This document shows, in pieces, positions 1 through 64,000 of a stretch of DNA of 64,000 bases; positions within the stretch are counted from its first letter, which is position 1, and each line of letters begins with the position of its first letter. The notes under the pieces are model-generated. The model made no database searches, was not told where the DNA came from, and worked only from the letters and a program-made list of their open reading frames with translations. Made by a program: the position numbers and the translations under genes. The stretch is from NCBI GenBank assembly GCA_963676905.2, contig CAXXVE010000002.1, positions 241,761 to 305,760 of the forward strand. The letters run 5' to 3'. The stretch comes from Oceanispirochaeta sp. (GTDB lineage Bacteria; Spirochaetota; Spirochaetia; DSM-2461).

Positions 1-2
1 CA

Positions 3-974
3 AGTGAAGATCTCTCTATAGAGGAAGTCCTTGATGAATGGGCTAAAGTCACTGATATACCGGGTGTAGAACTATCCCTCAGATATTATGAAAGGTTTCC
101 GACTGTGGAAGAGTTCAATGAGCTTGTAGATGTTGACGCTGATGCGCTTCTGGGGGTCTGGATTACAAAGAACTTTCTGAACAGGGAGTTCTATGACAGG
201 CATCCCCGTATCCGGTATATTGCCGGTCTTGCCCATGGCTACCAGCAGATTGACTGGGAGCTCAGCAGGGAGAGAGGCATTACCATTACCAACACGACAT
301 ACGGGGAACACACCATTGCAGAGTACACCATGGCCCTCCTGCTGGAACTCTGCAAGAGAACTTCTGTCAGTTCTTCCTATGTAAAGAGCACGGAATGGGG
401 GAAGACGGATGCCCGCTATATGTTTGCACCAACAAAGCAGATAGAATTGTACGGTAAGGTGATCGGGATTGTAGGACTCGGAAAAATCGGACTGAATACA
501 GCCAGAATCGCCCATGCTATGGGAATGAAAGTTATAGCATGGAACCGGACTCCAAAAGAGGGAGTCGACTATGACTTTATAGAGCAGTGTTCGCTGGAAA
601 GAGTTCTCACTGAATCCGATGCAATATCCCTTCATATCGCACTAAACGATGAGACAATGAATATGATAGACGACCGGGCCATTGAGAAGATGAAGAATGA
701 TGTCATCCTTGTAAATACATCACGGGGCGGGATTGTTGATGAAAAGGCACTTGCCTCTGCCCTGGAATCCGGGAAAGTCTACGCAGCGGGTCTGGATGTT
801 CTCAGGAATGAACCCCCGGAAGAGGATAATCCTCTGCTGTCCTGCGATAACGTTATAATAACACCTCATATTGCCTGGCTGCCGAAGACCTGTAGAATGC
901 GTCAGATTTCGATGGCAGTGGATAACTTCGCGTCCTATCTGAATGGAAGAGCTGTAAGTGTAATCAACGGTTGA
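3..974 (+). CDS. D-2-hydroxyacid dehydrogenase (glycerate/phosphoglycerate dehydrogenase family), 5' end outside the window
   Basis: GIVGLGKIG Rossmann motif, VNTSRGGIVDE, AGLDV..EP, ITPHIAW. The frame is open from base 3, so the true start lies upstream. Confidence 0.9.
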   Translation, partial: SEDLSIEEVLDEWAKVTDIPGVELSLRYYERFPTVEEFNELVDVDADALLGVWITKNFLNREFYDRHPRIRYIAGLAHGYQQIDWELSRERGITITNTTYGEHTIAEYTMALLLELCKRTSVSSSYVKSTEWGKTDARYMFAPTKQIELYGKVIGIVGLGKIGLNTARIAHAMGMKVIAWNRTPKEGVDYDFIEQCSLERVLTESDAISLHIALNDETMNMIDDRAIEKMKNDVILVNTSRGGIVDEKALASALESGKVYAAGLDVLRNEPPEEDNPLLSCDNVIITPHIAWLPKTCRMRQISMAVDNFASYLNGRAVSVING

Positions 975-997
975 TTTATTTTTGTCTGCAATTGTAG

Positions 998-1038
998 AAT
1001 GATCTGATCCCTGTTATTGTATCCGGATCATTTTTTTT
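998..1038 (+). terminator. Intrinsic terminator after the dehydrogenase
   Basis: Imperfect stem aatgatctgat/atccggatcatt followed by T8. Confidence 0.55.
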
Positions 1039-1055
1039 CAGTATAAGGTTTGTAA

Positions 1056-1706
1056 ATGGCGCACTACAACAAGGGTATTCATACCAAGAAAGGGATTGTT
1101 AACACATCGAGAAAGCTCTTTTATGTAAAAGGGTATCAAAATGTAACAATTCGTGAAATCGCAGAGCAGTCTGATGTAAACCTTGGACTGATCAACTACT
1201 ATTTCAAGGGGAAAGCTGATATCGGCATGACTGTATACAAGGATATCCGTGAAGCCTTCAATAAAATGATTGCCGAATATATCCCTGGTCGGGATGGTGT
1301 ATATTATTTTCTCATCGGCAGTGCTGTAGAACTGATCCTCTGCATTAAAAATGAGGCTTATGGTCTTTTCTATCTGCAGATGTGTATTCAGAAAATATTC
1401 AAGGAAGAGATAAACAGCATTATCCTGGATACTCTGCTCAAATATTCTGATGAACACCGGCGGGGAAACAATGCTGTTCTCTCCACCCTCAGCATAATGG
1501 CAACAAAACCGGCTATTATTGAATATGCCTTCGGTAATCCCGGTCAGATTGACCTGGAAGGCTATCTGAAGTACTACCTTGAAGCTCAGCTTTATCAGTT
1601 CGGAATTGATACCTCCAAGGCTGAGGATCTCCTTCAGGAACTTGGAAAGTATCATATCGATGTTGCCGAGAGTTTTACTCCCATAATGGTTAAAATCCCA
1701 AGCTGA
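1056..1706 (+). CDS. TetR/AcrR family transcriptional regulator
   Basis: N-terminal LFYVKGYQNVTIREIAEQSDVNLGLINYYFKGK HTH. Confidence 0.9.
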   Translation: MAHYNKGIHTKKGIVNTSRKLFYVKGYQNVTIREIAEQSDVNLGLINYYFKGKADIGMTVYKDIREAFNKMIAEYIPGRDGVYYFLIGSAVELILCIKNEAYGLFYLQMCIQKIFKEEINSIILDTLLKYSDEHRRGNNAVLSTLSIMATKPAIIEYAFGNPGQIDLEGYLKYYLEAQLYQFGIDTSKAEDLLQELGKYHIDVAESFTPIMVKIPS

Positions 1707-1723
1707 AACTCAGCTCTCTCAGT

Positions 1724-2620
1724 CTACCCCGGAAGAGCAGCCAATGCCAGGCGCAGGCTGAGGCTCCGTACCGATTCCGGATCAGACCGGGAGTTTAGAA
1801 CCACAGGCAGTCCAAGGCCCGCCAGAATACCGCAGTACCGTACTCCCTTCATAAAAGAGAAGGCCTTGTAGGCTGCATTGGCGCTGTTCAGGTCGGGAAA
1901 GAGGAGCAGATCCGGTTCCCCTGCAATACGGCTTTCAATTCCCTTTATCTCTGCCGCCTTTGCAGACAGGGCGGCATCAAGGGCCATGGGTCCTTCCACA
2001 CGGTCCCCCTCCCAGTCCATCATCGACAGGGCATCGGCATCTACAGTTCCGGGAATCTTCGGATTGACCTTCTCAACAGCGGCGACACAAATTGCCCCGA
2101 GAGGCCCCTGTTTCAGCCGTCTCAGAACCTCCAGTCCATTTTCAAGGATGACCTTTTTCTCTTCCAGTCCCGGGCTTATATTCAGGGCCGCATCGGTCAG
2201 GGCCACGGGATGGGGAAGGCCGGGAATCTCAAAAAGTGCGAAGTGGCTTATAAGTCCTTCCGGAGGAATCAGGCCCCTCTCTCTGTTCAAAAGGGCCCTT
2301 GTGAAAATCGAGGTATGAATCTCTCCCTTCATAAGGACGTCCACCTCTCCCCTTGAGGCGAGAAGAACCGCCCTTTCCGCTGCATCCTGATGGCCTTGAA
2401 TATTTTCAATTTCACAATTATCCAGAGGAATCTGCAGATATTCACAGCGCTCCCTGACGGCGGACTCCTCTCCAAGAAGGAGAAACTTTCCCCCTCCCTC
2501 TTCGAGGGTCTGTTTGACTGTCAGCAGAGATTCATCGTGGGCGGCTCCCACAAGAGCAATCCGCTGTTCTGCTCCGGGGAGGGTTTTAAGCATCTCATCA
2601 AGAGTCACAGAAGAGCTCAT
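1724..2620 (-). CDS. ptb: Phosphate butyryl/acyltransferase
   Basis: LMKGEIHTS, TDAALNISP, VEGPMALDAA, PDLNSAN motifs; overlaps buk. Confidence 0.88.
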   Translation of the reverse strand: MSSSVTLDEMLKTLPGAEQRIALVGAAHDESLLTVKQTLEEGGGKFLLLGEESAVRERCEYLQIPLDNCEIENIQGHQDAAERAVLLASRGEVDVLMKGEIHTSIFTRALLNRERGLIPPEGLISHFALFEIPGLPHPVALTDAALNISPGLEEKKVILENGLEVLRRLKQGPLGAICVAAVEKVNPKIPGTVDADALSMMDWEGDRVEGPMALDAALSAKAAEIKGIESRIAGEPDLLLFPDLNSANAAYKAFSFMKGVRYCGILAGLGLPVVLNSRSDPESVRSLSLRLALAALPG

Positions 2621-3690
2621 CGGGGGTACTCCTTTATCTCTCTGCTCCCGGTCAGTCCGGCCAGAGCGTTCTCGGCCAGAGAGTCCATCTCCCGCTCTCC
2701 GGGAACGACGATTATCTTTCCGAGGAATCCGATCTTCTTTTCGATGTCTCCTGTCACAACGGGGCTTCTGGCCATTCCCCCGGTAAGGACAACAGCGTCG
2801 ATATCCCCTTCGAGAGTGGCAGCCTGGCGGCCGATCTCCTGGGCTATCTGAAGGATCATGGCCCTGTAGATGAGGGAGGCCTTCTCCTCTCCTCTGATAT
2901 GGGCTTCTTCCATGGCAAGGGCATCCTTGCTGCCGTAGAGGGAGGCGACTCCCCCGGCACCTGTAATAAGGCGGCGGACCTCCGAAATGGGCATTCCCTG
3001 CTCAACAAGGTCCAGAAGCTGCCCGGCCGGTACGGTTCCGCTTCTTTCGGGAGAGAAGGGTCCGTCTCCGTCGAGGGCATTGTTTACATCGATTACCCTG
3101 CCTCTGCGATGGGCGCCCACAGATACGCCGCCCCCCATATGGGCTACGATAAAGTTGGACTCCTCATAGGACTTGCCCAGCTGACGGGCTGCCTCCCGGG
3201 CTGTTGATTTCTGATTAAGGGCATGGAATATGCTGCGGCGGGAGATGGAGGCAATCCCCGAGATTCTGGCTTCCTGAATCATCTCGTCCACAACCACAGG
3301 ATCGGCTATCAGGGCCGGACAGCCGGTTCTGCCGTATCGGCCTGCAAGTTCACGGGCAAGAGGGGCGCCAAGATTGCTTGCATGAACACCGTAGCGGCAG
3401 CTCTTAAGGTCATCAAGCATCCGCTGGTCCACCCGGTAGACTCCACCGTCAAGGGGCTTCATCAGACCGCCTCTTCCTATAACAGCGTTCAGTTTTTCGT
3501 CTCCCAGAGCCTTAATGACAGGCTTTATCGACTCCAGTCTCAGATCAATCTGTTCGAAGAGGCTGCCGCAGGCATCAAGATCCTCGGCATTATGGGCCGT
3601 ATTAATCTCTTCGATCAGCTCCCTGTTTTTAAAAAGGGCCGCCTTGGTGGAGGTGGAGCCGGGGTTCACCGCAAGAATATAGTAGTTCAT
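2617..3690 (-). CDS. buk: Butyrate (branched-chain carboxylate) kinase
   Basis: NPGSTSTK, GRGGL, HASNLG, FHALNQK, HMGGGVSVGAH, GPFSPERSG. Confidence 0.95.
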   Translation of the reverse strand: MNYYILAVNPGSTSTKAALFKNRELIEEINTAHNAEDLDACGSLFEQIDLRLESIKPVIKALGDEKLNAVIGRGGLMKPLDGGVYRVDQRMLDDLKSCRYGVHASNLGAPLARELAGRYGRTGCPALIADPVVVDEMIQEARISGIASISRRSIFHALNQKSTAREAARQLGKSYEESNFIVAHMGGGVSVGAHRRGRVIDVNNALDGDGPFSPERSGTVPAGQLLDLVEQGMPISEVRRLITGAGGVASLYGSKDALAMEEAHIRGEEKASLIYRAMILQIAQEIGRQAATLEGDIDAVVLTGGMARSPVVTGDIEKKIGFLGKIIVVPGEREMDSLAENALAGLTGSREIKEYPR

Positions 3691-5105
3691 TAATTCTCCC
3701 TGTCGTACCAGGCCAGGGCTTTCTCCATCATATCGAGATTCAATGAAACCGCCTCTTTGCGTTTGACGCTCAAAGGCAGAACCTTTCTTAATATTTCAGT
3801 ATCCGCCAGGCCCTTGTATTTAAGATATATTGTCAGCATGATGATATTGGCCGTTGCAAGAATTCCGCTCTCCTTTGCCATCTCCGAGGCCGGGACATAA
3901 AGAACTTTTACATCCTCCCTTTTCACCTTTTCCGAGATCAGGGTGGAGTTCACAAGTATGAGTCCCCCTGGCGCCACATCATCCTGAAAGGATATCAGTG
4001 AGGGGGTGTTCAAGGCAATAAGGGCCGTGGGATAGGGGACTACAGGAGAGCCTATCTCTCTATGTGAGAAGATTACGCTGGCATTGGCTTTTCCCCCCCG
4101 CATCTCGGGGCCGTAGGAGGGCAGCCATGTGGTGTGATACCCTCTGGCAATGGCATAGGTGGCCAGCAGTACTCCCGCCGACAGGACCCCCTGTCCGCCG
4201 AATCCGGCAATCTTGACTCTCTCTTCAATCTCCTTCGCTTCAGGGGCAGAGGACTCCCCGGGAATGGCACCGTGGGCCGAGAGCAGTTTGTAGAGGTGCT
4301 CTTCTGTCATAAAAGGGAGGCTGTCATCGGGGGGAGCGGGTCGGTCCGACTCGTCCCTGAAATTCTTTACAGGATAGAGGGGCTCCAGCTGGTTTTTTAT
4401 CCAGCTGCGCGCCTCAACGGGATCCATTTTCCAGTTGATGGGGCAGGGTGAGAGGATCTCGACAAAGCTGAAGCCCTTCTTTTCGATCTGGTTCTCCAGG
4501 GCCTTTTTAAAGGCCTTCCGCGCCTTGAGCACCTTCGCCGCAGAGGCAAGGGATACCCGTTCGATATAGACCGGGGCCTTCAGGGCGTTCATCACTTCGG
4601 CCATGCCTATGGGGTTGCCGTCCCGACCAGGGGAGCGTCCCAGTGGAGTGGTCATGGTCTTCTGCCCCTCCAGTGTGGTGGGGGCCATCTGCCCGCCTGT
4701 CATGCCGTAAATGGCATTATTGATAAAGAAGACTGTCATGTTCTCGCCTCTGTTGGCGGCGTGGATAATCTCGGCTGTTCCGATGGCTGCCAGGTCTCCG
4801 TCTCCCTGATAGGAGATAACAATGGCGTCTTTATGGGTTCTTCTGATTCCCGTTCCCACGGCTGGAGCCCTTCCATGGGCGCACTGGATGTTTCCTGTAT
4901 CCATATAGTAGTAGGCGAAAACCGAGCATCCCACGGGGGATAGAAAGATGGTTCTGTCCTGGATTCCAAGTTCCACAAGAAGTTCGGCTATGAGCTTGTG
5001 GGCTGTGCCGTGACCGCAGCCGGGGCAGTAGTGGGTTACCTTCTGTCCCGGGCCTTTTCTTTCAAAGGTGTCGTAAAAGGCCTTGGGTTTCTCTTTGATG
5101 ATCAC
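3690..5105 (-). CDS. vorA: 2-oxoacid:ferredoxin oxidoreductase, fused beta (TPP) + gamma subunit (VorA-like)
   Basis: YCPGCGHG, GDGD..NN TPP motif, SPCP, then a gamma domain IAGFGGQG and SYGPEMRGG. Confidence 0.88.
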   Translation of the reverse strand: MIIKEKPKAFYDTFERKGPGQKVTHYCPGCGHGTAHKLIAELLVELGIQDRTIFLSPVGCSVFAYYYMDTGNIQCAHGRAPAVGTGIRRTHKDAIVISYQGDGDLAAIGTAEIIHAANRGENMTVFFINNAIYGMTGGQMAPTTLEGQKTMTTPLGRSPGRDGNPIGMAEVMNALKAPVYIERVSLASAAKVLKARKAFKKALENQIEKKGFSFVEILSPCPINWKMDPVEARSWIKNQLEPLYPVKNFRDESDRPAPPDDSLPFMTEEHLYKLLSAHGAIPGESSAPEAKEIEERVKIAGFGGQGVLSAGVLLATYAIARGYHTTWLPSYGPEMRGGKANASVIFSHREIGSPVVPYPTALIALNTPSLISFQDDVAPGGLILVNSTLISEKVKREDVKVLYVPASEMAKESGILATANIIMLTIYLKYKGLADTEILRKVLPLSVKRKEAVSLNLDMMEKALAWYDREN

Positions 5106-6193
5106 TTTCTGCCTCCTTCTTTCAGCTGAGTCACACTCTCTGTTATTTCGGCTACCGAGGGAATGATTCCGCCCAGCCAGCAGAGCCGCTCTGTCCGGCA
5201 GACCGGTCCGCAGATCCTCTGTACATCATCCGCCATCTGACCGGCGGCCAGTTCGGCGGATACAACCAGCTTTGCACTTTCAGCCAGTTCCCTGAGTCGG
5301 ACCTCGGGGTAGGGGAAAAGAGTCTTCGGCCGCAGGAGTCCCGCTCTGATACCCTTTTTTCTCAGCTCTTCCACGGCGCTTTGGCAGATCCGGGCGGTAA
5401 TGCCGTAGGCAACAAGGAGGACTTCTGCGTCTGAGCACTCCATCTCGTCCTTGAGGGTGCACTCACTCTTCATCTGTTCATACTTGCTCTGGAGCTTCCA
5501 GTTGTGGTCGCTCTGAAGTTTCGGGTCCATCAGGATCGAGGTGATCAGATTGCCCCGGCTCTCCCTGTCTGCGTAGAGGGCCCAGTCTTTCCTTGCCCCT
5601 GTCAGCATCTTCCGCGGTATCTCCACGGCTTCCATCATCTGGCCCACGTAGGCATCGGACAGAATGATGACTGTGGTACGGTATCTGTCAGCAAGGTCAA
5701 AGGCCATATATGTAAAGTCGCACATTTCCTGTGCAGACCAGGGGGCCAGGACAATGCTGTTGTAGTTTCCGTGGCCGCCGCCTTTGACTGTAATATTGTA
5801 GTCGCTCTGTTCCGGCCAGATATTTCCAAGTCCGGGACCGGCTCTCTGAACATCCACCACGACGCAGGGCAGCTCTGCTCCCGCGATATAGGAGAGGCCC
5901 TCAGCCATAAGAGAGAGCCCGGGTCCTGAGGATGCGGTCATTACCCTTGCTCCCGCCGCCGCGGCGCCGTAGAGCATATTGATAACCGAGACTTCCGATT
6001 CGGCCTGAAGAAAATGGCGTCCAGAGAGGGTAAAGTACTTGGCTGCGCCATGGGCAATTTCGCTGGCCGGAGTGATGGGATAGCCGAAGAAGTGGGTGGC
6101 TCCTCCCATGAGGGCACCGTAGATAACCGCTTCATTTCCCTTGACCAGCTGTTTGACAGTTCCGGGGGCTCCGGTAGTTCCATATTCACTCAT
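5102..6193 (-). CDS. vorB: 2-oxoisovalerate:ferredoxin oxidoreductase alpha subunit
   Basis: KGNEAV, FGYPITPASE, QAESE, TASSGPG, QRAGPGLGNI. Confidence 0.9.
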   Translation of the reverse strand: MSEYGTTGAPGTVKQLVKGNEAVIYGALMGGATHFFGYPITPASEIAHGAAKYFTLSGRHFLQAESEVSVINMLYGAAAAGARVMTASSGPGLSLMAEGLSYIAGAELPCVVVDVQRAGPGLGNIWPEQSDYNITVKGGGHGNYNSIVLAPWSAQEMCDFTYMAFDLADRYRTTVIILSDAYVGQMMEAVEIPRKMLTGARKDWALYADRESRGNLITSILMDPKLQSDHNWKLQSKYEQMKSECTLKDEMECSDAEVLLVAYGITARICQSAVEELRKKGIRAGLLRPKTLFPYPEVRLRELAESAKLVVSAELAAGQMADDVQRICGPVCRTERLCWLGGIIPSVAEITESVTQLKEGGRK

Positions 6194-6404
6194 CAGGCTC
6201 CTCCTTATAAACGGTTATGGCTCCGGGTTCAGGACATACATAGAAGCAGATTCCGCAGGCCGTGCAGTTTTCGGGACTGGACAGGGCGTACTGGTAACCC
6301 AGACGGTTGATATCTGATCCGATGGAGAGGCAGTGATTGGGGCAGGAGTTTACGCAGACCCTGCAGCCCTTGCAGAGGTCCGCTTCAATAACGCTGCGGT
6401 TCAT
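6186..6404 (-). CDS. 2x[4Fe-4S] ferredoxin (delta subunit)
   Basis: CKGCRVCVNSCP and CTACGICFYVCP. Confidence 0.92.
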   Translation of the reverse strand: MNRSVIEADLCKGCRVCVNSCPNHCLSIGSDINRLGYQYALSSPENCTACGICFYVCPEPGAITVYKEEPDE

Positions 6405-6937
6405 TCCAGGCCTCCGAACAGGTCTTCTGTTCCATGGCCGAAGAAGTTTATTCCGCTGATGGACTCGGCCAGTTCATGGGGGAGTGTGCTGACATCCAGA
6501 ACATGTCCCGGGCAGCCCAGTGAATCACAGACATAAACACGGCCTGTACCTGAGGGGAGATGGAGGACCATGGCGCTCTTTGACTCACAGCCTTCCACAG
6601 CACAGGGATACTCCTCTTTCAATGAGACATGGCAGTAGGGGCAGAACCCTTCCAGATGCTCTCCCTCTCCGCACTCAGGCAGAAAACTGAATAGCTTGGC
6701 GTGGCTTCCCCAGAAGGCGTCAACAAATACAAGGCCTTTGACTCCGCCAACAGTTATTTCAAGCTTTATGGAGGGTTCACCATGAATTCTGACACTGTCT
6801 ACCATCAAATTGTGTCCCTTGGGACAGTATATCGACTCCACAAGAAGGAAGTCCTCCCCCTCCCTCTGGACCAGCCTCATCCCCCGGGGGACAATCCTCT
6901 TAAACTCATCGGGAATCCTGTTTGCCTTCAATTCCAT
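6401..6937 (-). CDS. Cys/His-rich hypothetical protein, first gene of the vor operon
   Basis: 178 aa, SD (ggaggc) upstream, 4-nt overlap with the ferredoxin gene; CPKGH, CPYCH, CDSLGCPGH. Confidence 0.8.
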   Translation of the reverse strand: MELKANRIPDEFKRIVPRGMRLVQREGEDFLLVESIYCPKGHNLMVDSVRIHGEPSIKLEITVGGVKGLVFVDAFWGSHAKLFSFLPECGEGEHLEGFCPYCHVSLKEEYPCAVEGCESKSAMVLHLPSGTGRVYVCDSLGCPGHVLDVSTLPHELAESISGINFFGHGTEDLFGGLE

Positions 6938-7380
6938 AATGCCTCCTTCCCGGCAGTGCCGATTCTGCAGACTCTCTGAATTTAATCCTAAGGCGCTAAT
7001 GTTAATTTAGTCAAAACTAATGTTTTAAGAACCCAAAATTAAATGCTTATTTGGTTTTTTATGCGATGTGTCTGTTTGTAGTAGGTTTAAAAAAAACGAT
7101 AAATATGAAATGAACTGGTTTTAATGGAGTCTTATCTGCCTTTTTTTGAGTGCTTATCGTTAAATTGTGGGATTCTTTATGTGGCGGGATGGTTAGGCGT
7201 ATTATTACTTTTTTCCCAATAATTGAAAAAAAGGTCTCTGAATTATTATAGTTTTGCTTGCAGAAGGGTTGCGTTGATTAGGGGTATGTCCATAATAATA
7301 CTTCTATGTTATTTTGATGGGCGCTGTTTTATGGTCGTGAGGCTGAATAATCTCAGAACAGTATTGGTCCCGGAGGGAAT

Positions 7381-8547
7381 ATGGCTATCATTAAAAGTTT
7401 GCTTGATACAGATTTATACAAGCTCACAATGATGCAGATCGCTTTGCATAAGTTCAATGACACGGAAGTCGTGTATGAGTTCAAGTGCAGAAATGATGCA
7501 GACTGGACCGGAATGCTTCCCGAGATCAACAGGGAACTGGATTCTTTCTGTGAGCTTACCTTTACGGAAGAGGAGTTGGAGAAACTTGCTCAGATTCCTT
7601 TTTTCAAGGCAAACTTTATTGATTTCCTCCGTCTTTACAGGCCCAACAGGAATCATATTCAGACCGAACTGGTGGACGGTGAGCTTACTATCCGTGTTCA
7701 GGGCCCCTGGTATCTGACCCTTCCCTTCGAAGTTCCAGTCCTGTCAATTGTCAATGAGACCTATTTTACTCGCTATCTGTCCAGGGATGAGCTGGCCAGA
7801 TTAAAGAAGAACGGCCGGGAGAAGCTTCAGGAAAAAATCGATATCGCCAGAAAACATGGCTTTCCCTTTGCTGATTTCGGAACCAGAAGGCGGTTTTCAG
7901 CAGACTGGCAGGATGAAATACTGTCAGAGCTTACAAAACTACCCAACTTTATAGGAACCAGCAATGTCCTTCTTGCAATGAAGCATGGGCTGAAACCCAT
8001 CGGTACCATGGCGCATGAGTATATAATGGCGGGAGCGGGACAGGAGGATGTCCGTCTGGCCAAATCTCAGGCCTATATGCTCCAGCGGTGGGTCGATGAA
8101 TACAGGGGTGACCTTGGAATAGCCCTGACTGACACTTACGGTTTTGATGCCTTCCTGAGGGATTTTGACGAATATTTTGCCAAGCTCTATGACGGACTGC
8201 GTCATGATTCCGGGGACCCCATGGTCTGGGCTCAGAAAGCCATAGCCCATTACGAAAATATGGGCATTGATCCGAGAACAAAGTCTCTCGTCTTTTCTGA
8301 CGGCCTTAATATGCAGAAATCAGCCGAACTCTGGGAAGCGCTTAAGGACAAAGCCGATATTTCATTTGGTATAGGTACCCATCTGACCAATGATTTTGAC
8401 GGAATTGTGCCTCTGCAGATAGTCATGAAGATTGTTGAGTGCAACGGCACTCCAGTGGCCAAGCTATCAGACAGCCCCGGTAAGCTGATGTGCAACGATG
8501 ATGAGTATGTCTCCTATGTGAAGAAGGTCTTTAATATTAAGGACTGA
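7381..8547 (+). CDS. pncB: Nicotinate phosphoribosyltransferase
   Basis: LDTDLYKLTM, DFGTRRR, GTSNV, GTMAHE, RHDSGDP, FSDGL, FGIGT, KLSDSPGK. Confidence 0.95.
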   Translation: MAIIKSLLDTDLYKLTMMQIALHKFNDTEVVYEFKCRNDADWTGMLPEINRELDSFCELTFTEEELEKLAQIPFFKANFIDFLRLYRPNRNHIQTELVDGELTIRVQGPWYLTLPFEVPVLSIVNETYFTRYLSRDELARLKKNGREKLQEKIDIARKHGFPFADFGTRRRFSADWQDEILSELTKLPNFIGTSNVLLAMKHGLKPIGTMAHEYIMAGAGQEDVRLAKSQAYMLQRWVDEYRGDLGIALTDTYGFDAFLRDFDEYFAKLYDGLRHDSGDPMVWAQKAIAHYENMGIDPRTKSLVFSDGLNMQKSAELWEALKDKADISFGIGTHLTNDFDGIVPLQIVMKIVECNGTPVAKLSDSPGKLMCNDDEYVSYVKKVFNIKD

Positions 8548-8688
8548 TTCAGTCCATAGATAGAGACCCGCAGGGAAAATCTGGAATACTTTGTCCTGAT
8601 TATATTCTCTTTTAAAAAAAATGTATCATTTAAATCTTTTCCTTGGAAAGAAATAAAATATATTTTCCGTAATTTATGAATCTTTTTC

Positions 8689-8748
8689 TTGATTATCCTA
8701 CTAGTTAGTACTATATTTCAGTCATAACTAATTAACTACTAGTTAGTA
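8689..8748 (+). promoter_or_regulatory. sigma70 promoter (TTGATT-17-TATATT) with two TACTA-GT-TAGTA operator-like boxes upstream of wrbA
   Basis: ctactagttagta occurs at 8698-8710 (in the promoter spacer) and at 8736-8748. Confidence 0.65.
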
Positions 8749-8783
8749 ATAAAATGATTTGAGTTACCAAGGAGATATATATT

Positions 8784-9389
8784 ATGAAATTTGCAGTTGT
8801 TTTTTATTCCACCTACGGACATATTTATGAACTGGTCAAGAAGGCTGCTGATGGTGCACGAGCTGCCGGAGCGGAGGTCGATATTCTGAAAGTTCCCGAG
8901 ACCCTGAGTCCCGAAGTCATTGCCGCCATGGGAGCAACGGATGCCCAGAAGGCTTTTGCCGAGGTGACAGGTGCGGAAGTCGACAAACTCCCTGAGTATG
9001 ACGGATTTATTTTTGCATTTCCCACCAGATTCGGCAACATGCCTGCACAGTTCAAGTCCTTCCTTGATGCCACAGGTCAGCTCTGGTTTACAGGAGCCCT
9101 GGTCGGCAAACCCTTTGGTCTGATAACTTCATCGGCTACACAGCATAGCGGCCAGGAGTCTACCTTCCTGACCTCTCTGGTTCCCTTTGTCCACCACGGA
9201 ATGGTCTTTGTGGGGCTTCCCCAGACCGAGCCTCTGCTGGCTGACGTAAACTCTGTTGGCGGCGGGTCCTACTACGGTGCTTCAACCATATCCGGCGGAG
9301 ATGGTTCCCGCCTTCCCGACGACAATGAAAAAGAACTCGCCTTTAAACTGGGTGAGCGGGTCGCCGGGATTGCCGGCAAACTGGCTTGA
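8784..9389 (+). CDS. wrbA: NAD(P)H:quinone oxidoreductase, WrbA family flavodoxin
   Basis: YSTYGH, PTRFGNM, FLDATGQLW, SSATQHSGQE, GSYYGAST. Confidence 0.93.
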   Translation: MKFAVVFYSTYGHIYELVKKAADGARAAGAEVDILKVPETLSPEVIAAMGATDAQKAFAEVTGAEVDKLPEYDGFIFAFPTRFGNMPAQFKSFLDATGQLWFTGALVGKPFGLITSSATQHSGQESTFLTSLVPFVHHGMVFVGLPQTEPLLADVNSVGGGSYYGASTISGGDGSRLPDDNEKELAFKLGERVAGIAGKLA

Positions 9390-9396
9390 TTTAATT

Positions 9397-9440
9397 CCGG
9401 CTGGCATTCCGTGTAATAGGATGCCGGCCGGTTTTTTTTT
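9397..9440 (+). terminator. Intrinsic terminator after wrbA
   Basis: ccggctggcatt / atgccggccgg stem followed by T9. Confidence 0.8.
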
Positions 9441-9447
9441 GCCGTTC

Positions 9448-9900
9448 TCAGGATGGCGGCGGAGTGACTGTAATTGTAACGGTCTCTGAGTCATAGGGTG
9501 TGTATGTACCTTCTACAGGGTAAGGTTTGAGTATAATTTTAAAAATATTATCATCATGTTGATCCGTGTAATCTATTAATGATTTTGTAAAACTAAAAGT
9601 TTTTGTCACTTCCGAATCTGTTGGGCCTACCACTTCGGTTGCGCTGTGGTAGATAGTTGAAGATCCGTCATTGTCCTGATACCCGAATCCAACTACAATT
9701 TCAGCATCATCTGCATCGGCCATTGTGTATGCGACAACTATTGTAAATGCTTCGGATGTTCCTTCTGTATAAGGACCGGAAGGACTTCCTGATACAATTC
9801 TTATTGTACCGCTTCCAATGTCCGACCCGCCTCCGTTACAGGAGGCCAGTGCAAAAATTCCTGCAATCAGAATCCATTTAAAAATCTTTTTAACTGTCAT
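9448..9900 (-). CDS. Hypothetical lipoprotein
   Basis: Basic N-terminus, hydrophobic stretch, lipobox LAS-C, Gly/Ser linker. Confidence 0.75.
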   Translation of the reverse strand: MTVKKIFKWILIAGIFALASCNGGGSDIGSGTIRIVSGSPSGPYTEGTSEAFTIVVAYTMADADDAEIVVGFGYQDNDGSSTIYHSATEVVGPTDSEVTKTFSFTKSLIDYTDQHDDNIFKIILKPYPVEGTYTPYDSETVTITVTPPPS

Positions 9901-9978
9901 ATCCCTTTCCTTTATATAATGAATGTTTATTTATGATATAACATCTTACCGGAAGGGAATATCACTTTTTTTTATCTG

Positions 9979-10902
9979 TCAGGTTTCAAGAGTCCGGGGC
10001 TCTATATGGGCATAAAATATAAGATCATTGCCCAGGTTCTCCCTTATGAGCTCTTCCACCTGATGGGAAATTTCATGGCCTTTTTCGATTGTTATACCGG
10101 CATCCACCCGGATGTGAAGATCGATAACATACTGACATCCTACCTTTCTCGTCTTAAGATTGTGGGGACTGTACACCCCGGGGACGGAAGCTGCCAGAGT
10201 GATAATCTTTTCTGCTGTTTCCTCGGGGAGCGAGCGTTCAAGCAGCTCGTTCAGATTCTCTCTTACAATCTTAAGGGTCTCAAATATTATTATTCCTGAT
10301 ACAATCAGCCCCGCCGCCGGGTCCAGGATCACCCATTTTTCCCCGAGAACAATGGCTCCGCCCACACCAAGGGCGGTTCCTATGGATGAGAAGGCATCAG
10401 ACCGGTGATGGTAGGCGTTGGCGATTACAACTGAACTGTTGATTTTTTTGCCAGTTTTCAAGGTGGCGCGGAAGAGAATCTCCTTTGTTACAATGGACAC
10501 GACCGCCGCTGCAAGAGCGACAATTCCCGGGCTCTCAACGGATTTGCCCTGAAGGATTTCTATAATTTCCATAACGCTGGCGTATCCGATTCCGAAACCT
10601 ACGGCTCCCAGGACACCTCCGATCATCAGTGCACAGAGGGCTTCGAATTTTCCATGTCCGTAATTGTGGGAGGAGTCATTCGGTTTGGATGATATTAAGC
10701 TGCCGACTACGACAATGATGTCTGAAAAAAGATCAGACAGTGAATGGATTCCGTCAGAAACAATGGCCTGGCTTCTGCCTATAATTCCTGCCGCTATCTT
10801 GGCGATGCTTAGTAGAATGTTCAGCAGAGCTCCCACCGCAGTAATGCGGCTGCTCTCTTTTAGTCTTGTACCCGGCTTTGCGGCAGATTGATAAATGTTC
10901 AT
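9979..10902 (-). CDS. Cation diffusion facilitator (FieF-like) transporter
   Basis: SDGIHSLSD, HNYGHGKFE, NAYHHRSD, C-terminal DLHI..HIEP; likely start MNIYQ at 10902. Confidence 0.92.
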   Translation of the reverse strand: MNIYQSAAKPGTRLKESSRITAVGALLNILLSIAKIAAGIIGRSQAIVSDGIHSLSDLFSDIIVVVGSLISSKPNDSSHNYGHGKFEALCALMIGGVLGAVGFGIGYASVMEIIEILQGKSVESPGIVALAAAVVSIVTKEILFRATLKTGKKINSSVVIANAYHHRSDAFSSIGTALGVGGAIVLGEKWVILDPAAGLIVSGIIIFETLKIVRENLNELLERSLPEETAEKIITLAASVPGVYSPHNLKTRKVGCQYVIDLHIRVDAGITIEKGHEISHQVEELIRENLGNDLIFYAHIEPRTLET

Positions 10903-11143
10903 CTTCGTACCCTCATGATTTTCATAATGGCGGGTCCCACGAAGATTTCGCTGCAAATGCCCGGTCACTGCCTGTAAGACAGCACCTGATCCCTATAGGT
11001 TTAAGAATAATATCCTGAGCTGAATTATGTCAAGATTTGTATTGATTTGAAAATGTTGACTGATGCAGCCGGCGGCCTTAAGTTTAAACTATAGCGGTTA
11101 CCAAGATGTATTCTTTGAGGCGACTGCAACAGGAGAATCTTAT

Positions 11144-12412
11144 ATGCGCATACTGCATCTGGAAACCAGCTCATTTTTCAGGAAACTTGTTCAGAAAGGT
11201 ACTGATCTTCAGCATGAAGATTACTTCGGCTGTGATTCCATTGCGGAAGCCGTGCAGGTTCTGGAGTCGCAAAATATAGACCTGATTCTCACAGCCCAGG
11301 AGATGACCGACGGAACGGTAGAGAATTTCCTGAAGGACATCTCAGAAGGTTCGTTTAAGGACATTCCCATCATCATGCTCTCCTCGTCAAATGATATGGA
11401 GCTCCGGCGCCGGTATTTCGAGCTTGGAGTGATTGATTTTATCTCCAAGGATAACTTTTCCATCGAAAAACTGAAGGATCAGATCAGCGTGATGGAGAAG
11501 CAGGATGATCTTACAAGGGAACTTCAGCAGGCCTCTATTGCCATAGTGGATGACAGCCTCTTTATCCTGAAAGTGGTGCACAATATCCTTTCCCTCCAGA
11601 ATATTCAGAATGTAGATCTCTACAGAGATCCAAGAGACCTACTGGCCTCGGGTAAGAGCTATGATATCTATATGCTTGATATGTTTATGCCGGGAATGTC
11701 AGGAAAGCAGCTGACTATGGCCCTGAGAAATGAGAATACTATGGCGGTGATCATTATAATCTCATCCATGGACAGGGACAGCACCATTCTGCAGGCCCTT
11801 GAAGCCGGTGCTGATGATTATATTCTAAAGCCTTTTAATGCCGACCTCCTTTCGGCAAGGATCAGAAGCAGTTTTCGAAGTTTTATACTGATGCGCGAAC
11901 TGGAGCAGAAACGCAGAGAAATGGAGTATCTGGCTGTAACTGATGTGCTCACAGGTGCAAAGAACAGGCGTTCCATTCTACAGGTACTGGCGGATGAGAT
12001 TGAAAGTTCCAAAAAGACAGGTATCCCTTTTTCAGTACTCCTTCTGGATGTGGACAAATTCAAATCTGTAAATGATACCTACGGACACCCCGACGGAGAT
12101 ATAGTCCTGCAGCAGCTTTCCCGGTTCTTTCTTGAAAACTGCAGAGAGCAGGATTCCTTCGGCCGCTACGGGGGAGAGGAGTTTCTCCACATTATGTCTG
12201 CAACCCCTCTTGATGAGGCTCTTGAAATAAGTGAAAAGCTGAGGAAGGGGTTCAACAGCCTCTCCTTTGACGATATTGACCCAAAGCTTGTGATGAGCTT
12301 CAGCGGCGGCCTTGCCCAGTGGGAGAAGGAAGATGCCGATACCATCCTGTCGGAGATTGATAATCTTCTCTACGATGCCAAGAGCGGTGGAAGGAACAAT
12401 ATTCAGTCCTGA
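11144..12412 (+). CDS. REC-REC-GGDEF diguanylate cyclase
   Basis: Two receiver folds, DVLTG, RxxD I-site (REQD), RYGGEEF; SD aggag before ATG 11144. Confidence 0.9.
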   Translation: MRILHLETSSFFRKLVQKGTDLQHEDYFGCDSIAEAVQVLESQNIDLILTAQEMTDGTVENFLKDISEGSFKDIPIIMLSSSNDMELRRRYFELGVIDFISKDNFSIEKLKDQISVMEKQDDLTRELQQASIAIVDDSLFILKVVHNILSLQNIQNVDLYRDPRDLLASGKSYDIYMLDMFMPGMSGKQLTMALRNENTMAVIIIISSMDRDSTILQALEAGADDYILKPFNADLLSARIRSSFRSFILMRELEQKRREMEYLAVTDVLTGAKNRRSILQVLADEIESSKKTGIPFSVLLLDVDKFKSVNDTYGHPDGDIVLQQLSRFFLENCREQDSFGRYGGEEFLHIMSATPLDEALEISEKLRKGFNSLSFDDIDPKLVMSFSGGLAQWEKEDADTILSEIDNLLYDAKSGGRNNIQS

Positions 12413-12457
12413 TAATACTTTCTAAAGCAGCTTCAGAATCCTCTTCCCCCTGATACC

Positions 12458-13450
12458 TTAATTATCAATTATGACACCGAAGAGGTTGTACTGCTTATTC
12501 GGGTCAGTGGGCGGCTCCGAAAAAGCCTGAAAAAGGATGGATTCAAAGTCGTCTGTTATACCAGGCAAAAGGGCGTTCACTCTGTCCATGTTTCTGTTTA
12601 TTGCCTCCTCCAGAGACTCCTTTTCAAGTTCCACACCGGTAACAAATTTGATAGTAGGCATGATGGGGGAATCGGGGACGGAATTGATATCCAGATTGTA
12701 TATTTCTATCTCGTCACTGATTCTTATTGGAAAAATATTATCACTTTGAAATTTCTGTATCAGGTTTTGTACTTCTTGCCTGTACTGATCTTCATCCCTG
12801 TACTGAAGAAAATCAGCAGGCCTGATTATCTTCATCAGGGCAATAGAGTAGAACAGGGCCGATCCTGTATTTCCGTTTTTCTGCGATGTGAGGAGGTTCT
12901 CATAGAGCACCGGCGGAGTCATATCGCCCATACTGTAGTTTCCAACATGGAAGTTTGTTATTTTCCATCCATCGCTGTATCTGTTGAAGTAAATATAGAT
13001 AAGCAGCCGTACCCCTTCGTTTGCGGACCTGTAAAGGAGGGCATAGGATTCATCTGTTTCAAAGAGGGCCTGATTTATGATTAATCCATTGCCTGCAGGG
13101 AAGATTGTGGCATTGGTTACTTCTCCGAGTTTTCTGATCCTGCTGTGATACTGATAGAAGAGCTCCAGATCCGCATTTGAAATGTAGCTGTGAATCTGCT
13201 TACCAAAGTTCTCAGGATCAAATCCGGCAGCATTCAGCAGGGATTCAGAGTAGTAGGCGGTTCCGGAGGCATAGTTCTCATTGACAATGCTGTCCAGCAG
13301 GTCTGCTCCAATTCCTGAAAGCTCACTTTGAAGTGATTCTTCAATTTCCTCATTGTGTTTTGTTACAAGGGTGAAGGTTCCTGCAAAAATACTGTACCCC
13401 TGAAACAGGATAAGAAATGCTGTCAGCGCTGCCCGATTGTTACGTACCAT
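12458..13450 (-). CDS. Hypothetical secreted protein
   Basis: 330-aa ORF with a signal-peptide-like N-terminus; no motif recognised. Confidence 0.7.
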   Translation of the reverse strand: MVRNNRAALTAFLILFQGYSIFAGTFTLVTKHNEEIEESLQSELSGIGADLLDSIVNENYASGTAYYSESLLNAAGFDPENFGKQIHSYISNADLELFYQYHSRIRKLGEVTNATIFPAGNGLIINQALFETDESYALLYRSANEGVRLLIYIYFNRYSDGWKITNFHVGNYSMGDMTPPVLYENLLTSQKNGNTGSALFYSIALMKIIRPADFLQYRDEDQYRQEVQNLIQKFQSDNIFPIRISDEIEIYNLDINSVPDSPIMPTIKFVTGVELEKESLEEAINRNMDRVNALLPGITDDFESILFQAFSEPPTDPNKQYNLFGVIIDN

Positions 13451-13579
13451 GTTCTATTCCTTTTATGCATGCCTGCTTTTAAAGTAAAATGATGTTCATA
13501 ATTACGACAGCATTCTATCATCCTTTCACATCTCAGTCAGAAAAAAAATAATTATTACTGAAATAGAAATGATTTTCAG

Positions 13580-13626
13580 TTGACATCCGTACAATGTACG
13601 ATTACATTTAATAGTACATCGTACGA
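13580..13626 (+). promoter_or_regulatory. Promoter TTGACA-17-TACATT with operator palindrome CGTACA-A-TGTACG (13588-13600) and a second degenerate copy
   Basis: Perfect palindrome in the promoter spacer; agtacatcgtacga at about 13613-13626. Confidence 0.75.
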
Positions 13627-13659
13627 AAGATGTATTGAACCGTTTTACAGGGAGAATAA

Positions 13660-14307
13660 ATGGCAAGGAAAAGATCCGGTGAATTAACACAGAACAGAAT
13701 ACTCACAGCCGCTGTTCTCCTGACAGACAGAATCGGAATCGACTCCTTCTCCATCCGTAAGCTTGCAGATGAACTGAACGCGGGCACCATGTCGGTCTAT
13801 TACTATTTCAACTCCAAAGAGGCACTGATTGATGGAATGGTGGATGAGATTTTCGGTGAAATTGAACTTCCCTCCGAGTCCGACCACTGGAAGAAGGCCA
13901 TCAGACGGCGCTGTGAATCGGCACGGGACGTTTTGAACCGGCACAAATGGGCGTCTCCTTTTATGGAATCCCGTAAAAATCCCGGGCCCAGGACTCTGAA
14001 GCACCACGACTCTGTGATCGGATGCTATTTGAAGGCCGGATTCTCTCTGGCACTGACGGCGAAGGCCGTTGCAGTGACTGATGCCTTTGTTTACGGCTTT
14101 GCCCTGCAGGAGGCCAGCCTTCCCGGGGGAGGAGGGGACGAGATGATTGAGATGGGCAGGGAGATGGCAAAGGGCCCTTTTCTGAGTTACCCCAATCTTA
14201 TGGAGCTGACAGGGTATACCTTTACCAAGGAGTACCGCTTCAGTGATACCTTTGACTACGGCCTAAACCTTATACTGAACTCTCTTGAAAGAGAGTCGGA
14301 GTCCTGA
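13660..14307 (+). CDS. TetR family regulator (TetR_C type)
   Basis: FSIRKLADELNAGTMSVYYYFNSKEAL HTH; FDYGLNLIL C-terminus. Confidence 0.92.
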   Translation: MARKRSGELTQNRILTAAVLLTDRIGIDSFSIRKLADELNAGTMSVYYYFNSKEALIDGMVDEIFGEIELPSESDHWKKAIRRRCESARDVLNRHKWASPFMESRKNPGPRTLKHHDSVIGCYLKAGFSLALTAKAVAVTDAFVYGFALQEASLPGGGGDEMIEMGREMAKGPFLSYPNLMELTGYTFTKEYRFSDTFDYGLNLILNSLERESES

Positions 14308-14325
14308 CCTTTTTTTTAAACAGAT

Positions 14326-14340
14326 TCGTACATTGTACGA
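14326..14340. promoter_or_regulatory. Second TetR operator palindrome TCGTACA-T-TGTACGA
   Basis: Perfect 15-bp palindrome matching the 13588 site, between tetR and the membrane gene. Confidence 0.75.
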
Positions 14341-14360
14341 AAAATTTTGAAGGAGTTTAA

Positions 14361-15062
14361 ATGAACGAGAACAGAATGGAGGGCATCTCCCTCCGCAAAG
14401 CGTCAATAATCGCCGGTATCGGCTATGTAAGCCTCTTTATACTGGCTGTGTTTGCAAACTTTATGGTCAAGGAGGGGTTGATCATCCCCGGGAATATTTC
14501 GGCAACCGCCGGTAACATCCTGGAGCATGAAACCCTTTTCCGTGGGGGTATGGTAAGCTTTCTCCTTGTCTTCCTCATCGATGTTTTTGTGGCCTGGGGG
14601 CTGTATGTCCTTTTCCGTCCGGTTCAGGCTGATCTCTCCCTTCTGGCTGCATGGCTCAGGATTGTCTATACAGTATTTCTGGGGGTGGCTCTTGTGTTCT
14701 ACTTTCAGGCCCTTCAGTATCTGGGGGGAGGGATGGAGGTCCTCGGCAGAAGTGCGCAGGAGGCTCATGCCGTTGTCTCTCTGGACTCCTTCAACTCAGT
14801 ATGGCTGATCGGACTGACAGCCTTCGGGCTTCACCTTGTCGTTCTGGGCGGGATGATCGTAAAGTCAAAGGCGGCCCCCCGTGTACTGGGGATCATCCTC
14901 ATAACCGCGGGTACCGCCTATGTTCTGGACACGGCGGCCCATACGGTTCTGGCTGATTACAGGAGTATTGCAGGAATCATGACGGCCATAGTGGCCATAC
15001 CTTCTGTTCTGGCGGAAGGCTGGTTCGGAATATGGCTGCTTGTAAGGGGTGGACGGAAGTAG
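14361..15062 (+). CDS. DUF4386-like multi-pass membrane protein
   Basis: About 6 TM helices; DVFVAWGLYVLFRPV..LSLLAAWLR and EGWFGIWLLVRG. Confidence 0.75.
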   Translation: MNENRMEGISLRKASIIAGIGYVSLFILAVFANFMVKEGLIIPGNISATAGNILEHETLFRGGMVSFLLVFLIDVFVAWGLYVLFRPVQADLSLLAAWLRIVYTVFLGVALVFYFQALQYLGGGMEVLGRSAQEAHAVVSLDSFNSVWLIGLTAFGLHLVVLGGMIVKSKAAPRVLGIILITAGTAYVLDTAAHTVLADYRSIAGIMTAIVAIPSVLAEGWFGIWLLVRGGRK

Positions 15063-15203
15063 GGGTGTCCCTGTGCCCCTGTGTCCCTGTGCCCCAGTAA
15101 AAGAGATCTATTCCCAAGCAGGGGAAATAAGGTTACTCTTAACTGAAATCCACCCGGGGACGATCAGAAATATGCAGTCAGTAAAGGTACTCAGGATGAA
15201 AAC

Positions 15204-16235
15204 ATGGCCATAACAATCTCGGATATTGCAAAAGAGGCGGGGGTGTCGAAGGCGACAGTTTCAAGAGTCCTTTCCGGATCATCCAGTGTGCGCCCCGAGG
15301 TCCGCAGCAGGATTCAGGAGATCATTGACAGGCACGGTTATATTCCCAACAGATTTGCCCAGAGCCTGGCGGGAAACTCCAAGAAGGTTATCGGTCTTGT
15401 TATTGAAGAGCTGACCAATGATTTTTATCTTGAGATTGCTGATTCCTTCGACCGCATTGTAAGTGCCAGCGGATACACTCTTAATCTGGCCAGTTCCAGG
15501 TGGAGCGAAGAGTATGAGCTTCGGATTGTCCGTGACATGATAAGCAGTCAGGTTGAGGGTATCGTAATTGCTCCGACAAGGGAGGACTCTCCGGGAATCA
15601 AGCTTCTGAAGAAGTCCGGGGTCAAGTTTATCATTATGAACCTGAAGCCTGAAAACAGTGACCTTCCCTACGTGTGTTCGGACAACAGAGCCGGAGGTGA
15701 GATCGCCGCCCGGTGCATCAATACTCTTGGCAGGAAAATCAATCTTCTTGTAACAGGATATCAGAACAGCACTCTGGAGGACCGGATTCAGGGATTCCGG
15801 GAGTCCTATAATCTTTCCGTTCCCTTTTTTCACTACAGGGATATCAATCTGATGGGGGATGGAGCGGAGCTTGCAGAGAATCTCATTCATATTCATGATT
15901 TCAAGAAGGAGGCCGGTTCCATTTTCGTCACCAATGACAATGCCGCCATCGGACTGGAGTCGGGATTCCTGAAACTCGGCATCCGGATTCCTGAAGAGCT
16001 TGCCATCCTGGGGTATGACAACACAAGCAGGTCATCCATCTGCAGGGTTCCCCTGACCACAGTCTCCCAGGAGCTTCCGGCCTATGGACGAGTACTTGCA
16101 TACAAACTCATGAACCTTATCGAGCTCGATTCCTGCGATCTCCCGGGGATCAGTCTGCCGCCGAAGATTGTTCTGCGGGAATCAATGCCTCTGCCTGCGG
16201 GCACCTTTACTGACGAGCTTCTTGCGGCGGATTGA
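15204..16235 (+). CDS. LacI family regulator
   Basis: TISDIAKEAGVSKATVSRVL; sugar-binding domain ending PKIVLRES. Confidence 0.95.
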   Translation: MAITISDIAKEAGVSKATVSRVLSGSSSVRPEVRSRIQEIIDRHGYIPNRFAQSLAGNSKKVIGLVIEELTNDFYLEIADSFDRIVSASGYTLNLASSRWSEEYELRIVRDMISSQVEGIVIAPTREDSPGIKLLKKSGVKFIIMNLKPENSDLPYVCSDNRAGGEIAARCINTLGRKINLLVTGYQNSTLEDRIQGFRESYNLSVPFFHYRDINLMGDGAELAENLIHIHDFKKEAGSIFVTNDNAAIGLESGFLKLGIRIPEELAILGYDNTSRSSICRVPLTTVSQELPAYGRVLAYKLMNLIELDSCDLPGISLPPKIVLRESMPLPAGTFTDELLAAD

Positions 16236-16263
16236 TTGTTGCCTGAACCGTCAGGGGGATGAC

Positions 16264-16294
16264 AAAAAAACCGGCCCTTTCGGACCGGCTTCTT
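16264..16294. terminator. Bidirectional terminator between lacI and the binding-protein gene
   Basis: A7-ccggccc tttc ggaccgg-cttctt between convergent genes. Confidence 0.7.
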
Positions 16295-16313
16295 ACTTAC
16301 CTTACTCTAAAGA

Positions 16314-17240
16314 TCAGAGTTTATCTTTTGTAAGTACTGATACACCTGTATCAACATACTCGGCTTCAAGAGTTTTACCATCAAGAATCTGTACAGCTGA
16401 CATCATTCCTTCGTAACCCATTACATCGGGGTTCTGTGCCATTGTAGCCAGAAGATATCCGTTCTTTACAAGGCTGAGAATCATATCAGACTTGTCAAAA
16501 CCCACTCCGACTACCTCTTTTCCGGCTTCCTGAATGGCGTTTCCTGTTCCTACGGTACAACCTTCGTTGGCACCGAAGATTCCTACACATCCCAGAGTGA
16601 TGTAGTTGGCTGCAATATCCTTGGATCTGGCGGCATCACCGTCGGAGTACTGTGTCTCCTGAATGCTGAAACCGGTTCCCTTGAAGGCTTCTCTGAAGCC
16701 TGCCTCTCTGGCAGTGGTACTGGCAGTGGCGGCATTTGTATTTACAATTCCGAGGCTTCCGGAGGTGATTCCCTTGGCTTTCAGTGCGTTCAGCATTTCT
16801 GTTCCAGCTGTTTTTCCGGCGGCTTTATTGTCAGTCGCAAGTGTCTGGTAGGCAGGGTAGTCTGCAGCAGAGTCAACATATACAATTTTGACACCTGAGT
16901 CGCTTGCTTCCTTCAGGGCGCTTGTTACGGCTGTGGGGCCGTTGGCTGCCAGAAGAATAACATCGGCTCCGGCGGCAACAGCATTGTTGATCATTTCAAT
17001 CTGTTTTGCATCGTCCTTTACATCGGGAGCCATCCATCTGTAAGTTACATTTCCAAGTTCCGCGACCGCTTTCTGGCAGCCTGCATCCACGTTCACCCAG
17101 TGCTGGTCCATCTGGTCCATTGTGATCAGGAATACTCTGTAGTTTCCCTCATCTGCGGCATCTCCGCTTCCATTTGCAAAAACAAAACCGCTGATGCTGA
17201 CTAACAGCAAGACAAAAAGAATCCTTTTCATTTGTTTCAT
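16314..17240 (-). CDS. CUT2 sugar ABC transporter substrate-binding protein
   Basis: RbsB-like fold (VYVDS, ATDNKAAG, GFD..QNPDVMGY); signal ending VFANGS. Confidence 0.9.
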   Translation of the reverse strand: MKQMKRILFVLLLVSISGFVFANGSGDAADEGNYRVFLITMDQMDQHWVNVDAGCQKAVAELGNVTYRWMAPDVKDDAKQIEMINNAVAAGADVILLAANGPTAVTSALKEASDSGVKIVYVDSAADYPAYQTLATDNKAAGKTAGTEMLNALKAKGITSGSLGIVNTNAATASTTAREAGFREAFKGTGFSIQETQYSDGDAARSKDIAANYITLGCVGIFGANEGCTVGTGNAIQEAGKEVVGVGFDKSDMILSLVKNGYLLATMAQNPDVMGYEGMMSAVQILDGKTLEAEYVDTGVSVLTKDKL

Positions 17241-17292
17241 TTCTAAATTCCTCCGATATTTTTTTCGCGGCCAGGCCGCGGTATAACCTTAT

Positions 17293-18303
17293 TTATTTGT
17301 CATCCTTTATTTTTTTGAATGACCCAGACCGGACAACAATGTCCAGAAGAACGCTGACTACAACGATGATTCCTATGATGATGTTTCTAATGGCCACAGG
17401 GGCGCCGGCAAACTGAAGTCCGTTCTGAAGAACTCCCCAGATGGATGCACCAATAACAGTTCCCAGAAGGAGTCCCTGTCCTCCCAGAGTCGAGACACCG
17501 CCGATAACTGATGCGGCAACGGCGTAAAGCTCATAGGTGTTTCCGGCGTCCATTGCTCCCATTCCGCTTGTGGCGCAGAAGATAAGACCGACAACGGTGG
17601 CGCAGAAGGCACTGACCAGATAGGCTTTTGTAATCACAGCCACCGTATTTACTCCTGAGAGTTTAGAGGCTTCAAGGTTGGAACCTACTGCGTATATATG
17701 GCGCCCTGTTCGGGTCCGGTTGAGGATGAAGTTGAATATCACCCACAGGACCAGACCTATCCAGATCGTGTTGAAGACATTGAAGGTCCGTCCGTAGTAG
17801 AAAAAGTCCCTGAAACCCTGAGCCGCTTCACCGATGGAGTCGGTGTTGTAGTTATTGTTTGCAATCTGGGCAATTCCTCTGGCGATGGTCATTGTTCCAA
17901 GAGTCGCAATAAATGCAGGCAGCTTGCAGAGCGAGATAAGAAGACCGTTTCCGAGGCCTACAAGAAGGCAGCAGACCAGTGTTATAAGTACGGCAGTCCA
18001 GGGATTGACTCCCCGGGTCATCAGGGTCGCGCTTATCATCGTAGACATACCGATTACCGATCCGATGGACAGGTCAATGTTCCCTGTTATCAGTACATAG
18101 GACTGGCCGATTCCAATAAGAAGAATCGGAGCGATCTGTCTGAGCAGGTTGCTTATATTTTTGCTTGAAAAGAATATCGGATTCAGTATGCCGAAAACGA
18201 TGCAGAGAATGATTAAACCGATGCTGACTGTGAGGACCTGTCCCATTCCTCTGACCGACATCATTCTTTTCCAGAAACTCCAGTGTTTACCCTGTTCTAT
18301 CAT
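17293..18303 (-). CDS. CUT2 sugar ABC permease
   Basis: IDLSIGS, PAFIATLGTM, AVGSNLEASKLSGV, YELYAVAASVIGG. Confidence 0.93.
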   Translation of the reverse strand: MIEQGKHWSFWKRMMSVRGMGQVLTVSIGLIILCIVFGILNPIFFSSKNISNLLRQIAPILLIGIGQSYVLITGNIDLSIGSVIGMSTMISATLMTRGVNPWTAVLITLVCCLLVGLGNGLLISLCKLPAFIATLGTMTIARGIAQIANNNYNTDSIGEAAQGFRDFFYYGRTFNVFNTIWIGLVLWVIFNFILNRTRTGRHIYAVGSNLEASKLSGVNTVAVITKAYLVSAFCATVVGLIFCATSGMGAMDAGNTYELYAVAASVIGGVSTLGGQGLLLGTVIGASIWGVLQNGLQFAGAPVAIRNIIIGIIVVVSVLLDIVVRSGSFKKIKDDK

Positions 18304-18328
18304 AAAAAATCCAACCTTTTATTTCGTT

Positions 18329-19855
18329 CTATATTTTCTGTTCGAACCGTGTTGCCGATTCCATAACTTTTTCCTGGGTTACTTCGTCAGACATATACTC
18401 ACCGGTTATTCTTCCGTTGCACATGACTACGACTCTGTCGGCAATGCCTATGATTTCAGGCAGTTCTGATGATACGAAGAGGACTCCGATGCCCTTTTCC
18501 TTCAGCTCATTCATCAGATTGTAGATTTCAACTTTTGCCGCTACATCGATGCCTCTTGTGGGCTCGTCAAACATAACAACTTTGCTTTGCCGGGCGAGCC
18601 ATTTTCCGACAACAATCTTCTGCTGGTTGCCTCCGGACAGGCTGGCTGCCGGATTCTCCTGGCTGGACATTTTCACCGAAAAAATCTCTTTGGTCGTCTC
18701 AACCATTTCCCGCTCTCTGGATCTGTTTACAACACCGAGAGGATTGCAGAGGATATCCAGATTGGGAAGGGCAATGTTTTCCCTTATTGAAAGTTTTGTG
18801 CAGAGACCGTCCTTCTTCCTGTCTTCCGGGGCAAGGACAATACCCCTGCGGATAGCTTCGGCGGGAGAGTTGATGGATATCTCTTTCCCGTCCAGGTACA
18901 GCTCACCCGAGTCCTTGCGGTCTACACCGAAGATGGCTCTTGTCATTTCAGTCCGGCCGGCTCCCATCAGTCCGGCAAAGCCTATAATCTCTCCGGCATT
19001 GACCTTGAACGAGACGTCCTTGACCATCTTGCCGGCATTCAGATTCTTCACTTCAAATATTGTTTTTCCCTTCTTTACCGAGACTCTGGGAAACTGGTCG
19101 CTGATCTCACGCCCAACCATGTGGCTTATGATCTGATCCATTGTAAAATCACTGAAGTCGCCCCGGGTGATGAACTTGCCGTCCCTCATGATGGTGACCC
19201 TGTCCACAATATGCTTCAGCTCATCCAGCCTGTGGCTGATGTAGACAATACCGTGTCCCTGCTCCTTGAGGCGTCTGATAATCAGAAAGAGATCTTCTAT
19301 CTCTTTGTTTGTAAGGGCGCTGGTGGGTTCATCCATTATCAGAATCTTTGCATTGCTTGAAAGGGCTTTGGCTATTTCAACCATCTGCTGCATGGATACA
19401 GGAAGATCCCCCACCAGGGTATCGATGTCCAGGTCAATCTGAAGCTCTTCAAGTACTTTGACGGCTTCCTCTCTCATCCTGTGATTGTTCAGGACTCCGC
19501 CCATTCTGACGTTTTCCTTTCCAAGGAAAATGTTCTCCGCAACAGAAAGGTGGGGACACATATTCAGTTCCTGGTGAATTATAGCCACACCCAGCTGTTC
19601 GGCAGTCTTGGGCGAAATATCTTCGACGGTGTTTCCAAATAGGTTGATTGTTCCCTTGTCTTTGGTATAAACACCGCTGAGAATCTTTACGAGTGTTGAT
19701 TTACCGGCTCCGTTTTCTCCAAGCAGGGCCATGACTTCACCGGAACAAAGTTCGAAGGAAACATTGTCCAGAGCTTTTACTCCGGGAAAGCTCTTTGAGA
19801 TGTTTTCCATCTGTACAATTTTTTCATTCATGTAATCAGTTAAATGCCGGTTCAC
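18329..19855 (-). CDS. CUT2 sugar ABC ATP-binding protein, two NBDs (alternative start at 19831)
   Basis: GENGAGKST, ILIMDEPT, LSGGNQQK, MFDEPTRGID. Confidence 0.95.
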   Translation of the reverse strand: MNRHLTDYMNEKIVQMENISKSFPGVKALDNVSFELCSGEVMALLGENGAGKSTLVKILSGVYTKDKGTINLFGNTVEDISPKTAEQLGVAIIHQELNMCPHLSVAENIFLGKENVRMGGVLNNHRMREEAVKVLEELQIDLDIDTLVGDLPVSMQQMVEIAKALSSNAKILIMDEPTSALTNKEIEDLFLIIRRLKEQGHGIVYISHRLDELKHIVDRVTIMRDGKFITRGDFSDFTMDQIISHMVGREISDQFPRVSVKKGKTIFEVKNLNAGKMVKDVSFKVNAGEIIGFAGLMGAGRTEMTRAIFGVDRKDSGELYLDGKEISINSPAEAIRRGIVLAPEDRKKDGLCTKLSIRENIALPNLDILCNPLGVVNRSREREMVETTKEIFSVKMSSQENPAASLSGGNQQKIVVGKWLARQSKVVMFDEPTRGIDVAAKVEIYNLMNELKEKGIGVLFVSSELPEIIGIADRVVVMCNGRITGEYMSDEVTQEKVMESATRFEQKI

Positions 19856-19880
19856 AGATCTGTAAAGGAGGATGGATTTA

Positions 19881-21356
19881 CTAATTAGGGGGTGAATCTT
19901 TGGAAAAGGAGAAAGAATTCAGTGTATGGAAATCTTTTTTTTCAATATGGCGGATACTGTTCCCCTTTCTGAACAGAATGAGCCTGTCGGCTATTCTGAG
20001 GGCATCGGAGATACTGAAGGTCAGAATTATAAGTCCAGTTCCCTGTTTCTGCAGAATGCTCATCAGCTTGATGATCTTGAGCCTCTGGTACATGTCGACC
20101 TCTGCAAAGGGCTGTATGCAGAAAAGAACATCCGGTTTCTGCAGGGATATTCTGTTGAAAATCAGTTTGTAACACTCGGTCAGAGAGAGGGAGTAGAGGC
20201 TCTGTGCATCAATGACGGGCCCTGCAATGCTCCTGTATTCATGACTTATATGGCGTTTATACCTCCTGCGGGTCCAGAAAAATCTGATCCTTTTGTCGAT
20301 TGTAAAGCAGAGATTATCGAGATAGCTGATATCCTGAAACAGGGAGGTCTCAATCGGTTTTTCATCAAGAAATGCGAGTTTGCCGCCCGCCTTCCCGAGG
20401 GGGCTTCCGGATATAAGCAGTGCTCCGCTCCGGGGGGGCTTTCTCTTTCTGAGGAGTCCCGAAAGGGGAGCGTTAATTGAATGATCCAGATCCAGCAGCA
20501 CCAGGCACTCTCCCGCCTTGAGGCTGAATGATATGTCGTGTAGATTCTCTTCGCAGAGATTCCTTGCCGTGAGAACTTCCCTTGCTTTATCCGGTCGTGA
20601 TTCGTCCTTTTCTCTTTCCGAGAAGTCCCTGAAGAAACCGTGGGGAAAGCGTGAAATTACGTCCTGGGTCATCTGGTCTTTATGGAGGTTTTTGACTATC
20701 TGGCCGTTTTCCATGAGTACACAGCGGTGGCAGTAGGTGAAGATCTCCTCGTAGTGGTTGCAGATGTAGAGATAGGAAATCCCTTTGGATTCCGCGTAAT
20801 ATTCCATAATTGAAAGAAGCCTTCTAAGGTCATAGGGGCTTGCCGTATTGCTCAGGTCGCAGACAATGACAAGGCGGACTCCGGCCACAATGGACTTGAT
20901 CAGCTCAACGACTTTTTTTTCAAAAAAAGTGAGTTCGTCCACATACTTGTACGGCGGTATCTCAATATTCACCTCGGCGCAGAGCCTGTTGAACTGCTCA
21001 TTCAGTACGGTTCTGTTTATAAGGTATTTTTTCATTCCCTTGCGGACTACAAAGACATTTTCCGCCACTGACATCGTGTCGATCAGGCCGCTCTTGCTCT
21101 CCAGAATATAAACGGGGTTTCCCGACTGCCTCGGTTTACGGTAGTCATTGACAAGAACCTCCGACAGCCAGACGTATCCGTAGTGGATGGGATTGTTGTG
21201 TTCTATAAGCCGGATCAGCTCTTCAAGGCCCTGGGAGTTAACAGGGAGAAGGCCGAGTATCTCTCCCTTGAAGATCCGCATGTTGAAGCTGTTTAAAATA
21301 GCAGAACCTTCTCCTGTCAGGGTTACCCTGTCGAATCTGAAGAGCTCCTCTTTCAC
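19881..21356 (-). CDS. Degenerate RbsA-like ABC ATPase homologue (pseudo-ATPase)
   Basis: Two-NBD layout, but Walker A is replaced by GEILGLLPVNSQGLEE, the signature by LSLTECYKL and Walker B by VLFCIQPFAEVD. Confidence 0.75.
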   Translation of the reverse strand: MKEELFRFDRVTLTGEGSAILNSFNMRIFKGEILGLLPVNSQGLEELIRLIEHNNPIHYGYVWLSEVLVNDYRKPRQSGNPVYILESKSGLIDTMSVAENVFVVRKGMKKYLINRTVLNEQFNRLCAEVNIEIPPYKYVDELTFFEKKVVELIKSIVAGVRLVIVCDLSNTASPYDLRRLLSIMEYYAESKGISYLYICNHYEEIFTYCHRCVLMENGQIVKNLHKDQMTQDVISRFPHGFFRDFSEREKDESRPDKAREVLTARNLCEENLHDISFSLKAGECLVLLDLDHSINAPLSGLLRKRKPPRSGALLISGSPLGKAGGKLAFLDEKPIETSLFQDISYLDNLCFTIDKRIRFFWTRRRYKRHISHEYRSIAGPVIDAQSLYSLSLTECYKLIFNRISLQKPDVLFCIQPFAEVDMYQRLKIIKLMSILQKQGTGLIILTFSISDALRIADRLILFRKGNSIRHIEKKDFHTLNSFSFSKDSPPN

Positions 21357-22378
21357 AGCTCCTCCCGGGATTGTTCAGTGAGGCTGGGAAGGAATATTTC
21401 CACATCACTCCCCACATTGGGGGTACTTGTAATGGTTACGCCGTACTGTTCGCCGAAGAGGAGTTTGATCCTGTTGTTCACATTGAGAATGGCAATTCCC
21501 GTATGCCCGGGGCTCTCCTTCTCATAGTTCCCCAGACTTCGTTCAGAGAGGGATTCATGGAGCTTGCTCAAGCTGGCATTGTTCATGCCTATTCCGTCGT
21601 CACTGACTGTTATAATCAGGTTCCGCTCTGTTTTCTCAATCCGTACGGTCAGTACTCCGTCTCCGACCTTGCGTTCCAGTCCGTGGATAATCCCGTTTTC
21701 CACAATGGGCTGGAGAATCAGCTTGGGAAGCTTGTAGCGGGACAGTTCTTCGGTTATATCCACGTCTCTTAAAATTCTCAGCTGCAGCCTCTTGCCGAAT
21801 CGGTACTGCTGGATAAGAAAATATGTCTGTACGCTGTCCAGTTCATTTTCAAGAGATACAAGATTGTCCATATTGCTGATGGTGTAGCGGAAGAATCTGG
21901 AGAGGGCCTCTGTCATTTCGGCTATCGAGGTGAGGCCGGCTTCCATGGCTTCGCTCCGGATACCCTCCAGGGTGTTGTAGAGAAAGTGGGGGTTTATCTG
22001 ATTCTGAAGAGCCAGGAACTGCTCCTGCCTTTTTCCGGCCTGAAGAAAGTCCCGGGTATCAAGAAGTTTGTTGATTCTGTACACCATGCCCTGCATGCCC
22101 TCGCTGTAGGGGATGTCAATCTTATAAATTTCATCCAGAGTGAGACCCGCAGTAAAGAGCCTGAGGATCTTTTCTGTCTCCCGGAAGGGCCGGTGAACTC
22201 GCAATGCAAAGAACAGGATTCCCGCAGCGAAGTAGAGGGTGAAGAGCAGGGGGCCTGTCAATGTGACCCTCCCCGTGAACCACAGACCCCAGAGTATGCA
22301 GAGGTTTACGGCGCTTCCCAGGCAGACAAAAAGGAACAGGTAGTAGATGCGGTTCAGAAGAGGTCTTTTCAGGCTCAT
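21353..22378 (-). CDS. YesM/LytS-type sensor histidine kinase without an extracytoplasmic domain
   Basis: LQNQINPHFLYNTLE, LQPIVENGIIHG, DDGIGM; only two short N-terminal TMs. Confidence 0.9.
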   Translation of the reverse strand: MSLKRPLLNRIYYLFLFVCLGSAVNLCILWGLWFTGRVTLTGPLLFTLYFAAGILFFALRVHRPFRETEKILRLFTAGLTLDEIYKIDIPYSEGMQGMVYRINKLLDTRDFLQAGKRQEQFLALQNQINPHFLYNTLEGIRSEAMEAGLTSIAEMTEALSRFFRYTISNMDNLVSLENELDSVQTYFLIQQYRFGKRLQLRILRDVDITEELSRYKLPKLILQPIVENGIIHGLERKVGDGVLTVRIEKTERNLIITVSDDGIGMNNASLSKLHESLSERSLGNYEKESPGHTGIAILNVNNRIKLLFGEQYGVTITSTPNVGSDVEIFLPSLTEQSREEL

Positions 22379-22381
22379 GAA

Positions 22382-24028
22382 TCAACCGTAAATTTTCCGG
22401 AATTCACTGGGCTTCAGTCCGGTATGCTTTTTGAAAAGTTTTGTAAAATATTTTGTGTCGTTGTATCCCACATCAGAGGCTATGGACGAGACTGTCCTGT
22501 TGCCTGACCTGAGAATCTCCTTCGCCTTCTCCATCCGGACGGCCGTCAGGTAATCAAGGAATCCTTCGCCAGTCTGTTGTTTGAAAAGAGCGCTGAAATA
22601 GGAGCCGCTCAATCCTGCCGACAGGGCTACCTTGTCAAGGGAGAGGGTATTCTCGCTGTAGTTCCGGGATATATAGATCTTTGCATCCCGTATAGGCTGA
22701 CTGTCCTCCTGTTCCTTGACAGCCTTCAGGCTTGAGAATTGAGAGTGAATAAGATCTTTCAGATACTGGTTTATCTGACCCGTACTCTTGAGAAGGTTCA
22801 GATCCCTGTCAAACTCCTTTTCAACCTCCTGGACGGAGAGATCCCTGTAGTTTCTGTCCTTAAGAAGCAGGAAAAACCGGTGTCCCGCCTCCCTTACAGT
22901 TTCAAGTACCATCATCCCTGTGCTGTGATCCTCGTTGACAAGCTGGTCCATAAGGGTCTCTACAGCCGAAATCCCCGCTTCCGAATCGAGTAGGTCGCAA
23001 ACCGGTTCCATCTTTCTGTTCCACTCAGCAAGATATTTATCGCAAATCCCCTTTTCGTATTTGGGAAGGTCCTCAAACATATAGATTCCAGGTGTCAGAA
23101 GCCTCTCTGCAATGAGAAGCTCCGTGTCTTTCCATGATGCCCGGAGCTCTTCGGGTTGGAGAACCGGACTGCCCAGTGAAAAGAAAATCTCCGATGACTC
23201 GAAAATCTTCATGTTGACAGTCAATTCATTGTATATAAGCCGCAGCTTGTGACGTATCTCGTTTTTGGAGGAGGCCGGAAAGTTTATAAGGAGATAAATT
23301 CTGCACTCTTTCTCAACATACTCATAGTCAAAGCAGTGGCTGTTCAGATGCATCTGGAAGAGGCTGTCCGCTTTTTCAGACATCCTCTCCATTATTTTTC
23401 CCGAGAAAGATCCGGGACTGCAGTCCAGCTTGAACTGGATAATCTGCAGGTTCCCCTCCTGAAAGCTGAATCCGTAGGATTCGTTAATGGCTTTTATAGA
23501 ATTGACTGATCCGGAGGGGCTTGAAAACACATACTCTGTAAAAAAATCTTTCCTGAGCTTTTTCTTGCTCCTGTCCCACTTTTCCTGAAGCTGAAGGCTT
23601 GACTGCTCACTCTTTCTTTTGGCTATAAACTTCCGGGAGATCCTGTAGAGTGTATCGTTCAGCTCTGTCTGTTTAATGGGTTTGAGCAGATAGTCCTCCA
23701 CTCCGTATCGCAGGGCTTTATGGGCATACTCAAACTGGTGGTGACCGCTGATTATAATAAACTCAACCTTATGGTTCTGCTCCTTTATTTTGGCAATGAG
23801 TTCCAAACCGTCCATTCCGGGCATTCTTATATCGGTAATAACAAGATCGGGCTGTTCCTGCCTTATCAGATTCAGACCCTCAAGACCGTTGTAGGCGGTT
23901 CCGACAACAGTCATCTGATGCTGTTCCCAGTCGGCAAGCTGCAGAACAAGACGGCAGACTTTTTCTTCATCATCCAGAACAGCAACAGTAATAGGAGAGA
24001 GTTCATTAGTGGACGTACTATCATTCAT
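22382..24028 (-). CDS. YesN-type response regulator (REC + AraC HTH)
   Basis: VLDDE, ITDIRMPGMDG, C-terminal SIASDVGYNDTKYFTKLFKK. Confidence 0.93.
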   Translation of the reverse strand: MNDSTSTNELSPITVAVLDDEEKVCRLVLQLADWEQHQMTVVGTAYNGLEGLNLIRQEQPDLVITDIRMPGMDGLELIAKIKEQNHKVEFIIISGHHQFEYAHKALRYGVEDYLLKPIKQTELNDTLYRISRKFIAKRKSEQSSLQLQEKWDRSKKKLRKDFFTEYVFSSPSGSVNSIKAINESYGFSFQEGNLQIIQFKLDCSPGSFSGKIMERMSEKADSLFQMHLNSHCFDYEYVEKECRIYLLINFPASSKNEIRHKLRLIYNELTVNMKIFESSEIFFSLGSPVLQPEELRASWKDTELLIAERLLTPGIYMFEDLPKYEKGICDKYLAEWNRKMEPVCDLLDSEAGISAVETLMDQLVNEDHSTGMMVLETVREAGHRFFLLLKDRNYRDLSVQEVEKEFDRDLNLLKSTGQINQYLKDLIHSQFSSLKAVKEQEDSQPIRDAKIYISRNYSENTLSLDKVALSAGLSGSYFSALFKQQTGEGFLDYLTAVRMEKAKEILRSGNRTVSSIASDVGYNDTKYFTKLFKKHTGLKPSEFRKIYG

Positions 24029-24148
24029 AATCGACCATATTATTCCTCTTTAGGGTTTCCGTCGAGGTATTTCTGATGATTCCATCTTGCAGCAGTACTT
24101 TCAGAAAGGCAGCCTGTATTAAATGAAATCACTGAAATATTTCAAAAT

Positions 24149-24259
24149 ATGTAACCGATAACATCTAATTTCTTGACATAATCCGGTTTATAAGTCCTTT
24201 AAATGTGTTTTTAAGACTTTCATTTTTTATTATTGCAGATATAATGAAACCGGTTACAT
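24149..24259. promoter_or_regulatory. Two LacI-type operators (consensus ATGTAACCGGTTACAT) in the divergent promoter region
   Basis: atgtaaccgataacat at 24149-24164 and atgaaaccggttacat at 24244-24259; the latter abuts TATAAT at 24240-24245. Confidence 0.65.
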
Positions 24260-24325
24260 CCCCTTGGGCCTCTCATTTATACGGCCGCATTTACATCACA
24301 GGGCAAGTTTGTAAAAGGATCAATA

Positions 24326-24982
24326 ATGGACATATCGATATCATTTAAACATTACTGGACCCGGTTCGCAGGAAAATATCCCGTTCTTGCAGATTTGGAA
24401 GGACCTTTATATGAAGCCGCTTCGGGGATCTGCTCGGCCTATGAGAAAAAGGGGAAACTTCTAATTGCGGGAAATGGAGGAAGCGCAGCCGACGCCGATC
24501 ACATCATTGGCGAGCTGGGCAAGGGCTTTGTGTTAAAAAGGTCCCTCTCCAGGGAACAGAGGACCCTTTTAAACAGGGATACACGCTGGGGCGAGAAGCT
24601 GCTGCCCTTTCTTCAGCAGGGGCTTCCTGCCATAAACCTGCTCTCAATGCCTGCGCTTAATTCCGCCTTCGGAAATGACCAGAATGCCGCGGTGACGGCT
24701 GCTCAGAACCTCCTTACTTTTGCCTCCGGTGACGATCTCTTCCTGGGGCTCTCCACATCAGGGAATTCCGAAAACATCGTACTCGCCGCATACACAGCCC
24801 GGCAGCTCGGCCTTCGGGTTATATGCATGACGGGAAGAAAGGTGAGCCTGCTCTCGGAGCTGAGTGATACAGCCATCCGTGTCCCGGCAGATGAAACTTT
24901 TGAGATTCAGGAGTACCATCTTCCTGTCTATCACTTTCTCTGTCTGGTGGTGGAGCATTATTTTTTCGGCGAGGAGGGCTGA
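24326..24982 (+). CDS. SIS-domain sugar-phosphate isomerase (GmhA-like)
   Basis: AGNGGSAADADHI.GEL, LSTSGNSEN, IQEYHLPVYH. Confidence 0.88.
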   Translation: MDISISFKHYWTRFAGKYPVLADLEGPLYEAASGICSAYEKKGKLLIAGNGGSAADADHIIGELGKGFVLKRSLSREQRTLLNRDTRWGEKLLPFLQQGLPAINLLSMPALNSAFGNDQNAAVTAAQNLLTFASGDDLFLGLSTSGNSENIVLAAYTARQLGLRVICMTGRKVSLLSELSDTAIRVPADETFEIQEYHLPVYHFLCLVVEHYFFGEEG

Positions 24983-24983
24983 C

Positions 24984-25874
24984 GTGCTGATCGGAATTGA
25001 TATCGGAGGTACAAAAACTGCAGTTATATGGGGAAAGGAAGACGGGACTGTCACTGACAGAGTCCAGTTTCCCACAGGCCCCTGGCAGGACACCCTTGAC
25101 CGCTGCATCAGTATCCTTCGAGAGGCCGGCGGGATTGAAGGAGCTTCGGCTGTGGGAATCAGCTGCGGAGGGCCTCTGGATTCTCAAAAGGGTGTGATTC
25201 AGTCCCCTCCGAACCTTCCCGGGTGGGATAATGTGCCGGTTACCCGCTTTTTTTCAGAGAGCCTCGGCATTCCGGCATTCCTTGAAAACGATGCTAACGC
25301 CGGGGCGCTGGCGGAGTGGACCTGGGGGGTTGTGAAGGGGTGCCGCAACATGCTTTTTCTTACCTTCGGGACAGGGCTGGGAGCCGGAATCATCCTGGAC
25401 GGACGGCTTTATCGTGGGACCACTGGAATGGCCGGAGAGCTGGGCCACTGGAGGCTGGAAGACACAGGGCCTGAAGGGTATGGAAAGAGAGGCTCTTTTG
25501 AAGGCTTCTGCAGCGGCGGAGGAATCTCCCGGCTCCACAAAATGAATACGGGAGAAGAGTTCACTGCAGAGAAAATCTGCCGTCTGGCCGGGCAGGGCGA
25601 TCCTTCCTGCCTGGATACGGTTGAGACAAGCGCCCGGCATCTGGGAGCGGGGCTTTCACTCGTTATTGATCTATTGAATCCCCAGTACATTGTCCTTGGA
25701 AGCATTTATGTCCGCTCCGGGGAGCTGTTCAGACAGAAGATGGAGGATGTAATCCGGGAAGAGGTCCTCCCTGAGGCAGGACGCTGCTGTCGTATTGTTC
25801 CCTCAAGCCTGAAGGAGAGTATAGGCGATCTGGCCGCTCTGTCAGTGGCCGCTCATAAATCCCATTCACTCTAG
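24984..25874 (+). CDS. ROK family sugar kinase
   Basis: GIDIGGTKT, ENDANAGALAE, GTGLGAG, GELGH, GSFEGFCSG; GTG start at 24984. Confidence 0.92.
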   Translation: MLIGIDIGGTKTAVIWGKEDGTVTDRVQFPTGPWQDTLDRCISILREAGGIEGASAVGISCGGPLDSQKGVIQSPPNLPGWDNVPVTRFFSESLGIPAFLENDANAGALAEWTWGVVKGCRNMLFLTFGTGLGAGIILDGRLYRGTTGMAGELGHWRLEDTGPEGYGKRGSFEGFCSGGGISRLHKMNTGEEFTAEKICRLAGQGDPSCLDTVETSARHLGAGLSLVIDLLNPQYIVLGSIYVRSGELFRQKMEDVIREEVLPEAGRCCRIVPSSLKESIGDLAALSVAAHKSHSL

Positions 25875-26500
25875 ACGTGGGCTTTCCACTGGGACGGCTC
25901 AAGTTTCATATCTGAAAAACGGGCTGTGAAGGACGAGTCCCCGGGGCTGCAGGCATAAAAGCCGAACCGGACTGTACTTTCTGCAGGCATCGGAGGGTCC
26001 GCCTTGCCCATCAAAGAGCTTGTTTCTCCCAGTGTGTGAAGGTGGAAGACCCTCATCTGGCTGAACTCTCTTCCGTTCCCGGAGTACTCAATCAGAAAGT
26101 CAGGTCCCCGCCGGCTCAGGCGGTACCATATTTCGGAGGGCAGGGGGATATCGCTGGTGGCCCAGTCGGAATAGCCCGAGTTTGTGACCACACTACCCAG
26201 ACGGGAGAAGTCGTTGTTCTCATATTCTATAGAGGCCTTGAACCAGTTTTCACTGTCTTTATAGATAATCAGGCCGCACTGATCGAACTGATGTTGATAC
26301 TGGAAGCTGACCCGGGTTGTAAAGGAGAAGTTTTCACTGCTTGAAAAGAGAAGGGCAGGTGCGTTGTCATTCCTGAATCCATAGTAGGACCTCTGCCAGA
26401 AGTCGGTCCCCGGATCGGTTATGATTTCTACACTCTCGTCAGTCATTCTGAAATCCGACGGTTTGTTAATCCATTCACCCGCCGCAAGATCAATCATCAT
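25871..26500 (-). CDS. DUF1349 family protein
   Basis: TDFWQRSYYGF, QFDQCGL, WFKASIE, GFYACSP. Confidence 0.85.
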   Translation of the reverse strand: MMIDLAAGEWINKPSDFRMTDESVEIITDPGTDFWQRSYYGFRNDNAPALLFSSSENFSFTTRVSFQYQHQFDQCGLIIYKDSENWFKASIEYENNDFSRLGSVVTNSGYSDWATSDIPLPSEIWYRLSRRGPDFLIEYSGNGREFSQMRVFHLHTLGETSSLMGKADPPMPAESTVRFGFYACSPGDSSFTARFSDMKLEPSQWKAHV

Positions 26501-26567
26501 AAGAACCTCCTGGCCGCACCCCGTGCGCTTAGAGTATATCAGGCAATGACCTTTCTTTCATCGAAAA

Positions 26568-26930
26568 TTATTGAGGGCTGAGCAGTTTACCTGATATTCT
26601 GGCTCCCGGCAGAACGCAGGAGATCCCCTTTTCCGCATCCTGATAGATCACATCGTCAATGCAGTGGATAAAGTCCATTATACAGGGGCATATCAGTGTG
26701 TAGAGGACCTTGTTGCCGTCCTTCTGGTTATAGAGAATACCAGCCTGCTTCAGAACCGAGAGATGTTTGGATACCGTAGACACATCCGCCCCTACGGCCT
26801 GGGTGAGCTCATTCACTGACAGGCTCTCTTTTGCAAGAATCTGTACCATGAAAATCCTGGTCGGATGGCCCAGGGCCTTAATCACCTTTGCTCTGGCTTC
26901 GGCAAGTTTTTTCTCTTTTTCATAATCCAT
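26568..26930 (-). CDS. arsR: ArsR/SmtB family repressor
   Basis: KALGHPTRI, VSTVSKHLSVLK, CPCIMDFIHC; divergent from acr3. Confidence 0.88.
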   Translation of the reverse strand: MDYEKEKKLAEARAKVIKALGHPTRIFMVQILAKESLSVNELTQAVGADVSTVSKHLSVLKQAGILYNQKDGNKVLYTLICPCIMDFIHCIDDVIYQDAEKGISCVLPGARISGKLLSPQ

Positions 26931-26959
26931 GTTAGAATGTGATGATTTTTCCCCATATG

Positions 26960-26999
26960 GTCAATCTCTTATTGACTCTATTTGGCATTTTTGCCAAAT
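26960..26999. promoter_or_regulatory. ArsR operator-like palindrome ATTTGGCA-N4-TGCCAAAT (26980-26999) and back-to-back -35 elements
   Basis: Perfect 8-bp inverted repeat between the divergent genes; gtcaat..attgac at 26960-26976. Confidence 0.65.
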
Positions 27000-27031
27000 T
27001 GCCAATATAAAGAATGATAAGGAGACAGTAA

Positions 27032-28081
27032 ATGTCTGATAAAAAGATAGGCTTTTTTGCCAAATACCTGACCCTGTGGGTCGCCGTCTGCATCGCCCTG
27101 GGGGTTGTGATCGGTGTCGTTTTTCCCGAAGTGCCCGATCTGCTTGGAAAACTGGAGTATGCGAATGTATCAATTCCCGTAGCCGTACTGATCTGGCTGA
27201 TGATCTTTCCTATGATGCTTAAAGTGGATTTCAAGAGCATTGTGAACGCCGGTAAGAAGCCCAAGGGCCTTTTTATTACCCTTGTCATAAACTGGCTTAT
27301 CAAACCCTTTACCATGTATCTCATTGCCTGGTTCTTCCTCAAGGTTGTATTCAGGGCCTTTATTCCCGACTTTCTGGCAACAGACTATATTGCCGGCGCT
27401 GTTCTTCTGGGGGCGGCTCCCTGTACAGCCATGGTTTTTGTCTGGAGCTATCTTTCCGATGGAGATCCGGGATACACAGTGGTCCAGGTCGCCGTGAACG
27501 ACCTGATCATCCTCCTTGCCTTTGCTCCCATAGTTGCCCTGCTGCTCGGGGTCAACAATGTTCAGGTACCCATGGATACACTCTTCCTCTCAGTTGTCCT
27601 CTTTGTTGTTATTCCCCTTGCTGCGGGATTTATTACACGGAATATCCTTATCAAAAGCCATGGTAAAGACTGGTTTGACAATGTGTTCTGCAAGAAGTTC
27701 GATGGAATTACCGAGGCCGGTCTTCTTCTGACCCTTGTAATCATCTTCTCCTTTCAGGGTGAAACGATTCTGGCCAATCCTCTTGCCATCCTGCTGATTG
27801 CCATTCCTCTTATCATTCAGACCTACTTTATCTTCTTCCTTGGATTCGGCTGGTCAAAGCTCTGGAAGGTTCCCTATCAGGTGGCGGCACCTTCGGGAAT
27901 GATCGGAGCATCTAACTTTTTTGAGCTGGCTGTAGCTGTCGCCATCAGCCTCTTCGGTATGTCTTCCGGGGCAACACTGGCTACGGTTGTAGGGGTTCTT
28001 GTAGAAGTTCCTGTGATGCTGAGCCTTGTAAAAATAGCCCGGTCCATGAAAGACAGATACCCTCAGCAGGAGATTGCATAA
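27032..28081 (+). CDS. acr3: ACR3 family arsenite efflux pump
   Basis: KYLTLWV, MIFPMMLKVDF, NWLIKPFTM, GAAPCTAMVFVWS, ASNFFELAVA, VEVPVML. Confidence 0.95.
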   Translation: MSDKKIGFFAKYLTLWVAVCIALGVVIGVVFPEVPDLLGKLEYANVSIPVAVLIWLMIFPMMLKVDFKSIVNAGKKPKGLFITLVINWLIKPFTMYLIAWFFLKVVFRAFIPDFLATDYIAGAVLLGAAPCTAMVFVWSYLSDGDPGYTVVQVAVNDLIILLAFAPIVALLLGVNNVQVPMDTLFLSVVLFVVIPLAAGFITRNILIKSHGKDWFDNVFCKKFDGITEAGLLLTLVIIFSFQGETILANPLAILLIAIPLIIQTYFIFFLGFGWSKLWKVPYQVAAPSGMIGASNFFELAVAVAISLFGMSSGATLATVVGVLVEVPVMLSLVKIARSMKDRYPQQEIA

Positions 28082-28084
28082 TTT

Positions 28085-29734
28085 ATGAAAACCATCATTA
28101 TCGGCGGAGTGGCCGCGGGGACCTCGGTTGCCGCAAAGTTAAGAAGAAATGACGAAGACAGGGAGATTGTGATCTATGAGAAGGGGAGCTATATCTCCTA
28201 CTCAACCTGCGGCATGCCCTACCTGATCGGACGGGAGGATATTGCAGCCGGGGACCTCACTCCCAGAGATCCCGCCTGGTTTGCAGGGCGCTTTCTTATC
28301 GATATCAAAACCCGTCACGAGGTCGTGAAAATATCCCCTGCCGAGAAGATCCTTGAGGTCAGGGATCTTGATAGCGGTCAGGTTATCACCGAATCATATG
28401 ATGATCTGGTTCTGGCCACAGGCAGCAGCGCCGTTCTTCCTCCCATAGCCGGGATCGATGCTGATAATGTGTTTACCCTCAAGACCATGGAGGACACCCT
28501 TGCCCTGAACCAGTTTTTAAAGGCCCATAGCGTAAAGGATGCCGTTGTGATCGGCGCCGGATTTATCGGACTTGAGATCTTCGAGAATCTTCTGGAACGG
28601 GGGATTTCGACCACCCTTGTTGAGGCTAAAGAGAGCCTCATGCCCGTCATCGATGACGATATGAGTGTCTGGATCGAAGATTACTTTACAAAGAAATCAC
28701 TAAACTACTGCCTGGGGGAACTGGCCGCCTCCATCGAAGGCGGAGTTGTGAAAACAAAATCAGGAAAAGAGTTCAGCGCCGATGTTGTGATTGTCTCTGC
28801 CGGAGTTCGGCCTGAGACCGCTCTGGCCCGGGAGGCGGGAGCCCGGATCGGGTCCACCGGTGCCGTAAAGGTGGATGAACAGATGAACACTTCGGTTCCC
28901 GGAATCAAGGCGGTTGGAGACTGCGCCGAAGTCTGGTCCGTGTCTACGGGAAAACCGATGTACAGGCCCATGGGTTCCACTGCCAACAAAATGGGCCGGA
29001 TTGCTGGAGATTCATTGAGCGGGGTAGACCTGAAGTTCCGGGGTGTTCTTGGAACGGGAATCGTCAAGTTCGGGGATCTGCATATCGGTTTTACAGGGCT
29101 CACTGAGAGTGATGCTCTGGCTCAGGGGTATGATGTGGAGGTCATCCACAATATCAAGGAGAACCAGAGCAAATACCTCCCCGAAAGCCGGGAGATGGTT
29201 ATCAAGGCCGTTGCCGACAGGCAGACTGGAAAACTCCTGGGAGTCCAGATCATCGGGGAGAGGGGAGTGGACAAGAGGCTGGATGTCTTTGTAACTGCCA
29301 TCACCTTCGGAGGCACTGTGGAGGACCTCTTTCATCTGGATCTCTCCTATGCACCTCCTTTTTCGACAACAAAGGACCCTGTTATGTACACCGGAATGAT
29401 TCTCAATAATGCAATCCGGGAGAATAGAAGGATTATCACTCCCAGACAGCTTATGGGAAATGAGGACAAGTATCAGATTATCGATGTGAGGTCTGCCAAA
29501 GACTACGGGAAGGGCCACATCCCCGGAGCCCTCAACATCCCCCTGGGTAAACTGAGGGAAAGACTGGGAGAGCTTGATAAAAGCAGACCAACCATTACCC
29601 ACTGCAACAAGGGTGTCACAGGCAATGCTGGGCAGAACCTTCTGCTGAACAGCGGATTCTCCGAGGTTTACAACATCTCAGGCGGTTACAAGAACTACAA
29701 GGTCTACACTGCATTCAGAGGTGCAAAAGGCTGA
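28085..29734 (+). CDS. CoA-disulfide/persulfide reductase with C-terminal rhodanese domain
   Basis: IGGVAAG, SYSTCGMPY, GAGFIGLE, LSYAPPFS, rhodanese HCNKG. Confidence 0.9.
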   Translation: MKTIIIGGVAAGTSVAAKLRRNDEDREIVIYEKGSYISYSTCGMPYLIGREDIAAGDLTPRDPAWFAGRFLIDIKTRHEVVKISPAEKILEVRDLDSGQVITESYDDLVLATGSSAVLPPIAGIDADNVFTLKTMEDTLALNQFLKAHSVKDAVVIGAGFIGLEIFENLLERGISTTLVEAKESLMPVIDDDMSVWIEDYFTKKSLNYCLGELAASIEGGVVKTKSGKEFSADVVIVSAGVRPETALAREAGARIGSTGAVKVDEQMNTSVPGIKAVGDCAEVWSVSTGKPMYRPMGSTANKMGRIAGDSLSGVDLKFRGVLGTGIVKFGDLHIGFTGLTESDALAQGYDVEVIHNIKENQSKYLPESREMVIKAVADRQTGKLLGVQIIGERGVDKRLDVFVTAITFGGTVEDLFHLDLSYAPPFSTTKDPVMYTGMILNNAIRENRRIITPRQLMGNEDKYQIIDVRSAKDYGKGHIPGALNIPLGKLRERLGELDKSRPTITHCNKGVTGNAGQNLLLNSGFSEVYNISGGYKNYKVYTAFRGAKG

Positions 29735-29752
29735 CAGCTCAAGAGAGAATAA

Positions 29753-29780
29753 ACGGCCGGAGAGAATCTTTTCCGGCTGT
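29753..29780. terminator. Hairpin between convergent genes
   Basis: acggccgga / tccggctgt stem. Confidence 0.55.
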
Positions 29781-29783
29781 CTC

Positions 29784-30560
29784 TCATTCCTTGAGTAGGT
29801 CAATGGCCTGATCAGTTGAATCATATCCGTATAGATAAAGATTCTCAAATTCCCAAGTGCCGAATTTCTTTTCGCTTGAAAGATACAATCTTCCGCGGCC
29901 TTTGCTTCCTTCCACCTTGAAGCTGAGCTCCGCGCTGCCGGTGCCTCCTCCGTTCGTGGATATTGATCCCTGAATGAATCCCTTCCTTTTCACATCATCA
30001 CCTAGGGCGGATATGACAGTTTCATTGGAATTAACTATCCTGAAGGCTTCCCTGTAGGGAATAGAGTTTGTGAATATAAGAAGCAGCAGAAGGTATAAAA
30101 CCGCTATGAAGGCTGTAATGATTGAAATTATAACAGCCGCTTTGATAATGATCTTCGATTTTCCAGAGGGTTCTTCCTCTGCAGAAATTGTTCCTTCCTT
30201 ATACTCGTCACCGCAGGCCGGGCAGAACCTGGCACCGCTGTCAACTTTCTTACCGCAGCTGCCGCATACTTTCCTTTCGGGAAGGAATCTCAGAATTAAA
30301 AAGGCGACCCATCCTGCAATCGGATAGATTCCGAACCACATCCAGTGGGGAGACCTGTTCCTCTTTTTAGCAGTTCTGATTCCCAGGATGACAGGGAGTA
30401 TCCAGATGAGCAGCAGAATTGTGAATGTAATGAAAATCTCCAATTTGAGTCCTCTTCTTTTTGTATTGATTAGAATGAATGAGCCGGAAGTACTTTCTCC
30501 TGACATGACATTTCGTTTAATATACGCATATTCATAATATTGTAAAAACAGAAATTTCAA
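29784..30560 (-). CDS. Membrane protein with a zinc ribbon and a C-terminal Coa1-like domain (true start probably downstream of 30560)
   Basis: KKRNRSPHWMWFG TM unit, CGSCG..FCPACG, then ISALGDDVK..GSISTNGG.G.AELSFKVEGSKGRG. Confidence 0.65.
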   Translation of the reverse strand: MKFLFLQYYEYAYIKRNVMSGESTSGSFILINTKRRGLKLEIFITFTILLLIWILPVILGIRTAKKRNRSPHWMWFGIYPIAGWVAFLILRFLPERKVCGSCGKKVDSGARFCPACGDEYKEGTISAEEEPSGKSKIIIKAAVIISIITAFIAVLYLLLLLIFTNSIPYREAFRIVNSNETVISALGDDVKRKGFIQGSISTNGGGTGSAELSFKVEGSKGRGRLYLSSEKKFGTWEFENLYLYGYDSTDQAIDLLKE

Positions 30561-30587
30561 AAGAAATTATTTGATAAGGAGAGGTTT

Positions 30588-31697
30588 ATGGCTGAGCAGA
30601 TAATGACATCGAAGGAGGACTCCTTTGCCCGGTTTACAATTACAAACAGGGTTCCGGGAATCCTCAATGACCTGATTGCTAATAACAGTTTCTCTCCCGA
30701 AGTTGAAAAGGGGCTCAAGGACCTGCTTGACTCCGTTCCTGCAGGAAAGCTGACTCCCATTGATGACAGTTATCCCTTTGCACCGGGCATCAATTCCTAT
30801 CTTGAAAATCATCCCGGCAGCAGCTGGCTGAATGCCCCTTTTTTGTTTCTTGAGAACTATCTCTACCACAGGATCTCTCAGATCTGCGGTTTTTTCAGCA
30901 ATGGTAAAGATTATTTCCTCTATAAAAAGGAGGCTGAGTTCCGTAAAGGTCTGGGCAAGTTTTCAGATATTCTGAAGAACATCGATTCAGTGGATGCCTT
31001 CCAGGAGATCTGCCTACTCAACCTGATGGGAAACAAGGCCGATTTGAGCCAGAACGGCTCCTACTATTCGGCAGATTCTGCTTCGGAGCTGCTCATCGAC
31101 CACCGGGAGAGAGCCGCTGCCGCAATCAATGAATCCTCCCGGGTTGATATCGTTCTTGACAATGCGGGGGAAGAGCTGTTTTTCGACCTGCTGCTTGCCT
31201 TCTGGCTTTTGAAGAATACAAAGGTGGCTAAAGTCAAACTCCACTTTAAGAAGATGCCTTACTTTGTCTCGGATGCTCTTGTTAATGACTATCGTTTCCT
31301 CCTGGATATCCTATCAGAACAAAAGGACACCGCCTGGTTTTCCGATGCCCTTAAGAACTTTGAGGATGAGGGGGCTCTGGAACTTGGTGACGATCCCTGT
31401 TTTGTAAATGGAGAGCTCTATTCGGCAATGGAGCTGCCAAAGGAGCTTTCCCTTTCCGATCTGATAATCTTCAAAGGGGACTTGAACTATCGCAGGCTTG
31501 TGGGAGATAACTACTGGGCCTATGAAACAGAAACTTCTTCCATTATTGACTATTTCCAGGCGGATATTCTGATAAGCCGGATTCTGAAATGTGAGGTTGT
31601 TGTCGGTCTGGAGGCTGATGCCGTTCCCGACAGGGAAAAGACAGACTGGATGTTCAACGGTAACTATGGACTGATTGAACTTGTAAAAAGGAAATAA
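30588..31697 (+). CDS. ARMT1/DUF89 damage-control phosphatase
   Basis: PFLFLENYLY, LMGNKADLS, LDNAGEELFFD, FVSDA, FKGDLNYRRL. Confidence 0.9.
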   Translation: MAEQIMTSKEDSFARFTITNRVPGILNDLIANNSFSPEVEKGLKDLLDSVPAGKLTPIDDSYPFAPGINSYLENHPGSSWLNAPFLFLENYLYHRISQICGFFSNGKDYFLYKKEAEFRKGLGKFSDILKNIDSVDAFQEICLLNLMGNKADLSQNGSYYSADSASELLIDHRERAAAAINESSRVDIVLDNAGEELFFDLLLAFWLLKNTKVAKVKLHFKKMPYFVSDALVNDYRFLLDILSEQKDTAWFSDALKNFEDEGALELGDDPCFVNGELYSAMELPKELSLSDLIIFKGDLNYRRLVGDNYWAYETETSSIIDYFQADILISRILKCEVVVGLEADAVPDREKTDWMFNGNYGLIELVKRK

Positions 31698-31698
31698 A

Positions 31699-32418
31699 TT
31701 GAGCGGGAATATGAAAATTACATCTGTACTGAATATCTATGAGGTTCAGGAGTTTATCTCCTGGATGTGTGAGAACTTCTGCTTTACCGAGCAACCGGTT
31801 CAGGAAGAGGATTACAGATCTATAACAAACGGCAACTGCCGTATCCGCGTCTATCAGGCTGACAAGCCCTGCGAGCCCTTCTACGGCGACGAAGGGGCCT
31901 ATACAGGCTGGGAACATATCGCCCTTGAGACCGCGGACATCAACCTGGCCTTTGAGCACTGCAAGGCAAAGGGGTTCCGACTGGAGCTGTGCGAGGGCAG
32001 GCCCTTTTACAATCCCGGGGTGTGGGGAACGGGGATGTGGTTTTTCAATGTCTTTACAGACTTCGGCATCAAGCTTGAACTGGCACAGAGACTGGACACT
32101 CCCCCGTTAGAATATACACAGCTTTGTTTCGGCCTGGAGCACTACGGCTGCCCCGTATACAATATGCAGGAGATGAAAAAGTTCTACATGGATCTGGGCT
32201 TTACAGACCTTATGAGCGAACGTCTGGGCGAGGAGGGCAGCTATGTCTACTGTTCCATGATGGGCCTGGGCGACAATATTGTCGAACTCTATGAAACGTC
32301 AGGCATCCCCCATACGAAGTATGAGGGCAAGGCCTTTGATTCCATTCTTATCGAAGGGCTGGATGAAAAGGCTGGTCTGGTGCAGTCACCCAACGGGGAG
32401 AAAATTCAACTGATATAG
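31699..32418 (+). CDS. VOC/glyoxalase family protein, two domains
   Basis: GWEHIALET, FGIKLEL, GLEHYG, VELYE metal-ligand pattern. Confidence 0.75.
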   Translation: MSGNMKITSVLNIYEVQEFISWMCENFCFTEQPVQEEDYRSITNGNCRIRVYQADKPCEPFYGDEGAYTGWEHIALETADINLAFEHCKAKGFRLELCEGRPFYNPGVWGTGMWFFNVFTDFGIKLELAQRLDTPPLEYTQLCFGLEHYGCPVYNMQEMKKFYMDLGFTDLMSERLGEEGSYVYCSMMGLGDNIVELYETSGIPHTKYEGKAFDSILIEGLDEKAGLVQSPNGEKIQLI

Positions 32419-32444
32419 GGATCGGGGCAGAAGAGCCCTGCAGG

Positions 32445-33248
32445 CTATTGAAGTAATAAAGCTGTTCTTTCAGCGATCAGATTGTTTACATCCCTGTCAT
32501 ACCAATAGTGGCCGTGGCTCTTGATCAGTCCCCCTGTATTTTCGATACAGTCGGAGATCCAGGGAACATCAAAAGCTCCGCCCAGAGGCTTCAGTGGCCA
32601 TCCGAGAACATCGTCTTTATCGTAAATGTTGAGCCACTCAAATACAGCCCCCGGTTTTGCAAAGGGTGTCGGTTCAGAGAGTCCGGCAGTGAATAAGGGG
32701 ATATTGCATCCGCTTGTGGCAAAAAGGAGCAGCTTTTCTTCAAGAGTGGGCGGTGGTGTGAATGGATTCTCACCTTTGGGGTCATATATGCCCTTTTTGT
32801 TCTGAATGTCATAGATCATATTGCTTATGATATGGCAGCCGAATGAGTGTGCTCTGATAATCAGTTTTTCATCAGGTTCCATTTTTTCAAGGCATTTGCT
32901 GAGTTCATTGTGCAGGTAGCGGTGGATGGACTGGTAGTTGCTTGATGCCTTGTATGTTTTTGTTCCGTAAACTGTTGCATCAGCGGCGTAGTCCATTATC
33001 AGCTTCCGTAGAAAATCAAAATCGATGTCCGCCTTCAGATCCATTGACTGCCAGTATTTTGCTACATTGTCTCCGGCTATCCGCGAGTATATGACACCAT
33101 CTGCTGAACTGACCTTAATCCCCTTTTTCTTCAATGCTTTAACTAGAGGCTTTTTCTTTTTATCCCAAAAATCATCTTCCTGATCACCAATGCCGTGAAT
33201 AAACAGTATTCTGACTCTATCTGCCATTGTGCCGCTCCTTATTTTCAA
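32445..33248 (-). CDS. alpha/beta hydrolase (PGAP1/DDHD phospholipase-like)
   Basis: FIHGIG, AHSFG nucleophile elbow, NIYDKDDVLGWP, SHGHYW. Confidence 0.7.
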   Translation of the reverse strand: MKIRSGTMADRVRILFIHGIGDQEDDFWDKKKKPLVKALKKKGIKVSSADGVIYSRIAGDNVAKYWQSMDLKADIDFDFLRKLIMDYAADATVYGTKTYKASSNYQSIHRYLHNELSKCLEKMEPDEKLIIRAHSFGCHIISNMIYDIQNKKGIYDPKGENPFTPPPTLEEKLLLFATSGCNIPLFTAGLSEPTPFAKPGAVFEWLNIYDKDDVLGWPLKPLGGAFDVPWISDCIENTGGLIKSHGHYWYDRDVNNLIAERTALLLQ

Positions 33249-33395
33249 TATATGTCAAAGCCATACCTGGTTCGAAAGGTTACCGTATCGGGAGGGTGTT
33301 GTCCATTTCTGAATCTTCGAAATTATTATCACAAGAAATATAATATCATGATATAATGAACATTTGTGAACTATATAGCCAGATGAGGAGGTCGC

Positions 33396-33764
33396 GTGTC
33401 AGATAAGATTTCAGTTGTCCCTTCTGGAGGAGCCAATCCTCCCGAATCATCCAAAGACCCAATCCGTTTGATGATTGAAGTCGCTGAAAATGAAAATTTG
33501 TCTCCCGAGGACAAAGCAGCGATAATTTCCTATTCAACAAACAGATTTCGAAACAGAAGAAAGATGGCCTATATTGCCCTCTATACAATCATTTTTTCGA
33601 CCATCTTTCTATTTGTTGCCGCATTGATTGATGGAATAAGCGGCACTACCAGTATCCTCCAGATGATCAGCAAGAATCAGACACTTATCATCTGGCTGGA
33701 AGGATTTCTCGTTTCAATTATTGCAGCATACTACGGGGTGAGCGCTCTTCGTCCATCAAGCTGA
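33396..33764 (+). CDS. Small 2-TM membrane protein (holin-like topology)
   Basis: RFRNRRKMAY followed by two hydrophobic helices, AAYYGVS end; SD gaggagg. Confidence 0.7.
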   Translation: MSDKISVVPSGGANPPESSKDPIRLMIEVAENENLSPEDKAAIISYSTNRFRNRRKMAYIALYTIIFSTIFLFVAALIDGISGTTSILQMISKNQTLIIWLEGFLVSIIAAYYGVSALRPSS

Positions 33765-33778
33765 TAGAGGAGAGACCA

Positions 33779-34261
33779 ATGAAAAATAACCGCATTTATG
33801 CAGGTTTAGTTTTCCTTCTGCTACTTGGCGGCTGTGCTTTAAAAGTAACGGCTGTTGGCGAATATGATCCGATTCTGGATGAATCAATTCATAATATTGA
33901 ATCCCAGACAGCAGAACACTATGATCTTGTTATTTCCAATAAAGGGATGAATGACGGATCATACAGCAATCAGAAAGCCTTCTATTCCAAAATGAGGGGA
34001 GAAGTACAGGCTCTCATCATCCGGGCGGAAATCATTGAGAATGAATTAAAACTGAAGCCCTTGACAGACAACCTGAATGAACTGCTTCTCCAGTATAAAG
34101 ATCTTGAACTGCTTCATCAAATCTCTGAAGAGGGGTCGGAAAGTCTTGTTACTTCCTTCGAAAGCGCCCGGGAGGCCACAGATCAATCATTTAGAGCCAT
34201 TGTAAAATATATGCTGTATTTGAAATGGAATCAGAAGCAGCCTGTTTTAGATGAGGAGTAG
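33779..34261 (+). CDS. Hypothetical lipoprotein
   Basis: Lipobox LGG-C; helical mature part. Confidence 0.75.
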   Translation: MKNNRIYAGLVFLLLLGGCALKVTAVGEYDPILDESIHNIESQTAEHYDLVISNKGMNDGSYSNQKAFYSKMRGEVQALIIRAEIIENELKLKPLTDNLNELLLQYKDLELLHQISEEGSESLVTSFESAREATDQSFRAIVKYMLYLKWNQKQPVLDEE

Positions 34262-34267
34262 TTCATT

Positions 34268-34603
34268 ATGGATGAAGAAAAAATTAAAGAACTTGGTATG
34301 AAAATCATGACCTCTTTGAAGGCAGAGCTCCAGGAAAAATGGGAAGAAGCGGAAGTTTTTGCTGAAAGTGAATCAAAAAAATTCGCAGGCAATATCGCGG
34401 AAATTGCTCTATGGGAAAGAACAGGGAAAATTACCAAGGAGCAGAGTGTCGTTCTTCTGCGGATGCATCAGCGTTCAATGAAGATGGTTTTGACAGCTCT
34501 TGAAGGTATCAGTCTTGTCCTTGCAGAACGGGCTATCAATTCAGTTATTGAAACTGTTGGAGAATTTGTTAATGATTTAATCGGTTGGAAGCTGTTTAAA
34601 TAG
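34268..34603 (+). CDS. Hypothetical helical protein
   Basis: SD gaggag; 6 nt after the lipoprotein stop. Confidence 0.72.
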   Translation: MDEEKIKELGMKIMTSLKAELQEKWEEAEVFAESESKKFAGNIAEIALWERTGKITKEQSVVLLRMHQRSMKMVLTALEGISLVLAERAINSVIETVGEFVNDLIGWKLFK

Positions 34604-34636
34604 CTTCTTTTTTAGGCTGTTCTTATGCCTTGTGAG

Positions 34637-34666
34637 ACCCCGGTATTCAAAGAGTGGTACCGGGGT
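34637..34666. terminator. Hairpin between convergent genes
   Basis: accccggta / taccggggt perfect 9-bp stem. Confidence 0.6.
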
Positions 34667-34680
34667 GCAATGCCATCTTA

Positions 34681-36699
34681 CTAGTTTGCAATGAGGTCCA
34701 TTATTTCAGAACTCATTGGAATAACAACCTGTGCTACTGATATAATTTCACTCGTTGATACATCCATAAGCCGTGAAAACACAATCACTGATGATTCTGT
34801 TGGAATGATGGTTCCTGTAATAAAATAATCTACGGACAGTAGTTTCCCTACATCCAGGGCTTTATCCGTATCAATCAGACCCGACAGGCTAAGTTTCTGC
34901 TCATCCAGGATTTCATTTAGCTTGTCTCTCTCAATCACTGTAAATCCGCTTGAAACAAATTCCATCTGGGCAGACTGGTTCAGATATTCAGAAAAAGGTG
35001 ATTCGGGGGTCCCCTTCTGATTAAAGGGTGAAACCGCAATTGATGAATCCCTGGATGTGATGGATGAAATGAGTTCATTCAGCATGGCGGTAACATAGGT
35101 TTCCAGTGGTAGATCATTGTTTATGGGTAAGACAGGCTCAACAGCAAGATTCTTTGAAATTTCCTCTGTAGTCAATTCCAGTTCTGTACCCAGTATTTCA
35201 ATATATTTGTCAAGAATCATCAATTCATCTTCAAAGCCGATATTATCAAGCTTCATTTTACTGTTCAGGACAATCTGTTTTGTATCTGTAACAATATTGA
35301 TAGCCATCTCAAGATCATTTTTTATACTGTTCTCCAGTTCAGAAATCTCATCTGAGGTTATTTCATCATATTCCTTCTGCTGCTCCTCTTTGGTGAGCAG
35401 CTCGATGCCCTCTTTCTCATTGAATACTTCGTATCGTTTGGAATTGATCTCATCATTGATGTTTTTGATCCTGTAGTAGATCTGACCCACTTCAATGAGT
35501 CTCTCGCCGATGAGCTTCATAGTGGATGACTTTAATACTGTGTAATTTGATATTCCAAAAACAGGCTGCGGTCCTTTGATGAAGTCAGACATGATCGTAA
35601 TCTCAGGTAAAACGATATGGTTTCCCTGAATATCATCATATTCAACAAAGACTTTTGCCAGTGTACTTTCTCCTGTTTTGTCATTCGGCCGGATTGTAAT
35701 ATCAGCCAGTATGGTTTCATAATCTCCATTGTGAAGAGTCGGGAGGAAATAACTTACACCACTTTGAGTTTCCTTGTTTCTGTATCCCCATGTCTTTTCC
35801 AGTTCTATGAACTCCGGAAACTCAATTTCTATTTCCAGATTTCGGGCGGCCGGTACAATCATGCGGTCAAGTTCATCACCAAAGGTCTCTCTCATTTCCT
35901 CTCTATCAGAAATAAATCTGCTGCTTCCTCCGCCAGCCTTGGCAAGATCGATCATTAAATTAACATCAAAATTGGTGCCGACTCCTATGGTCGAGACATT
36001 TATCCCCCGCTCATTGAACGTTTCGGCCAGATCAATAATGCCTTCACTTTGTCCTTCCCCGTCGGTCAGGAATAACACTCTATTGTTGTATTCAGAGCGA
36101 TAATTAGCCATGACCTGGGTATATCCGTCCTCCAGCCCGGCTCTTAAATTGGTACCACCGCCGGCTTCAACGGAATGAACGGCTGCACTGAACCGGCTTC
36201 TTTTTTCCTGTGAATCCATCCTGGTGGAAGTAAAGACTGTTTCTGATTCATTGTCGAATACGATCAATGATACATAATCGATGTCCCTGACTTTCTGGAT
36301 AAAGATATCGAAAGATTCTTTTACCCATTCAAGCTTTTCATCTGAGACCATCGATCCGCTCTTATCTATGACAAATGATAAATTCAGAGGAGGCAAATCT
36401 TCAAAAGGAGTTTTGTTTGCTTTTATTCCTATCTGTAATGTTTCATTCTGACCGGTATTTGAAATCTGATTATGACCATTATATGTATAGACAGCAAAAT
36501 CACCTGTTTCAGGCAGTCTGTAATTGTAATCAAGTTGAGCAATATAACCGTTTACATGAATATCGTCAGGCGGGATTATAATCCCGTTTCCTGCAAGATA
36601 CTTACCATGAGTTGATGAGGCAGCGCCTTCCTGCTGCCCGGAACTGAACAGGATTTGAGCAGTCATCAAAATAACAAGAACTGATATAATCTTTTTCAT
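34681..36699 (-). CDS. Secreted VWA-domain protein (YfbK-like) with a C-terminal FlgO/CsgG-like domain
   Basis: IDKSGSM MIDAS motif, GGGTN, FLTDG; C-terminal IERDKLNEILDEQKLSLSGLID..GKLLSVDYFITG. Confidence 0.8.
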   Translation of the reverse strand: MKKIISVLVILMTAQILFSSGQQEGAASSTHGKYLAGNGIIIPPDDIHVNGYIAQLDYNYRLPETGDFAVYTYNGHNQISNTGQNETLQIGIKANKTPFEDLPPLNLSFVIDKSGSMVSDEKLEWVKESFDIFIQKVRDIDYVSLIVFDNESETVFTSTRMDSQEKRSRFSAAVHSVEAGGGTNLRAGLEDGYTQVMANYRSEYNNRVLFLTDGEGQSEGIIDLAETFNERGINVSTIGVGTNFDVNLMIDLAKAGGGSSRFISDREEMRETFGDELDRMIVPAARNLEIEIEFPEFIELEKTWGYRNKETQSGVSYFLPTLHNGDYETILADITIRPNDKTGESTLAKVFVEYDDIQGNHIVLPEITIMSDFIKGPQPVFGISNYTVLKSSTMKLIGERLIEVGQIYYRIKNINDEINSKRYEVFNEKEGIELLTKEEQQKEYDEITSDEISELENSIKNDLEMAINIVTDTKQIVLNSKMKLDNIGFEDELMILDKYIEILGTELELTTEEISKNLAVEPVLPINNDLPLETYVTAMLNELISSITSRDSSIAVSPFNQKGTPESPFSEYLNQSAQMEFVSSGFTVIERDKLNEILDEQKLSLSGLIDTDKALDVGKLLSVDYFITGTIIPTESSVIVFSRLMDVSTSEIISVAQVVIPMSSEIMDLIAN

Positions 36700-37060
36700 A
36701 ATTACTCCAGAGTGATCCAGTTTGTTCAATGCTTTTCCTGCAGTACGAAATATACGGTCCTGGCAGGAAAATAAACTTAAGGTTTGATAGAGGTTACAAA
36801 TGTTTACTAATGGTTGTTATGCTATACCATGCGGGGATCAGAGGCAATGATATTTCTTGATAAAAATCTGAAGGAGGGTTGTACTTGGAGAGAGTGCCTT
36901 CTATTCCGGGAGAACTATGGATTCAATAAAATGGTCAATTGAAGAATTCATTCTGCCAGCTTTTTTACACTGATCATCCTGCATTCCCGTTCTATTGGAA
37001 CCTTATGCAAAGTAGGTTGTAATGTGATTCTTTCAGTCACGTGATCAACAGATAAAAATA

Positions 37061-37753
37061 TTATTTATTGATTTCATACCTTAAAATTTCATTTTTTCTT
37101 GGCACAGAATTATATTTTTTTACCCATTTATTTCTTTTTTTTACCTCATATGTTTTAAATGCAAATGGTATGCCTCGAGCAATTTTAAAATCATCAGTAT
37201 CCATGAATTGCATATGTAGATGTGGCATTAGGGAATTCCCTGAATGACCTAATTCCCCAATTTTATCATGTACATTAATTTTTTGACCTACTTCTAAATT
37301 TACAGATCCTTTTTTTAAATGCGCCAATAGAGCAAATTCATTCTCACTTATTTTAATCATTACATAATTTCCAGTAATGGATTTATGTGATACATCATTA
37401 CTAATGTATTGTTTTGTAACTTTTATAGTGTTTTTATAATCGGTAAAAATATTTACAGGATTTCTTTCTTCAATATTATTTTCTAAACCAACTACCACAC
37501 CGCTTACAGGAGATACAACTGTTTGTCCCCATCCATAAAAATCATGTAATTTTAATCCTTTAAATAGATATTGAAAAAAACTATTACGATATGTTTTTTT
37601 TAGCAGGTCATTTTCTTGAATCATTACAAAATCTATGGCATACGTCTCTCCAAAGCTATTTGTTCCATGGCTAGGGATATTTGATCCAGGTGTGTTTGGG
37701 GAATAATATATTCCCTCTAAAGGGAAAGAGACAATCATCATTTTATTATTCAA
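37061..37753 (-). CDS. M23 family metallopeptidase (distal cassette, no closing attC seen)
   Basis: SHG..YAIDF, GNYVMI, LAHLKKGS, GHSGNS..PHLHMQ. Confidence 0.85.
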   Translation of the reverse strand: MNNKMMIVSFPLEGIYYSPNTPGSNIPSHGTNSFGETYAIDFVMIQENDLLKKTYRNSFFQYLFKGLKLHDFYGWGQTVVSPVSGVVVGLENNIEERNPVNIFTDYKNTIKVTKQYISNDVSHKSITGNYVMIKISENEFALLAHLKKGSVNLEVGQKINVHDKIGELGHSGNSLMPHLHMQFMDTDDFKIARGIPFAFKTYEVKKRNKWVKKYNSVPRKNEILRYEINK

Positions 37754-37856
37754 TTAATTTTCTCCTGATTTATAACAACTTTAAATATGTATTAGGATAA
37801 TGAATCCAATTGGTATTATTGTCTTTGATCATTACTTCGTTAGAGCGCAAAGAGTT

Positions 37857-37955
37857 CAGCAACGACCGCATAAGCTATAAACCGTTAAGCTGGCGCATTT
37901 TGTGCGAATGCAGAAACTTTGACAGTAGGATTGTCGGTTTCATACGGAGTGATAT
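37857..37955 (-). repeat. Degenerate attC site (R'' ATATCAC instead of ATATAAC)
   Basis: Shares aagctggcg and gacagtagg blocks with the 39797 attC; inverse core mutated. Confidence 0.65.
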
Positions 37956-38072
37956 ACACTTATATACATATTTAATCGCAAGTTCAATAATACTCTCTAT
38001 TTGTCAGGAAATATATAATATAACTTTTCCTGTCAATAATTTCTTCTGTAGATTACAAACAGGAACAGGACT

Positions 38073-39257
38073 TTATCGCGTTGCTCTTTCTAAATATGTG
38101 ATTATCTCCTGAGATGCTGCTTTGCATCCGGGAGCATTTAAAAAAGAACGGGAAACTTTATAACAGTTATTCTTATAATCGCTGTTCTTAAAAATTTCCG
38201 TTATTGCCTTTTGAATGGTTTTTGACTGCAAGTTTCTCAATCTTATTCCGCACTTTAATTCCTCAATACGGAAAGCGACCTCTTCCTGTTCTGATTGAAA
38301 AGGGTAAACACAAAGCGGAACACTGTTAAACAGACCTTCATTTACACTGTTCATTCCGCCGTGCGTTACAAAGAGATCCGTATATTTGAGTATTTCTATC
38401 TGATTCACATGCTTTTTTACTACTACATTTTCCGGAAAGGTTCTTTTCATATCATCATCACAGGCACCAGATAATACAAGAGTACCGTACAAACCAGATA
38501 ATGACTTGATAATATCCGGTATACTATACATCTCTTTCCAGACAGTTCCCATGGATACATAAATAAAGGGGTGCGGGTATCGGGAGTAGTCTTCGGTATC
38601 CGGATCGTCATCCCTCCCGAAAATCATCGGCCCGATAAATCTGTATTTATCTTTATCGAAGGACTCTGAATAGGGCTGGAAATATTCTGAATTGTATACA
38701 ATATTCAGAGGTTCTTCATTCATCATCGAATTAATGAATCCCTGGGGGGCAATACCATGTCTTTTATACATTTCCTTTTGTATTTGACCGGCTTTTTTCA
38801 GATCCCTGATACCCTTTATTCCTGCTTTGCGGAAAAACACGATACTGTTTCTAAAATTCTTCACGTTGCTGTTGAAGGCAAATGTTGATATGGATGAGAT
38901 GGCCGGAATCCCGCAGATTGCAGCAGCATATCTGCCCCATACTGAGATTGAATCATGGATAATATAGTCAGGTTTTATTTGATTTATATCATCAATCAGT
39001 TTATCCAGAATACAGGCTGTTGTTTTGACTATATCATGATAAAGAGACGCCAGATTTTTTCCTATTTCAGATTTTCCGAATCCTTTGGAGAATGAATACT
39101 CTCTGTATTCTGCACCAGTAGCCTCTATTTTATCTTTAAACTCTTCAAGAGAATAATAGATGATTTCTTCCCCATTATTCACAAGTTCTTTTACAAGAGG
39201 TAAAGTCGGGTTTGTATGACCATGTGCCGGAATACTGAAAAAGACTGCTTTTGACAT
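38073..39257 (-). CDS. MGT family (macrolide/OleD-YjiC-like) glycosyltransferase
   Basis: IPAHGHTNPTL, YVSMGT, DLFVTHGGMNSVNEGL..PFQSEQ. Confidence 0.88.
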   Translation of the reverse strand: MSKAVFFSIPAHGHTNPTLPLVKELVNNGEEIIYYSLEEFKDKIEATGAEYREYSFSKGFGKSEIGKNLASLYHDIVKTTACILDKLIDDINQIKPDYIIHDSISVWGRYAAAICGIPAISSISTFAFNSNVKNFRNSIVFFRKAGIKGIRDLKKAGQIQKEMYKRHGIAPQGFINSMMNEEPLNIVYNSEYFQPYSESFDKDKYRFIGPMIFGRDDDPDTEDYSRYPHPFIYVSMGTVWKEMYSIPDIIKSLSGLYGTLVLSGACDDDMKRTFPENVVVKKHVNQIEILKYTDLFVTHGGMNSVNEGLFNSVPLCVYPFQSEQEEVAFRIEELKCGIRLRNLQSKTIQKAITEIFKNSDYKNNCYKVSRSFLNAPGCKAASQEIITYLERATR

Positions 39258-39634
39258 TCTACCTCCAGATAATCGAATGAAAGAGGATGTATATACCGAA
39301 AGGTTTATAGGAATGTATCAGTAGAAGAGTCTTGATTTCCAGTTTTTTCACTATGCCTTTTATATACAATGTGTGATCTTGTACCTTCCAAAGATATTAT
39401 AGACGGAAACTCTAATCAATGTCTTTAATAAGATATGCTATTCTAGTTCTTATGGCTTCCTAAGTTCATTGATACACGCTATTTATCAGGAAAAATATGA
39501 ATTTTCAGGAACACATAATAAATCAGAAATTCCGAGTAATTAACTTTTAAATGCGGTTTTAATTTATTTTTTTGAAATCATTAAGATAAGAATAATTTGA
39601 GAAATTTAGAAAAAATACAGAATATAAGATTTTT

Positions 39635-39790
39635 CTACCTTTCTAGTTGAATTCCCTCTTGCTCTAACCGTCTGACAGCCTCTCTACGGAAATCCTCCGC
39701 ATAGGCCTGAAATTTCTTCCGCGACATGTAAACACCCTCCATAATCAATCATAATCTAACTATAGTTGGTGTCCACTTTCTCAGGGGCAC
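39635..39790 (-). mobile_element. IS3-family left-end remnant (IRL plus 30-codon orfA fragment at 39727-39635)
   Basis: Minus strand TGTGCCCCTGAGAAAGTGGACAC, SD GGAGG, then MSRKKFQAYAEDFRREAVRRLEQEG..stop. Confidence 0.7.
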
Positions 39791-39796
39791 AGTGAT

Positions 39797-39906
39797 ATAT
39801 AACATTCTTTTAAGCTGCAGCTCGTAAGCTGGCGTGAAATCTGACTGCAAAGCAAAATAGCAGATTTCATGACAGTAGGGCTGACAGTATCAAAAGCTTG
39901 TTATAT
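39797..39906 (-). repeat. attC site, 110 bp
   Basis: atataac..gttatat cores, ctttt/aaaag stem with extrahelical C, internal tgaaatctg/cagatttca hairpin; 1 nt after the Fic stop. Confidence 0.9.
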
Positions 39907-39907
39907 T

Positions 39908-40828
39908 TCATTCTTTCAATTCTTTAACGTAGTCTTCTATTGCTTCTCGGGTTGTAAGCCATTCTTTATTAAGCTTTACTGCGGAAATTCTCCCTTTTCT
40001 TGCCAAGAGTGACAAATACTCTTGTGAATAATCACAGTATTCTGATGCCTCTCTTAAATTTATCAACCCTTGTTTCTCTGACGTATTTGGTTTAATGCTG
40101 TTCAGATATATTATCAGTGATCGTTCTATAGCGCGACCAATAAAATTCTCTAAGCTCTCTTCTTTACCTACATTGGCTTCATTTAATACTCTGTAATATT
40201 TCTTTCTATCTACTTTCAATATTACTGTTGGTGGAAAACCATGCTTCATTAGAATCAGATTCATCAGCAGCCGTGCTACTCTTCCGTTACCGTCTATAAA
40301 AGGGTGTATACAAACGAACTTATAGTGAAACTGTGCTGCTAAGATAGGAATTGGTAATGTATGCAGATTGGCATAATACCAGGTGAAAAGATCTGACATT
40401 AACGCTTTAACCTTAATTGCCTGAGGAGGAATTATCCTGGCTCCGACAATTCTAACATTATGGCGACGATATGCTCCTGCCTCGAGATCATCAATTCCTT
40501 TGAGTATTAATCTATGGAGTTCCCGTAGCACATCCTCTGTCAGTTCTGTGCTTTTAGAGATCAATGATTCTATGTATAGAATCCCCTTTTTATGGTTGAT
40601 TGCTTCAAGATGCTCATTAACAGTCCTTCCACCAATCGTAACACCTGTGTTGAGGACAATCTCTGTTTCATTGAGAGAAAGTGTATTTCCTTCTATTGCA
40701 TTTGAGTTGTAAGTCCATTCTAGAGCGAACTGCTCATTTAATTTTCTTACTATGGAGGGATTTAGTGGTCTGTGAGAGTCTAATTCTCTCTTTTTGCCTT
40801 CAATACTGTTTAATAGCTTATCTTCCAT
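39908..40828 (-). CDS. Fic protein (class II) with C-terminal excisionase-like HTH; cassette gene
   Basis: SNAIEGN inhibitory motif, HPFIDGNGRVAR, C-terminal LREASEYC..YLSLLARKG. Confidence 0.92.
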   Translation of the reverse strand: MEDKLLNSIEGKKRELDSHRPLNPSIVRKLNEQFALEWTYNSNAIEGNTLSLNETEIVLNTGVTIGGRTVNEHLEAINHKKGILYIESLISKSTELTEDVLRELHRLILKGIDDLEAGAYRRHNVRIVGARIIPPQAIKVKALMSDLFTWYYANLHTLPIPILAAQFHYKFVCIHPFIDGNGRVARLLMNLILMKHGFPPTVILKVDRKKYYRVLNEANVGKEESLENFIGRAIERSLIIYLNSIKPNTSEKQGLINLREASEYCDYSQEYLSLLARKGRISAVKLNKEWLTTREAIEDYVKELKE

Positions 40829-40856
40829 ATCGGTTCCTTGCGATTTTCATCTATCC

Positions 40857-40888
40857 GATATTGTAAGGCATAAATTAATTTCATGCAA
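40857..40888 (-). promoter_or_regulatory. Cassette-internal promoter TTGCAT-17-TACAAT overlapped by an imperfect palindrome
   Basis: Minus strand TTGCAT GAAATTAATTTATGCCT TACAAT immediately after the GTTATAT core. Confidence 0.65.
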
Positions 40889-40986
40889 ATATAACGCCGT
40901 TTTTAGCTGATTCCGTCAGTAGGCACGATTGTTGCGAATGCAAGAATCGTGACATCCCGACTGACAGCTTCAAAAGCTCGTTATGT
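40889..40986 (-). repeat. attC site, 98 bp
   Basis: atataac..gttatgt; tttt-tagctg/cagctt-c-aaaa; cacgatt/aatcgtg hairpin. Confidence 0.9.
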
Positions 40987-40991
40987 ACCCC

Positions 40992-42068
40992 TTATTTCTT
41001 TAGTAACTCATAAAGGGGTCTGTTTACATAAATGATTTCTTTTCCTAAGCGAAAAGATTCAAGTACTCCTATTGCTTCTAATTCTTTGAGATATTTGCTG
41101 GCTGTTCTTCTTTCTGCTATTCCTGCATCTACCAAATAAGCAATTTTAGTGTATGGCTGAATGAACAATAACTCAACCAATTCTTTTGAATATATTGTCT
41201 TAGGAAGTTTTTCTTTGCATATATCAATTGTTTGATCTAGCAGACTTGCTATCGATGAAATTATTCCATATGTCTCCTTGGCAGTCTCTTCCACTGCTTT
41301 CAACATATAGATTATCCACTCCTCCCAGTTTTCATTTACATGCATGTCCTGTAGGAGTCGATAATATTCTGATTTATTCCTGATAATATAAGAGCTAAGA
41401 AACAGTATCGGTGAATCTAATAATCTCTGAAGGACAAGATATAGTACATTTATTATTCTGCCTGTCCTTCCGTTGCCATCATAAAATGGGTGAATTGATT
41501 CGAACTGGTAGTGAATGATTGCCATTTTGATCAGTGGGTCTGTACCATCTTCTTGATGGATGTATTTCTCAAGATTTGATAATAGATCAAGTATGACATG
41601 TTCATTGTCAGGTGGTGTATATATCACGTCACCGGTTCTATCATTTACTAAGCTGGTTCCTGGTAGTTTTCTGAAACCAGCCGAATTTTGCTCCAGCTCT
41701 TCCTGAATCGAGAGAATTGTATTTATCCGAAGTAAGTTGCTTTCTTTAATTTGCTTATATCCAAGCCATAGCGCAGATCTATAATTAAGAACCTCTTTGG
41801 TATTTGGATCTATATTTGTTTGTTTTGCCACCATAGCCTTATATAGGTCATCCTGGGTTGTTATGATATTTTCTATTTCAGAACTGGCTGATGCTTCTTT
41901 CAGGATTATTGAACTTAATAAAATTGAATCATTCGGTAGTAATGAGCAATAACCCTTTAACTTTGCTAACTCCCGGTTAGCACTGATTGCCTGCTTGAGA
42001 ACACTCTTTGACTCAATATCATATTTTGGTGGTAGTTTTGGTAATTCGTTGTTTGCTTGCTTACTCAT
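40992..42068 (-). CDS. Fic protein with Fic_N domain and C-terminal wHTH (SoFic-like); cassette gene
   Basis: EASASSEIENI, HPFYDGNGRTGR, AERRTASKYLKEL. Confidence 0.92.
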   Translation of the reverse strand: MSKQANNELPKLPPKYDIESKSVLKQAISANRELAKLKGYCSLLPNDSILLSSIILKEASASSEIENIITTQDDLYKAMVAKQTNIDPNTKEVLNYRSALWLGYKQIKESNLLRINTILSIQEELEQNSAGFRKLPGTSLVNDRTGDVIYTPPDNEHVILDLLSNLEKYIHQEDGTDPLIKMAIIHYQFESIHPFYDGNGRTGRIINVLYLVLQRLLDSPILFLSSYIIRNKSEYYRLLQDMHVNENWEEWIIYMLKAVEETAKETYGIISSIASLLDQTIDICKEKLPKTIYSKELVELLFIQPYTKIAYLVDAGIAERRTASKYLKELEAIGVLESFRLGKEIIYVNRPLYELLKK

Positions 42069-42071
42069 ATA

Positions 42072-42171
42072 ATGTACATAATATCATCTTTCATGTACAT
42101 GTCAATCTATCGTGTGCATGTTTATAGGATTTTTGCCCACGTCATCGTTCTCATGTGCATTCTGTGTACAT
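42072..42171 (-). promoter_or_regulatory. Cassette-internal promoter (TTGACA-16-TATTAT) with five RTGTRCAT boxes
   Basis: Boxes at 42072, 42093, 42112, 42153 and 42164 (+ strand). Confidence 0.6.
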
Positions 42172-42274
42172 AACTCCCAAATCAATTGCGTTTTCGTCCC
42201 AAAGGGGTGGCGGACAATTTGCGTAAGCAAATTTGTGTGCCAAAGAAAACGTCAATTGCATTTGATTGTTATCT
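42168..42274 (-). repeat. attC site, 107 bp
   Basis: acataac..gttatct; aaat-caattg-cgttttc / gaaaacg-T-caattg-C-attt with two extrahelical bases. Confidence 0.95.
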
Positions 42275-42289
42275 GGTCTTTCATCTTCT

Positions 42290-43078
42290 TTATTCAGTTC
42301 CATATGAACTATTTAAATATCTAACAACGCTTTGTATAGATTTACTATTTGGATCAATAAAATCCATATGAAAACCTCCCTCTATTTCAACAAAGGAGAA
42401 CTGAGTGTCAGAACTATCACTAATTTCCGCAAACTTTCTTGTCATTTCAATTGATAGATATTCATCGTTATCGCCATGGAAAATAGTTATTGGAGTTTTT
42501 ATCGGAAGCAGTTCAATTGGTGAGGCATTTTTATATCTTTCGAGGTTTTCTTCTGGAGAACATTGTAGTAATTCTTTAACAGCTTGATTTCCGGAATTAT
42601 TTCGATAACAGCCTATTAAATCTAAAATCGGTGCTAATCCAACAATATGTCTTGGATTGATCTCTACTTTATTTTTTTTAATATTATTATTAGTTCCTAA
42701 CCATATTGCTAAATGTCCACCAGCTGAATGACCCATTAAAATAATTTCATTCAAATCGATTTTATCATAAGTTTTTTTTAATTGAATTAAATGATTAATA
42801 GAGTCTATTGAATCTTCAAATGGATCTATCCATTTCCGATTAGATGATCCGGTTCGCCGATATTCAATATTCCATACAATATAGTTTTCTTGTAATAATT
42901 TTTCACAGACTTGATCCATTTGGTGAAGATCATATGGCATTTTCCAAAAACCACCATGAAAGAGACATATTGTCCCTTTTATATATCCTTTGGGAATATA
43001 TAAGTTACCATATTGGGAAATGTCCTTACCATATGCTGAATTAATTAATGTATTTTCTTCAATAATATTCAATTGCAT
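42290..43078 (-). CDS. alpha/beta hydrolase (esterase/lipase, BD-FAE-like); cassette gene
   Basis: FHGGFW, NIEYRR, GHSAGGH, HGDND, GFHMD. Confidence 0.88.
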   Translation of the reverse strand: MQLNIIEENTLINSAYGKDISQYGNLYIPKGYIKGTICLFHGGFWKMPYDLHQMDQVCEKLLQENYIVWNIEYRRTGSSNRKWIDPFEDSIDSINHLIQLKKTYDKIDLNEIILMGHSAGGHLAIWLGTNNNIKKNKVEINPRHIVGLAPILDLIGCYRNNSGNQAVKELLQCSPEENLERYKNASPIELLPIKTPITIFHGDNDEYLSIEMTRKFAEISDSSDTQFSFVEIEGGFHMDFIDPNSKSIQSVVRYLNSSYGTE

Positions 43079-43131
43079 GCACCTTCGATTCTTGATTATC
43101 AACTTCTTTTATTTCTTTAATATTTTTCTCA

Positions 43132-44440
43132 TGTTCTCTCCACTACATAGTTACCAAAAGTCCAACCTCTTCAGTTACACACGCGGAATGAATTCATAGT
43201 CCAGTATATCATATATTTTAAGCTCATGTTCATTCAGATAGCCCAAGAAGAACTCTCGGAACCAGACACGATAGATTCCATTTCCTATGTCTTTGAATCC
43301 AAGTTTTTTCTCTTTGAATGCTGTCCCTACAAATATACTGTCTTTCTTACCGACTCTGATTATTCCATTCTTGCAGATATATCGTACTTTGTATTCAGGC
43401 GGGTAATGCCACTCTTTTATCTCATTCGGATACCGTCTTTTAGAACGTTCATAAACTGTTTTGGGTGTAACCATACCAAGGGCTTCATGAGGTCTTTCCT
43501 CGTTATACTCTTTGGTAAATCTGTTGAACTTTATCTGCTGACTTCTCAGTGATTTACCTGGTTCAATGCATGCTTCTGCTTTCAATTCTCTATGCATTCT
43601 TTCATGACTTCCATTCTGCTGCGGAGAGGCCGGATCGCTGAACACCGGATAGATCCCAAGTTCCATTAACCAAACAGAAAATTGTGTATACCGACCAAGG
43701 GATCTTATGTTGGCAAACGGGGAACCATTGTCTGTGTGCAACTGTTCGGGAAGTCCATATTCTTTGAATACAGCCTCAAAAACAGGCTTAGACTGCGTTA
43801 AATTGGGCCTGGAGAGCCCTTTTATGCGTATGATGTACTTACTGAAGTTATCGCAAATGGTAAGCGGATAGCAGTACTTCTTGTCTCCAGTCCTGAACTC
43901 ACCTTTATAGTCGGCACTCCATATCTCATTACAATGATCGGCTATGAACTTGGGATAGCGTTTCTCAATATGCACATGTCTTTTACGTTCCGGAATGAGA
44001 TCATTCTTTTTGAGTATGTTGTTTATTGTGGACTTGCAGGGAATATGAGAATAAATGCCATCCTTCTCAAGGCGCCATCGTATTTTTTTCCCACCCCATC
44101 GTTTATGCTGACTTCTTATTTCAAGAATACGTTCTTCAATCGCTGCTGGAGTTTTATTCGGTGAATGGTGAGGAGCACGGGATTTTGGTTGAAGTCCTGC
44201 CATTCCCTCTTCCTGGTATCGTTTAATGTATTTGTAACCAGTAGTCCTGCTGATACAAAAATCTTTACATAGGCCAGAGAAAGTAAATCGATCTGTACTC
44301 CAAATTAAGATGAACTCTTCTTTTTGATCCATAATCGTTTTCTCCATTAAAGGCATGATCGTCTCCTTTATTGTAAACCATCTGCCTTTAACTGTAATTT
44401 ATCTACTTGGATCTTTGTCCACTATGTTATTAATCCGTAC
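43132..44440 (-). mobile_element. IS481-like insertion sequence, about 1.3 kb
   Basis: Imperfect IRs ACATAGTGGACAAAGATCCAA / ACATAGTTACCAAAAGTCCAA; ctca duplicated at 43128-43131 and 44441-44444 (tentative TSD). Confidence 0.75.
43175..44356 (-). CDS. DDE transposase (IS481 family, rve core)
   Basis: HTH, WSADYKG, TDNGSPF, PQQNGSHERMHRELK, YNEERPHEAL. Confidence 0.9.
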   Translation of the reverse strand: MPLMEKTIMDQKEEFILIWSTDRFTFSGLCKDFCISRTTGYKYIKRYQEEGMAGLQPKSRAPHHSPNKTPAAIEERILEIRSQHKRWGGKKIRWRLEKDGIYSHIPCKSTINNILKKNDLIPERKRHVHIEKRYPKFIADHCNEIWSADYKGEFRTGDKKYCYPLTICDNFSKYIIRIKGLSRPNLTQSKPVFEAVFKEYGLPEQLHTDNGSPFANIRSLGRYTQFSVWLMELGIYPVFSDPASPQQNGSHERMHRELKAEACIEPGKSLRSQQIKFNRFTKEYNEERPHEALGMVTPKTVYERSKRRYPNEIKEWHYPPEYKVRYICKNGIIRVGKKDSIFVGTAFKEKKLGFKDIGNGIYRVWFREFFLGYLNEHELKIYDILDYEFIPRV

Positions 44441-44448
44441 CTCAATCC

Positions 44449-44556
44449 AGATAACGCCTTCATAACCCGCACGGCGTACATGGCGCTGTTTTTGTCGAGC
44501 GGAGCGACTTACAAAAACTGTTACATAGCCGGGTCGGGTTCATGAAATTGTTATAT
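44449..44556 (-). repeat. attC site, 108 bp
   Basis: agataac..gttatat; ttcat-aacccg / cgggtt-C-atgaa; gtttttgt/acaaaaac hairpin. Confidence 0.95.
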
Positions 44557-44567
44557 GTCATCCATTT

Positions 44568-45614
44568 TCAATTGCTAACGATTACAATCGAATGAACTAC
44601 ATCTCCAAATTTATTATCCGGCATTGGCTCTTCAAGTTCTATCCATTGATCATTTACCCAATATCCAGGATAAAATCGCCTATTTGCAGATCTATGTCCT
44701 GCAGTTATTACATTATCTCTATATACAACGATAGTATTTAGGTAGTATTTTTCTTCTTCTGGTGCGAGCTCAATCCATTCCTCATTTTTCCAATAGCCAT
44801 TTCTATTAACAGCTAAATAAATATCTTCTTTCACCTTAATCATTTCTCGAACTGAATTATATGAATCTTTATCAGGAGATTTAATCTCATTCCATTCTTC
44901 ATTCAACCAATACCCTGAAATCATTTCTTTATTTTCATTTTTGCAAAATCCGAGCAAATATAGATCATTATCAATGATTTTGATTGAACTGACTTCACCA
45001 TTTGTCATATTTCGTGGAACTGGTAAATCTTTCCATTCGCTATTAATATAATACCCTGGCGAATCACTAAATTCGGACATAGCTTGATAGCTTCCGGTCC
45101 AATATATATTATTATTGTAAATTGTAAATGAACTTAAAATTCGGTTATCGGTTAAAGGATCAGATAGTGATGTCCAACTTCCGTTTTTCCAATAGCCTGA
45201 TACAACATTACCTAACTCATTATAATAAGAACCAGCTGCATATATATTATCTTTTTCAAGAATAACTGTTTCAATAAATCCCTTCCAGCTCTCTTCTGGT
45301 AAGTCTAACTCATTCCATTTGCCATTTATCCAATAACCAGGTATCCAACCTTGTCCTTCAACACGAATATATCCTCCAACAACAATAAATTCTTTATTTG
45401 CTGCGAGTGCATATGTTCCGCAATTATCCATTTGATCAGGATTCTCAATATCTATCCATGTACCATTTTCCCAATAACCAGGAATTGTTTTTCCTGTCAT
45501 ATCTGGAGCAGAACCTAATGCATATATTGAATAAGAGTAGTCACACCCAGAAATGAATATAAAAACAGTGATTAATAGTAAAAAATAAGTGAACGTTTTT
45601 ATTTCTTTTAACAT
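44568..45614 (-). CDS. Lipoprotein with about 7 GYWxNGxWxxL repeats (beta-propeller-like); cassette gene
   Basis: Lipobox ISG-C; repeats GYWENGTW, GYWINGKW, GYWKNGSW, GYWLNEEW, GYWVNDQW; start ATG 45614. Confidence 0.8.
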   Translation of the reverse strand: MLKEIKTFTYFLLLITVFIFISGCDYSYSIYALGSAPDMTGKTIPGYWENGTWIDIENPDQMDNCGTYALAANKEFIVVGGYIRVEGQGWIPGYWINGKWNELDLPEESWKGFIETVILEKDNIYAAGSYYNELGNVVSGYWKNGSWTSLSDPLTDNRILSSFTIYNNNIYWTGSYQAMSEFSDSPGYYINSEWKDLPVPRNMTNGEVSSIKIIDNDLYLLGFCKNENKEMISGYWLNEEWNEIKSPDKDSYNSVREMIKVKEDIYLAVNRNGYWKNEEWIELAPEEEKYYLNTIVVYRDNVITAGHRSANRRFYPGYWVNDQWIELEEPMPDNKFGDVVHSIVIVSN

Positions 45615-45634
45615 AAAATCTCCAATTTTTGTCC

Positions 45635-45733
45635 ATATAACACCCTTTTTAGCTGCAGGAGGTGGCAGCGTGCAAAATGAATGCATATACCTGGAACCTG
45701 ACCCCGACTGTCTGCTACAAAAGATTGTTAAGT
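45635..45733 (-). repeat. attC site, 99 bp, closing HUH cassette copy B
   Basis: atataac..gttaagt; ctttt-tagc / gcta-C-aaaag; identical to 51215-51313 beyond the crossover. Confidence 0.9.
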
Positions 45734-46604
45734 CAGCATCATTTATAAGAAATTCAATTATTCTGCGGACTTACCTGAATAGTCTTTTCTTCTGAGAAAA
45801 TAGTAAACGAGAGGCGTTCATAAGTAAAGGAGTTTAAAAATTTCAGAGAATCTGTTTCTGAGGTATTATATTTGCAATATGGCTGCTTTTGGAGACAGTC
45901 CTCGATTATGAATCTGTCTTCGTAGATGTTCATGCTATTCCTAAAAGTTGGCCGTGGCCTGGTGGCCAGCAATACTTTGACAGATATAATCTTACTATCA
46001 GCGGAAGAGGTTTCCCTCGACCAAAGACATCGATAGTTTCCAAGGGTGTATCGCATTCTGGACATGTCTCTTCGTCATCAATGATTTCTTTAACCCCACC
46101 AAGCTCTTCCACACGGATTCTTTCCAGTGTTTCAACTTGCCGGTTAGAATACAATCCATAGTTCCTGATCGTGACTGTTCCTTTCGGTGGTACATGATTA
46201 AAGTAGCGTTCTCTGAATATCCGCATACTGAGTACTGTCTTTCTCGTTTCACCACGATATCTCTCGTAAATTGTCGCGGTATCGTTATAGTTATCGAAAT
46301 CAATGTCTTCTATATCCGAAATAAACCCACAGATGGATTTAGACAGGTAATCAACAATATTGTCTCCATTGAACTTATGGATGGCCGGATAAACAGTGTA
46401 CTCCCTATCCTGGCAGTTTCTTGTTTCAAAGCGGACAGTATTTCTTTTCACACCGGACAATTTCTTAATAAAATGCGGAAGTGTGAGCAACGCTGTTAAA
46501 GTTCCTATAATCAGCGGCGAAAAAGTTCCGCTTTTACAGACATAAAAAGGGGCAAATATCCTAAAGTAGGGTTACCACACCAACTACGAAAGGAACCTGC
46601 CCCT

Positions 46605-47885
46605 ATGTGTCTAAAGGAAGATCGCATGCACGTTGCGCGCATCATGGCCAATCAAGGCCACACACAAAAGTACATAGCCGAGTATCTCGGCGTCAGCGAC
46701 CGAATGGTCAGAAAATACCTGACCCCCGAGTTCGGAACCCACCCCCGGAAATCCCGGGAAAGCATCCTTAAACCATTCCATCCCATCATAGAAGATACAC
46801 TGGAAAATGATCCATACTTTAATTTGGTTTATCTTCACGAAAGACTGCAAAAAGCCGGTTACTCAGGCAAAATAACAATCCTTAGAGACTATGCCCGGCA
46901 GTATAGAAAGAAACTCATCGAGAAGGCTGTCATCCGGTTTGAGACAGAGCCTGGCCGTCAGGCTCAGGTGGACTGGAAAGAGTGCGGCAAAATGGAAATT
47001 GACGGCCAGATCCAGAAGGTCTATGCCTTTGTCATGTTGATGGGTTACAGCCGTATCCCCTTTGTGCAGTTTACCCTGGACATGACTTCAGCAACGCTAC
47101 TCCAGGCCCATCTGAAAGCATTCCAATACTTTGGTGCCGTTCCACAGGAAATCCTTTATGACAACATGAGAACGGCCTGGTACAACAGCGGCGGTGTCTG
47201 GCAGGTAAACTCACAACTCCTGGAGTTCGCTTCAGCCTGTGGCTTCAGACCTCTTCGCTGTCAGGTTCGCAGACCTCAGACGAAAGGAAAAGTTGAGCGT
47301 TTCATCGGCTATCTGGGGCACAGCTTCCTGATCCGTGAAGAGGCTTTGAAGTCATGTACTCTACAGGATCTTAATCAATCCGTTATCGAGTGGATCTCTA
47401 GAGTCGTGGAAACACAAATGAGTCAGTTCCGGCAGACACGGAAAGAGCGCTTTGACTATGAGAAGCAGTTTATGAATCCCTGGAATCCGGGGGCGGCTCC
47501 CGATGTGAGACTTGTGAAAGAACTGCTAGTTTCTCGGGAAGGCGTAATTCGCTATGAAACCAATACATACAGTGTCCCTGCTGATCATATCGGACAGACT
47601 GCAACGCTGAAGATTGACACACTGGAGAGAACCGCCGATGTCACCGTTGCTGGAAAGGTCGTAAGGTCTGTGGATATTCTGGCGAAAGGCGCTAAATCAG
47701 TCTCAATCCGCAAGGCCGACCGGGACTCTCTTCTGAAACGGTGGAAACGGGAGAACCGGCAGAGCCTAAGGGCAATTGTAGGCCGTTCAGAAAAAAGGGA
47801 TACTCCTCACTCATCGCTGATTCAGACTGAAGTCGAAATACGCCATCCCAATCACTATGATCAGATAATCGGAGTTGGCGCATGA
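46605..47885 (+). CDS. istA: IS21 transposase
   Basis: RFETEPGRQAQVDW, ILYDNM, RPQTKGKVER. Confidence 0.95.
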   Translation: MCLKEDRMHVARIMANQGHTQKYIAEYLGVSDRMVRKYLTPEFGTHPRKSRESILKPFHPIIEDTLENDPYFNLVYLHERLQKAGYSGKITILRDYARQYRKKLIEKAVIRFETEPGRQAQVDWKECGKMEIDGQIQKVYAFVMLMGYSRIPFVQFTLDMTSATLLQAHLKAFQYFGAVPQEILYDNMRTAWYNSGGVWQVNSQLLEFASACGFRPLRCQVRRPQTKGKVERFIGYLGHSFLIREEALKSCTLQDLNQSVIEWISRVVETQMSQFRQTRKERFDYEKQFMNPWNPGAAPDVRLVKELLVSREGVIRYETNTYSVPADHIGQTATLKIDTLERTADVTVAGKVVRSVDILAKGAKSVSIRKADRDSLLKRWKRENRQSLRAIVGRSEKRDTPHSSLIQTEVEIRHPNHYDQIIGVGA

Positions 47886-48646
47886 ACGTACTCAGGGAGA
47901 CCATTGAAACCCGCTTGAATGAGCTGGGACTTGAGTTCATGGCTGCAGGACTGGAAAGCTATCTGGAAGCTCAGTCTCATACCGAGAATACGCTGACACA
48001 ATCAATTGCAGACCTGTTGGAGCTGGAGTATATTCCCCGGAAAGAACGAGCTGCCAAGAGTCGTCTGAAGCTCTCAGGAATGCCCTGTATCAAGCTGCTA
48101 GAAGACTTTGATCCGGCGTGGCTTAAGGGCGGTCTGACCGCCAGTCAGTTAGCCGATCTTTCTAGTTTGGCATTTATTGAAAGGAAGGAGAATCTGGTCC
48201 TGATGGGACCCAGCGGTCTGGGAAAGACCCACCTGATGCTGGCCCTGGCTCACAAGGCCTGTCTGAATGGTTTTACGGTGTGGTACACAAGCTGCATCGA
48301 CCTGATGGAGAACCTCACCAATGCTCGTGAACAGGGGCGATTAAAGCGGCGGCTAACCTGGTTACGGAAACCTCATTTGATCCTGGTCGATGAAGTCGGC
48401 TACGAGAACCTGACCAAAGAACAGGCCAACCTGTTTTTTCAGATGGTGAATACACGCTACGAACAGGGAAGCGTGATAATCACGACGAATAAACCCTTCG
48501 GTCGTTGGGCTGAGATCCTGGGTGATGAGGCCATTGCTACGGCGACCATCGACAGGCTGCTCCATCATGCTCATGTATTGAGCCTCAAAGGTGATTCATA
48601 CCGGATGAAAGACCGGTTGAAAATAGGGATCGTTGATCCTGTTTAA
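47882..48646 (+). CDS. istB: IS21 AAA+ ATPase helper
   Basis: GPSGLGKTH, ILVDEVGY, ITTNKPF..W, IDRLLHH, GDSYR. Confidence 0.95.
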   Translation: MNVLRETIETRLNELGLEFMAAGLESYLEAQSHTENTLTQSIADLLELEYIPRKERAAKSRLKLSGMPCIKLLEDFDPAWLKGGLTASQLADLSSLAFIERKENLVLMGPSGLGKTHLMLALAHKACLNGFTVWYTSCIDLMENLTNAREQGRLKRRLTWLRKPHLILVDEVGYENLTKEQANLFFQMVNTRYEQGSVIITTNKPFGRWAEILGDEAIATATIDRLLHHAHVLSLKGDSYRMKDRLKIGIVDPV

Positions 48647-49352
48647 TTTTACCCAAAAGCGGAACTTTTAAACCGATGAATTCAGGAACTTTTTAGGCGT
48701 TGTTGACAGCGGAAGCAGAGTTTCCCGTACTGTATCACAGATAATAGAGTATTTCATTGAAGGATAAGATTCGAACCAGTCATTCTCTGCGTTGACTCCT
48801 CCATCCGTGACGATACAGTGCATATGCGGTTTATAGGCAAGACCGACACTATGGCTTTGGAAGACAAGTATTACCCCAGGGGTTATCCCTGATTCTTTGC
48901 ACATATTCTTGAATCCAAGATCTACCGCATGGAAAAACGAACTGATGAACTGCCGACGATCTATCAGCCATAGCGTATTCATTTCTTCTGGGAGAGAGAC
49001 TATCAGATGATAATGCCCCATGGGTAATATCTTGGCGTGCATTTTACGGTTCCACTTTGCCTGATTCTTTTTAGAGCAATTCGGGCAACCCCGTTGATTG
49101 CAGGGATTGTATAAAACTGTATGGGTATGACATTTTGGGCAGTAGACGACACGTCCTCCCAAATCGATTGTACGGCAGGATAGAATATTGCTTGCGGCTT
49201 GTGCCTGTTCTTTATCTAATAGAGCTCCCGGCGTGGTTGCCCATATTTCGACCTGTGACATAAAATCCCCCATTGCCATGCAATGGGGAACTGCTGAAAA
49301 CAGTTTAGTGCTTCAATTCTTCAGGATTTTTTTTGATTTTTTTCTCATGTCG

Positions 49353-49463
49353 ACTTAACGCCCTTTTGAGCTGCAGCTCGTTTACTGGCGTGAAATCTGC
49401 CTGCGAAGCAGAACAGCAGATTTCATGATCAGTAGAGCTGACTGCTCCAAAAGATTGTTACAT
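49353..49463 (-). repeat. attC site, 111 bp
   Basis: acttaac..gttacat; ctttt-gagc / gctc-C-aaaag; tgaaatctgc/gcagatttca hairpin; R'' overlaps the stop codon. Confidence 0.95.
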
Positions 49464-50221
49464 GTCAATTTCATTCTTTATTTTATTCTTATCAATAAGT
49501 ACGAATCTACAATAAGTGGTCAGTGTTAATAGTAAACCAGATATAATTGCTAGAATAATTAAGAGTAATACATAACGTAATGTATTTGTCCCTAATTTTT
49601 CAAAAATTGTATTAATTTTTAACATAGATGATATAAATGAACTTAAAACACCCCACACCCATGAAACAAAACCTAATATAATCGAGAGAACAATTGTTGT
49701 ATCGAAATGCTCCTTTACTAGATTTAAACTTTTTTTCCAAATCTTAAGTAAATTTAATTTTTCTGTATCCACAAAAGTCACGATATAAAATCCTGTTATA
49801 TTTATTATAATAAACGCGAGCGTATCTATAGTCATTATTAAATAATATATAGCGGATGGGATATTTTTACCCGCCAATAAAGTAGGAACAAATTTTAATG
49901 CAACTATTATCATTTGGTAAGGTATATACACTTGAACTAAGAATCTAAATATTTTCTTAATACAATTTTTTCATAATTGTTATATTTTTCTTGATAAAAG
50001 TGAATTACAAATGTAAGAAAAATAATATTAAAAAGTAATGAAAATGTGCTTCCTGCTAACGGTGGTGTATAAATAGATAGCATTTGATAAAATAAATTAT
50101 TACTAAAATAATAATCCAATATAAAAATCGGTATATAAAGCACAAGAAGATAAATAATAATCTTTTTTATATCGCTTTTAATTATTTTTGTACTGTCTTT
50201 TATGATATCAATTGAATTCAT
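49458..50221 (-). pseudogene. Frameshifted multi-pass membrane protein cassette (ORFs 50221-49937 and 49931-49458)
   Basis: One extra A near 49955 would join ..KIVL to KKIFRFLVQVYIPYQ..; both halves are hydrophobic. Confidence 0.7.
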
Positions 50222-50244
50222 TTTTTTTCCTTTTCTCTATGTAC

Positions 50245-50414
50245 ATGTAACATCCAATTAACCTGCGTACCGGCCCGGCCCAGCCGGGTATTGGCGATTT
50301 TCTTGCTTTCCAGTGTATCCCCTTAACTGTTATACGGAAACAACTTTTTGTTGTTCCTCCAGTTTCTGCAAGAAACTTGACAATAGGAACGACAGGTTCA
50401 ATTGTTTGTTATGT
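50245..50414 (-). repeat. Unusually long attC site, 170 bp
   Basis: atgtaac..gttatgt; caatt-aacctg-cgt / acg-A-caggtt-C-aattg; R'' contains the upstream stop codon. Confidence 0.85.
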
Positions 50415-51152
50415 GGTGATTTGTTCATTCCTCATATTCTCAACATTGTCTATAAGTGCCAATATTTCTTTTTTATTATTTGTTGGATTTAGATATTGAT
50501 CCAAAAGGGATATATAATATTCACTGTAAGTGAAATTTATGGCACATAAGTCATTACACGATTCATATATTGTCTTATGAAAAATATTATATTCTTTCAT
50601 TAACTCAGGTCTAAAGGATTTAATAAGATCTTTACCAACCAATCTGGATATCTTTCTTATTTCATTTTCTTTTACTGTCTGAGCAAGACATTTTCTGTAA
50701 TGGCCTATTAAATATTGCGTGTCTGGAGCCCAAAGTTTTGCTAACTGTTTTCCGTCAATAATTATTTCTTTTTTATAGTATTTATTATTACCGTATAAAC
50801 AAAGTGAATCAGAGCATACTATCAGCCAGTAATCATAGTTTTCTTGAAGATATTTTTCATTTACAATATTAATATCTATACCGGTTAAGAATTTAATTTC
50901 AGAATTAATTTTCTTTTCATTCTTCAATAGTTCATTTGATTTGATTGTATCATTATCTTTAGTTAGAATACATAAAACATCTAAGTCTGAGACTTCAGGA
51001 ATTTCTTCACCTCTTGAAACAGAACCCTGCAGACGAATTTCTAATATTTTATCTCTATAACAACTTTTTAGTATTTTAACTGCTGCATCTATATACTTCA
51101 TATATTGAGGTTTTATTTTTTTATATTCAGAAGTATTCTTCAATAATATCAT
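50409..51152 (-). CDS. Nucleotidyltransferase (Pol-beta superfamily); cassette gene
   Basis: LQGSVSRGE..SDLD motif plus a helical C-terminal domain. Confidence 0.82.
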   Translation of the reverse strand: MILLKNTSEYKKIKPQYMKYIDAAVKILKSCYRDKILEIRLQGSVSRGEEIPEVSDLDVLCILTKDNDTIKSNELLKNEKKINSEIKFLTGIDINIVNEKYLQENYDYWLIVCSDSLCLYGNNKYYKKEIIIDGKQLAKLWAPDTQYLIGHYRKCLAQTVKENEIRKISRLVGKDLIKSFRPELMKEYNIFHKTIYESCNDLCAINFTYSEYYISLLDQYLNPTNNKKEILALIDNVENMRNEQITT

Positions 51153-51214
51153 AGTGATTAATTGATTCCTAACTTATTTGATACCTATTATTTTTTCATT
51201 AAATTTCTCTATCT

Positions 51215-51313
51215 ACATAACACCCTTTTTAGCTGCAGGAGGTGGCAGCGTGCAAAATGAATGCATATACCTGGAACCTGACCCCGACTGTCTGCTACAA
51301 AAGATTGTTAAGT
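51215..51313 (-). repeat. attC site, 99 bp, closing HUH cassette copy A
   Basis: acataac..gttaagt with the same stem as 45635-45733. Confidence 0.9.
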
Positions 51314-51509
51314 CAGCATCATTTATAAGAAATTCAATTCTTCTGCGGACTTACCTGCATAGTCTTTTCTTCTGAGAAAATAGTAAACGAGAGGCGTTCA
51401 TAAGTAAAGGAGTTTAAAAATTTCAGAGAATCTGTTTCTGAGGTATTATATTTGCAATATGGCTGCTTTTGGAGACAGTCCTCGATTATGAATCTGTCTT
51501 CGTAGATGT

Positions 51510-52625
51510 TCATGCTATTCCTAAAAGTTGGCCGTGGCCTGGTGGCCAGCAATACTTTGACAGATATAATCTTACTATCAGCGGAAGAGGTTTCCCTCGA
51601 CCAAAGACATCGATAGTTTCCAAGGGTGTATCGCATTCTGGACATGTCTCTTCGTCATCAATGATTTCTTTAACCCCACCAAGCTCTTCCACACGGATTC
51701 TTTCCAGTGTTTCAACTTGCCGGTTAGAATACAATCCATAGTTCCTGATCGTGACTGCTCCTTTCGGTGGTACATGATTAAAGTAACGTTCTCTGAATAT
51801 CCGCATACTGAGTACTGTCTTTCTCGTTTCACCACGATATCTCTCGTAAATTGTCGCGGTATCGTTATAGTTATCGAAATCAATGTCTTCTATATCCGAA
51901 ATAAACCCACAGATGGATTTAGACAGGTAATCAACAATATTGTCTCCATTGAACTTATGGATGGCCGGATAAACAGTGTACTCCCTATCCTGGCAGTTTC
52001 TTGTTTCAAAGCGGACAGTATTTCTTTTCACACCGGACAATTTCTTAATAAAATGCGGAAGCAGAGTTTCCCGTACTGTATCACAGATAATAGAGTATTT
52101 CATTGAAGGATAAGATTCGAACCAGTCATTCTCTGCGTTGACTCCTCCATCCGTGACGATACAGTGCATATGCGGTTTATAGGCAAGACCGACACTATGG
52201 CTTTGGAAGACAAGTATTACCCCAGGGGTTATCCCTGATTCTTTGCACATATTCTTGAATCCAAGATCTACCGCATGGAAAAACGAACTGATGAACTGCC
52301 GACGATCTATCAGCCATAGCGTATTCATTTCTTCAGGGAGAGAGACTATCAGATGATAATGCCCCATGGGTAATATCTTGGCGTGCATTTTACGGTTCCA
52401 CTTTGCCTGATTCTTTTTAGAGCAATTCGGGCAACCCCGTTGATTGCAGGGATTGTATAAAACTGTATGGGTATGACATTTTGGGCAGTAGACGACACGT
52501 CCTCCCAAATCGATTGTACGGCAGGATAGAATATTGCTTGCGGCTTGTGCCTGTTCTTTATCTAATAGAACTCCCGGTGTGGTTGCCCATATTTCGACCT
52601 GTGACATAAAATCCCCCATTGCCAT
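51510..52625 (-). CDS. IS91-like HUH (Y2) endonuclease/transposase, intact, in a 1484-bp cassette
   Basis: Zn domain CRT.DLGG..CPKC..YNPCNQRGCPNC, YHLIVSLP, HUH PHMHC, DYLSKS, HVPPKG..IRNYG. Confidence 0.88.
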   Translation of the reverse strand: MAMGDFMSQVEIWATTPGVLLDKEQAQAASNILSCRTIDLGGRVVYCPKCHTHTVLYNPCNQRGCPNCSKKNQAKWNRKMHAKILPMGHYHLIVSLPEEMNTLWLIDRRQFISSFFHAVDLGFKNMCKESGITPGVILVFQSHSVGLAYKPHMHCIVTDGGVNAENDWFESYPSMKYSIICDTVRETLLPHFIKKLSGVKRNTVRFETRNCQDREYTVYPAIHKFNGDNIVDYLSKSICGFISDIEDIDFDNYNDTATIYERYRGETRKTVLSMRIFRERYFNHVPPKGAVTIRNYGLYSNRQVETLERIRVEELGGVKEIIDDEETCPECDTPLETIDVFGRGKPLPLIVRLYLSKYCWPPGHGQLLGIA

Positions 52626-52698
52626 GCAATGGGGAACTGCTGAAAACAGTTTAGTGCTTCAATTCTTCAGTGAATTTTTCTGATTTTTTCTCATGTCG

Positions 52699-52846
52699 AC
52701 TTAACATAATTTATTCGTTGTTCTATATAATTCCCAGATTCACCCGGACACATGTTGAAGTGTATAGCGATTCAATGATATCCGGCTGATAATTCAGTAT
52801 AAGTAGGTTATATCCACTGTTATGCTGACTCAGTATAATTCTAGCA
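52699..52846 (-). other. Candidate array-head site (attI-like or decayed attC) with possible Pc-like extended -10
   Basis: GTTAAGT core at 52705-52699; tcagtataa direct repeats at 52794 and 52830; TGcTAGAAT at 52846-52838. Confidence 0.45.
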
Positions 52847-52916
52847 TTGATATTTAAATCGATCTATGTTCATTTTGAAATAAAAATAAACGAAAGATTT
52901 ATTATGTTCTTTTCTG

Positions 52917-54572
52917 TTAATCCAGAATTACGCCTTCCCAGGGTTTGAGGACAAGTTCATTCAGTTCTTCTATCTCTCTGTGCCCCGATGTCGAAAGCTG
53001 GGGAATCAGGGGGCGGGGGAGGGGAATGCTGTGGCTCCTGGGGCTGATATTCAAATAGATATACAGTTCCCGGCTCTCTGACTTGCGGGTGTATGCCAGG
53101 ATGGTCTTCGGGCTGTCCAGCAATTTGAGGGAACCGGATTTAAGAGCGGAGCTGGAGCGGCGGAACTTTAAGAGGGCTTTATAGAAGTTCAGGAGGGAGG
53201 ATGAATCCTTTGCCTGCCGTTCCACATTGATCCTTCTTCTCTCTGTGCTTACTGGAATCCAGGGTTTGTGATCCGAGAATCCCCCGTATTTGCTGCCGTC
53301 CCACTGAAGGGGAGTCCGGCACCCGTCGCGGTTCAGGCTGCCGTGGGTCATCTTATTGAAGACAGTAAAAAGAACATCAGGCAGAAAGCGGTAGGCATGG
53401 CTCACAGGGTCCATGGAGATACTCCGGGGCAGGGCCGCCTGGCTCATGCCTATCTCTTCACCGTAGTAGCTGACAGGAATGCCCCTGGCCGTATGCTGAA
53501 GGAGGGCCTGGAGGCGGAGGAGCCGTCTGCTGCCGAGGGTCGTCATCCGCCGCATTCTGTCGTGGTTGGCAAAGACCCAGGTTGGAATCCAGGGTTCGGG
53601 GAAGAACTCTTCATACTCTTTGATGAGTTTTTTAAGCGCCGGAGCCCTGAAGGGGGTGTAGATGCTTTTAAACAGGAAGGCCGCATGGAGTCCGTTGGGC
53701 TCTTCCTCCCCTGTAAACTCCTTCATCTCCTTCAAGGTGCCGAAGGTCTCTCCAATTAGAAATCTTTCATCATACTCCTCCATCAGGGCACGGAGCTCTC
53801 TGGTGAAACCTATGGTCTCGGGAAGGTTTTCTATCATCTCGGTGGAACGGAAGAGTTTGTGGTTGCTCTCGCCAGTGGGGACAAGCTGAAAGGAGAAGGG
53901 GTTGTCCCTGAACTCGGCATCCTCATATATGGCGCCGATGATATCCAGACGGAATCCGTCCACTCCCTTCTCAAGCCAGAAGCGGAGGACATTGAACATC
54001 TCCTCCTTTACTTCCGGGTTTCTGTAATTCAGATCGGGCTGAAAGGGGAGGAACGCAGCCCAGTACCACTGGTCAGTGCGCTTGTCATACTGCCAGCCGC
54101 TTCCCTTGACCTGGCTTAACCAGTTGTTGGGGGGCTTGTTTCTGCCCTTGCCGTCCTTCCATATATACCAGTCCCTTTTGGGATTGTCCTTTGATGACGA
54201 TGACTCTATGAACCAGGGGTGCTTGTCGCTGGTGTGGTTCATCACCATATCAAGGACTATTTTCATACCTCTGCGGTGAACCTCTTTGATAAGGTGTTCA
54301 CAGTCCTTCATGGTACCGTATTCGGGGGCAATGGCTCTGTAGTCGGATATGTCGTAGCCGAAGTCCTTTTGCGGGCTGGCAAAGAAGGGGGAGATCCAGA
54401 TGGTCTCGAATCCAAGATCCTTTAAGTAATCCAGCCGGGAGATAATACCGGGCAGATCACCTATGCCGTCTCCGTTGCTGTCCTGAAAGGAACGGGGATA
54501 AATCTGATAGATGCTTGTCTCTTTCCACCAGTGGTTCTGCATAGGCCTTTCCTGAAAGTTGAATCTACTCAA
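52917..54572 (-). CDS. GH13 alpha-glucosidase / oligo-1,6-glucosidase
   Basis: YQIYPRSFQDSNGDGIGDL, DMVMNHTS, GFRLD, GET, NHD, YYGEEIGM. Confidence 0.93.
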   Translation of the reverse strand: MSRFNFQERPMQNHWWKETSIYQIYPRSFQDSNGDGIGDLPGIISRLDYLKDLGFETIWISPFFASPQKDFGYDISDYRAIAPEYGTMKDCEHLIKEVHRRGMKIVLDMVMNHTSDKHPWFIESSSSKDNPKRDWYIWKDGKGRNKPPNNWLSQVKGSGWQYDKRTDQWYWAAFLPFQPDLNYRNPEVKEEMFNVLRFWLEKGVDGFRLDIIGAIYEDAEFRDNPFSFQLVPTGESNHKLFRSTEMIENLPETIGFTRELRALMEEYDERFLIGETFGTLKEMKEFTGEEEPNGLHAAFLFKSIYTPFRAPALKKLIKEYEEFFPEPWIPTWVFANHDRMRRMTTLGSRRLLRLQALLQHTARGIPVSYYGEEIGMSQAALPRSISMDPVSHAYRFLPDVLFTVFNKMTHGSLNRDGCRTPLQWDGSKYGGFSDHKPWIPVSTERRRINVERQAKDSSSLLNFYKALLKFRRSSSALKSGSLKLLDSPKTILAYTRKSESRELYIYLNISPRSHSIPLPRPLIPQLSTSGHREIEELNELVLKPWEGVILD

Positions 54573-54719
54573 TATAATAGACTAATTTTAAAAGATGGAC
54601 ATCTGTTTTGGGAAAAAAGATTGTGTCATTGTATATATTAAAAATTATATATTCTGTTCATACTTTTTTTATATTCAGAAGTTACTGTTGATGACATAAC
54701 AAGTTTCGGAGGTTCACAA

Positions 54720-55247
54720 ATGAACAGATCAGTTGTTTTATTATCCTTGCTGGTGTTGATGTCATATAGCCTTTTTGCTGAGGACTTCGGTTCTGCAGGA
54801 GCCATGGGAAAGTCTGAGTTTACACTGGAAGAGATGCTGGCCTATGCCATCCAGGATGAGTATCTTGCCCTGAACGAGTACAGGGCACTTATTAAAGAGT
54901 TTGGAGTGGACAGGCCCTATACAAATATTGCCAGAGCTGAAGAGTCCCATATCTCCTTTCTTGAAGATCTCTATCAAAAGTACGATTTGAGCATACCCGA
55001 TGTGGATACAGGAGATCATATCGTTCTTCCCTCATCCCTGCAGGAGGCTGCGGAGATCGGAGTGGAAGCTGAAATCAACAATATTGCCATGTACGACAGG
55101 TTTCTGGACCAGGACATCCCTTCGGATGTAAAGGATGTCTTTATCTATCTCAGAGATGCATCAAAGAACCATTTGAGAGCCTTTGAACGCCAGCTCGAGA
55201 GAGGGACCGCCCCTGGCAGCAGGTCCGGAAATCAGGCCGGCCGCTGA
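54720..55247 (+). CDS. Secreted ferritin-like (DUF2202-type) protein
   Basis: Signal peptide; DEYLA..Y, AEESH, EINNIAMY, ASKNHLRAF. Confidence 0.78.
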   Translation: MNRSVVLLSLLVLMSYSLFAEDFGSAGAMGKSEFTLEEMLAYAIQDEYLALNEYRALIKEFGVDRPYTNIARAEESHISFLEDLYQKYDLSIPDVDTGDHIVLPSSLQEAAEIGVEAEINNIAMYDRFLDQDIPSDVKDVFIYLRDASKNHLRAFERQLERGTAPGSRSGNQAGR

Positions 55248-55277
55248 AGAGTATAACTAACCTGCCTGAAAGCGCTG

Positions 55278-56642
55278 TCAGCTGATTCTGTACCGGACCA
55301 CTTCGGCAGCGCCTTCGGCATAGTCTCTGAAGATTCCCGCACCCTTTCCCCCGTTGATAGCGGCTCCCAGGCAGCTCTCCTCACTCAGATCAAGAAGGTT
55401 AACCCTCATCCCGTATTCAGCTTCCGCCGCCCGTATCAAATGGCTGTTTTTTCGTATGCCGTTCCCCGCGGCGGCAAGGAACGACAGGTCCTCTCTTACA
55501 TCCCCGGGTAGGTCCAGATAGAAGCGGCGGAGTTCATTGACCATGCCCCGAACCGTGGCCTTCACCATCAGGGACGGGGTAAAGTTCCGGTCCGTCACAT
55601 TCTTATACCATCCGTAACTGCGGTCTGCTCCCCGCTCTCCCAGAAAAAGGGGCATACACTCCATGTCATCATCGGATTCTGTAAAATCCAGATCCATCTC
55701 ATCCATCTTCTTCAGAATACTCCCTGTTTCAGTGGACCCGAACAGGATGGCAGCCTGAGTGAAGAAGTCTTTGAGGATCATATAGGACTTTCCCCCGGAG
55801 AGGGAGAAGGCGGCAAAGAGGTAACCTTCATCCCCCAGGGCCCGTGTCTCAAACCCCTTGTACTGTCCGTATTCCTCTCTGGCAAAGGATATCTGACCGG
55901 CGGTACCGTAGTTTAAAAGAAGGCTCCGTTCCTTCTCTTTCACAGAACCCAGAAAGCTTGCCTGATTGTCGCCTATGGGCTGAACAACAGGGATGCCTCT
56001 GTAGCTGCCCAGAACTTCGGTGGAAGGGACTATATCGGGAAGAAACTCCCGGCACTTCAGGGGGAGCCTATCCATACTCCTTGAGTGTCTGCCTGTTTTT
56101 ATATCTGCAATGCCCATACTGGCCCCCAGAGTAATGTCGGTAACGGGGACCTTCCTTCCTGTAAGGCGCATGGCGGCAAAGTCGCCTATATTGCAGAATT
56201 TCTGGGCATCCTCCGGAAACGATCCGTCCAGGATCAGGGAGCAGTGGGTCACAATGCCGTAGCCTGTATGGACGGGGTATCCCAGCTCTCCGGTAAGGTA
56301 GTCCTCCAGGGCAGGGGCTCCCTCTCCTGCGGGAAGCCGGCCTCTCTTGTTCTGCCATGTGTAGAAGGGGCTGACCGCATTTCCCTCTTCGTCCACATAG
56401 AGGATGCCGTGCATCTGGGCGCTTATGGAGCAGGAGCCGATTTTCTCAGATGAAGCCTCAATAAGTTCATCCAGAATGGACTGCAGTGTGTCTGCAATGA
56501 CAAGAGGGTCCTGTGTATACTCAATGCGGTCATCGAGGAATCTGTTGTCCTTCTGAATGGTCCTGACAGTTTTGTGCTCTTTGAGGGAGTATAGTACTCC
56601 GCAGATTGTGGTTGTCCCGATGTCCAGTCCAATGATGTTCAT
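55278..56642 (-). CDS. FGGY carbohydrate kinase, sedoheptulokinase-like
   Basis: GLDIGTTTI, SAQMHG, SPFYTWQ, GDNQASFLG, LNYGTAGQIS, GNGIRKN. Confidence 0.82.
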   Translation of the reverse strand: MNIIGLDIGTTTICGVLYSLKEHKTVRTIQKDNRFLDDRIEYTQDPLVIADTLQSILDELIEASSEKIGSCSISAQMHGILYVDEEGNAVSPFYTWQNKRGRLPAGEGAPALEDYLTGELGYPVHTGYGIVTHCSLILDGSFPEDAQKFCNIGDFAAMRLTGRKVPVTDITLGASMGIADIKTGRHSRSMDRLPLKCREFLPDIVPSTEVLGSYRGIPVVQPIGDNQASFLGSVKEKERSLLLNYGTAGQISFAREEYGQYKGFETRALGDEGYLFAAFSLSGGKSYMILKDFFTQAAILFGSTETGSILKKMDEMDLDFTESDDDMECMPLFLGERGADRSYGWYKNVTDRNFTPSLMVKATVRGMVNELRRFYLDLPGDVREDLSFLAAAGNGIRKNSHLIRAAEAEYGMRVNLLDLSEESCLGAAINGGKGAGIFRDYAEGAAEVVRYRIS

Positions 56643-57664
56643 CTTTTTATTACTCTTCCTTTTATGCAGCGGGTCTCCGCTGTTCTCTCTTTTTTCATAT
56701 ACAGCAGCTGAAAGCAGGTCCTGCCCATCAGATCAAAGGGCTGTTCATAGACAGTTAGCCCCAGCTCTTCGGACTCATCAAAGTTGTCTATGGAGAGGAC
56801 GGGACGGTCATCTTTCAGATACTTTTTCAGGGCGATGCCGATGGCGCCGTTGCCGCAGATAAATCCCGAGGCACTGTGGCCATCAAGCCAGCGGGTAAAG
56901 TCACTGTTTGCAGCAAGCTCGTCAGCTGCCAGGTTTTCCTGGTTCCAGGGAAGCCTGTAAACCTCGTCTCTCTCCCCCTTGATCCGGAGGAAGCTCTCCT
57001 CCCGCTCCCGTGTACTGCTCATGCCGGCTTTGTCCCACCCCACATAGGCGAGGGGGCCTGAGGTCATCTGTTTCAGAACCGTGTATAGGGAGCTTATGCC
57101 GTGATTGTTGTCCACAGAGACGGAGTCGCAGTAGTCAGACTCCCCTGTGCGGTCAAAAAACACAATATTCATGCCAAGGCCGCTGAGCTGCCTGATGTAT
57201 TCATCCTTCAGCTCGGCATCATAGGGCCAGATGACAATGTCCCGTATCCCTTTGAGAAAGAGGGAGAAGAGGACCTTCTCAAGGCCCGATGCATTGCCCG
57301 AGTCAAGCTGTTTGATCATTACAAGTACACCCTCTGCCTCCGCCTCCCGTTCAAAGGCCCTGTAGAAGGACATAAAGAAGGGATTGTGGACCGGGCAGAC
57401 AACAGCGGTGATTCCGCTGCTGCCGGGAGTGCGGGTCTTCAGGGGGGTATAGACGGCGCCGCTGCCCTGGGTATTGGCAATGTAGCCTTCGGCCTCAAGG
57501 AGCTGCCGGGCTTTCCGGATGGTTCCCCGGCTTACCGAAAGTTCTTCCGCCTGTTTTCTTTCGGGAGGGAGCTGCTGGTCGGGAAGTATCTCCCCTGAAA
57601 AGACCTTGCGGAAGAAATCCAGCCTGATCTCGCCGTAGAGGGTCTCGCTGTCTTTTGCTGCCAT
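56639..57664 (-). CDS. GntR-HTH + LacI-type sugar-binding regulator (AraR-like)
   Basis: LPPERKQAEELSVSRGTIRKA followed by a periplasmic-binding-protein fold. Confidence 0.85.
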   Translation of the reverse strand: MAAKDSETLYGEIRLDFFRKVFSGEILPDQQLPPERKQAEELSVSRGTIRKARQLLEAEGYIANTQGSGAVYTPLKTRTPGSSGITAVVCPVHNPFFMSFYRAFEREAEAEGVLVMIKQLDSGNASGLEKVLFSLFLKGIRDIVIWPYDAELKDEYIRQLSGLGMNIVFFDRTGESDYCDSVSVDNNHGISSLYTVLKQMTSGPLAYVGWDKAGMSSTREREESFLRIKGERDEVYRLPWNQENLAADELAANSDFTRWLDGHSASGFICGNGAIGIALKKYLKDDRPVLSIDNFDESEELGLTVYEQPFDLMGRTCFQLLYMKKERTAETRCIKGRVIKR

Positions 57665-57666
57665 TG

Positions 57667-60051
57667 TCAGCCGGCCAGCCTCAGGATTATGTCCTCCTGG
57701 ATTGCCGGTGAGAGGTCCAGAAAGTTCACGAAGGTACCGTGGATTCTCATGATATAGACTCCCGAAGGGGCATATTTTTCAGGTTTGTCCAGAACCTTTC
57801 TCAGGGTTTCCGGAGTGGTGACATTGACATAGAGGTAGAAGGGGTCCAGCTTTTTTGCCTCTCCGGAGAGGTTGAAAAGGGGCTCCAGAACCCTGCCGCG
57901 GAAGGCGGAGCCCTTGTCCTCCAGACTCTCTTCAGGAAAGTAGCCAGGATTGATGCCCAGGTGGCAGGCGCATCCTCCGTTCATCTCTTCATAGGGCAGT
58001 TTCCGCAGGGAGATCAGCCGGGAGTTCATTCCGGTTGTGGCCTCACCATAGAGGGGATCGACTCCGTAGCCCAGCATTGTTCTGGCCCGGCGGCCGTCGG
58101 GAGTAGCCCCTGTCCAGTAACCGTAGAGAAGGTGGGTGGAGGGGGAACTCCAGTCGGGACGGAAAGGACGGTCCAGATAGTTTTTCTGCTTTCTGATCTT
58201 TTCTGAAACCATTGAGACGATCTGCGCCGCCTCGCTGTCTACCGAGGCTATGTTGTTGCCGTACTTCGGGCTCTCCGCCAGGTACTGCCTGAGGATTTCG
58301 TTATCTTCAAAATCATTTTTAAGGGCTTCCAGAAGGGCCGCGCACTGGGCTTCACTCTTGGCTCCGGCAAAGTCCGATAGGGCCTGGAAGGAGTCGGCCA
58401 GTACAGAAAGGCCGTGGATGAGGCAGCCGCTGCCGTTGTAGAGGGTTCCCTGTTTTTCATCGTCCCTCAGATCGATTCCGCTCTCCAGTCCTCCCATGGC
58501 TGTACTTAGGAAGGGAACTCTCAGATGGGAGAGGGCCCTTGAGCAGTCATTGGCTGCCTCGGTCATGGAACTGATGGTATGGTCCAGCTGGCTGTAAAAG
58601 ATCTCTTTAATACTCAAAAGGAGGTCTTTTGCACTTCTCTTTTTTCCGCCTGAGAGCTCTTCAGGGGAGAGGGCGATCTTTTCACCAGTGATGGTGGAGC
58701 AGCCTTCGTTTAATGTCACTTCAAGCACCTTGGCCAGGTTCAGCCAGCTGTTTGTTGTGTTACCATTGTCCTTTCCGGCAATCAGGGGCTCCTGGCAGCC
58801 TGCAACGGCGTAGTTCCCGGCATCCTCTGCACTCACCCCGTGGTTCATGAGAAGGGGAATCATGGAGTCGTCGTTGAAGAGGGAGGGAGTCAGCTGTCCA
58901 GGAGAGAAGAAGAAGCGTCCTGTTTCCCTGTAGAGCTTTTCGGGGCTCTCCCTGTGGAGGCGCATGGAGAGAATCGGCTGGGGATAACGGCCCCTGTAGA
59001 ATGCGTCCATTACGGCATAGGTGGATTCGTTTGTCAGGTCTGCACCCTCTGCGCTGCGGCCGCTTAAAAGGAGGTTCTGGCTGATGGCCCAGCTTCTGTC
59101 ACCCACATTAAAAAAGGCCAGAAGAGCCTGAAAGAGGCCCGCCGCTGCCTCTCTGCCGGCTTTGTCGGATGACCTGTAGGGTTCAAAGAGGCGGTCTACA
59201 TTGCCGGCGGAAAAGGCGTAGGGGTTGGGCGCCTGTTCCAGGCACATGGTCTGCCAGCAGAGGATGAATATCTGCAGGGCATCGTAGAGGCTGCGGGCTC
59301 CCTTTCTGATGCTGTTATCAAGGGATTCAGCCATCAGGGCGAGCTCCTTCTCTCTCTGCCCGTTCGGCTCCCGGGAGATCTGTTCCAAAGCGATCTTTCT
59401 ATACCTTGAAGCCAGTATCTCCAGTGCATCCAGAGTCATCTCCATGGCTTTGAGGGTGTCCTTTCTGCCGGCATATTCACCGGAGGATATTTTGCCTGCA
59501 AGCTCCTCTTTGAGCCCCTCGGTGCCGCAGCTTATAATCTTTGAAAAGTCGGGGATCAGATGGCCTGTGACCTGTTCGACAAAGAAGATGGCTTCGGCTG
59601 TCTGTTTTTCCCATGGCTTGTAGGCCCGGGTCAGATCCTTCACATAGTCCGTGCCGGCGTAGTAGTCCTTTACCTTCTGAATCCTCTCTTCTGTCATTCC
59701 CTTCTCAGGTCCCAGATCACTGAACACCGCAAGGGGATCGCAGTAGCCCTTGAACTCCTCCACCTTGAAGGAGGGATGGATCAGGGCATAGCTGCTTGAG
59801 AAGCCATCGTTCTGGCTTCCGGCGAAGACTGCATTGGAACTGATGGAGAGGGGAAGCTGAGCCGCTACCGCCTTCAGCCTGAGGGCCGCCTGCATCTCCT
59901 TTGAAAGCCCCGTGGGGAGGGGCGTGTTCATATGTATTTCAAGAACCTTAAACCAGCCGTTCAGAATGGTTGTCTCTTTCTGCTCCTGAAAAAATGCATC
60001 AGCCAGCGCCGGAGCGCAGTCTTTGTCGGAATATATTTCCTGCCAGTTCAT
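57667..60051 (-). CDS. Glycyl radical enzyme (non-PFL; substrate unknown)
   Basis: 794 aa; Cys loop AGCQEP; C-terminal Gly loop MRIHGTFVNF; PDFSKII and ATPDGRRA motifs. Confidence 0.85.
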   Translation of the reverse strand: MNWQEIYSDKDCAPALADAFFQEQKETTILNGWFKVLEIHMNTPLPTGLSKEMQAALRLKAVAAQLPLSISSNAVFAGSQNDGFSSSYALIHPSFKVEEFKGYCDPLAVFSDLGPEKGMTEERIQKVKDYYAGTDYVKDLTRAYKPWEKQTAEAIFFVEQVTGHLIPDFSKIISCGTEGLKEELAGKISSGEYAGRKDTLKAMEMTLDALEILASRYRKIALEQISREPNGQREKELALMAESLDNSIRKGARSLYDALQIFILCWQTMCLEQAPNPYAFSAGNVDRLFEPYRSSDKAGREAAAGLFQALLAFFNVGDRSWAISQNLLLSGRSAEGADLTNESTYAVMDAFYRGRYPQPILSMRLHRESPEKLYRETGRFFFSPGQLTPSLFNDDSMIPLLMNHGVSAEDAGNYAVAGCQEPLIAGKDNGNTTNSWLNLAKVLEVTLNEGCSTITGEKIALSPEELSGGKKRSAKDLLLSIKEIFYSQLDHTISSMTEAANDCSRALSHLRVPFLSTAMGGLESGIDLRDDEKQGTLYNGSGCLIHGLSVLADSFQALSDFAGAKSEAQCAALLEALKNDFEDNEILRQYLAESPKYGNNIASVDSEAAQIVSMVSEKIRKQKNYLDRPFRPDWSSPSTHLLYGYWTGATPDGRRARTMLGYGVDPLYGEATTGMNSRLISLRKLPYEEMNGGCACHLGINPGYFPEESLEDKGSAFRGRVLEPLFNLSGEAKKLDPFYLYVNVTTPETLRKVLDKPEKYAPSGVYIMRIHGTFVNFLDLSPAIQEDIILRLAG

Positions 60052-60121
60052 TATATTTCTCCTTTATCTCTCAGTCCTTTTTAATGATGCTCACCCCCTG
60101 AACCGGTCCGCTCCGGGCCCT

Positions 60122-60994
60122 TCAGGTGGAAACTATTTCAATGCCTCTTTCTTTGAAGACGGCTTTATATTCCTCTTTCTGCTTTTCTGTTATATCCCCG
60201 TCGGGGCCTCTGTAGCTCTGGCCGATGGCCTCCCACTTGGGTCTTCCATAGCTGTGGAAGTAGAGAAGTTCAAGGTTGAGCTTCTCCGATGCAGGGAGGA
60301 AGGCAAAGAGTTCGGCAAAGCGCTCCATATCCCTGAGGCTGCTGTTAAAGCCGGGGATAATGGTGATCCGTGCCAGAGTACTTATCTTTCTTGCAGAAGC
60401 TTTCTGAAGATTTTCGATGACATGGGCACCGCTGTTTTTCAGTACATCTTTTACACCATGAAAGTTCCAGTGTTTCAAATCGAATATGAGAAGGTCTGTC
60501 AGATTCATGATCCTGTCCAGGTTTCTGTGGCTGCCGTTGGTTTCAAGGGCGCAGTGTATGCCTCTCTCTTTCAGGGATGTGAGGAGCTTTACAAGCTCGT
60601 CATACTGAAGGGTCGCTTCTCCTCCTGTAATTGTAACGCCCCCGCCGTCAAAAAAGAGCGGGCGGGACTCTTCGGCCATCCGGACAAGGTCATCCACCTC
60701 ATACTCTGTCGCGGTAAAGCTGATGCCCCGGTTCCGGTTTTTGTTCAGGCATTCCCTCTCTTTGCAGCTGAGGCAGATCTTTCTGTTCAGCCCGGAAGGG
60801 GAGACGGCGCCATGGGGGCAGACCCCGGCTTGCAGGGATTCAGGGCGGACAAAGAGCTCTCCCCTTATACTTCTGCCTTCGGGGTTGCTGCACCAGGGGC
60901 AGTCGAAATTGCACCCCTGAAAGTGGAGAAGGAGTCTGTTCCCCGGCCCGTCCTGGGAGTAGTTCCATCCTGTCTGAAAAATCCTGATACTCAT
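60122..60994 (-). CDS. Glycyl-radical activating enzyme (radical SAM)
   Basis: DGPGNR, GCNFDCPWCSNPE, GGVTITGGEA, ETNG, DLKH; short Cys-rich insertion. Confidence 0.92.
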   Translation of the reverse strand: MSIRIFQTGWNYSQDGPGNRLLLHFQGCNFDCPWCSNPEGRSIRGELFVRPESLQAGVCPHGAVSPSGLNRKICLSCKERECLNKNRNRGISFTATEYEVDDLVRMAEESRPLFFDGGGVTITGGEATLQYDELVKLLTSLKERGIHCALETNGSHRNLDRIMNLTDLLIFDLKHWNFHGVKDVLKNSGAHVIENLQKASARKISTLARITIIPGFNSSLRDMERFAELFAFLPASEKLNLELLYFHSYGRPKWEAIGQSYRGPDGDITEKQKEEYKAVFKERGIEIVST

Positions 60995-61032
60995 AATTGG
61001 TACATTATCACTGTACCAATTGATTCGTCAAA
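60995..61032 (-). promoter_or_regulatory. Promoter TTGACG-16-GATAAT with operator inverted repeat AATTGGTACA-N7-TGTACCAATT
   Basis: Perfect 10-bp IR at 60995-61021 bracketing the -10; ATG 10 nt after the -10. Confidence 0.7.
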
Positions 61033-61324
61033 TTCATTTTGCCTCTTTTGCTCAGAATCATTTAAGGATTTTATTAGAATCAGCAGGCCTCCAGGGCCGC
61101 TTTTCATCTGCCGGAGGGCAGGCTGTTTCCATTTGACACAGGCCGGATTCTCTTGAAAAAGGGGAGTGGGGAAATTTAACACATGAGGTTTTTAAGGCTG
61201 TTTGGGCAGTGTTTCTTTTTTCCTCAGTTCTCCCGGTCCAAGCTGTACGGCCCGTTCTTTTGAAATTTTATTAAATATATATCCAGTAAGTAAATGTGTT
61301 TGATTTTGGGTCTGGTTTTTCCAG

Positions 61325-61341
61325 TTGGCACAGTCTATGCA
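61325..61341 (+). promoter_or_regulatory. sigma54 (-24/-12) promoter upstream of the Hsp20 cluster
   Basis: TTGGCACAGTCTATGCA: GG-N10-GC with TGGCAC; AT-rich tract upstream. Confidence 0.7.
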
Positions 61342-61379
61342 ATATTGTTTTATAGAAACCAATATACAGGAGGTTCATT

Positions 61380-61781
61380 ATGAACAAAGATTTGATGATG
61401 TTTCCCTGGAATGATGTTCCTTCAGTATTCAGTCGGAGCTTCTTTGATTCTCCAGATCAGTTCAATGATCTGATGAAAGGCAAATGCGATTTTGAAGAGA
61501 GGGATGATGCCTATGAGATCGAAATGGAGCTGCCCGGTGTGAAGAAAGAAGAAGTGGACATTCAGTACAGGGACGACAGAGTGACCGTCAAGTGGTCACG
61601 GAGCAGAGAGAAGGCCAGAAAGAAGGGCCGCTACGAACGGCAGGAGGGAAGCTTCTCGAGAAGCTTTACAGTGGAAGGAGCCGATCCGGACAATATTTCA
61701 GCCTCCCTCAAAAAGGGTGTGCTGAAGATCGAACTGCCGAAACTGGCCGGATTTCAGGCCAGAAAGATTGAGATCCATTGA
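61380..61781 (+). CDS. Small heat-shock protein (Hsp20)
   Basis: ELPGVKKEEV, EGSFSRSF, KKGVLKIELPK. Confidence 0.92.
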   Translation: MNKDLMMFPWNDVPSVFSRSFFDSPDQFNDLMKGKCDFEERDDAYEIEMELPGVKKEEVDIQYRDDRVTVKWSRSREKARKKGRYERQEGSFSRSFTVEGADPDNISASLKKGVLKIELPKLAGFQARKIEIH

Positions 61782-61792
61782 GGAGGGACGAT

Positions 61793-62197
61793 ATGAATAG
61801 AACTATTTTTGATGACCTTTTTGATGTAAGCCGCCAGATGAACCGCATCCTGAGCGACTCGGGATGGCAGAACACGAAACGCTGGCCCGAAACCAATATC
61901 TATGAGAATCACGATGACTATATTCTGGTGGCAAAGGTTCCGGGGATGGACAAGGATGAACTGGATATTACCCTGAAAGACAACAGCCTTGTCATTTCCG
62001 GAGAGAGAAAGAAGGACGGTGTTTCCGGCGGGAATGCCCATCTTGATGAACGGTTCAGCGGAGCCTTCGAACGCAGCTTTATGCTCAATGAGAAGATCGA
62101 TACAGAGAAGATTGAAGCCGAAACATCCAACGGTCTGCTGATCATCAGGCTGCCCAAGGCCGCCGAGAGCAAACCGCGGAAAATCACAATCAAGTAG
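61793..62197 (+). CDS. Small heat-shock protein (Hsp20)
   Basis: PETNIYE, VPGMDK, ERFSGAFERSF, NGLLIIRLPK. Confidence 0.92.
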   Translation: MNRTIFDDLFDVSRQMNRILSDSGWQNTKRWPETNIYENHDDYILVAKVPGMDKDELDITLKDNSLVISGERKKDGVSGGNAHLDERFSGAFERSFMLNEKIDTEKIEAETSNGLLIIRLPKAAESKPRKITIK

Positions 62198-62207
62198 GAG
62201 GTTCTTT

Positions 62208-62594
62208 ATGGATATTATCAAGAAAGAAAAAGAGAACAAAAGCCTTGAGTCCACCAGGGGCAACAACTACAGGACTCCCGAATGTGATATTTATGAGACA
62301 AGTGATGCCTATGTTCTGTACTTTGATATTCCGGGAGTGGAAAAGGATGACCTGATTCTGAAAGTCGAGAAGGATACACTCTACCTGACAGCCGAATGCA
62401 CCAAGAGGGCCGGTGAGGGTTATGACTGCCTGAGAGACGAGATGATCTACTCGGGGTTCAGACGGAGTTTCCAGCTTGGCAACTCAGTCAATACAGAGAG
62501 CATCGATGCCGAGTACAAAAACGGCGCCCTGAAGCTCACTCTTCCCAAGCGGGAGGAGCAGAAGACAAAGCAGATAAAAATCAAGGTCGGCTGA
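62208..62594 (+). CDS. Small heat-shock protein (Hsp20)
   Basis: PECDIYE, DIPGVEK, FRRSFQL, NGALKLTLPK. Confidence 0.92.
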   Translation: MDIIKKEKENKSLESTRGNNYRTPECDIYETSDAYVLYFDIPGVEKDDLILKVEKDTLYLTAECTKRAGEGYDCLRDEMIYSGFRRSFQLGNSVNTESIDAEYKNGALKLTLPKREEQKTKQIKIKVG

Positions 62595-62646
62595 TAAAGC
62601 CCTGACGCCATGATGGGGCTGCTGGGATTCTAAACATCCCCTGATT

Positions 62647-62683
62647 CCGCTCCGTTGAAGAACTTTCAGCGGGGCGGTTTTTT
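62647..62683 (+). terminator. Intrinsic terminator after the Hsp20 cluster
   Basis: ccgctccgttgaa / ttcagcggggcgg stem followed by T6. Confidence 0.75.
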
Positions 62684-62699
62684 ATGCCCTTTCTCCCGG

Positions 62700-63893
62700 C
62701 TAAGCCAGAAACTCCCTTATAATCTGAAGGAATATCTCTACACCCGGCGGGATGAGACCGTCGTCAAAGTCATAGCTGAGGGAGTGGAGGGGAGGAGCGT
62801 CAGTTCCACTTCCAAGAAGGAATATGGCACCGCCCCTTGAGGCGCTTTTCAGAAGATGGCCAATGTCTTCGGAGCTGGCTGCTCCCTGTGCCGGTACTTC
62901 CAGGGGAATTCCGCAGCTCTCCGCGGCCCTTTGGACAATAAGGACAGCTTCGGGGCTGTTCGCCGCTTCAGGGAAGCTGTCTTTGAAGTGAAACTCCACC
63001 TCAAGCCTCTCCTCATGGGCAATCCCGCTGCCGAGGCTCCGGATCTTCTGCAGAAGCTCTTCCAGGTCATCCTGTTTTGCGGCCCTGACTGTCAGATGGA
63101 TGACTCCCTCCCCCGGGGATATTCCGAAGTCTTCACCCCCTGCCCGGATGCCCACGGTTGTAATCAGGCTGAAGTTTCCTGAGCTCCGGTCAGGGTTGTG
63201 GAGCTCCTCCAGGCAGGAGTGGATTCTCTTAATTCCCTCCACCGGGCTGATGCCCTCTTCCGGAAGGGAGGCGTGGGAGCTTCGGCCTGTGAGTTTAATG
63301 CTCATGCCCGTGGAGGCGGCAAACATCCCGCCCGGCTTGACCGATACGGTTCCCCGGGGGATGCCGGGCCAGTTGTGAAGGGCGAAGACCCAGTCGGGTG
63401 CAATACTCTCATAGCGGCTGTCATTCAGTACAGCAAGGGCTCCGGTTCCCGTCTCTTCGGCGGGCTGGAAGAGCAGAATCAGCCTTCCCTTTTTTATGGG
63501 ACTTTCATGGATGCTCCCAGTTGGACCGGGGACTGCGCCCGTCAGGAACGAAGCCGTTCCCGCAAGGATGCTCATATGACCGTCGTGGCCGCACTTGTGG
63601 GAGATCCCTCTGGTGACTGAAGAGTGGGGAAAGAGGGGAGGCTCATCAATGGGCAGAGCATCTGTCTCGGCCCGGAGCATCAGGGTCGGCCCCGGTTCTC
63701 TCCCTGTAAAGATCACAGCAAGTCCGCCGCCCCCCAGGCCGCTTATAATTTCAAAGTCCTGCCTGTCCCGGGGCAGGTCCTCCAGAAAGGATTTGAGGCG
63801 GATACAGCTCGGCTCCTCCCCTCCGGGGAGGTCCGGATGGCTGTGAAGCTCCCGTCTCAGTTCTTTTAGTGAGGTATGCAGTTGTCTGTTCAA
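62700..63893 (-). CDS. M20 family amidohydrolase
   Basis: LHSHPDL, LRAETDALP, HKCGHDGH, FQPAEE, ALHNWP, SEDIG, LHSLSYDFDD. Confidence 0.9.
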   Translation of the reverse strand: MNRQLHTSLKELRRELHSHPDLPGGEEPSCIRLKSFLEDLPRDRQDFEIISGLGGGGLAVIFTGREPGPTLMLRAETDALPIDEPPLFPHSSVTRGISHKCGHDGHMSILAGTASFLTGAVPGPTGSIHESPIKKGRLILLFQPAEETGTGALAVLNDSRYESIAPDWVFALHNWPGIPRGTVSVKPGGMFAASTGMSIKLTGRSSHASLPEEGISPVEGIKRIHSCLEELHNPDRSSGNFSLITTVGIRAGGEDFGISPGEGVIHLTVRAAKQDDLEELLQKIRSLGSGIAHEERLEVEFHFKDSFPEAANSPEAVLIVQRAAESCGIPLEVPAQGAASSEDIGHLLKSASRGGAIFLLGSGTDAPPLHSLSYDFDDGLIPPGVEIFLQIIREFLA

Positions 63894-64000
63894 TTTACGG
63901 CTCCCGGGATATAGATCATTTCTGGAATCCCGGATTCATTTTATCCCTCCCGGGATTTCTTTGAAAGGACTCTCTCTCTGCCGGGGCATCAGTTCTCTTT

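Follow-up and report, generated by a model that had tools for sequence, protein, structure and literature searches.

Gene content and organization of the locus

Six genes lie on the minus strand of the window (the whole 64,000-nt stretch that was analysed), in the order response regulator (RR), histidine kinase (HK), ATPase-like protein, true CUT2 ATPase, permease and binding protein. Open reading frames and Pfam matches gave the same order as the original prediction. The RR (22382..24028, 548 aa) is YesN-like, with a receiver domain (Response_reg, residues 15-126) and an AraC-type HTH (HTH_18, residues 469-545). The 341-aa HK (21353..22378) has a membrane hairpin, a linker, a His_kinase domain (PF06580) and HATPase_c by Pfam. 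Next is a tandem-NBD protein of 491 aa and CUT2/RbsA-type origin (19881..21356), which we call the pseudo-ATPase on the grounds of motif loss, an AF2 model, phylogeny and dN/dS. The true ATPase (18329..19855, 508 aa) is RbsA/XylG-like, scoring 591 bits on NCBIfam RbsA and 181 bits on Pfam ABC_tran, with its catalytic motifs all intact. It is followed by the permease (17293..18303, 336 aa, Pfam BPD_transp_2), a member of the clade that accompanies these genes elsewhere, and by a sugar-binding protein (16314..17240, 308 aa, Peripla_BP_4 by Pfam/NCBIfam). The locus encodes two NBD proteins but only a single permease. By Pfam, the operon also has a single binding-protein gene and no second, and none of the six proteins matched a PhoU or PAS domain.

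Direct reading of the sequence located the expected 4-nt overlap between HK and pseudo-ATPase, a GTGA (21353..21356, minus strand) in which the HK stop overlaps a GTG start. An RBS-like GGGAGGAG lies just 5' of this start, which its alignment with M1 of homologues confirms. From this arrangement, the HK and pseudo-ATPase are predicted to be translationally coupled. Between the pseudo-ATPase stop and the true ATPase lie only 25 nt, or 49 nt when counted up to its first ATG.

Upstream, the operon and the SIS/ROK genes diverge from a common control region (24029..24325). Two 16-bp palindrome-like boxes within it, ATGAAACCGGTTACAT and ATGTAACCGATAACAT, are putative operators that may serve a LacI-type regulator encoded at 15204-16235. 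Scans of 15.8-24.6 kb found 4 promoter-like sites (9.2 expected from shuffled sequence) and 14 terminator-like sites (9.7 expected, sd 3.2); with counts at or near the shuffled expectation, the scans set no transcription units.

Loss of catalytic motifs in the pseudo-ATPase

The two-NBD layout of RbsA is kept in the 491-aa protein, as had been proposed: NCBIfam models aligned it across both NBDs of RbsA, AlsA and AraG (residues 7-468 of the RbsA model), and its AF2 model has a tandem-NBD fold. It scored below the family level, at 87-102 bits against curated CUT2 cut-offs of 586-828; on Pfam ABC_tran it reached 27 bits against a cut-off of 25, in NBD1 only.

Alignment with the neighbouring true ATPase bore out the claimed loss of Walker A, LSGG and both Walker B motifs. 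In NBD1, Walker A has degenerated to PVNSQGLEE (21219..21245, minus strand; GENGAGKST in the true ATPase) and Walker B to LVIVCDLS (ILIMDEPT), and neither GxxGxGK[ST] nor hhhhDE is present. In NBD2, Walker A reads DLDHSINAP, the signature LSLTECYK (LSGGNQQK in the true ATPase) and Walker B VLFCIQPF (VVMFDEPT); both the LSGGQ signature and the Walker B motif are absent.

We compared 91 family members. The first glycine of the NBD1 Walker A and the NBD1 Walker B aspartate are kept in 0/91, and the Walker A, Walker B and signature glycines of NBD2 are lost throughout; the NBD2 catalytic Glu is replaced by Gln in 84/91. Catalytic residues are invariant in 67 cognate true-ATPase orthologues. The nucleotide pockets of the pseudo-ATPases are made of non-conserved or hydrophobic residues. 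With every catalytic motif lost, the protein is predicted to be catalytically dead.

An unusual nucleotide-binding ATPase serving as a second transporter motor would be compatible with the intact predicted fold, with the Walker A lysine that 22 of the 91 members retain, and with an Asp or Glu at the NBD1 catalytic-Glu position in 84/91. The losses just listed make such a motor very improbable, as do the absence of the Walker A lysine from the window protein itself and the presence of the transporter clade without a pseudo-ATPase in other genomes.

Origin, selection and conserved surfaces

The AF2 model of the pseudo-ATPase is confident (pLDDT 90.4, pTM 0.80). Structurally it comes closest to the tandem-NBD chains from Mtb DppABCD and OppABCD (TM 0.67-0.76); a sequence search of the PDB returned no CUT2 ATPase or CUT2 complex. 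The pseudo-ATPases form one clade of more than 100 clusters, found in Bacillota and a few Spirochaetota. In a tree with true ATPases, a branch supported at 100 sets them apart, which indicates a single origin. The six spirochaete copies are one clade nested within the Bacillota copies, and the module can therefore cross phyla.

Could the gene be a decaying duplicate without function? All its catalytic motifs are gone, and it has evolved ~3x faster than the true ATPase. However, its dN/dS is 0.05-0.09, equal to that of the adjacent HK and RR; the 91 copies are free of frame disruptions, the family has conserved motifs of its own and a confident predicted fold, and it has been kept across two phyla. 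Decay is barely credible against this record, and we rejected it on the selection analysis. The outcome that would have overturned the original prediction, sporadic pseudogenes unlinked to kinases, is excluded by the same dN/dS values and by the single origin.

The best-conserved stretches follow the two Q-loops, and true ATPases have both. The NBD1 segment, SVAENVFVVR (21042..21071, minus strand), is common to the true ATPases, where it reads SVAENIFLG. The NBD2 segment, ISYLDNLCF (20304..20330, minus strand), is conserved better than any other stretch in the family: 52 of 115 members have an identical SYLDNLCF, and we collected related loci with the sub-alignment that shares it. In true ATPases these segments line the permease-docking cleft. 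By analogy with what is established for ABC importers, we infer that they may dock the pseudo-ATPase onto a permease; they could also be conserved for folding alone.

A histidine kinase without a sensor domain

The kinase had been described as having two short TMs and no periplasmic sensor, and this description held. Hydropathy and the AF2 model place a membrane hairpin at about residues 7-60 (22199..22360, minus strand) with an extracytoplasmic loop of ~6-8 residues. The family hydropathy profile puts TM1 at ~12-33 and TM2 at ~43-57, and AF2 helices span residues 7-34 and 41-76 (pLDDT 91-95). Pfam matched no sensor or HAMP domain in the HK (HAMP at E<=0.01).

Among 78 HKs from related loci, the membrane-helix residues are not conserved. 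Beyond the catalytic core, the only conserved features are an N-terminal RYLSxR and a juxtamembrane cytoplasmic motif, PY..ek.l.LF..GYT, at residues 64-80 (22139..22189, minus strand); the latter is a candidate contact site. The short architecture extends to the best 120 HK homologues, all of 311-378 aa. Within the genome, however, it stands apart: of 12 YesM-type kinases one is short, and the open frames that contain the other 11 measure 486-668 aa. One of ~25 CUT2 ATPases in the genome is dead, and it adjoins the one short kinase. Each is unique in the genome, yet they are neighbours; their adjacency is therefore not due to chance.

Linkage to the kinase and response regulator

A survey of related loci, one of the checks proposed at the outset, showed that the co-occurrence of pseudo-ATPase and HK holds across genomes. 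A short HK lies directly upstream of the pseudo-ATPase at 77 of 78 testable loci, and an AraC-type RR orthologue lies upstream of the HK at 73 of 74. When kinases were picked by kinase similarity instead, a dead ATPase followed in 4/4; counting these four, the RR/HK/pseudo-ATPase trio was present in 8/8 look-ups by protein identity. We conclude that linkage of the pseudo-ATPase to the kinase is close to obligatory, and it is stricter than linkage to the transporter. Given this near-constant inheritance with a sensor-less kinase, the dead ATPase is most likely a signalling part.

Mirror-tree comparisons gave r = 0.92 for pseudo-ATPase distances against those of both HK and RR, and 0.78 against the permease, with a partial correlation between pseudo-ATPase and permease of ~0; the permease itself varies little. 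Covariation with HK and RR only is evidence against a permease-specific signal.

These results are what would be expected if the dead NBD protein docked on the HK only and took its input in trans from the cytoplasm, from an internal ligand or from the state of the true ATPase. The hairpins and juxtamembrane segments of the HK dimer would then replace the permease, which would be left untouched. The cytoplasmic position of the conserved RYLSxR and PY..LF..GYT features fits such docking, as do modules that lie beside non-CUT2 genes. We nevertheless consider it unlikely: one specific permease clade is found in all module genomes, the best-kept stretches of the pseudo-ATPase face the membrane subunit in true ATPases, and its non-conserved or hydrophobic pockets run contrary to a conserved small-molecule site there.

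The cognate transporter clade

In genomes with the module, one particular CUT2 transporter clade is always present; its permeases score 390-670 bits, and other CUT2 permeases score <=160. Module and transporter can be far apart. In five genomes it has no adjacent CUT2 transporter, and each of these encodes exactly one cognate-clade permease (388-562 bits; next best <=153). Instead of a CUT2 transporter, some modules have CUT1 transporters, D-lyxose isomerase or L-arabinose isomerase as neighbours.

The transporter clade also occurs without the module in other genomes, beside LacI-type regulators, and the dead ATPase is therefore dispensable for transport. On this pattern of gene content, the pseudo-ATPase is most likely an add-on for regulation, not a component of transport. 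A requirement of the module for transport was rejected on the same observation.

A regulatory role might also take the form of a brake: the pseudo-ATPase would limit uptake by competing for the permease against the true ATPase, and its place in a kinase operon would reflect co-regulation only. The conserved post-Q-loop segments, and two NBD proteins for one permease gene, are consistent with a brake. It would, however, leave unexplained why the partner kinase always lacks a sensor domain, why the two are translationally coupled, and why covariation is with the HK and RR and not the transporter; nor does it fit modules far from the transporter. We regard a brake as improbable.

A model for the pseudo-ATPase as a signalling subunit

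We give about even chances to the following reading: the pseudo-ATPase is a former transporter-ATPase paralogue that acts as a signalling subunit with the sensor-less HK, and the RR/HK/pseudo-ATPase module controls the CUT2 importer clade. It is supported by the loss of motifs in a protein whose predicted fold is intact, by purifying selection and a single origin, and by HK linkage and permease-clade co-occurrence. Under this model, an ATPase paralogue would have lost ATP binding and hydrolysis and been kept for signalling. Translational coupling would yield HK and pseudo-ATPase in fixed proportion, and together with the RR they would form a three-gene unit controlling one ribose-type (CUT2) importer clade.

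More tentatively, at somewhat less than even odds, we propose that the dead tandem NBD turns part of the ribose-type permease complexes into receptors that signal to the sensor-less HK. It would retain the cleft by which true ATPases sit on the permease and would occupy a fraction of permease dimers, making them non-transporting. Docking of sugar-loaded binding protein outside would change the permease, the change would pass through the dead NBDs to the juxtamembrane segments of the HK, and the HK would phosphorylate the RR and thereby induce the operon. Both the protein contacts of this scheme and the direction in which it signals are our inferences.

Several observations count against the mechanism. 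The dead and true ATPases would have to share the single permease; distances follow the HK and RR rather than the permease, and the HK helices are without conserved residues. In addition, some modules lie beside non-CUT2 genes, and the post-Q-loop conservation may reflect folding alone.

The original prediction had cast the pseudo-ATPase as an adaptor relaying transporter state to the kinase. Strong HK linkage and the regulatory add-on pattern support this prediction in part. A relay of transporter state would fit post-Q-loop conservation and the same permease clade in module genomes; covariation with HK and RR, and modules placed by other genes, are neutral to it or argue against it.

Significance

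Kinases without sensor domains are common and, to our knowledge, the routes by which signals enter them are mostly not known. Here one fixed partner accompanies a whole family of sensor-less kinases across hundreds of anaerobic species from gut, rumen, digesters and sediment. Our literature search, which covered few subscription journals, found no account of a histidine kinase that works with a dead ABC ATPase. Current annotations give the pseudo-ATPase as an ordinary ATP-binding protein of a sugar ABC transporter, and its recognition would allow them to be corrected. It would also provide a clear example of a bacterial pseudoenzyme retained for signalling, and a compact six-gene system in which to study transporter-to-kinase signalling.

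Comparison with known systems

The pseudo-ATPase shares its two-NBD layout and fold with the CUT2 ATPases RbsA, MglA, XylG and AraG, and adjoins a true member; unlike them, it has lost its motifs, scores far under the cut-offs, forms a clade of its own and is linked to a kinase. The two-component pair resembles YesM/YesN systems in its PF06580 plus HATPase_c kinase and its receiver plus AraC HTH regulator, but the HK has neither an extracytoplasmic sensor domain nor HAMP. A precedent for recycling is UhpC, a transport-protein paralogue that gave up transport and became the input device of the kinase UhpB, which controls the real transporter. UhpC, an MFS protein of the membrane, is itself the ligand binder, whereas the part recycled here is a soluble ABC ATPase.

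In the BceAB-BceRS modules of Bacillota, the kinase spans the membrane with two helices, lacks an outside sensor and is proposed to take its input from an ABC transporter, not from the ligand (PMC3023708; bioRxiv 10.1101/2020.02.28.969956). Both systems have an intramembrane-sensing HK, of two helices and a minimal loop, encoded with an ABC transporter. However, Bce is a peptide-antibiotic resistance pump and the transporter here a binding-protein-dependent sugar importer. The Bce ATPase is active, its hydrolysis is needed for signalling, and there is no extra dead ATPase. The Bce regulator is OmpR-type, not AraC-type with a PF06580 kinase as here, and the BceB-type permease carries a large extracellular domain in place of BPD_transp_2 and a separate binding protein.

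PhoR, which has no periplasmic sensor, reads the PstSCAB importer from the cytoplasm via the non-enzymatic adaptor PhoU (PMC9239213, PMC5775613, PMC13577022). The present locus similarly combines a kinase without an outside sensor, a binding-protein-dependent importer and a candidate cytoplasmic adaptor. PhoU, though, is unrelated to ABC ATPases and binds active PstB and the PAS domain of PhoR; the candidate adaptor here is a dead ATPase paralogue, and the kinase is without PAS.

The XylFII-LytS-YesN and CuaD-type systems of Clostridia are three-component sugar sensors with a transport-dead paralogue of a transporter part (PMC10384115, PMC3656788, PMC8050422). They share with our locus a PF06580 kinase, a REC plus AraC regulator and control of a sugar ABC transporter. 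In those systems the third component is a binding-protein paralogue outside the cell, which docks on a large extracytoplasmic domain of the kinase; our HK lacks such a domain, and a cytoplasmic ATPase paralogue takes the third place. If our model is true, it would be a third, inside-facing way of recycling ABC parts into two-component signalling, besides Bce-type flux sensing and XylFII-type docking outside, and the first such case to reuse a pseudo-ATPase.

A degenerate ABC ATPase between a short kinase and a sugar transporter

On the minus strand of the window, six genes run head to tail. The first encodes a 548-aa response regulator with a receiver and an AraC-type HTH (24028..22382), followed by a 341-aa histidine kinase (22378..21353; PF06580 His_kinase plus HATPase_c) and a 491-aa ABC-ATPase-like protein (21356..19881), hereafter the dead ATPase. 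Beyond this trio lie the components of a ribose-type (CUT2) importer: a 508-aa true ATPase (19855..18329; 591 bits on the RbsA model), a BPD_transp_2 permease (18303..17293) and a Peripla_BP_4 binding protein (17240..16314). The dead-ATPase frame opens with a GTG that overlaps the kinase stop codon (GTGA), and GGGAGGAG lies immediately 5’. The dead-ATPase stop is 25 nt from the true ATPase and 49 nt from its first ATG; a scan, in which counts overall were at or near shuffled expectation, found no promoter or terminator site in this gap.

SIS and ROK genes lie divergently upstream of the operon (24326-25874), and a LacI-type gene is convergent downstream (15204..16235). The divergent control region contains two 16-bp palindrome-like boxes, ATGTAACCGATAACAT (24149-24164) and ATGAAACCGGTTACAT (24244-24259), that resemble LacI-family operators. 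Taken with the LacI-type gene, these boxes suggest that a repressor and the two-component system may each act on the operon.

Loss of catalytic motifs within a tandem-NBD fold

The dead ATPase shares 21% identity with the neighboring true ATPase across both NBDs. Its scores of 87-102 bits with the RbsA, XylG, AlsA and AraG models fall far below their cut-offs of 586-828, and Pfam ABC_tran gave 27 bits. Motifs were compared in an alignment of 91 family members and 67 cognate true ATPases, and every catalytic position was invariant in the latter. Among the dead ATPases, the first Walker A glycine and the Walker B aspartate of NBD1 were kept in none, and the Walker A lysine in 22 (it is Leu in the window protein). 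All 91 had lost the NBD2 Walker A, signature glycines and Walker B aspartate; the NBD2 catalytic Glu was Gln in 84. The family has specific motifs of its own: RDIS, YICNHH, FCVQPF and ILAVNL.

An AlphaFold2 model from a 50-sequence alignment had a pLDDT of 90.4 and a pTM of 0.80. Its top PDB matches (TM-scores 0.67-0.76) were the fused double-NBD chains of mycobacterial DppABCD and OppABCD, along with the A2 component of methyl-coenzyme M reductase activation; by TM-score, apo and substrate-bound states fitted slightly better than the ATP-bound state. The confident model and its tandem-NBD matches, together with the lost motifs, indicate a protein whose predicted fold is retained and whose chemistry is gone.

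A protein search gave over 115 clusters of relatives of the dead ATPase, with identities of 24-52%. In a tree that included true ATPases, a branch supported at 100 set the 91 dead-ATPase copies apart; the branches of these copies were ~3x those of true ATPases (0.89 versus 0.30 for WIN-L017, the window and a locus from another genome), and nearest neighbors were identical in the two clades. Among 13 close pairs where it was computable, dN/dS was 0.05-0.09, with one pair at 0.28, and the adjoining kinases and regulators gave the same range. We rejected a pseudogene reading because of the low dN/dS and the single, fully supported clade.

The six spirochete copies (the window, Spirochaeta sp. UBA5339, S. 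bajacaliforniensis, P. coccoides and two further genomes) formed a single clade with an SH-aLRT of 98. Rooted on true ATPases, it nested within a 45-row clade holding 39 Bacillota copies. One inter-phylum transfer would be enough to explain this topology, and its direction was probably into spirochetes.

Linkage of the dead ATPase to a sensor-less kinase

The original prediction tied the dead ATPase to the kinase as an adaptor, and a survey of their co-occurrence bore out the linkage. With one genome per species and two peptide patterns, relatives were found in 275 genomes, and 80 loci were fetched. A short kinase lay directly upstream of the dead ATPase at 77 of the 78 loci with enough flank (median ORF 346 aa, starts in related loci being longest-ORF calls), and an AraC-type regulator was upstream at 73/74. 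The sole exception was an orphan copy between an IleRS gene and M42-type peptidase genes (L053:9001-10455, from another genome), which had neither kinase nor regulator within 9 kb. Look-ups by identity showed the same trio for four members, with 26% identity in the most distant.

The reverse look-up agreed. Four of four kinases picked by kinase similarity alone (from Sediminispirochaeta bajacaliforniensis, Parasphaerochaeta coccoides, Defluviitalea saccharophila and Tepidanaerobacter) precede a gene of 474-493 aa whose ABC_tran signal is weak or absent, after which come ATPase, permease and binding protein. The 4.8-Mb genome of the window has one dead ATPase (637 bits) among ~25 CUT2 ATPases (≤247 bits), and one short kinase among 12 of YesM type, the other frames being 486-668 aa.

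The best 120 kinase homologues were all 311-378 aa. Family hydropathy and AlphaFold2 concur on a membrane hairpin of helices 7-34 and 41-76 (pLDDT 91-95) joined by a loop of ~6-8 residues, and Pfam gave no sensor or HAMP match. Residues in the membrane helices show no conservation. Beyond the catalytic core, conservation is confined to three cytoplasmic motifs: RYLSxR at the N-terminus, PY..ek.l.LF..GYT in the juxtamembrane segment and a short sP..e at residues about 92-96.

Relation of the module to the transporter

Two layouts recurred: regulator-kinase-dead ATPase-ATPase-permease-binding protein at 37 loci, the type that includes the window, and ATPase-permease-binding protein-regulator-kinase-dead ATPase at at least 21. 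Loci of the first layout mostly have 100-300 nt ahead of the true ATPase, versus 25 nt in the window. The accompanying transporter belongs to a distinct CUT2 clade, whose permeases scored 390-670 bits against that of the window; the remaining CUT2 permeases of the window’s genome scored ≤160. Five genomes with no CUT2 transporter visible in the flank each encode a single member of this permease clade (388-562 bits, 59-77% identity; next best ≤153 bits), at least one of them ~10 kb from the module on the same contig.

Among 401 sampled genomes of the phylum, with the three best candidates per genome scored, the permease clade was present in 9 and the dead ATPase in only 3. Exhaustive searches covered five of the six permease-only genomes and agreed in each, finding true ATPases only (best 245 bits). 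None of eight transporter loci read in genomes lacking the module had a kinase; at four (three module-free genomes and the second copy in genome G329), a LacI-type regulator and/or an epimerase-like gene adjoined. The presence of the permease clade in genomes without a dead ATPase indicates, from gene content, that transport does not need the dead ATPase. By the same measure the module is always accompanied by its transporter clade; the reverse is not true.

Among the module-free spirochete loci, the LacI-type regulator adjoins the transporter in L123, L124 and L126, and a 419-436-aa epimerase-like gene in these and L128; in L123 a TGA divides the true ATPase into ORFs of 327 and 179 aa. The true ATPase beside the module of a Caproiciproducens MAG (L041:10650-12162) is likewise split, into 103-aa and 409-aa ORFs, which may reflect a frameshift or an assembly error. 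Where the transporter lies upstream of the regulator, one locus (L046:3578-5431) encodes a 617-aa binding protein with two Peripla_BP_4 domains in one chain. Binding-protein ORFs of ~590-680 aa also occur with an upstream transporter in L050, L055, L058, L061, L066, L072, L078, L080, L082, L083, L088, L092 and L093; one half of these long proteins might be a sensing copy.

Some modules adjoin CUT1 transporters, D-lyxose isomerase or L-arabinose isomerase. At two loci (L057:12575-15751 and L085:3014-6095), the trio is beside a CUT1-type transporter (SBP_bac_1 plus two small permeases), not a CUT2. The module has a ROK kinase and a SIS-domain protein as neighbors in the window, in a Caproiciproducens genome (L013:3683-5312) and in Parasphaerochaeta coccoides (L098:3723-5349); at other loci, D-lyxose isomerase or phosphomannose isomerase is encoded. 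These neighbors make a mannose- or lyxose-like sugar a possible substrate.

Candidate membrane partners and a proposed mechanism

The three best-conserved windows of the dead-ATPase family are a strand, SFLYICNH, and the segments following the Q-loop in NBD1 (VADNIFVLR; SVAENVFVVR in the window) and NBD2 (SYLDNLCF). Both post-Q-loop segments keep the true-ATPase signature, SVAENIF and LSIRENIAL. In ABC importers such as MalFGK2, the Q-loop and following helix line the cleft for the permease coupling helix. The retention of these segments is our main argument that the dead ATPase would still sit on a membrane partner. It is possible that their conservation is purely structural; a sequence search of the PDB found no solved CUT2 complex on which to map the interface.

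Co-variation runs against this argument. Across 62 complete loci, mirror-tree distances of the dead ATPase correlated at 0.92 with those of both kinase and regulator and at 0.65-0.78 with those of the transporter parts, and the partial correlation with the permease was ~0. We read the trio as the evolutionary unit; the membrane partner would be either the permease or the kinase’s own hairpin. The latter is our main rival reading: the dead ATPase would dock on the kinase alone, as a cytoplasmic input domain in trans. The mirror-tree values fit it and the constant company of the transporter clade speaks against it; we consider it the less likely of the two.

We favor docking on the permease. The dead ATPase is very probably a subunit dedicated to the sensor-less kinase. 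Through its retained cleft it would bind the cognate permease dimer, and the resulting complexes would serve as receptors that do not transport. Docking of sugar-loaded binding protein would then signal through the dead ATPase to the kinase juxtamembrane segments, and the phosphorylated AraC-type regulator would induce the operon; the divergent SIS/ROK genes would probably be induced too. Taken as a whole, this chain could equally well prove right or wrong.

Comparison with known systems

The literature searched, which covered few subscription journals, contained no description of a dead ABC ATPase acting with a histidine kinase. Among described systems, the closest are Bce-type modules (PMC3023708), PhoR-PhoU-PstSCAB (PMC9239213, PMC5775613) and three-component sugar sensors of the XylFII/CuaD type (PMC10384115, PMC3656788, PMC8050422).

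Follow-up and report, generated by a model that had tools for sequence, protein, structure and literature searches.

Organization of the locus

The window, the whole 64-kb stretch of DNA analyzed here, lies on contig C2 of an assembly made up of two contigs (C1 and C2). It contains an array of gene cassettes that is headed by an attI-like site and consists of eight bounded and two degenerate cassettes (Table 1). The array is flanked on the right by an alpha-amylase gene, which starts 75 bp past the attI-like block, and on the left by a VWA/FlgO gene, with no tyrosine recombinase at either end. An earlier note on this DNA had described the region as an integrase-less spirochaete cassette array with co-oriented, AT-rich genes set in a GC-rich backbone and with no recombinase at its borders, a description that survives closer analysis in each of these respects. 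All of the cassette genes are on the - strand, the inserted IS21 element excepted, and the G+C content of the array (IS21 insertion left out) is 0.29-0.39, compared with 0.45-0.58 over most of the remaining window and 0.49 genome-wide.

Table 1. Features of the cassette array in window coordinates. R1 is a covariance model built from the window's own attC sites.
Feature	Position	Strand	Description
attI-like site, array head	52699..52841	-	143 bp; crossover GTT at 52703-52705; first cassette begins TTAAGT
Cassette 1	51215..52704	-	intact IS91-family transposase gene 51510-52625; attC 51215-51313
Cassette 2	50245..51220	-	nucleotidyltransferase-domain protein 50409-51152; long attC 50245-50414 (170 nt)
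Cassette 3	49353..50250	-	small hydrophobic ORFs 49937-50221 and 49458-49931; attC 49353-49463
Cassette 4	45635..49358	-	second IS91-family transposase cassette, gene split 45930-46490 / 48668-49279; attC 45635-45733
IS21-family insertion sequence	46482..48708	+	inside cassette 4; istA 46605-47885, istB 47882-48646
Cassette 5	44449..45640	-	predicted lipoprotein, GYWxNGxW-type repeats; attC 44449-44556, R1 83.8 bits
Cassette 6	42168..44454	-	alpha/beta-hydrolase 42290-43102 (BD-FAE 92.5 bits); attC 42168-42274
IS481-like insertion in cassette 6	~43126-44445		transposase 43175-44356; rve, rve_3, LZ_Tnp_IS481 domains
Cassette 7	40889..42173	-	SoFic-type Fic protein 40992-42068; attC 40889-40986
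Cassette 8	39797..40894	-	Fic-domain protein with C-terminal HTH 39908-40828; attC 39797-39905
Degenerate cassette 9	37876..39802	-	macrolide-family glycosyltransferase 38073-39257; attC remnant 37876-37944
Possible terminal cassette	37061..37753	-	AT-rich M23 peptidase gene, Peptidase_M23 40.9 bits, G+C 0.30
attC sites, full matches	39797-39905, 40889-40986, 42168-42274, 44449-44556, 45635-45733, 49353-49463, 50245-50414, 51215-51313	+	R1 63-102 bits, E 6e-13 to 1.5e-22 (circular for these training sites)

The attC sites

In the 64-kb window, R1 gives eight full matches, all on the + strand and all inside the claimed region. The scores of these eight training sites are circular, but because the model is otherwise silent in the window (nothing further at E<1e-6) and finds 25 further sites in the genome outside it, and because the evidence from fold, covariation, and cassette boundaries agrees, the attC calls are independently supported. 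The nine hairpins originally proposed are thereby reduced to eight (39797 to 51215). The ninth, given as 37857, is an attC remnant, with a partial R1 match at 37876-37944 (model positions 16-101, 36.6 bits) and no attC-like fold.

Folded as single-stranded DNA, all eight sites have TAAC/GTTA paired on the outside and, across an internal loop of 2x2-3x3, a second stem whose 3' arm carries bulges, so that the R/L pairing and extrahelical bases on the + strand, whose failure would have spoken against the proposal, are in place. In the six sites for which both strands were folded, the + strand is the more stable by 1-4 kcal/mol; it is the bottom (folding) strand, with the R box represented by TAAC/GTTA and the L box, beyond the internal loop, carrying a bulged C. 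Relative to shuffled sequences, six of the seven distinct attC sequences have fold z-scores of -3.6 to -7.5; the duplicated attC at 45635/51215 folds weakly (z -1.6 to -1.9). Nine of the 16 pairs in the consensus structure are compensated. In 27 sites drawn from four arrays, 95.6% of cells pair compared with 74% in shuffles, double-sided changes number 84 compared with 27 (a level reached by 0 of 500 shuffles), and the covariation score is 0.549 compared with 0.04-0.12 for slid controls.

Conservation within the sites is concentrated in a few positions. All eight window sites have AAC and GTT without exception, as do nearly all of the 33 sites counted over the genome, and the bulged C on the 3' arm is invariant in 33/33; the usual extrahelical base of attC sites is G. 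The outer boxes of the attC consensus are RYYYAAC and GTTRRRY, and the core heptamers found here, AnnTAAC/GTTAnnT, are looser than this strict form and do not match it.

Cassette boundaries

In an integron, crossover takes place at G|TT, and as a result R'' is complementary to the beginning of the cassette to which it belongs and not to the adjacent R'. For all eight sites in the window, reverse-complementing the right heptamer gives the left heptamer of the site that follows or, for the last one, ACTTAAC at the array end (52699). Only 8 of 40,320 permutations give this pattern (exact permutation P = 2e-4), which bears out the earlier claim that in eight cassettes the start heptamer complements the closing inverse core. 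Within sites, the two heptamers are complementary in only one of eight. Elsewhere in the genome, where heptamers were read by eye, the rule holds for most adjacent pairs and for nearly every pair of the array beside the integrase gene.

The cassette layout on the - strand (coding, top) is TTxxxx-ORF-attC-G. Because the duplicated IS91-family cassette takes in only the low-coordinate attC, leaving the high-coordinate attC outside, the unit is an ORF followed by an attC on that strand. This cassette occurs five times in the genome, in five contexts, with upstream neighbors that are either attI or differing attCs and downstream starts of TTATGT, TTATAT, or TTCTAC; in the two window copies, which were inspected for this, identity breaks exactly at the G|TT core sites.

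That the repeats are instead palindromic intergenic elements (REP/MITE-like), or terminators between co-oriented genes, would be in keeping with heptamers that stray from the strict consensus and with the position of the sites directly downstream of genes, where terminators would also be found. Such repeats are nevertheless hard to reconcile with complementarity that runs across cassettes and not within sites, with an identical gene-plus-site unit in five contexts, with the formation of an array by the same repeats beside a bona fide intI, or with an attI junction that ends at GTT. In addition, the repeats are confined to six genomic clusters and have no match in Rfam, and this explanation is so improbable that it can for practical purposes be set aside.

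Cassette contents

The transposase of cassette 1 (NF033538, 187.5 bits against a cut-off of 125) has Zn_Tnp_IS91 and Y2_Tnp domains, and its attC scores 85.8 bits with R1. Identity between cassettes 4 and 1 is 99.5% on one side of the IS21 insertion and 98.9% on the other. The inserted element, bounded by 54-nt terminal inverted repeats and a 7-bp target duplication (GCGGAAG), encodes rve/Mu-transposase and IstB_IS21 (248.7 bits) domains and is 100% identical to C1:964360-966586. The IS481-like element of cassette 6 is 99% identical to C1:3080672-3082031; in this genome it is found only in cassette arrays, and both full copies lie 4 nt past the heptamer of an attC core.

Among the remaining cassettes, the protein of cassette 2 matches PF01909 at 31.8 bits and the ANT families weakly (~22 bits against cut-offs of 340-500), and its attC folds at -35 kcal/mol (z -7.5). 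The ORFs of cassette 3 have no family match above cut-offs; the attC of this cassette scores 102.3 bits with R1, with a fold z-score of -6.4. The longest ORF of cassette 5 spans 44568-45686, with ATG at 45614, behind a GGAGA ribosome-binding site, as its likely start; both this start and the lipobox were identified by inspection of the sequence, and the predicted protein has no match in Pfam, NCBIfam, or PADLOC. Cassette 7 matches the PADLOC model SoFic at 385.9 bits, with Fic_N, Fic, and SoFic-like_C domains, and NF046030 at 445 bits, under the cut-off of 550. The second Fic protein, in cassette 8, scores 82.9 bits with Fic and 114 bits with PADLOC PDC-S04, and the attC following it scores 102 bits with R1.

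At the far end, the glycosyltransferase of cassette 9 reaches 271.5 bits with TIGR01426 (cut-off 260). This cassette also holds a 167-bp fragment (39637-39803) of a repeat present elsewhere in the genome, and the right heptamer of its attC remnant is mismatched to the next site. The possible terminal cassette with the M23 peptidase gene has no recognizable attC, R1 giving no match to the left of the gene.

attI copies and the integrase gene

Three attI copies occur in the genome. The copy in the window is 87% identical to C1:3064016-3064158, which sits 105 bp upstream of the start of intI, and 89% identical to C1:2350751-2350890, at the head of another array; in the nearest species, the region next to the intact intI is 75% identical to it. 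Similarity among these four copies ends just beyond ...TTAT|GTT in every case. Two of the three genomic copies are orphans, including the one in the window, which keeps all of the conserved attI blocks.

The sole integron integrase gene of the genome is on contig C1 (TIGR02249, 389.5 bits against a cut-off of 265), at least ~1.4 Mb from the window array whichever way the two contigs join. A search of contig C2 with TIGR02249 in six frames, with stops read through, gave no match. The earlier note had suggested either a CALIN or an integron with intI at another location and had called for a genome-wide search; the one intI found in this way adjoins, and is divergent from, an array of at least 12 attC sites of the same type as those in the window. 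The gene is on the - strand and the cassettes on the + strand lead away from it, a layout shared with the nearest species. Its translation includes the segment ALERKY...WSWFWLFP, recognized from IntI1 and taken here to be IntI-specific. A single in-frame TAA breaks the reading frame at codon 183, after the SAM-like N-terminal domain and ahead of the catalytic domain; the frame is otherwise full length and free of frameshifts. Sites of the R1 type form six clusters only, the window array and five more, with ~35 sites in all, 8-13 per array, and lengths that fall into classes of ~100-115 nt and ~175 nt.

The closest relatives of this IntI are from Spirochaetales and the genome has three genes for the periplasmic-flagellum sheath protein FlaA, compared with none in 14 control genomes, confirming the proposed spirochaete host. 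R1 matches 18 of 24 genomes of the family, in which this attC type is common. The intI locus is syntenic between this genome and the nearest species, where intI is intact and attI is present. At the site of the window array, the nearest species has no cassette array; the orthologues of the flanking amylase and VWA genes are on different contigs there, and homology stops within ~130 bp of the array ends. The same genes in fixed order in relatives would have counted against a cassette array, and this nearest relative is without them at the locus.

Relation to known integrons

Taken together, these results make it very probable that the region is a true array of integron gene cassettes with no integrase of its own, i.e. 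a CALIN, headed by its own attI copy and part of a genome-wide integron system in a non-Treponema spirochaete. It is a clear yet ordinary case of an already known type of element. A complete integron, with intI adjoining attI and array, was considered and rejected; the alpha-amylase gene is what lies beside the attI-like block, and intI is on the other contig. Mobile (class 1-5) integrons are carried on transposons or plasmids and contain few cassettes, mostly antibiotic-resistance genes. This assignment, too, was rejected, as no transposition module is present at the array flanks. Resistance-family cut-offs are reached by no cassette except by way of a generic macrolide-family glycosyltransferase subfamily model. 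ParB and DnaA were not found on contig C2.

CALINs are clusters of attC sites lacking an integron integrase; about half of those published are in genomes encoding intI elsewhere, and they average five sites (Cury et al. 2016, PMC4889954). The working definition used here asks for two or more attC sites spaced no more than 4 kb apart, with no intI in the vicinity and no intI pseudogene closer than 10 kb. The window array, at eight sites slightly longer than that average, has a widest gap between attC sites of 3.6 kb, and neither intI nor an intI pseudogene is on its contig. As in published CALINs, IS elements lie within the array and intI is elsewhere in the genome; the conserved attI copy at its head, in contrast, is neither required nor reported in that work (PMC4889954).

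The system also resembles sedentary chromosomal integrons such as the Vibrio cholerae superintegron, with a chromosomal intI at a syntenic locus, an AT-rich array, one species-typical attC family, some duplicated cassettes, and cassettes of toxin-like, defense, or unknown function. It differs from the superintegron in its far smaller arrays (8-13 sites each) spread over six loci, its two attC length classes, and its nonsense-interrupted intI. Sedentary integrons are currently viewed as stores of defense and toxin-like genes, and the SoFic protein, the second Fic protein, the macrolide-family glycosyltransferase, and the nucleotidyltransferases fit this view.

Within the phylum, the integrons of Treponema are likewise chromosomal, with transposases among their cassettes, and T. 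phagedenis has attC sites without intI (Wu et al. 2013, PMC3607928). In Treponema, however, intI is transcribed toward attI, and attC length is 63-68 bp in T. denticola and T. vincentii, where the protruding base is G (PMC3607928), whereas here intI is divergent from the cassettes, as in the classical layout, and the attCs are 98-170 nt with a bulged C. A Treponema-type ("reverse") integron was accordingly rejected, as the C1 cassettes run away from intI, likewise in the nearest species. According to the 2013 survey, no spirochaete clade other than Treponema had integrons (Wu et al. 2013, PMC3607928); the present genome and its family show that integrons among spirochaetes reach beyond it, as later surveys already implied. 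A phylum-typical Spirochaetes-type attC class, covariance-modelled, has been described (Ghaly et al. 2021, PMC8352920), and the sites reported here, which share the description as a phylum-typical class of structure and sequence, may fall within it. The array leaves the understanding of integrons unchanged; what it adds to the free-living spirochaetes is a well-resolved classical-layout system of six loci and ~35 attC sites.

Origin and activity of the array

In the mechanism proposed, IntI supplied in trans from the C1 locus would excise cassettes by attC x attC recombination, and these would be re-inserted at G|TT in one or another of the genome's three attI copies; the cassettes would presumably also be expressed. 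The 99%-identical cassette copies argue for recent activity of such a system. Recombination, circular cassettes, and empty sites were not observed. A nonsense codon separates the DNA-binding from the catalytic domain in the sole intI of the assembly; the system is thus probably frozen at present, and mobilization in trans would now be impossible unless the TAA is an assembly error.

An array that is still active, with the TAA being erroneous in the assembly, polymorphic among strains, or tolerated as a stop and with IntI continuing to shuffle cassettes among three attI copies and six arrays, is distinctly unlikely. The absence of any other lesion in intI, its score far over the family cut-off, cassette copies 98.9-99.5% identical when attI copies are only 87-89% identical, and the intact blocks of the orphan attI are what such activity would lead one to expect. 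The position of the stop, however, would require two separate pieces of the protein to work apart, and the two-contig assembly suggests good quality. Nonsense-inactivated intI genes are, moreover, common in sedentary integrons.

The route by which the array came to its present site is a separate matter. It could have been separated from the main integron by chromosomal rearrangement, via IS elements or repeated cassettes, instead of being constructed independently at an orphan attI; such rearrangement has been proposed as a route for CALINs of intI-bearing genomes (Cury et al. 2016, PMC4889954). The elements inside the window array (IS21, IS481-like, and one further repeat fragment) and its position where synteny with the nearest species breaks off are consistent with such an event. 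As the main C1 integron retains its own attI and the copies have diverged, a simple recent split cannot account for the three of them, and no IS lies at either array end, making this origin doubtful.

A broader possibility, put forward only tentatively, is that of a distributed integron in which the three attI copies would serve as independent capture platforms for one trans-acting IntI, the orphan copies would be kept by selection instead of persisting as debris, and the IS91-family HUH transposase cassette and the IS481-like element would be specialized passengers. The conserved orphan attI copies offer a simple test case for the capture of cassettes without an adjacent integrase. Modest additional observations from this genome are the existence of two orphan attI copies, the invariance of the extrahelical C, and the recurrence of insertion sequences inside arrays.

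Structure and orientation of the attC sites

The intergenic gaps of the array are occupied by imperfect palindromes of 98-170 nt that read 5' AnnTAAC ... GTTAnnT 3' on the + strand. Alignment of eight of these sites, from which a consensus structure and covariance model were built, gives a fold consisting of an outer 5-bp stem (TAAC+N / N+GTTA), a 2x2 internal loop, a second stem of 5 bp, one base bulging from the 3' arm and an inner 6-bp stem, with compensatory changes at 9 of the 16 pairs. Across the 64-kb window the model recovers the same eight sites, all on the + strand, at 63-102 bits, scores that are circular in that these sites trained the model; read on the - strand, they score only 12-27 bits. 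One further match is partial (37876-37944, 36.6 bits, model positions 16-101), no other in the window falls below E = 1e-6, and no Rfam family matches within the array. Of nine attC hairpins proposed earlier, eight fold and match the model, whereas the ninth, at 37857, has no attC fold, lacks the outer boxes and is an attC remnant.

Folding as single-stranded DNA yields z values of -3.6 to -7.5 for six of the seven distinct sequences, the duplicated attC (45635/51215) being a weak fold (-1.6 to -1.9). In the six sites folded both ways, the + strand is more stable than the - strand by 1-4 kcal/mol and carries its bulges on the 3' arm, where the recombined bottom strand of an attC should have them. 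Among 27 sites drawn from four of the genome's arrays, pairing cells amount to 95.6% (74% in shuffles) and double-sided changes to 84 (27 in shuffles), each value reached by 0 of 500 shuffles, with a covariation score of 0.549 versus 0.04-0.12 in slid controls; this alignment was fitted to the model and so favours structure, but the margin is nonetheless large.

The boundaries of the cassettes bear out the claim that a start heptamer is complementary to the closing core of its cassette. In all eight cases a site's right heptamer, reverse-complemented, exactly reproduces the left heptamer of the following site, the last site finding its partner in ACTTAAC at 52699. Such complete matching arises in only 8 of 40,320 permutations (P = 2e-4), and within their own site the heptamers are complementary in just one of eight. 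Crossover at G|TT yields such a pattern. Most other adjacent attC pairs in the arrays of the genome, and nearly every pair in the array beside the integrase gene (intI), obey the same rule, as read by eye. Because the rule is symmetrical, it does not fix the orientation of the cassettes; a duplicated cassette does. Cassette 1 is repeated as cassette 4 at 98.9-99.5% identity, an inserted IS21 aside, and the duplicated unit takes in the low-coordinate attC and leaves out the high-coordinate one, identity ending at two core sites. These limits define a cassette as TTAAGT-ORF-attC-G on the - strand, with ORFs in canonical orientation and the + strand as the one that folds.

Coordinates of the array and related features. 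Cassettes are numbered leftwards from the attI-like block; C1 is the other contig of the assembly, and unqualified coordinates are those of the window.
Feature	Location	Strand	Description
attC cluster	39797-51313		eight full sites
attC cluster	C1:3066230-3082800		beside intI; at least 12 sites
attC cluster	C1:2351105-2357666		
attC cluster	C1:2391623-2401426		
attC cluster	C1:3679915-3685835		
attC cluster	C1:348471-351256		
attI-like block	52699-52841		143 bp; beyond first cassette
attI copy	C1:3064016-3064158		105 bp upstream of intI start codon
attI copy	C1:2350751-2350890		second orphan copy
intI	C1:3062694-3063911	-	only integron integrase gene (TIGR02249)
Cassette 1	51215-52704	-	intact IS91-family transposase
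Cassette 2		-	nucleotidyltransferase-domain protein; only weak likeness to ANT enzymes
Cassette 3		-	two small hydrophobic proteins
Cassette 4	45635-49358	-	IS91-family cassette, second copy, split by IS21
Cassette 5		-	predicted lipoprotein, repeat-rich, without family match
Cassette 6		-	alpha/beta-hydrolase; IS481-like insertion ahead of gene
Cassette 7		-	SoFic-type Fic protein (PADLOC, 385.9 bits)
Cassette 8		-	Fic-HTH protein
Cassette 9, degenerate		-	macrolide-family glycosyltransferase (TIGR01426, 271.5 bits vs 260)
Unit 10		-	M23 peptidase gene without attC
IS91-family cassette copy	C1:2351271-2352773		
IS91-family cassette copy	C1:3075550-3079295		
IS91-family cassette copy	C1:2391787-2392511		
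IS21	46482-48708		within IS91-family gene
IS21	about C1:3076200-3078450		within IS91-family gene; same orientation
IS481-like copy	43126-44445		full
IS481-like copy	C1:3080672-3082031		full
IS481-like copy	C1:2393719-2394033		fragment

Genomic setting and distribution

The assembly comprises two contigs, C1 (4,485,787 bp) and C2 (323,845 bp), the smaller of which holds the window at bases 241761-305760. Tested as a plasmid, C2 revealed neither ParB nor DnaA; its G+C is the same as that of C1. The cassette genes are, as first described, co-oriented and AT-rich: G+C drops to 0.29-0.39 from 37.0 to 52.9 kb, compared with 0.45-0.58 in most of the remaining window and 0.49 in the genome, and every sizeable ORF lies on the - strand, a 2.2-kb insert (G+C 0.44-0.50) excepted.

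Searched with the attC model, the whole genome gives 34 matches, 33 being full-length, that group into six clusters. The bulged inner-stem base, 9 nt 5' of GTT, is C in all 33 full sites, while the stems flanking it vary widely, with compensation; the protruding base described for classical and Treponema attC sites is instead G. The same attC type recurs across the genus (8 of 10 other genomes) and the family (18 of 24), as well as in some of the class. A spirochaete host is supported by three genes for FlaA, a marker family of the periplasmic flagella of spirochaetes, with none in 14 control genomes, and by the closest IntI relatives, which come from a Spirochaetales MAG (68%), Candidatus Marispirochaeta associata (58%) and Rectinema (52%).

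An attI without its integrase

The block at the head of the array is 87% identical to the attI copy upstream of intI and 89% identical to another on C1. The latter heads an integrase-less array downstream of SatD-family genes, and, with this second orphan counted, there are three copies of attI in the genome to a single intI. In G001, the nearest species in the genome collection compared, a 75%-identical block adjoins an intact intI of 403 aa. Three conserved blocks occur in all four attI copies, the last being GGAATTATATAGAACAACGAA.AA..TAT|GTT, with similarity stopping just beyond GTT in each. From its attI appearance, the window array has its own attI without an integrase. The orphan may have arrived when an integron platform was duplicated and intI then lost, or may instead reflect rearrangement. 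An alpha-amylase gene starts 75 bp beyond the block, and the attI region, scanned for sigma-70 promoters, shows promoter-like sites no more numerous than in shuffled sequence.

The expectation that intI lies elsewhere agrees with the genome search, in which TIGR02249 has a single above-cut-off match (C1:3062697-3063626, 389.5 bits vs 265) and none on C2. The translation includes the catalytic residues and the segment PALERKYSNASKEWSWFWLFP, which, going by IntI1, we take to be IntI-specific. Codon 183, between the SAM-like N-terminal and catalytic domains, is TAA, the sole in-frame stop; the G001 orthologue, intact and at a syntenic locus with an amidohydrolase gene as neighbour in both genomes, has Ser at this position. 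The integrase of the system lies at least 1.4 Mb from the array and is probably inactive at present. A tyrosine recombinase beside the array at C1:2.39 Mb was considered as a second integron integrase and rejected, as it is a phage-type integrase adjoining a terminase gene. The divergence of intI from its own array is the classical layout, unlike that of Treponema, where intI points toward attI (PMC3607928).

The array locus in a relative, and relation to known integrons

In G001 the orthologues of the flanking amylase (83-90% protein identity) and VWA/FlgO (83%) genes are on different contigs, nucleotide homology with the window stops at 52924 on one side and 36855 on the other, and neither orthologue has an attC within 16-18 kb. 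This relative does not carry the cassette genes at the locus, contrary to the alternative weighed in the earlier note of the same genes in fixed order without the repeats, and the split, attC-free locus indicates that the array is lineage-specific and sits at a synteny breakpoint. The G001 amylase orthologue (G001:C10:67938-69742) is broken by a TAG stop.

The array is, as had been proposed, a CALIN (an attC cluster lacking an integron integrase) as defined by Cury et al. 2016 (PMC4889954), and forms part of a sedentary integron system. CALINs are common, and half occur in intI-bearing genomes (PMC4889954). A Spirochaetes attC class has already been modelled (PMC8352920), and Treponema integrons are on record, including one species that has attC sites and lacks intI (PMC3607928); a search of the literature library for integrons in the Marispirochaeta/Sediminispirochaeta group found no paper. 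The contrast between cassette copies that are about 99% identical and attI copies that are 87-89% identical suggests that cassette traffic long outlasted divergence of the attI platforms, and likewise that the nonsense mutation in intI may be recent.

Cassette contents and insertion sequences

For the SoFic protein, an exact-protein look-up returned no identical record. The IS91-family (HUH/Y2) transposase gene forms a regular cassette bounded by attC, present in five copies (two intact, two split by IS21 and one truncated) in four arrays, with different neighbouring cassettes in every case. The IS21-split form was considered as one composite moved between arrays and rejected, as the junctions are those of two independent insertions, 23 bp apart and with target duplications GCGGAAG and TATCAC. 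These suggest an IS21 insertion hot spot in a short stretch of the IS91 gene.

All three genome copies of an IS481-like element also lie within cassette arrays. Both full copies are placed 4 nt past the attC R' heptamer; they share the orientation of the cassettes, occupy two different ones and show no visible target duplication. A similar targeting of attC is known for the IS1111-attC group, although the IS family there is a different one. Adjoining the left heptamer of attC 39797, a 167-bp fragment (39637-39803) encodes a 30-aa peptide with no Pfam match; it shares 91% identity with C1:4110850-4111018 and probably represents one end of a further insertion sequence.

Follow-up and report, generated by a model that had tools for sequence, protein, structure and literature searches.

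How did a gene for an IS91-like HUH enzyme come to lie twice in one integron array of Oceanispirochaeta sp., each time bounded by integron recombination sites, and what might such an enzyme do there? Among bacterial systems that act on folded single-stranded DNA, integron recombination and HUH transposition are the two best known, and to our knowledge the only link between them so far has been one of neighbourhood, as with ISCR1 beside class 1 integrons. A literature search found no description of an IS91-family gene carried as an integron cassette. An earlier sequence-only reading of the 64,000-nt stretch of DNA analyzed here (the window) had proposed that the gene was copied by integrase-type cassette recombination. 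The array and the two copies comprise the following features.

37876..52841, minus strand: whole array, attI plus ~10 cassettes, low in G+C, with no adjoining intI
51221..52704, minus strand: HUH cassette copy A, 1,484 bp, intact, the first cassette 3' of an orphan attI
51215..51313, minus strand: attC of copy A, 99 nt, R'' ACTTAAC ... R' GTTATGT
45641..49358, minus strand: HUH cassette copy B, with its ORF interrupted by IS21
46482..48708, plus strand: IS21-family element in copy B, 2,227 bp, encoding IstA (426 aa) and IstB (254 aa), with a 7-bp target duplication, GCGGAAG
45635..45733, minus strand: attC of copy B, 99 nt
49353..49463, minus strand: attC of the cassette preceding copy B; the G of its R' box is the junction with copy B

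The 1,484-bp unit is a bona fide integron gene cassette. Once the IS21 element and one 7-bp target duplication are subtracted, copy B is exactly as long as copy A, and the two differ by ~10 substitutions and by poly-A length changes. Both begin at G|TTAAGTC and end at ...AAAAAGGGTG|TT. The equal lengths, the few differences, the shared 99-bp attC, and the exact G|TT boundaries on both sides that the sequence-only reading had described were all borne out. The attC sites were detected with a covariance model, which replaced a heuristic hairpin finder that gave too many false matches. The model scored the attC of copy A at 74.7 bits (E = 3e-16) and that of copy B at 75.4 bits; its matches in the window were confined to the minus strand of the array, and the whole genome yielded 31 sites in 6 clusters. 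RNAalifold gave a consensus fold of 19 pairs, with compensatory changes in 11 and with bases left unpaired in the L'' arm. Each cassette's R'' box complements the remainder of the preceding R' box (GTTAAGT/ACTTAAC for the HUH cassette), and the 5' TTAAGTC of the unit is complementary to its own R'' box. Rfam gave no match anywhere in the window.

Judged by its sequence, the cassette encodes an HUH protein of the IS91 family that has a single catalytic tyrosine.

51510..52625, minus strand: ORF of the IS91-family single-tyrosine HUH transposase, 371 aa
52614..52634, minus strand: perfect 9-bp hairpin over the start codon, with the first ATG in its loop

Both domains for which the sequence-only reading had suggested a profile search were found in the 371-aa ORF by Pfam (Zn_Tnp_IS91, 3.8e-21; Y2_Tnp, 2.1e-16), and NCBIfam NF033538 (IS91 family transposase) matched at 187.5 bits against a cut-off of 125. 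The database twin P0001 begins at the second ATG (52607) and has 365 aa; the start-codon hairpin is kept across the clade of relatives described below in structure, not in sequence. HxH, KPHxHC, Tyr233, and RxYGxYSN are invariant across this clade, and the catalytic residues are kept at 31 to 53% identity. The second catalytic tyrosine is absent: the motif is DYLSKS here and Y-x-x-x-S/A in the whole clade, versus YxxRY in the outgroups. ISCR enzymes likewise have a single tyrosine, whereas IS91 has YxxxY. Both tyrosines are needed by IS91, the second one being essential (PMC5714925). A search for a related solved structure found none for the HUH protein. A small ORF, of 59 aa in this cassette, that is coupled to the stop of the transposase gene was considered and rejected, its counterparts in relatives being unrelated or absent.

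On one point the sequence-only reading needs correction: the gene is not a bare HUH ORF devoid of IS91 features, as a conserved, cassette-specific motif resembling an ISCR oriIS precedes the attC.

51322..51337, minus strand: oriIS-like motif of copy A, TTGAATTTCTTATAAA, ~170 nt downstream of the stop and 8 nt upstream of the R'' box of the attC (51313-51307)
45742..45757, minus strand: oriIS-like motif of copy B

The motif was found in 13 of 13 HUH cassettes versus 4 of 46 other cassettes, and in the clade it lies 10 to 25 nt upstream of the attC. It agrees with the published ISCR27 oriIS, GCGGTTGAACTTCCTATACC, at 12 to 13 of 15 positions and stands at an ISCR-typical distance from the gene. 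In ISCR27, the oriIS is located 236 bp after the stop (PMC8894482), and one IS91 oriIS lies 167 bp after its CDS (PMC5737581); the ISCR1 oriIS is also similar to the HUH-cassette motif (PMC13023784). On the basis of these matches and of its position, the motif resembles an ISCR oriIS and is a candidate origin. A terIS equivalent was looked for in the HUH cassette and not found, and the IS91-type oriIS end of the outgroups, a subterminal hairpin followed by GTTC/CTTG, is absent from the HUH cassettes. In the relatives, a GC-rich hairpin after the R' box was rejected as a terIS-like end because it lies 3' of nearly every cassette there, with or without HUH.

Relatives, drawn from metagenomes and from MAGs labelled Spirochaetia or Bacteroidales, form a small coherent clade with the cassette protein, and every testable member is packaged as an integron cassette with an attC of the local type. 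All 42 testable relatives (32 to 52% identity) share the layout of gene, spacer, motif, and attC. The attC matches near their genes are co-oriented with the gene in 108 of 110 cases, and in 35 of 44 loci, the attC starts 172 to 209 nt downstream of the stop; where an attC had seemed to be missing, a sensitive search or inspection of the sequence brought it to light. At ~40 diverged loci, an intact ORF goes together with invariant catalytic motifs and with conservation of the non-coding motif and its spacing. One metagenomic contig carries a tandem pair of HUH cassettes. Canonical IS91-like outgroups (23 to 26% identity) have a hairpin-TAT|CTTG end and no attC. The sequence-only reading had asked whether homologues are flanked by attC sites or by IS91 ends: they are consistently flanked by attC, without the canonical terminal hairpin and CTTG/GTTC target, which decides the question in favor of that reading. 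The attC of each relative's HUH cassette is of the same type as the neighbouring attCs in its host array, and the idea that the attC is the transposon's own imitation site was rejected on this ground.

Whole-genome blastn found five copies of the cassette in four arrays and on both replicons, of which two are intact, two carry independent IS21 insertions, and one is truncated. It is the only cassette reaching five copies at ~99% identity. The five 5' flanks all differ: four are distinct attC 3' ends, each of these copies being located at the crossover point of a different attC, and that of copy A is the orphan attI.

52705..52841, minus strand: orphan attI, 137 nt, with three GAATTAT repeats

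The four copies that retain their 3' end each precede a different downstream cassette, and the attCs on both flanks, each spanning model positions 1-111 in full, have different sequences. The sequence-only reading had named a larger tandem duplication or an assembly artefact as another source of the shared boundaries; with five copies in five different contexts, tandem or segmental duplication and assembly artefact are both rejected. The assembly consists of only 2 contigs. Insertion by an attC-targeting IS of the IS1111-attC type was likewise rejected, as no attC is split and those on either side are whole. Looking for the empty site in an 87%-related replicon was uninformative, the region beside the amylase gene being rearranged there.

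These comparisons provide good support for the view that recombination by an integron integrase put the five copies at their attI and attC sites, since the copies lie at the crossover points of different attCs and copy A lies at attI. The central claim of the sequence-only reading, that the gene was copied in this way, is thus supported, with copies exactly at attC x attC or attI x attC positions. The orphan attI shares 87 to 89% identity with the attI adjoining the genome's intI and with a third attI copy. That intI encodes the single integron integrase of the genome (TIGR02249 match at 389.5 bits) and contains one in-frame TAA, which means that no IntI-dependent movement takes place at present unless the stop is recent, is read through, or is an error.

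The G|TT junction alone is not decisive against insertion by the HUH enzyme because the IS91 family targets GTTC/CTTG adjoining a hairpin. It is conceivable, if improbable, that the HUH enzyme performs the insertion without the integrase, treating the attC hairpin as its end structure and the GTT(A/C) in R' boxes as its target. IS91-family elements insert at 5'-GTTC/CTTG beside a subterminal palindrome without target duplication (PMC13181058), canonical relatives of the cassette enzyme end in hairpin-TAT|CTTG, the position of the junction is indeterminate within the shared G-TT, and intI is a pseudogene, yet the copies are ~99% identical. However, copy A is joined at the same G|TT to attI, a site without an attC hairpin; the boundaries, R'/R'' complementarity, and host-type attC are those of neighbouring cassettes without HUH; and the unit does not end in the conserved motif, which is located upstream of the attC. 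Insertion at attI, the R'/R'' complementarity, and the host-type attC lead us to favor placement by IntI.

Two further alternatives concern what the gene is for rather than how it was placed. A domesticated HUH nuclease serving the host or the integron, and not itself, would possibly act in defence against single-stranded DNA invaders or in the folding, shuffling, or creation of cassettes. Conservation of the catalytic residues over such divergence would fit this idea, as would the defence-type cassettes in the same array, including SoFic (5e-116), and there is a precedent in TnpA-REP, a domesticated Y1 HUH enzyme that acts on genomic hairpins (PMC8266576). We nevertheless consider it unlikely. 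The gene is multicopy with three of five copies disrupted; none of 37 genomes from the same order has it, and a 400-genome sample of the phylum contains no close relatives; PADLOC gave no match for the HUH protein; and the origin-like motif and the expression-limiting hairpin at the start codon are transposon-like traits. The broken copies, the lost second tyrosine, and the failure to find terIS could point to an inert passenger, that is, to an IS91-like gene that became trapped in a cassette on one occasion and has been carried passively ever since without activity. This seems very unlikely given that ~40 diverged loci keep the ORF, the catalytic motifs, and the non-coding motif with its spacing.

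The explanation that we consider probable, taken as a whole, is that a genuine cassette carries an ISCR-type module, was placed by the integrase, is selfish, and has its HUH enzyme nick near the attC. We infer that the cassette's nickase makes single-stranded, foldable cassette DNA. The enzyme would nick at the candidate oriIS motif adjoining the attC, and the nick would prime synthesis that runs back across the cassette by strand displacement or in rolling-circle mode. The strand released would be the bottom one, as it is in IS91, and for attC this is the strand whose folded form IntI uses as its substrate. In IS91 itself, a bottom-strand single-stranded circle is displaced and is the insertion-competent intermediate (PMC13181058). 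The module may thus make more recombinogenic single-stranded cassette DNA available, or it may replicate circles after excision, and such HUH-driven amplification, if it occurs, would explain why only this cassette reached five near-identical copies. The failure to find a terIS and the lack of the second tyrosine were counted against the preferred explanation, as were the three broken copies out of five, from which it follows that the host does not need the gene, and the in-frame TAA of the sole intI.

A more far-reaching version, which we hold possible but doubtful, makes the cassette a self-amplifying parasite or helper of the integron that feeds folded substrate to IntI and carries upstream cassettes and attI fragments elsewhere. 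The nick beside the attC would then yield bottom-strand single-stranded copies, or excised circles would replicate, and IS91-style read-through could transport upstream cassettes and attI fragments and seed the orphan arrays of this genome.

The HUH cassette shares features with several known systems. With ISCR elements (ISCR1, ISCR27) and the IS91 family (IS91, IS801, IS1294), it has in common a Zn-ribbon and HUH transposase that passes NF033538 and, with ISCR, an origin-like motif of the form TTGAA-N-TTC-(N)-TATA downstream of the stop, towards which the gene points. It differs from them in having only ~25 to 30% identity to plasmid-borne members, in lacking the terminal hairpin-TAT|CTTG end and any terIS that could be found, and in being bounded by integron recombination sites, always with an attC. 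Its attC architecture, G|TT junctions, co-orientation, array-specific attC type, and duplication are those of cassettes in sedentary chromosomal integrons and CALINs. Unlike ordinary cassettes, it carries what is by sequence a single-strand DNA nicking/joining-type enzyme with an origin-like site against the attC, and ~190 nt of non-coding spacer separate its ORF from the attC, where most cassettes have almost none. Like IS1111-attC insertion sequences and group IIC-attC introns, it is a mobile element specialized for integron arrays, but those split the attC by inserting inside it, whereas the attCs flanking the HUH unit are whole and the unit is a cassette itself. A predicted HUH enzyme with a hairpin-adjacent site recalls rolling-circle plasmids, and TnpA-REP is a Y1 enzyme similarly tied to genomic hairpin repeats (PMC8266576). 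In contrast to these systems, there is no sign here of autonomous replication or of REP-like dispersal.

Cassette movement is known to be limited by the supply of single-stranded attC substrate. In the present case, an entire lineage of IS91-type enzymes is found only inside cassettes, and its origin-like site lies right next to the attC. Should the enzyme act at this place, it would generate single-stranded attC substrate from within the cassette, and the cassette would be the first known to promote its own spread. If the parasite or helper reading is true, integrons would have a dedicated source of single-stranded DNA, and this may offer a handle on how cassette arrays spread or originate. 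With one 1.5-kb cassette and one protein, the system is simple and testable. Even if the gene is merely selfish cargo, it would mean that integrons can be colonized by transposons that use the integrase as their vehicle.

The source genome (4.81 Mb in two contigs, C1 and C2, the window being part of C2, a 324-kb second replicon) carries five copies of the cassette that holds the IS91-family HUH transposase gene (blastn, whole genome), whereas its other cassettes number two diverged copies at most.

Copies of the HUH cassette and of IS21 within them
Copy A: C2, window 51221-52704, coding on the minus strand; 1,484 bp, intact
Copy B: C2, window 45641-49358, coding on the minus strand; 1,484 bp when IS21 (2,227 bp) and a 7-bp duplication are subtracted; split by IS21
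Copy C: C1:2351274-2352758; intact
Copy D: C1:3075567-3079282; split by a second, independent IS21
Copy E: C1:2391790-2392511; truncated by another insertion
IS21 in copy B: window 46482-48708; target duplication GCGGAAG
IS21 in copy D: C1:3076192-3078418; target duplication GTGATA

The sequence-only reading had described copies A and B as exactly 1,484 bp each, separated by a few SNPs, and alike in their 99-bp attC and G|TT boundaries, and all of this held. A small number of substitutions and poly-A lengths distinguish the two, and both run, in coding sense, from G|TTAAGTC through a leader of ~80 to 100 nt (79 or 97 nt, depending on whether the first or the second ATG is taken as the start), the ORF, and a 197-nt spacer to a 99-nt attC ending ...GGGTG|TT. 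The 5' TTAAGTC complements R'' (GACTTAAC) of the cassette's own attC, as expected of a cassette circularised and then reinserted by an integron integrase. The IS21 insertions in copies B and D are independent, lie 24 bp apart, and share one relative orientation within the HUH gene. A 30-bp stretch thus accounts for two of the five IS21 copies in the genome and looks like a hot spot for insertion.

Across ~37.9 to 52.8 kb of the window, G+C drops from ~0.5 to 0.33-0.37, and an imperfect hairpin, xxTAAC...GTTAxx, lies 3' of every minus-strand ORF. The alpha-glucosidase marks the organism as a free-living spirochaete, its best named matches being a Spirochaetales MAG (72%) and Spirochaeta isovalerica (65%). 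We aligned nine hairpin sites (six in the window, three at related loci) as the basis of a covariance model. Their predicted consensus fold is that of a textbook attC, with a 4-bp R''/R' pair followed by an unpaired spacer, an L''/L' stem whose 5' arm has unpaired bases, and 19 pairs, 11 of them with compensatory changes. The model found nine minus-strand attC sites in the window, with just a faint plus-strand signal mirroring one site, and 31 attCs in six clusters genome-wide; throughout these clusters, the R'' of each cassette complements the R' remainder of the preceding one. At the window sites (39797-51313), the conserved unpaired L''-arm base is G on the ORF-sense strand and so C on the bottom strand, whereas metagenomic arrays carry the usual top-strand C. 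Two adjacent cassettes (39908-42068) encode Fic-domain proteins, and the match of one to the PADLOC SoFic defence model (5e-116) indicates that the array stores defence genes. An IS481-family element (1,360 bp, 393-aa transposase; window 43126-44485 and C1:3080672-3082031) starts 5 to 6 nt past the attC R' box in two different arrays and may be site-specific for cassette junctions.

The HUH protein matches Pfam Zn_Tnp_IS91 and Y2_Tnp and exceeds the cut-off of the NCBIfam "IS91 family transposase" model. Its zinc cysteines, H89/H91, KPH152xH154C, Y233, and R294xYGxYSN are invariant in 28 relatives (31 to 53% identity). In IS91, both tyrosines of YxxxY are required for activity (PMC5714925), and canonical outgroups retain YxxRY; the cassette protein, in contrast, lacks the second tyrosine, having Y-L-S-K-S at this position, with Y-x-x-x-S/A throughout its clade. 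The closest plasmid-borne IS91 members are only 25 to 32% identical. Among 1.84 billion representative proteins there were 43 matches at E<=1e-30 against 4,605 at E<=1e-3, which marks a small side branch of the IS91 family, and searches of 37 further genomes from this order and of a 400-genome sample of the phylum gave no close homologue.

Homologue DNA came from long contigs, MAGs labelled Spirochaetia, Treponemataceae, Paludibacter, and Sunxiuqinia, and 69 metagenome contigs. Nearly all attC matches at these loci (108 of 110) lie on the gene's strand; an attC begins 172 to 209 nt past the stop in 35 of 44 testable loci, and another ends 59 to 110 nt upstream of the start in 22 of 33. Nine of the 44 appeared to miss: two are outgroups at 23 to 26% identity, six have short attCs found with filters off or by eye, and in one (L077) the attC starts normally and is then interrupted. 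The sequence-only reading had proposed asking whether homologues are flanked by attC cores or by IS91 ends, and the answer was uniform, all 42 ingroup loci fitting the cassette layout, with a 5' R' remainder that pairs with the cassette's own R'', while canonical IS91-like outgroups end in hairpin-TAT|CTTG within 35 to 60 nt past the stop and give only chance-level matches to the attC model. Because the cassette's attC matches those of its neighbours in sequence type, and this type varies among hosts, it was not carried in by the transposon. In another genus of the phylum (L102-L104), a 30%-identical single-tyrosine IS91-like gene lies between branched sites of ~160 nt that resemble attC and have complementary R boxes (CGTATAAC / GTTATACG); the association with attC may reach a broader branch of the family.

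These loci offered further observations. One metagenomic contig (L051, ~1375-1700) carries a tandem pair of HUH cassettes. In the array of the closest homologue (L016, 52%), IS110-family transposase genes (4667-5740 and 10955-12028) adjoin or sit within attC sites and look like IS1111-attC-type insertions. In L043, L056, L059, L067, L025, L024, and L087-L089, nearly every cassette begins, just past each attC, with GTTRRRY-(N)GAC and a short GC-rich tetraloop hairpin (e.g., GCC-TTCG-GGC), a general cassette feature of these metagenomic arrays that no spirochaete array showed.

The searchable full-text literature covers ISCR1 adjacent to class 1 integrons, together with IS1111-attC elements and group IIC-attC introns. 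With many subscription papers beyond reach, it yielded no case of an IS91-family gene forming a cassette of its own, an arrangement also unfamiliar to the sequence-only reading.

How the copies were placed can be read from their junctions. Copies B to E each start immediately 3' of the G that closes an attC, a different one in every case, and the four of five copies that retain the 3' end continue with TT and a different R' remainder. Copy A instead abuts, at its 5' end, a stretch of 137 nt that contains three GAATTAT repeats and is no attC. This stretch shows 87% identity to the interval between the intI start and the first cassette, and 89% to a third copy at C1:2350750. This homology identifies copy A as a cassette inserted at attI, the preferred insertion reaction of integron integrases.

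Copies of attI
Window 52705-52841, adjoining copy A
C1:3064016-3064152, intI-linked
C1:2350750-2350887

Both attI copies without an integrase begin at the identical nucleotide after GCTA, and directly before the intI-linked boundary stands GTTCCTTGG, in which both IS91 target tetranucleotides occur. The sole integron-integrase gene of the genome (C1:3062697-3063626; TIGR02249, 389.5 bits, cut-off 265) has a single in-frame TAA between its N-terminal and catalytic halves.

Alternatively, the HUH enzyme itself could place the copies. IS91-family elements insert beside GTTC/CTTG adjoining a hairpin (PMC13181058), and the G|TT junction alone would also fit this; such placement leaves the attI junction of copy A unexplained, however. 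Taken as a whole, the findings on the five copies favour placement by integrase-type recombination, as the sequence-only reading had proposed.

Most integron cassettes have almost no ORF-to-attC spacer, whereas that of HUH cassettes spans ~190 nt. It encodes no conserved peptide. Near its 3' end, 10 to 25 nt upstream of attC, lies a motif with consensus ATTGAAAT(T/G)CT-ATA-AGG (window 51322-51337, TTGAATTTCTTATAAA), whose minimal form precedes attC in 13/13 HUH cassettes against 4/46 others. It resembles the published origins of ISCR27 (GCGGTTGAACTTCCTATACC, 236 bp past the stop; PMC8894482), with 12 to 13 of 15 positions in agreement, and of ISCR1 (GTGGTTTATACTTCCTATACCC; PMC13023784), and a conserved IS91 oriIS lies 167 bp past the CDS (PMC5737581). 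The motif is a likely but unproven ISCR-type origin. The start codon is enclosed in a hairpin conserved in structure and not in sequence (mean z-score -2.2; below -2 in 17/34 loci), which looks like translational restraint of the transposase.

In IS91, TnpA nicks oriIS, and synthesis from the 3'-OH proceeds back through the gene, displacing the bottom strand as a single-stranded circle that inserts (PMC5714925, PMC13181058). Because the HUH gene is always co-oriented with its array, a nick at the spacer motif would release the bottom strand, peeling off that of the cassette and anything upstream; this is the strand on which attC folds into an integrase substrate. Such a nick could also start rolling-circle copying if made on an excised circle. 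Caution is called for, as three copies are broken, the second tyrosine is missing, intI is dead, and no terIS was found for the cassette. The reading we favour, and infer only, is that the HUH unit may be a selfish cassette, carried by the integrase and raising its own supply of recombinogenic DNA, which would fit the five copies, the attI position, and the metagenomic tandem pair.
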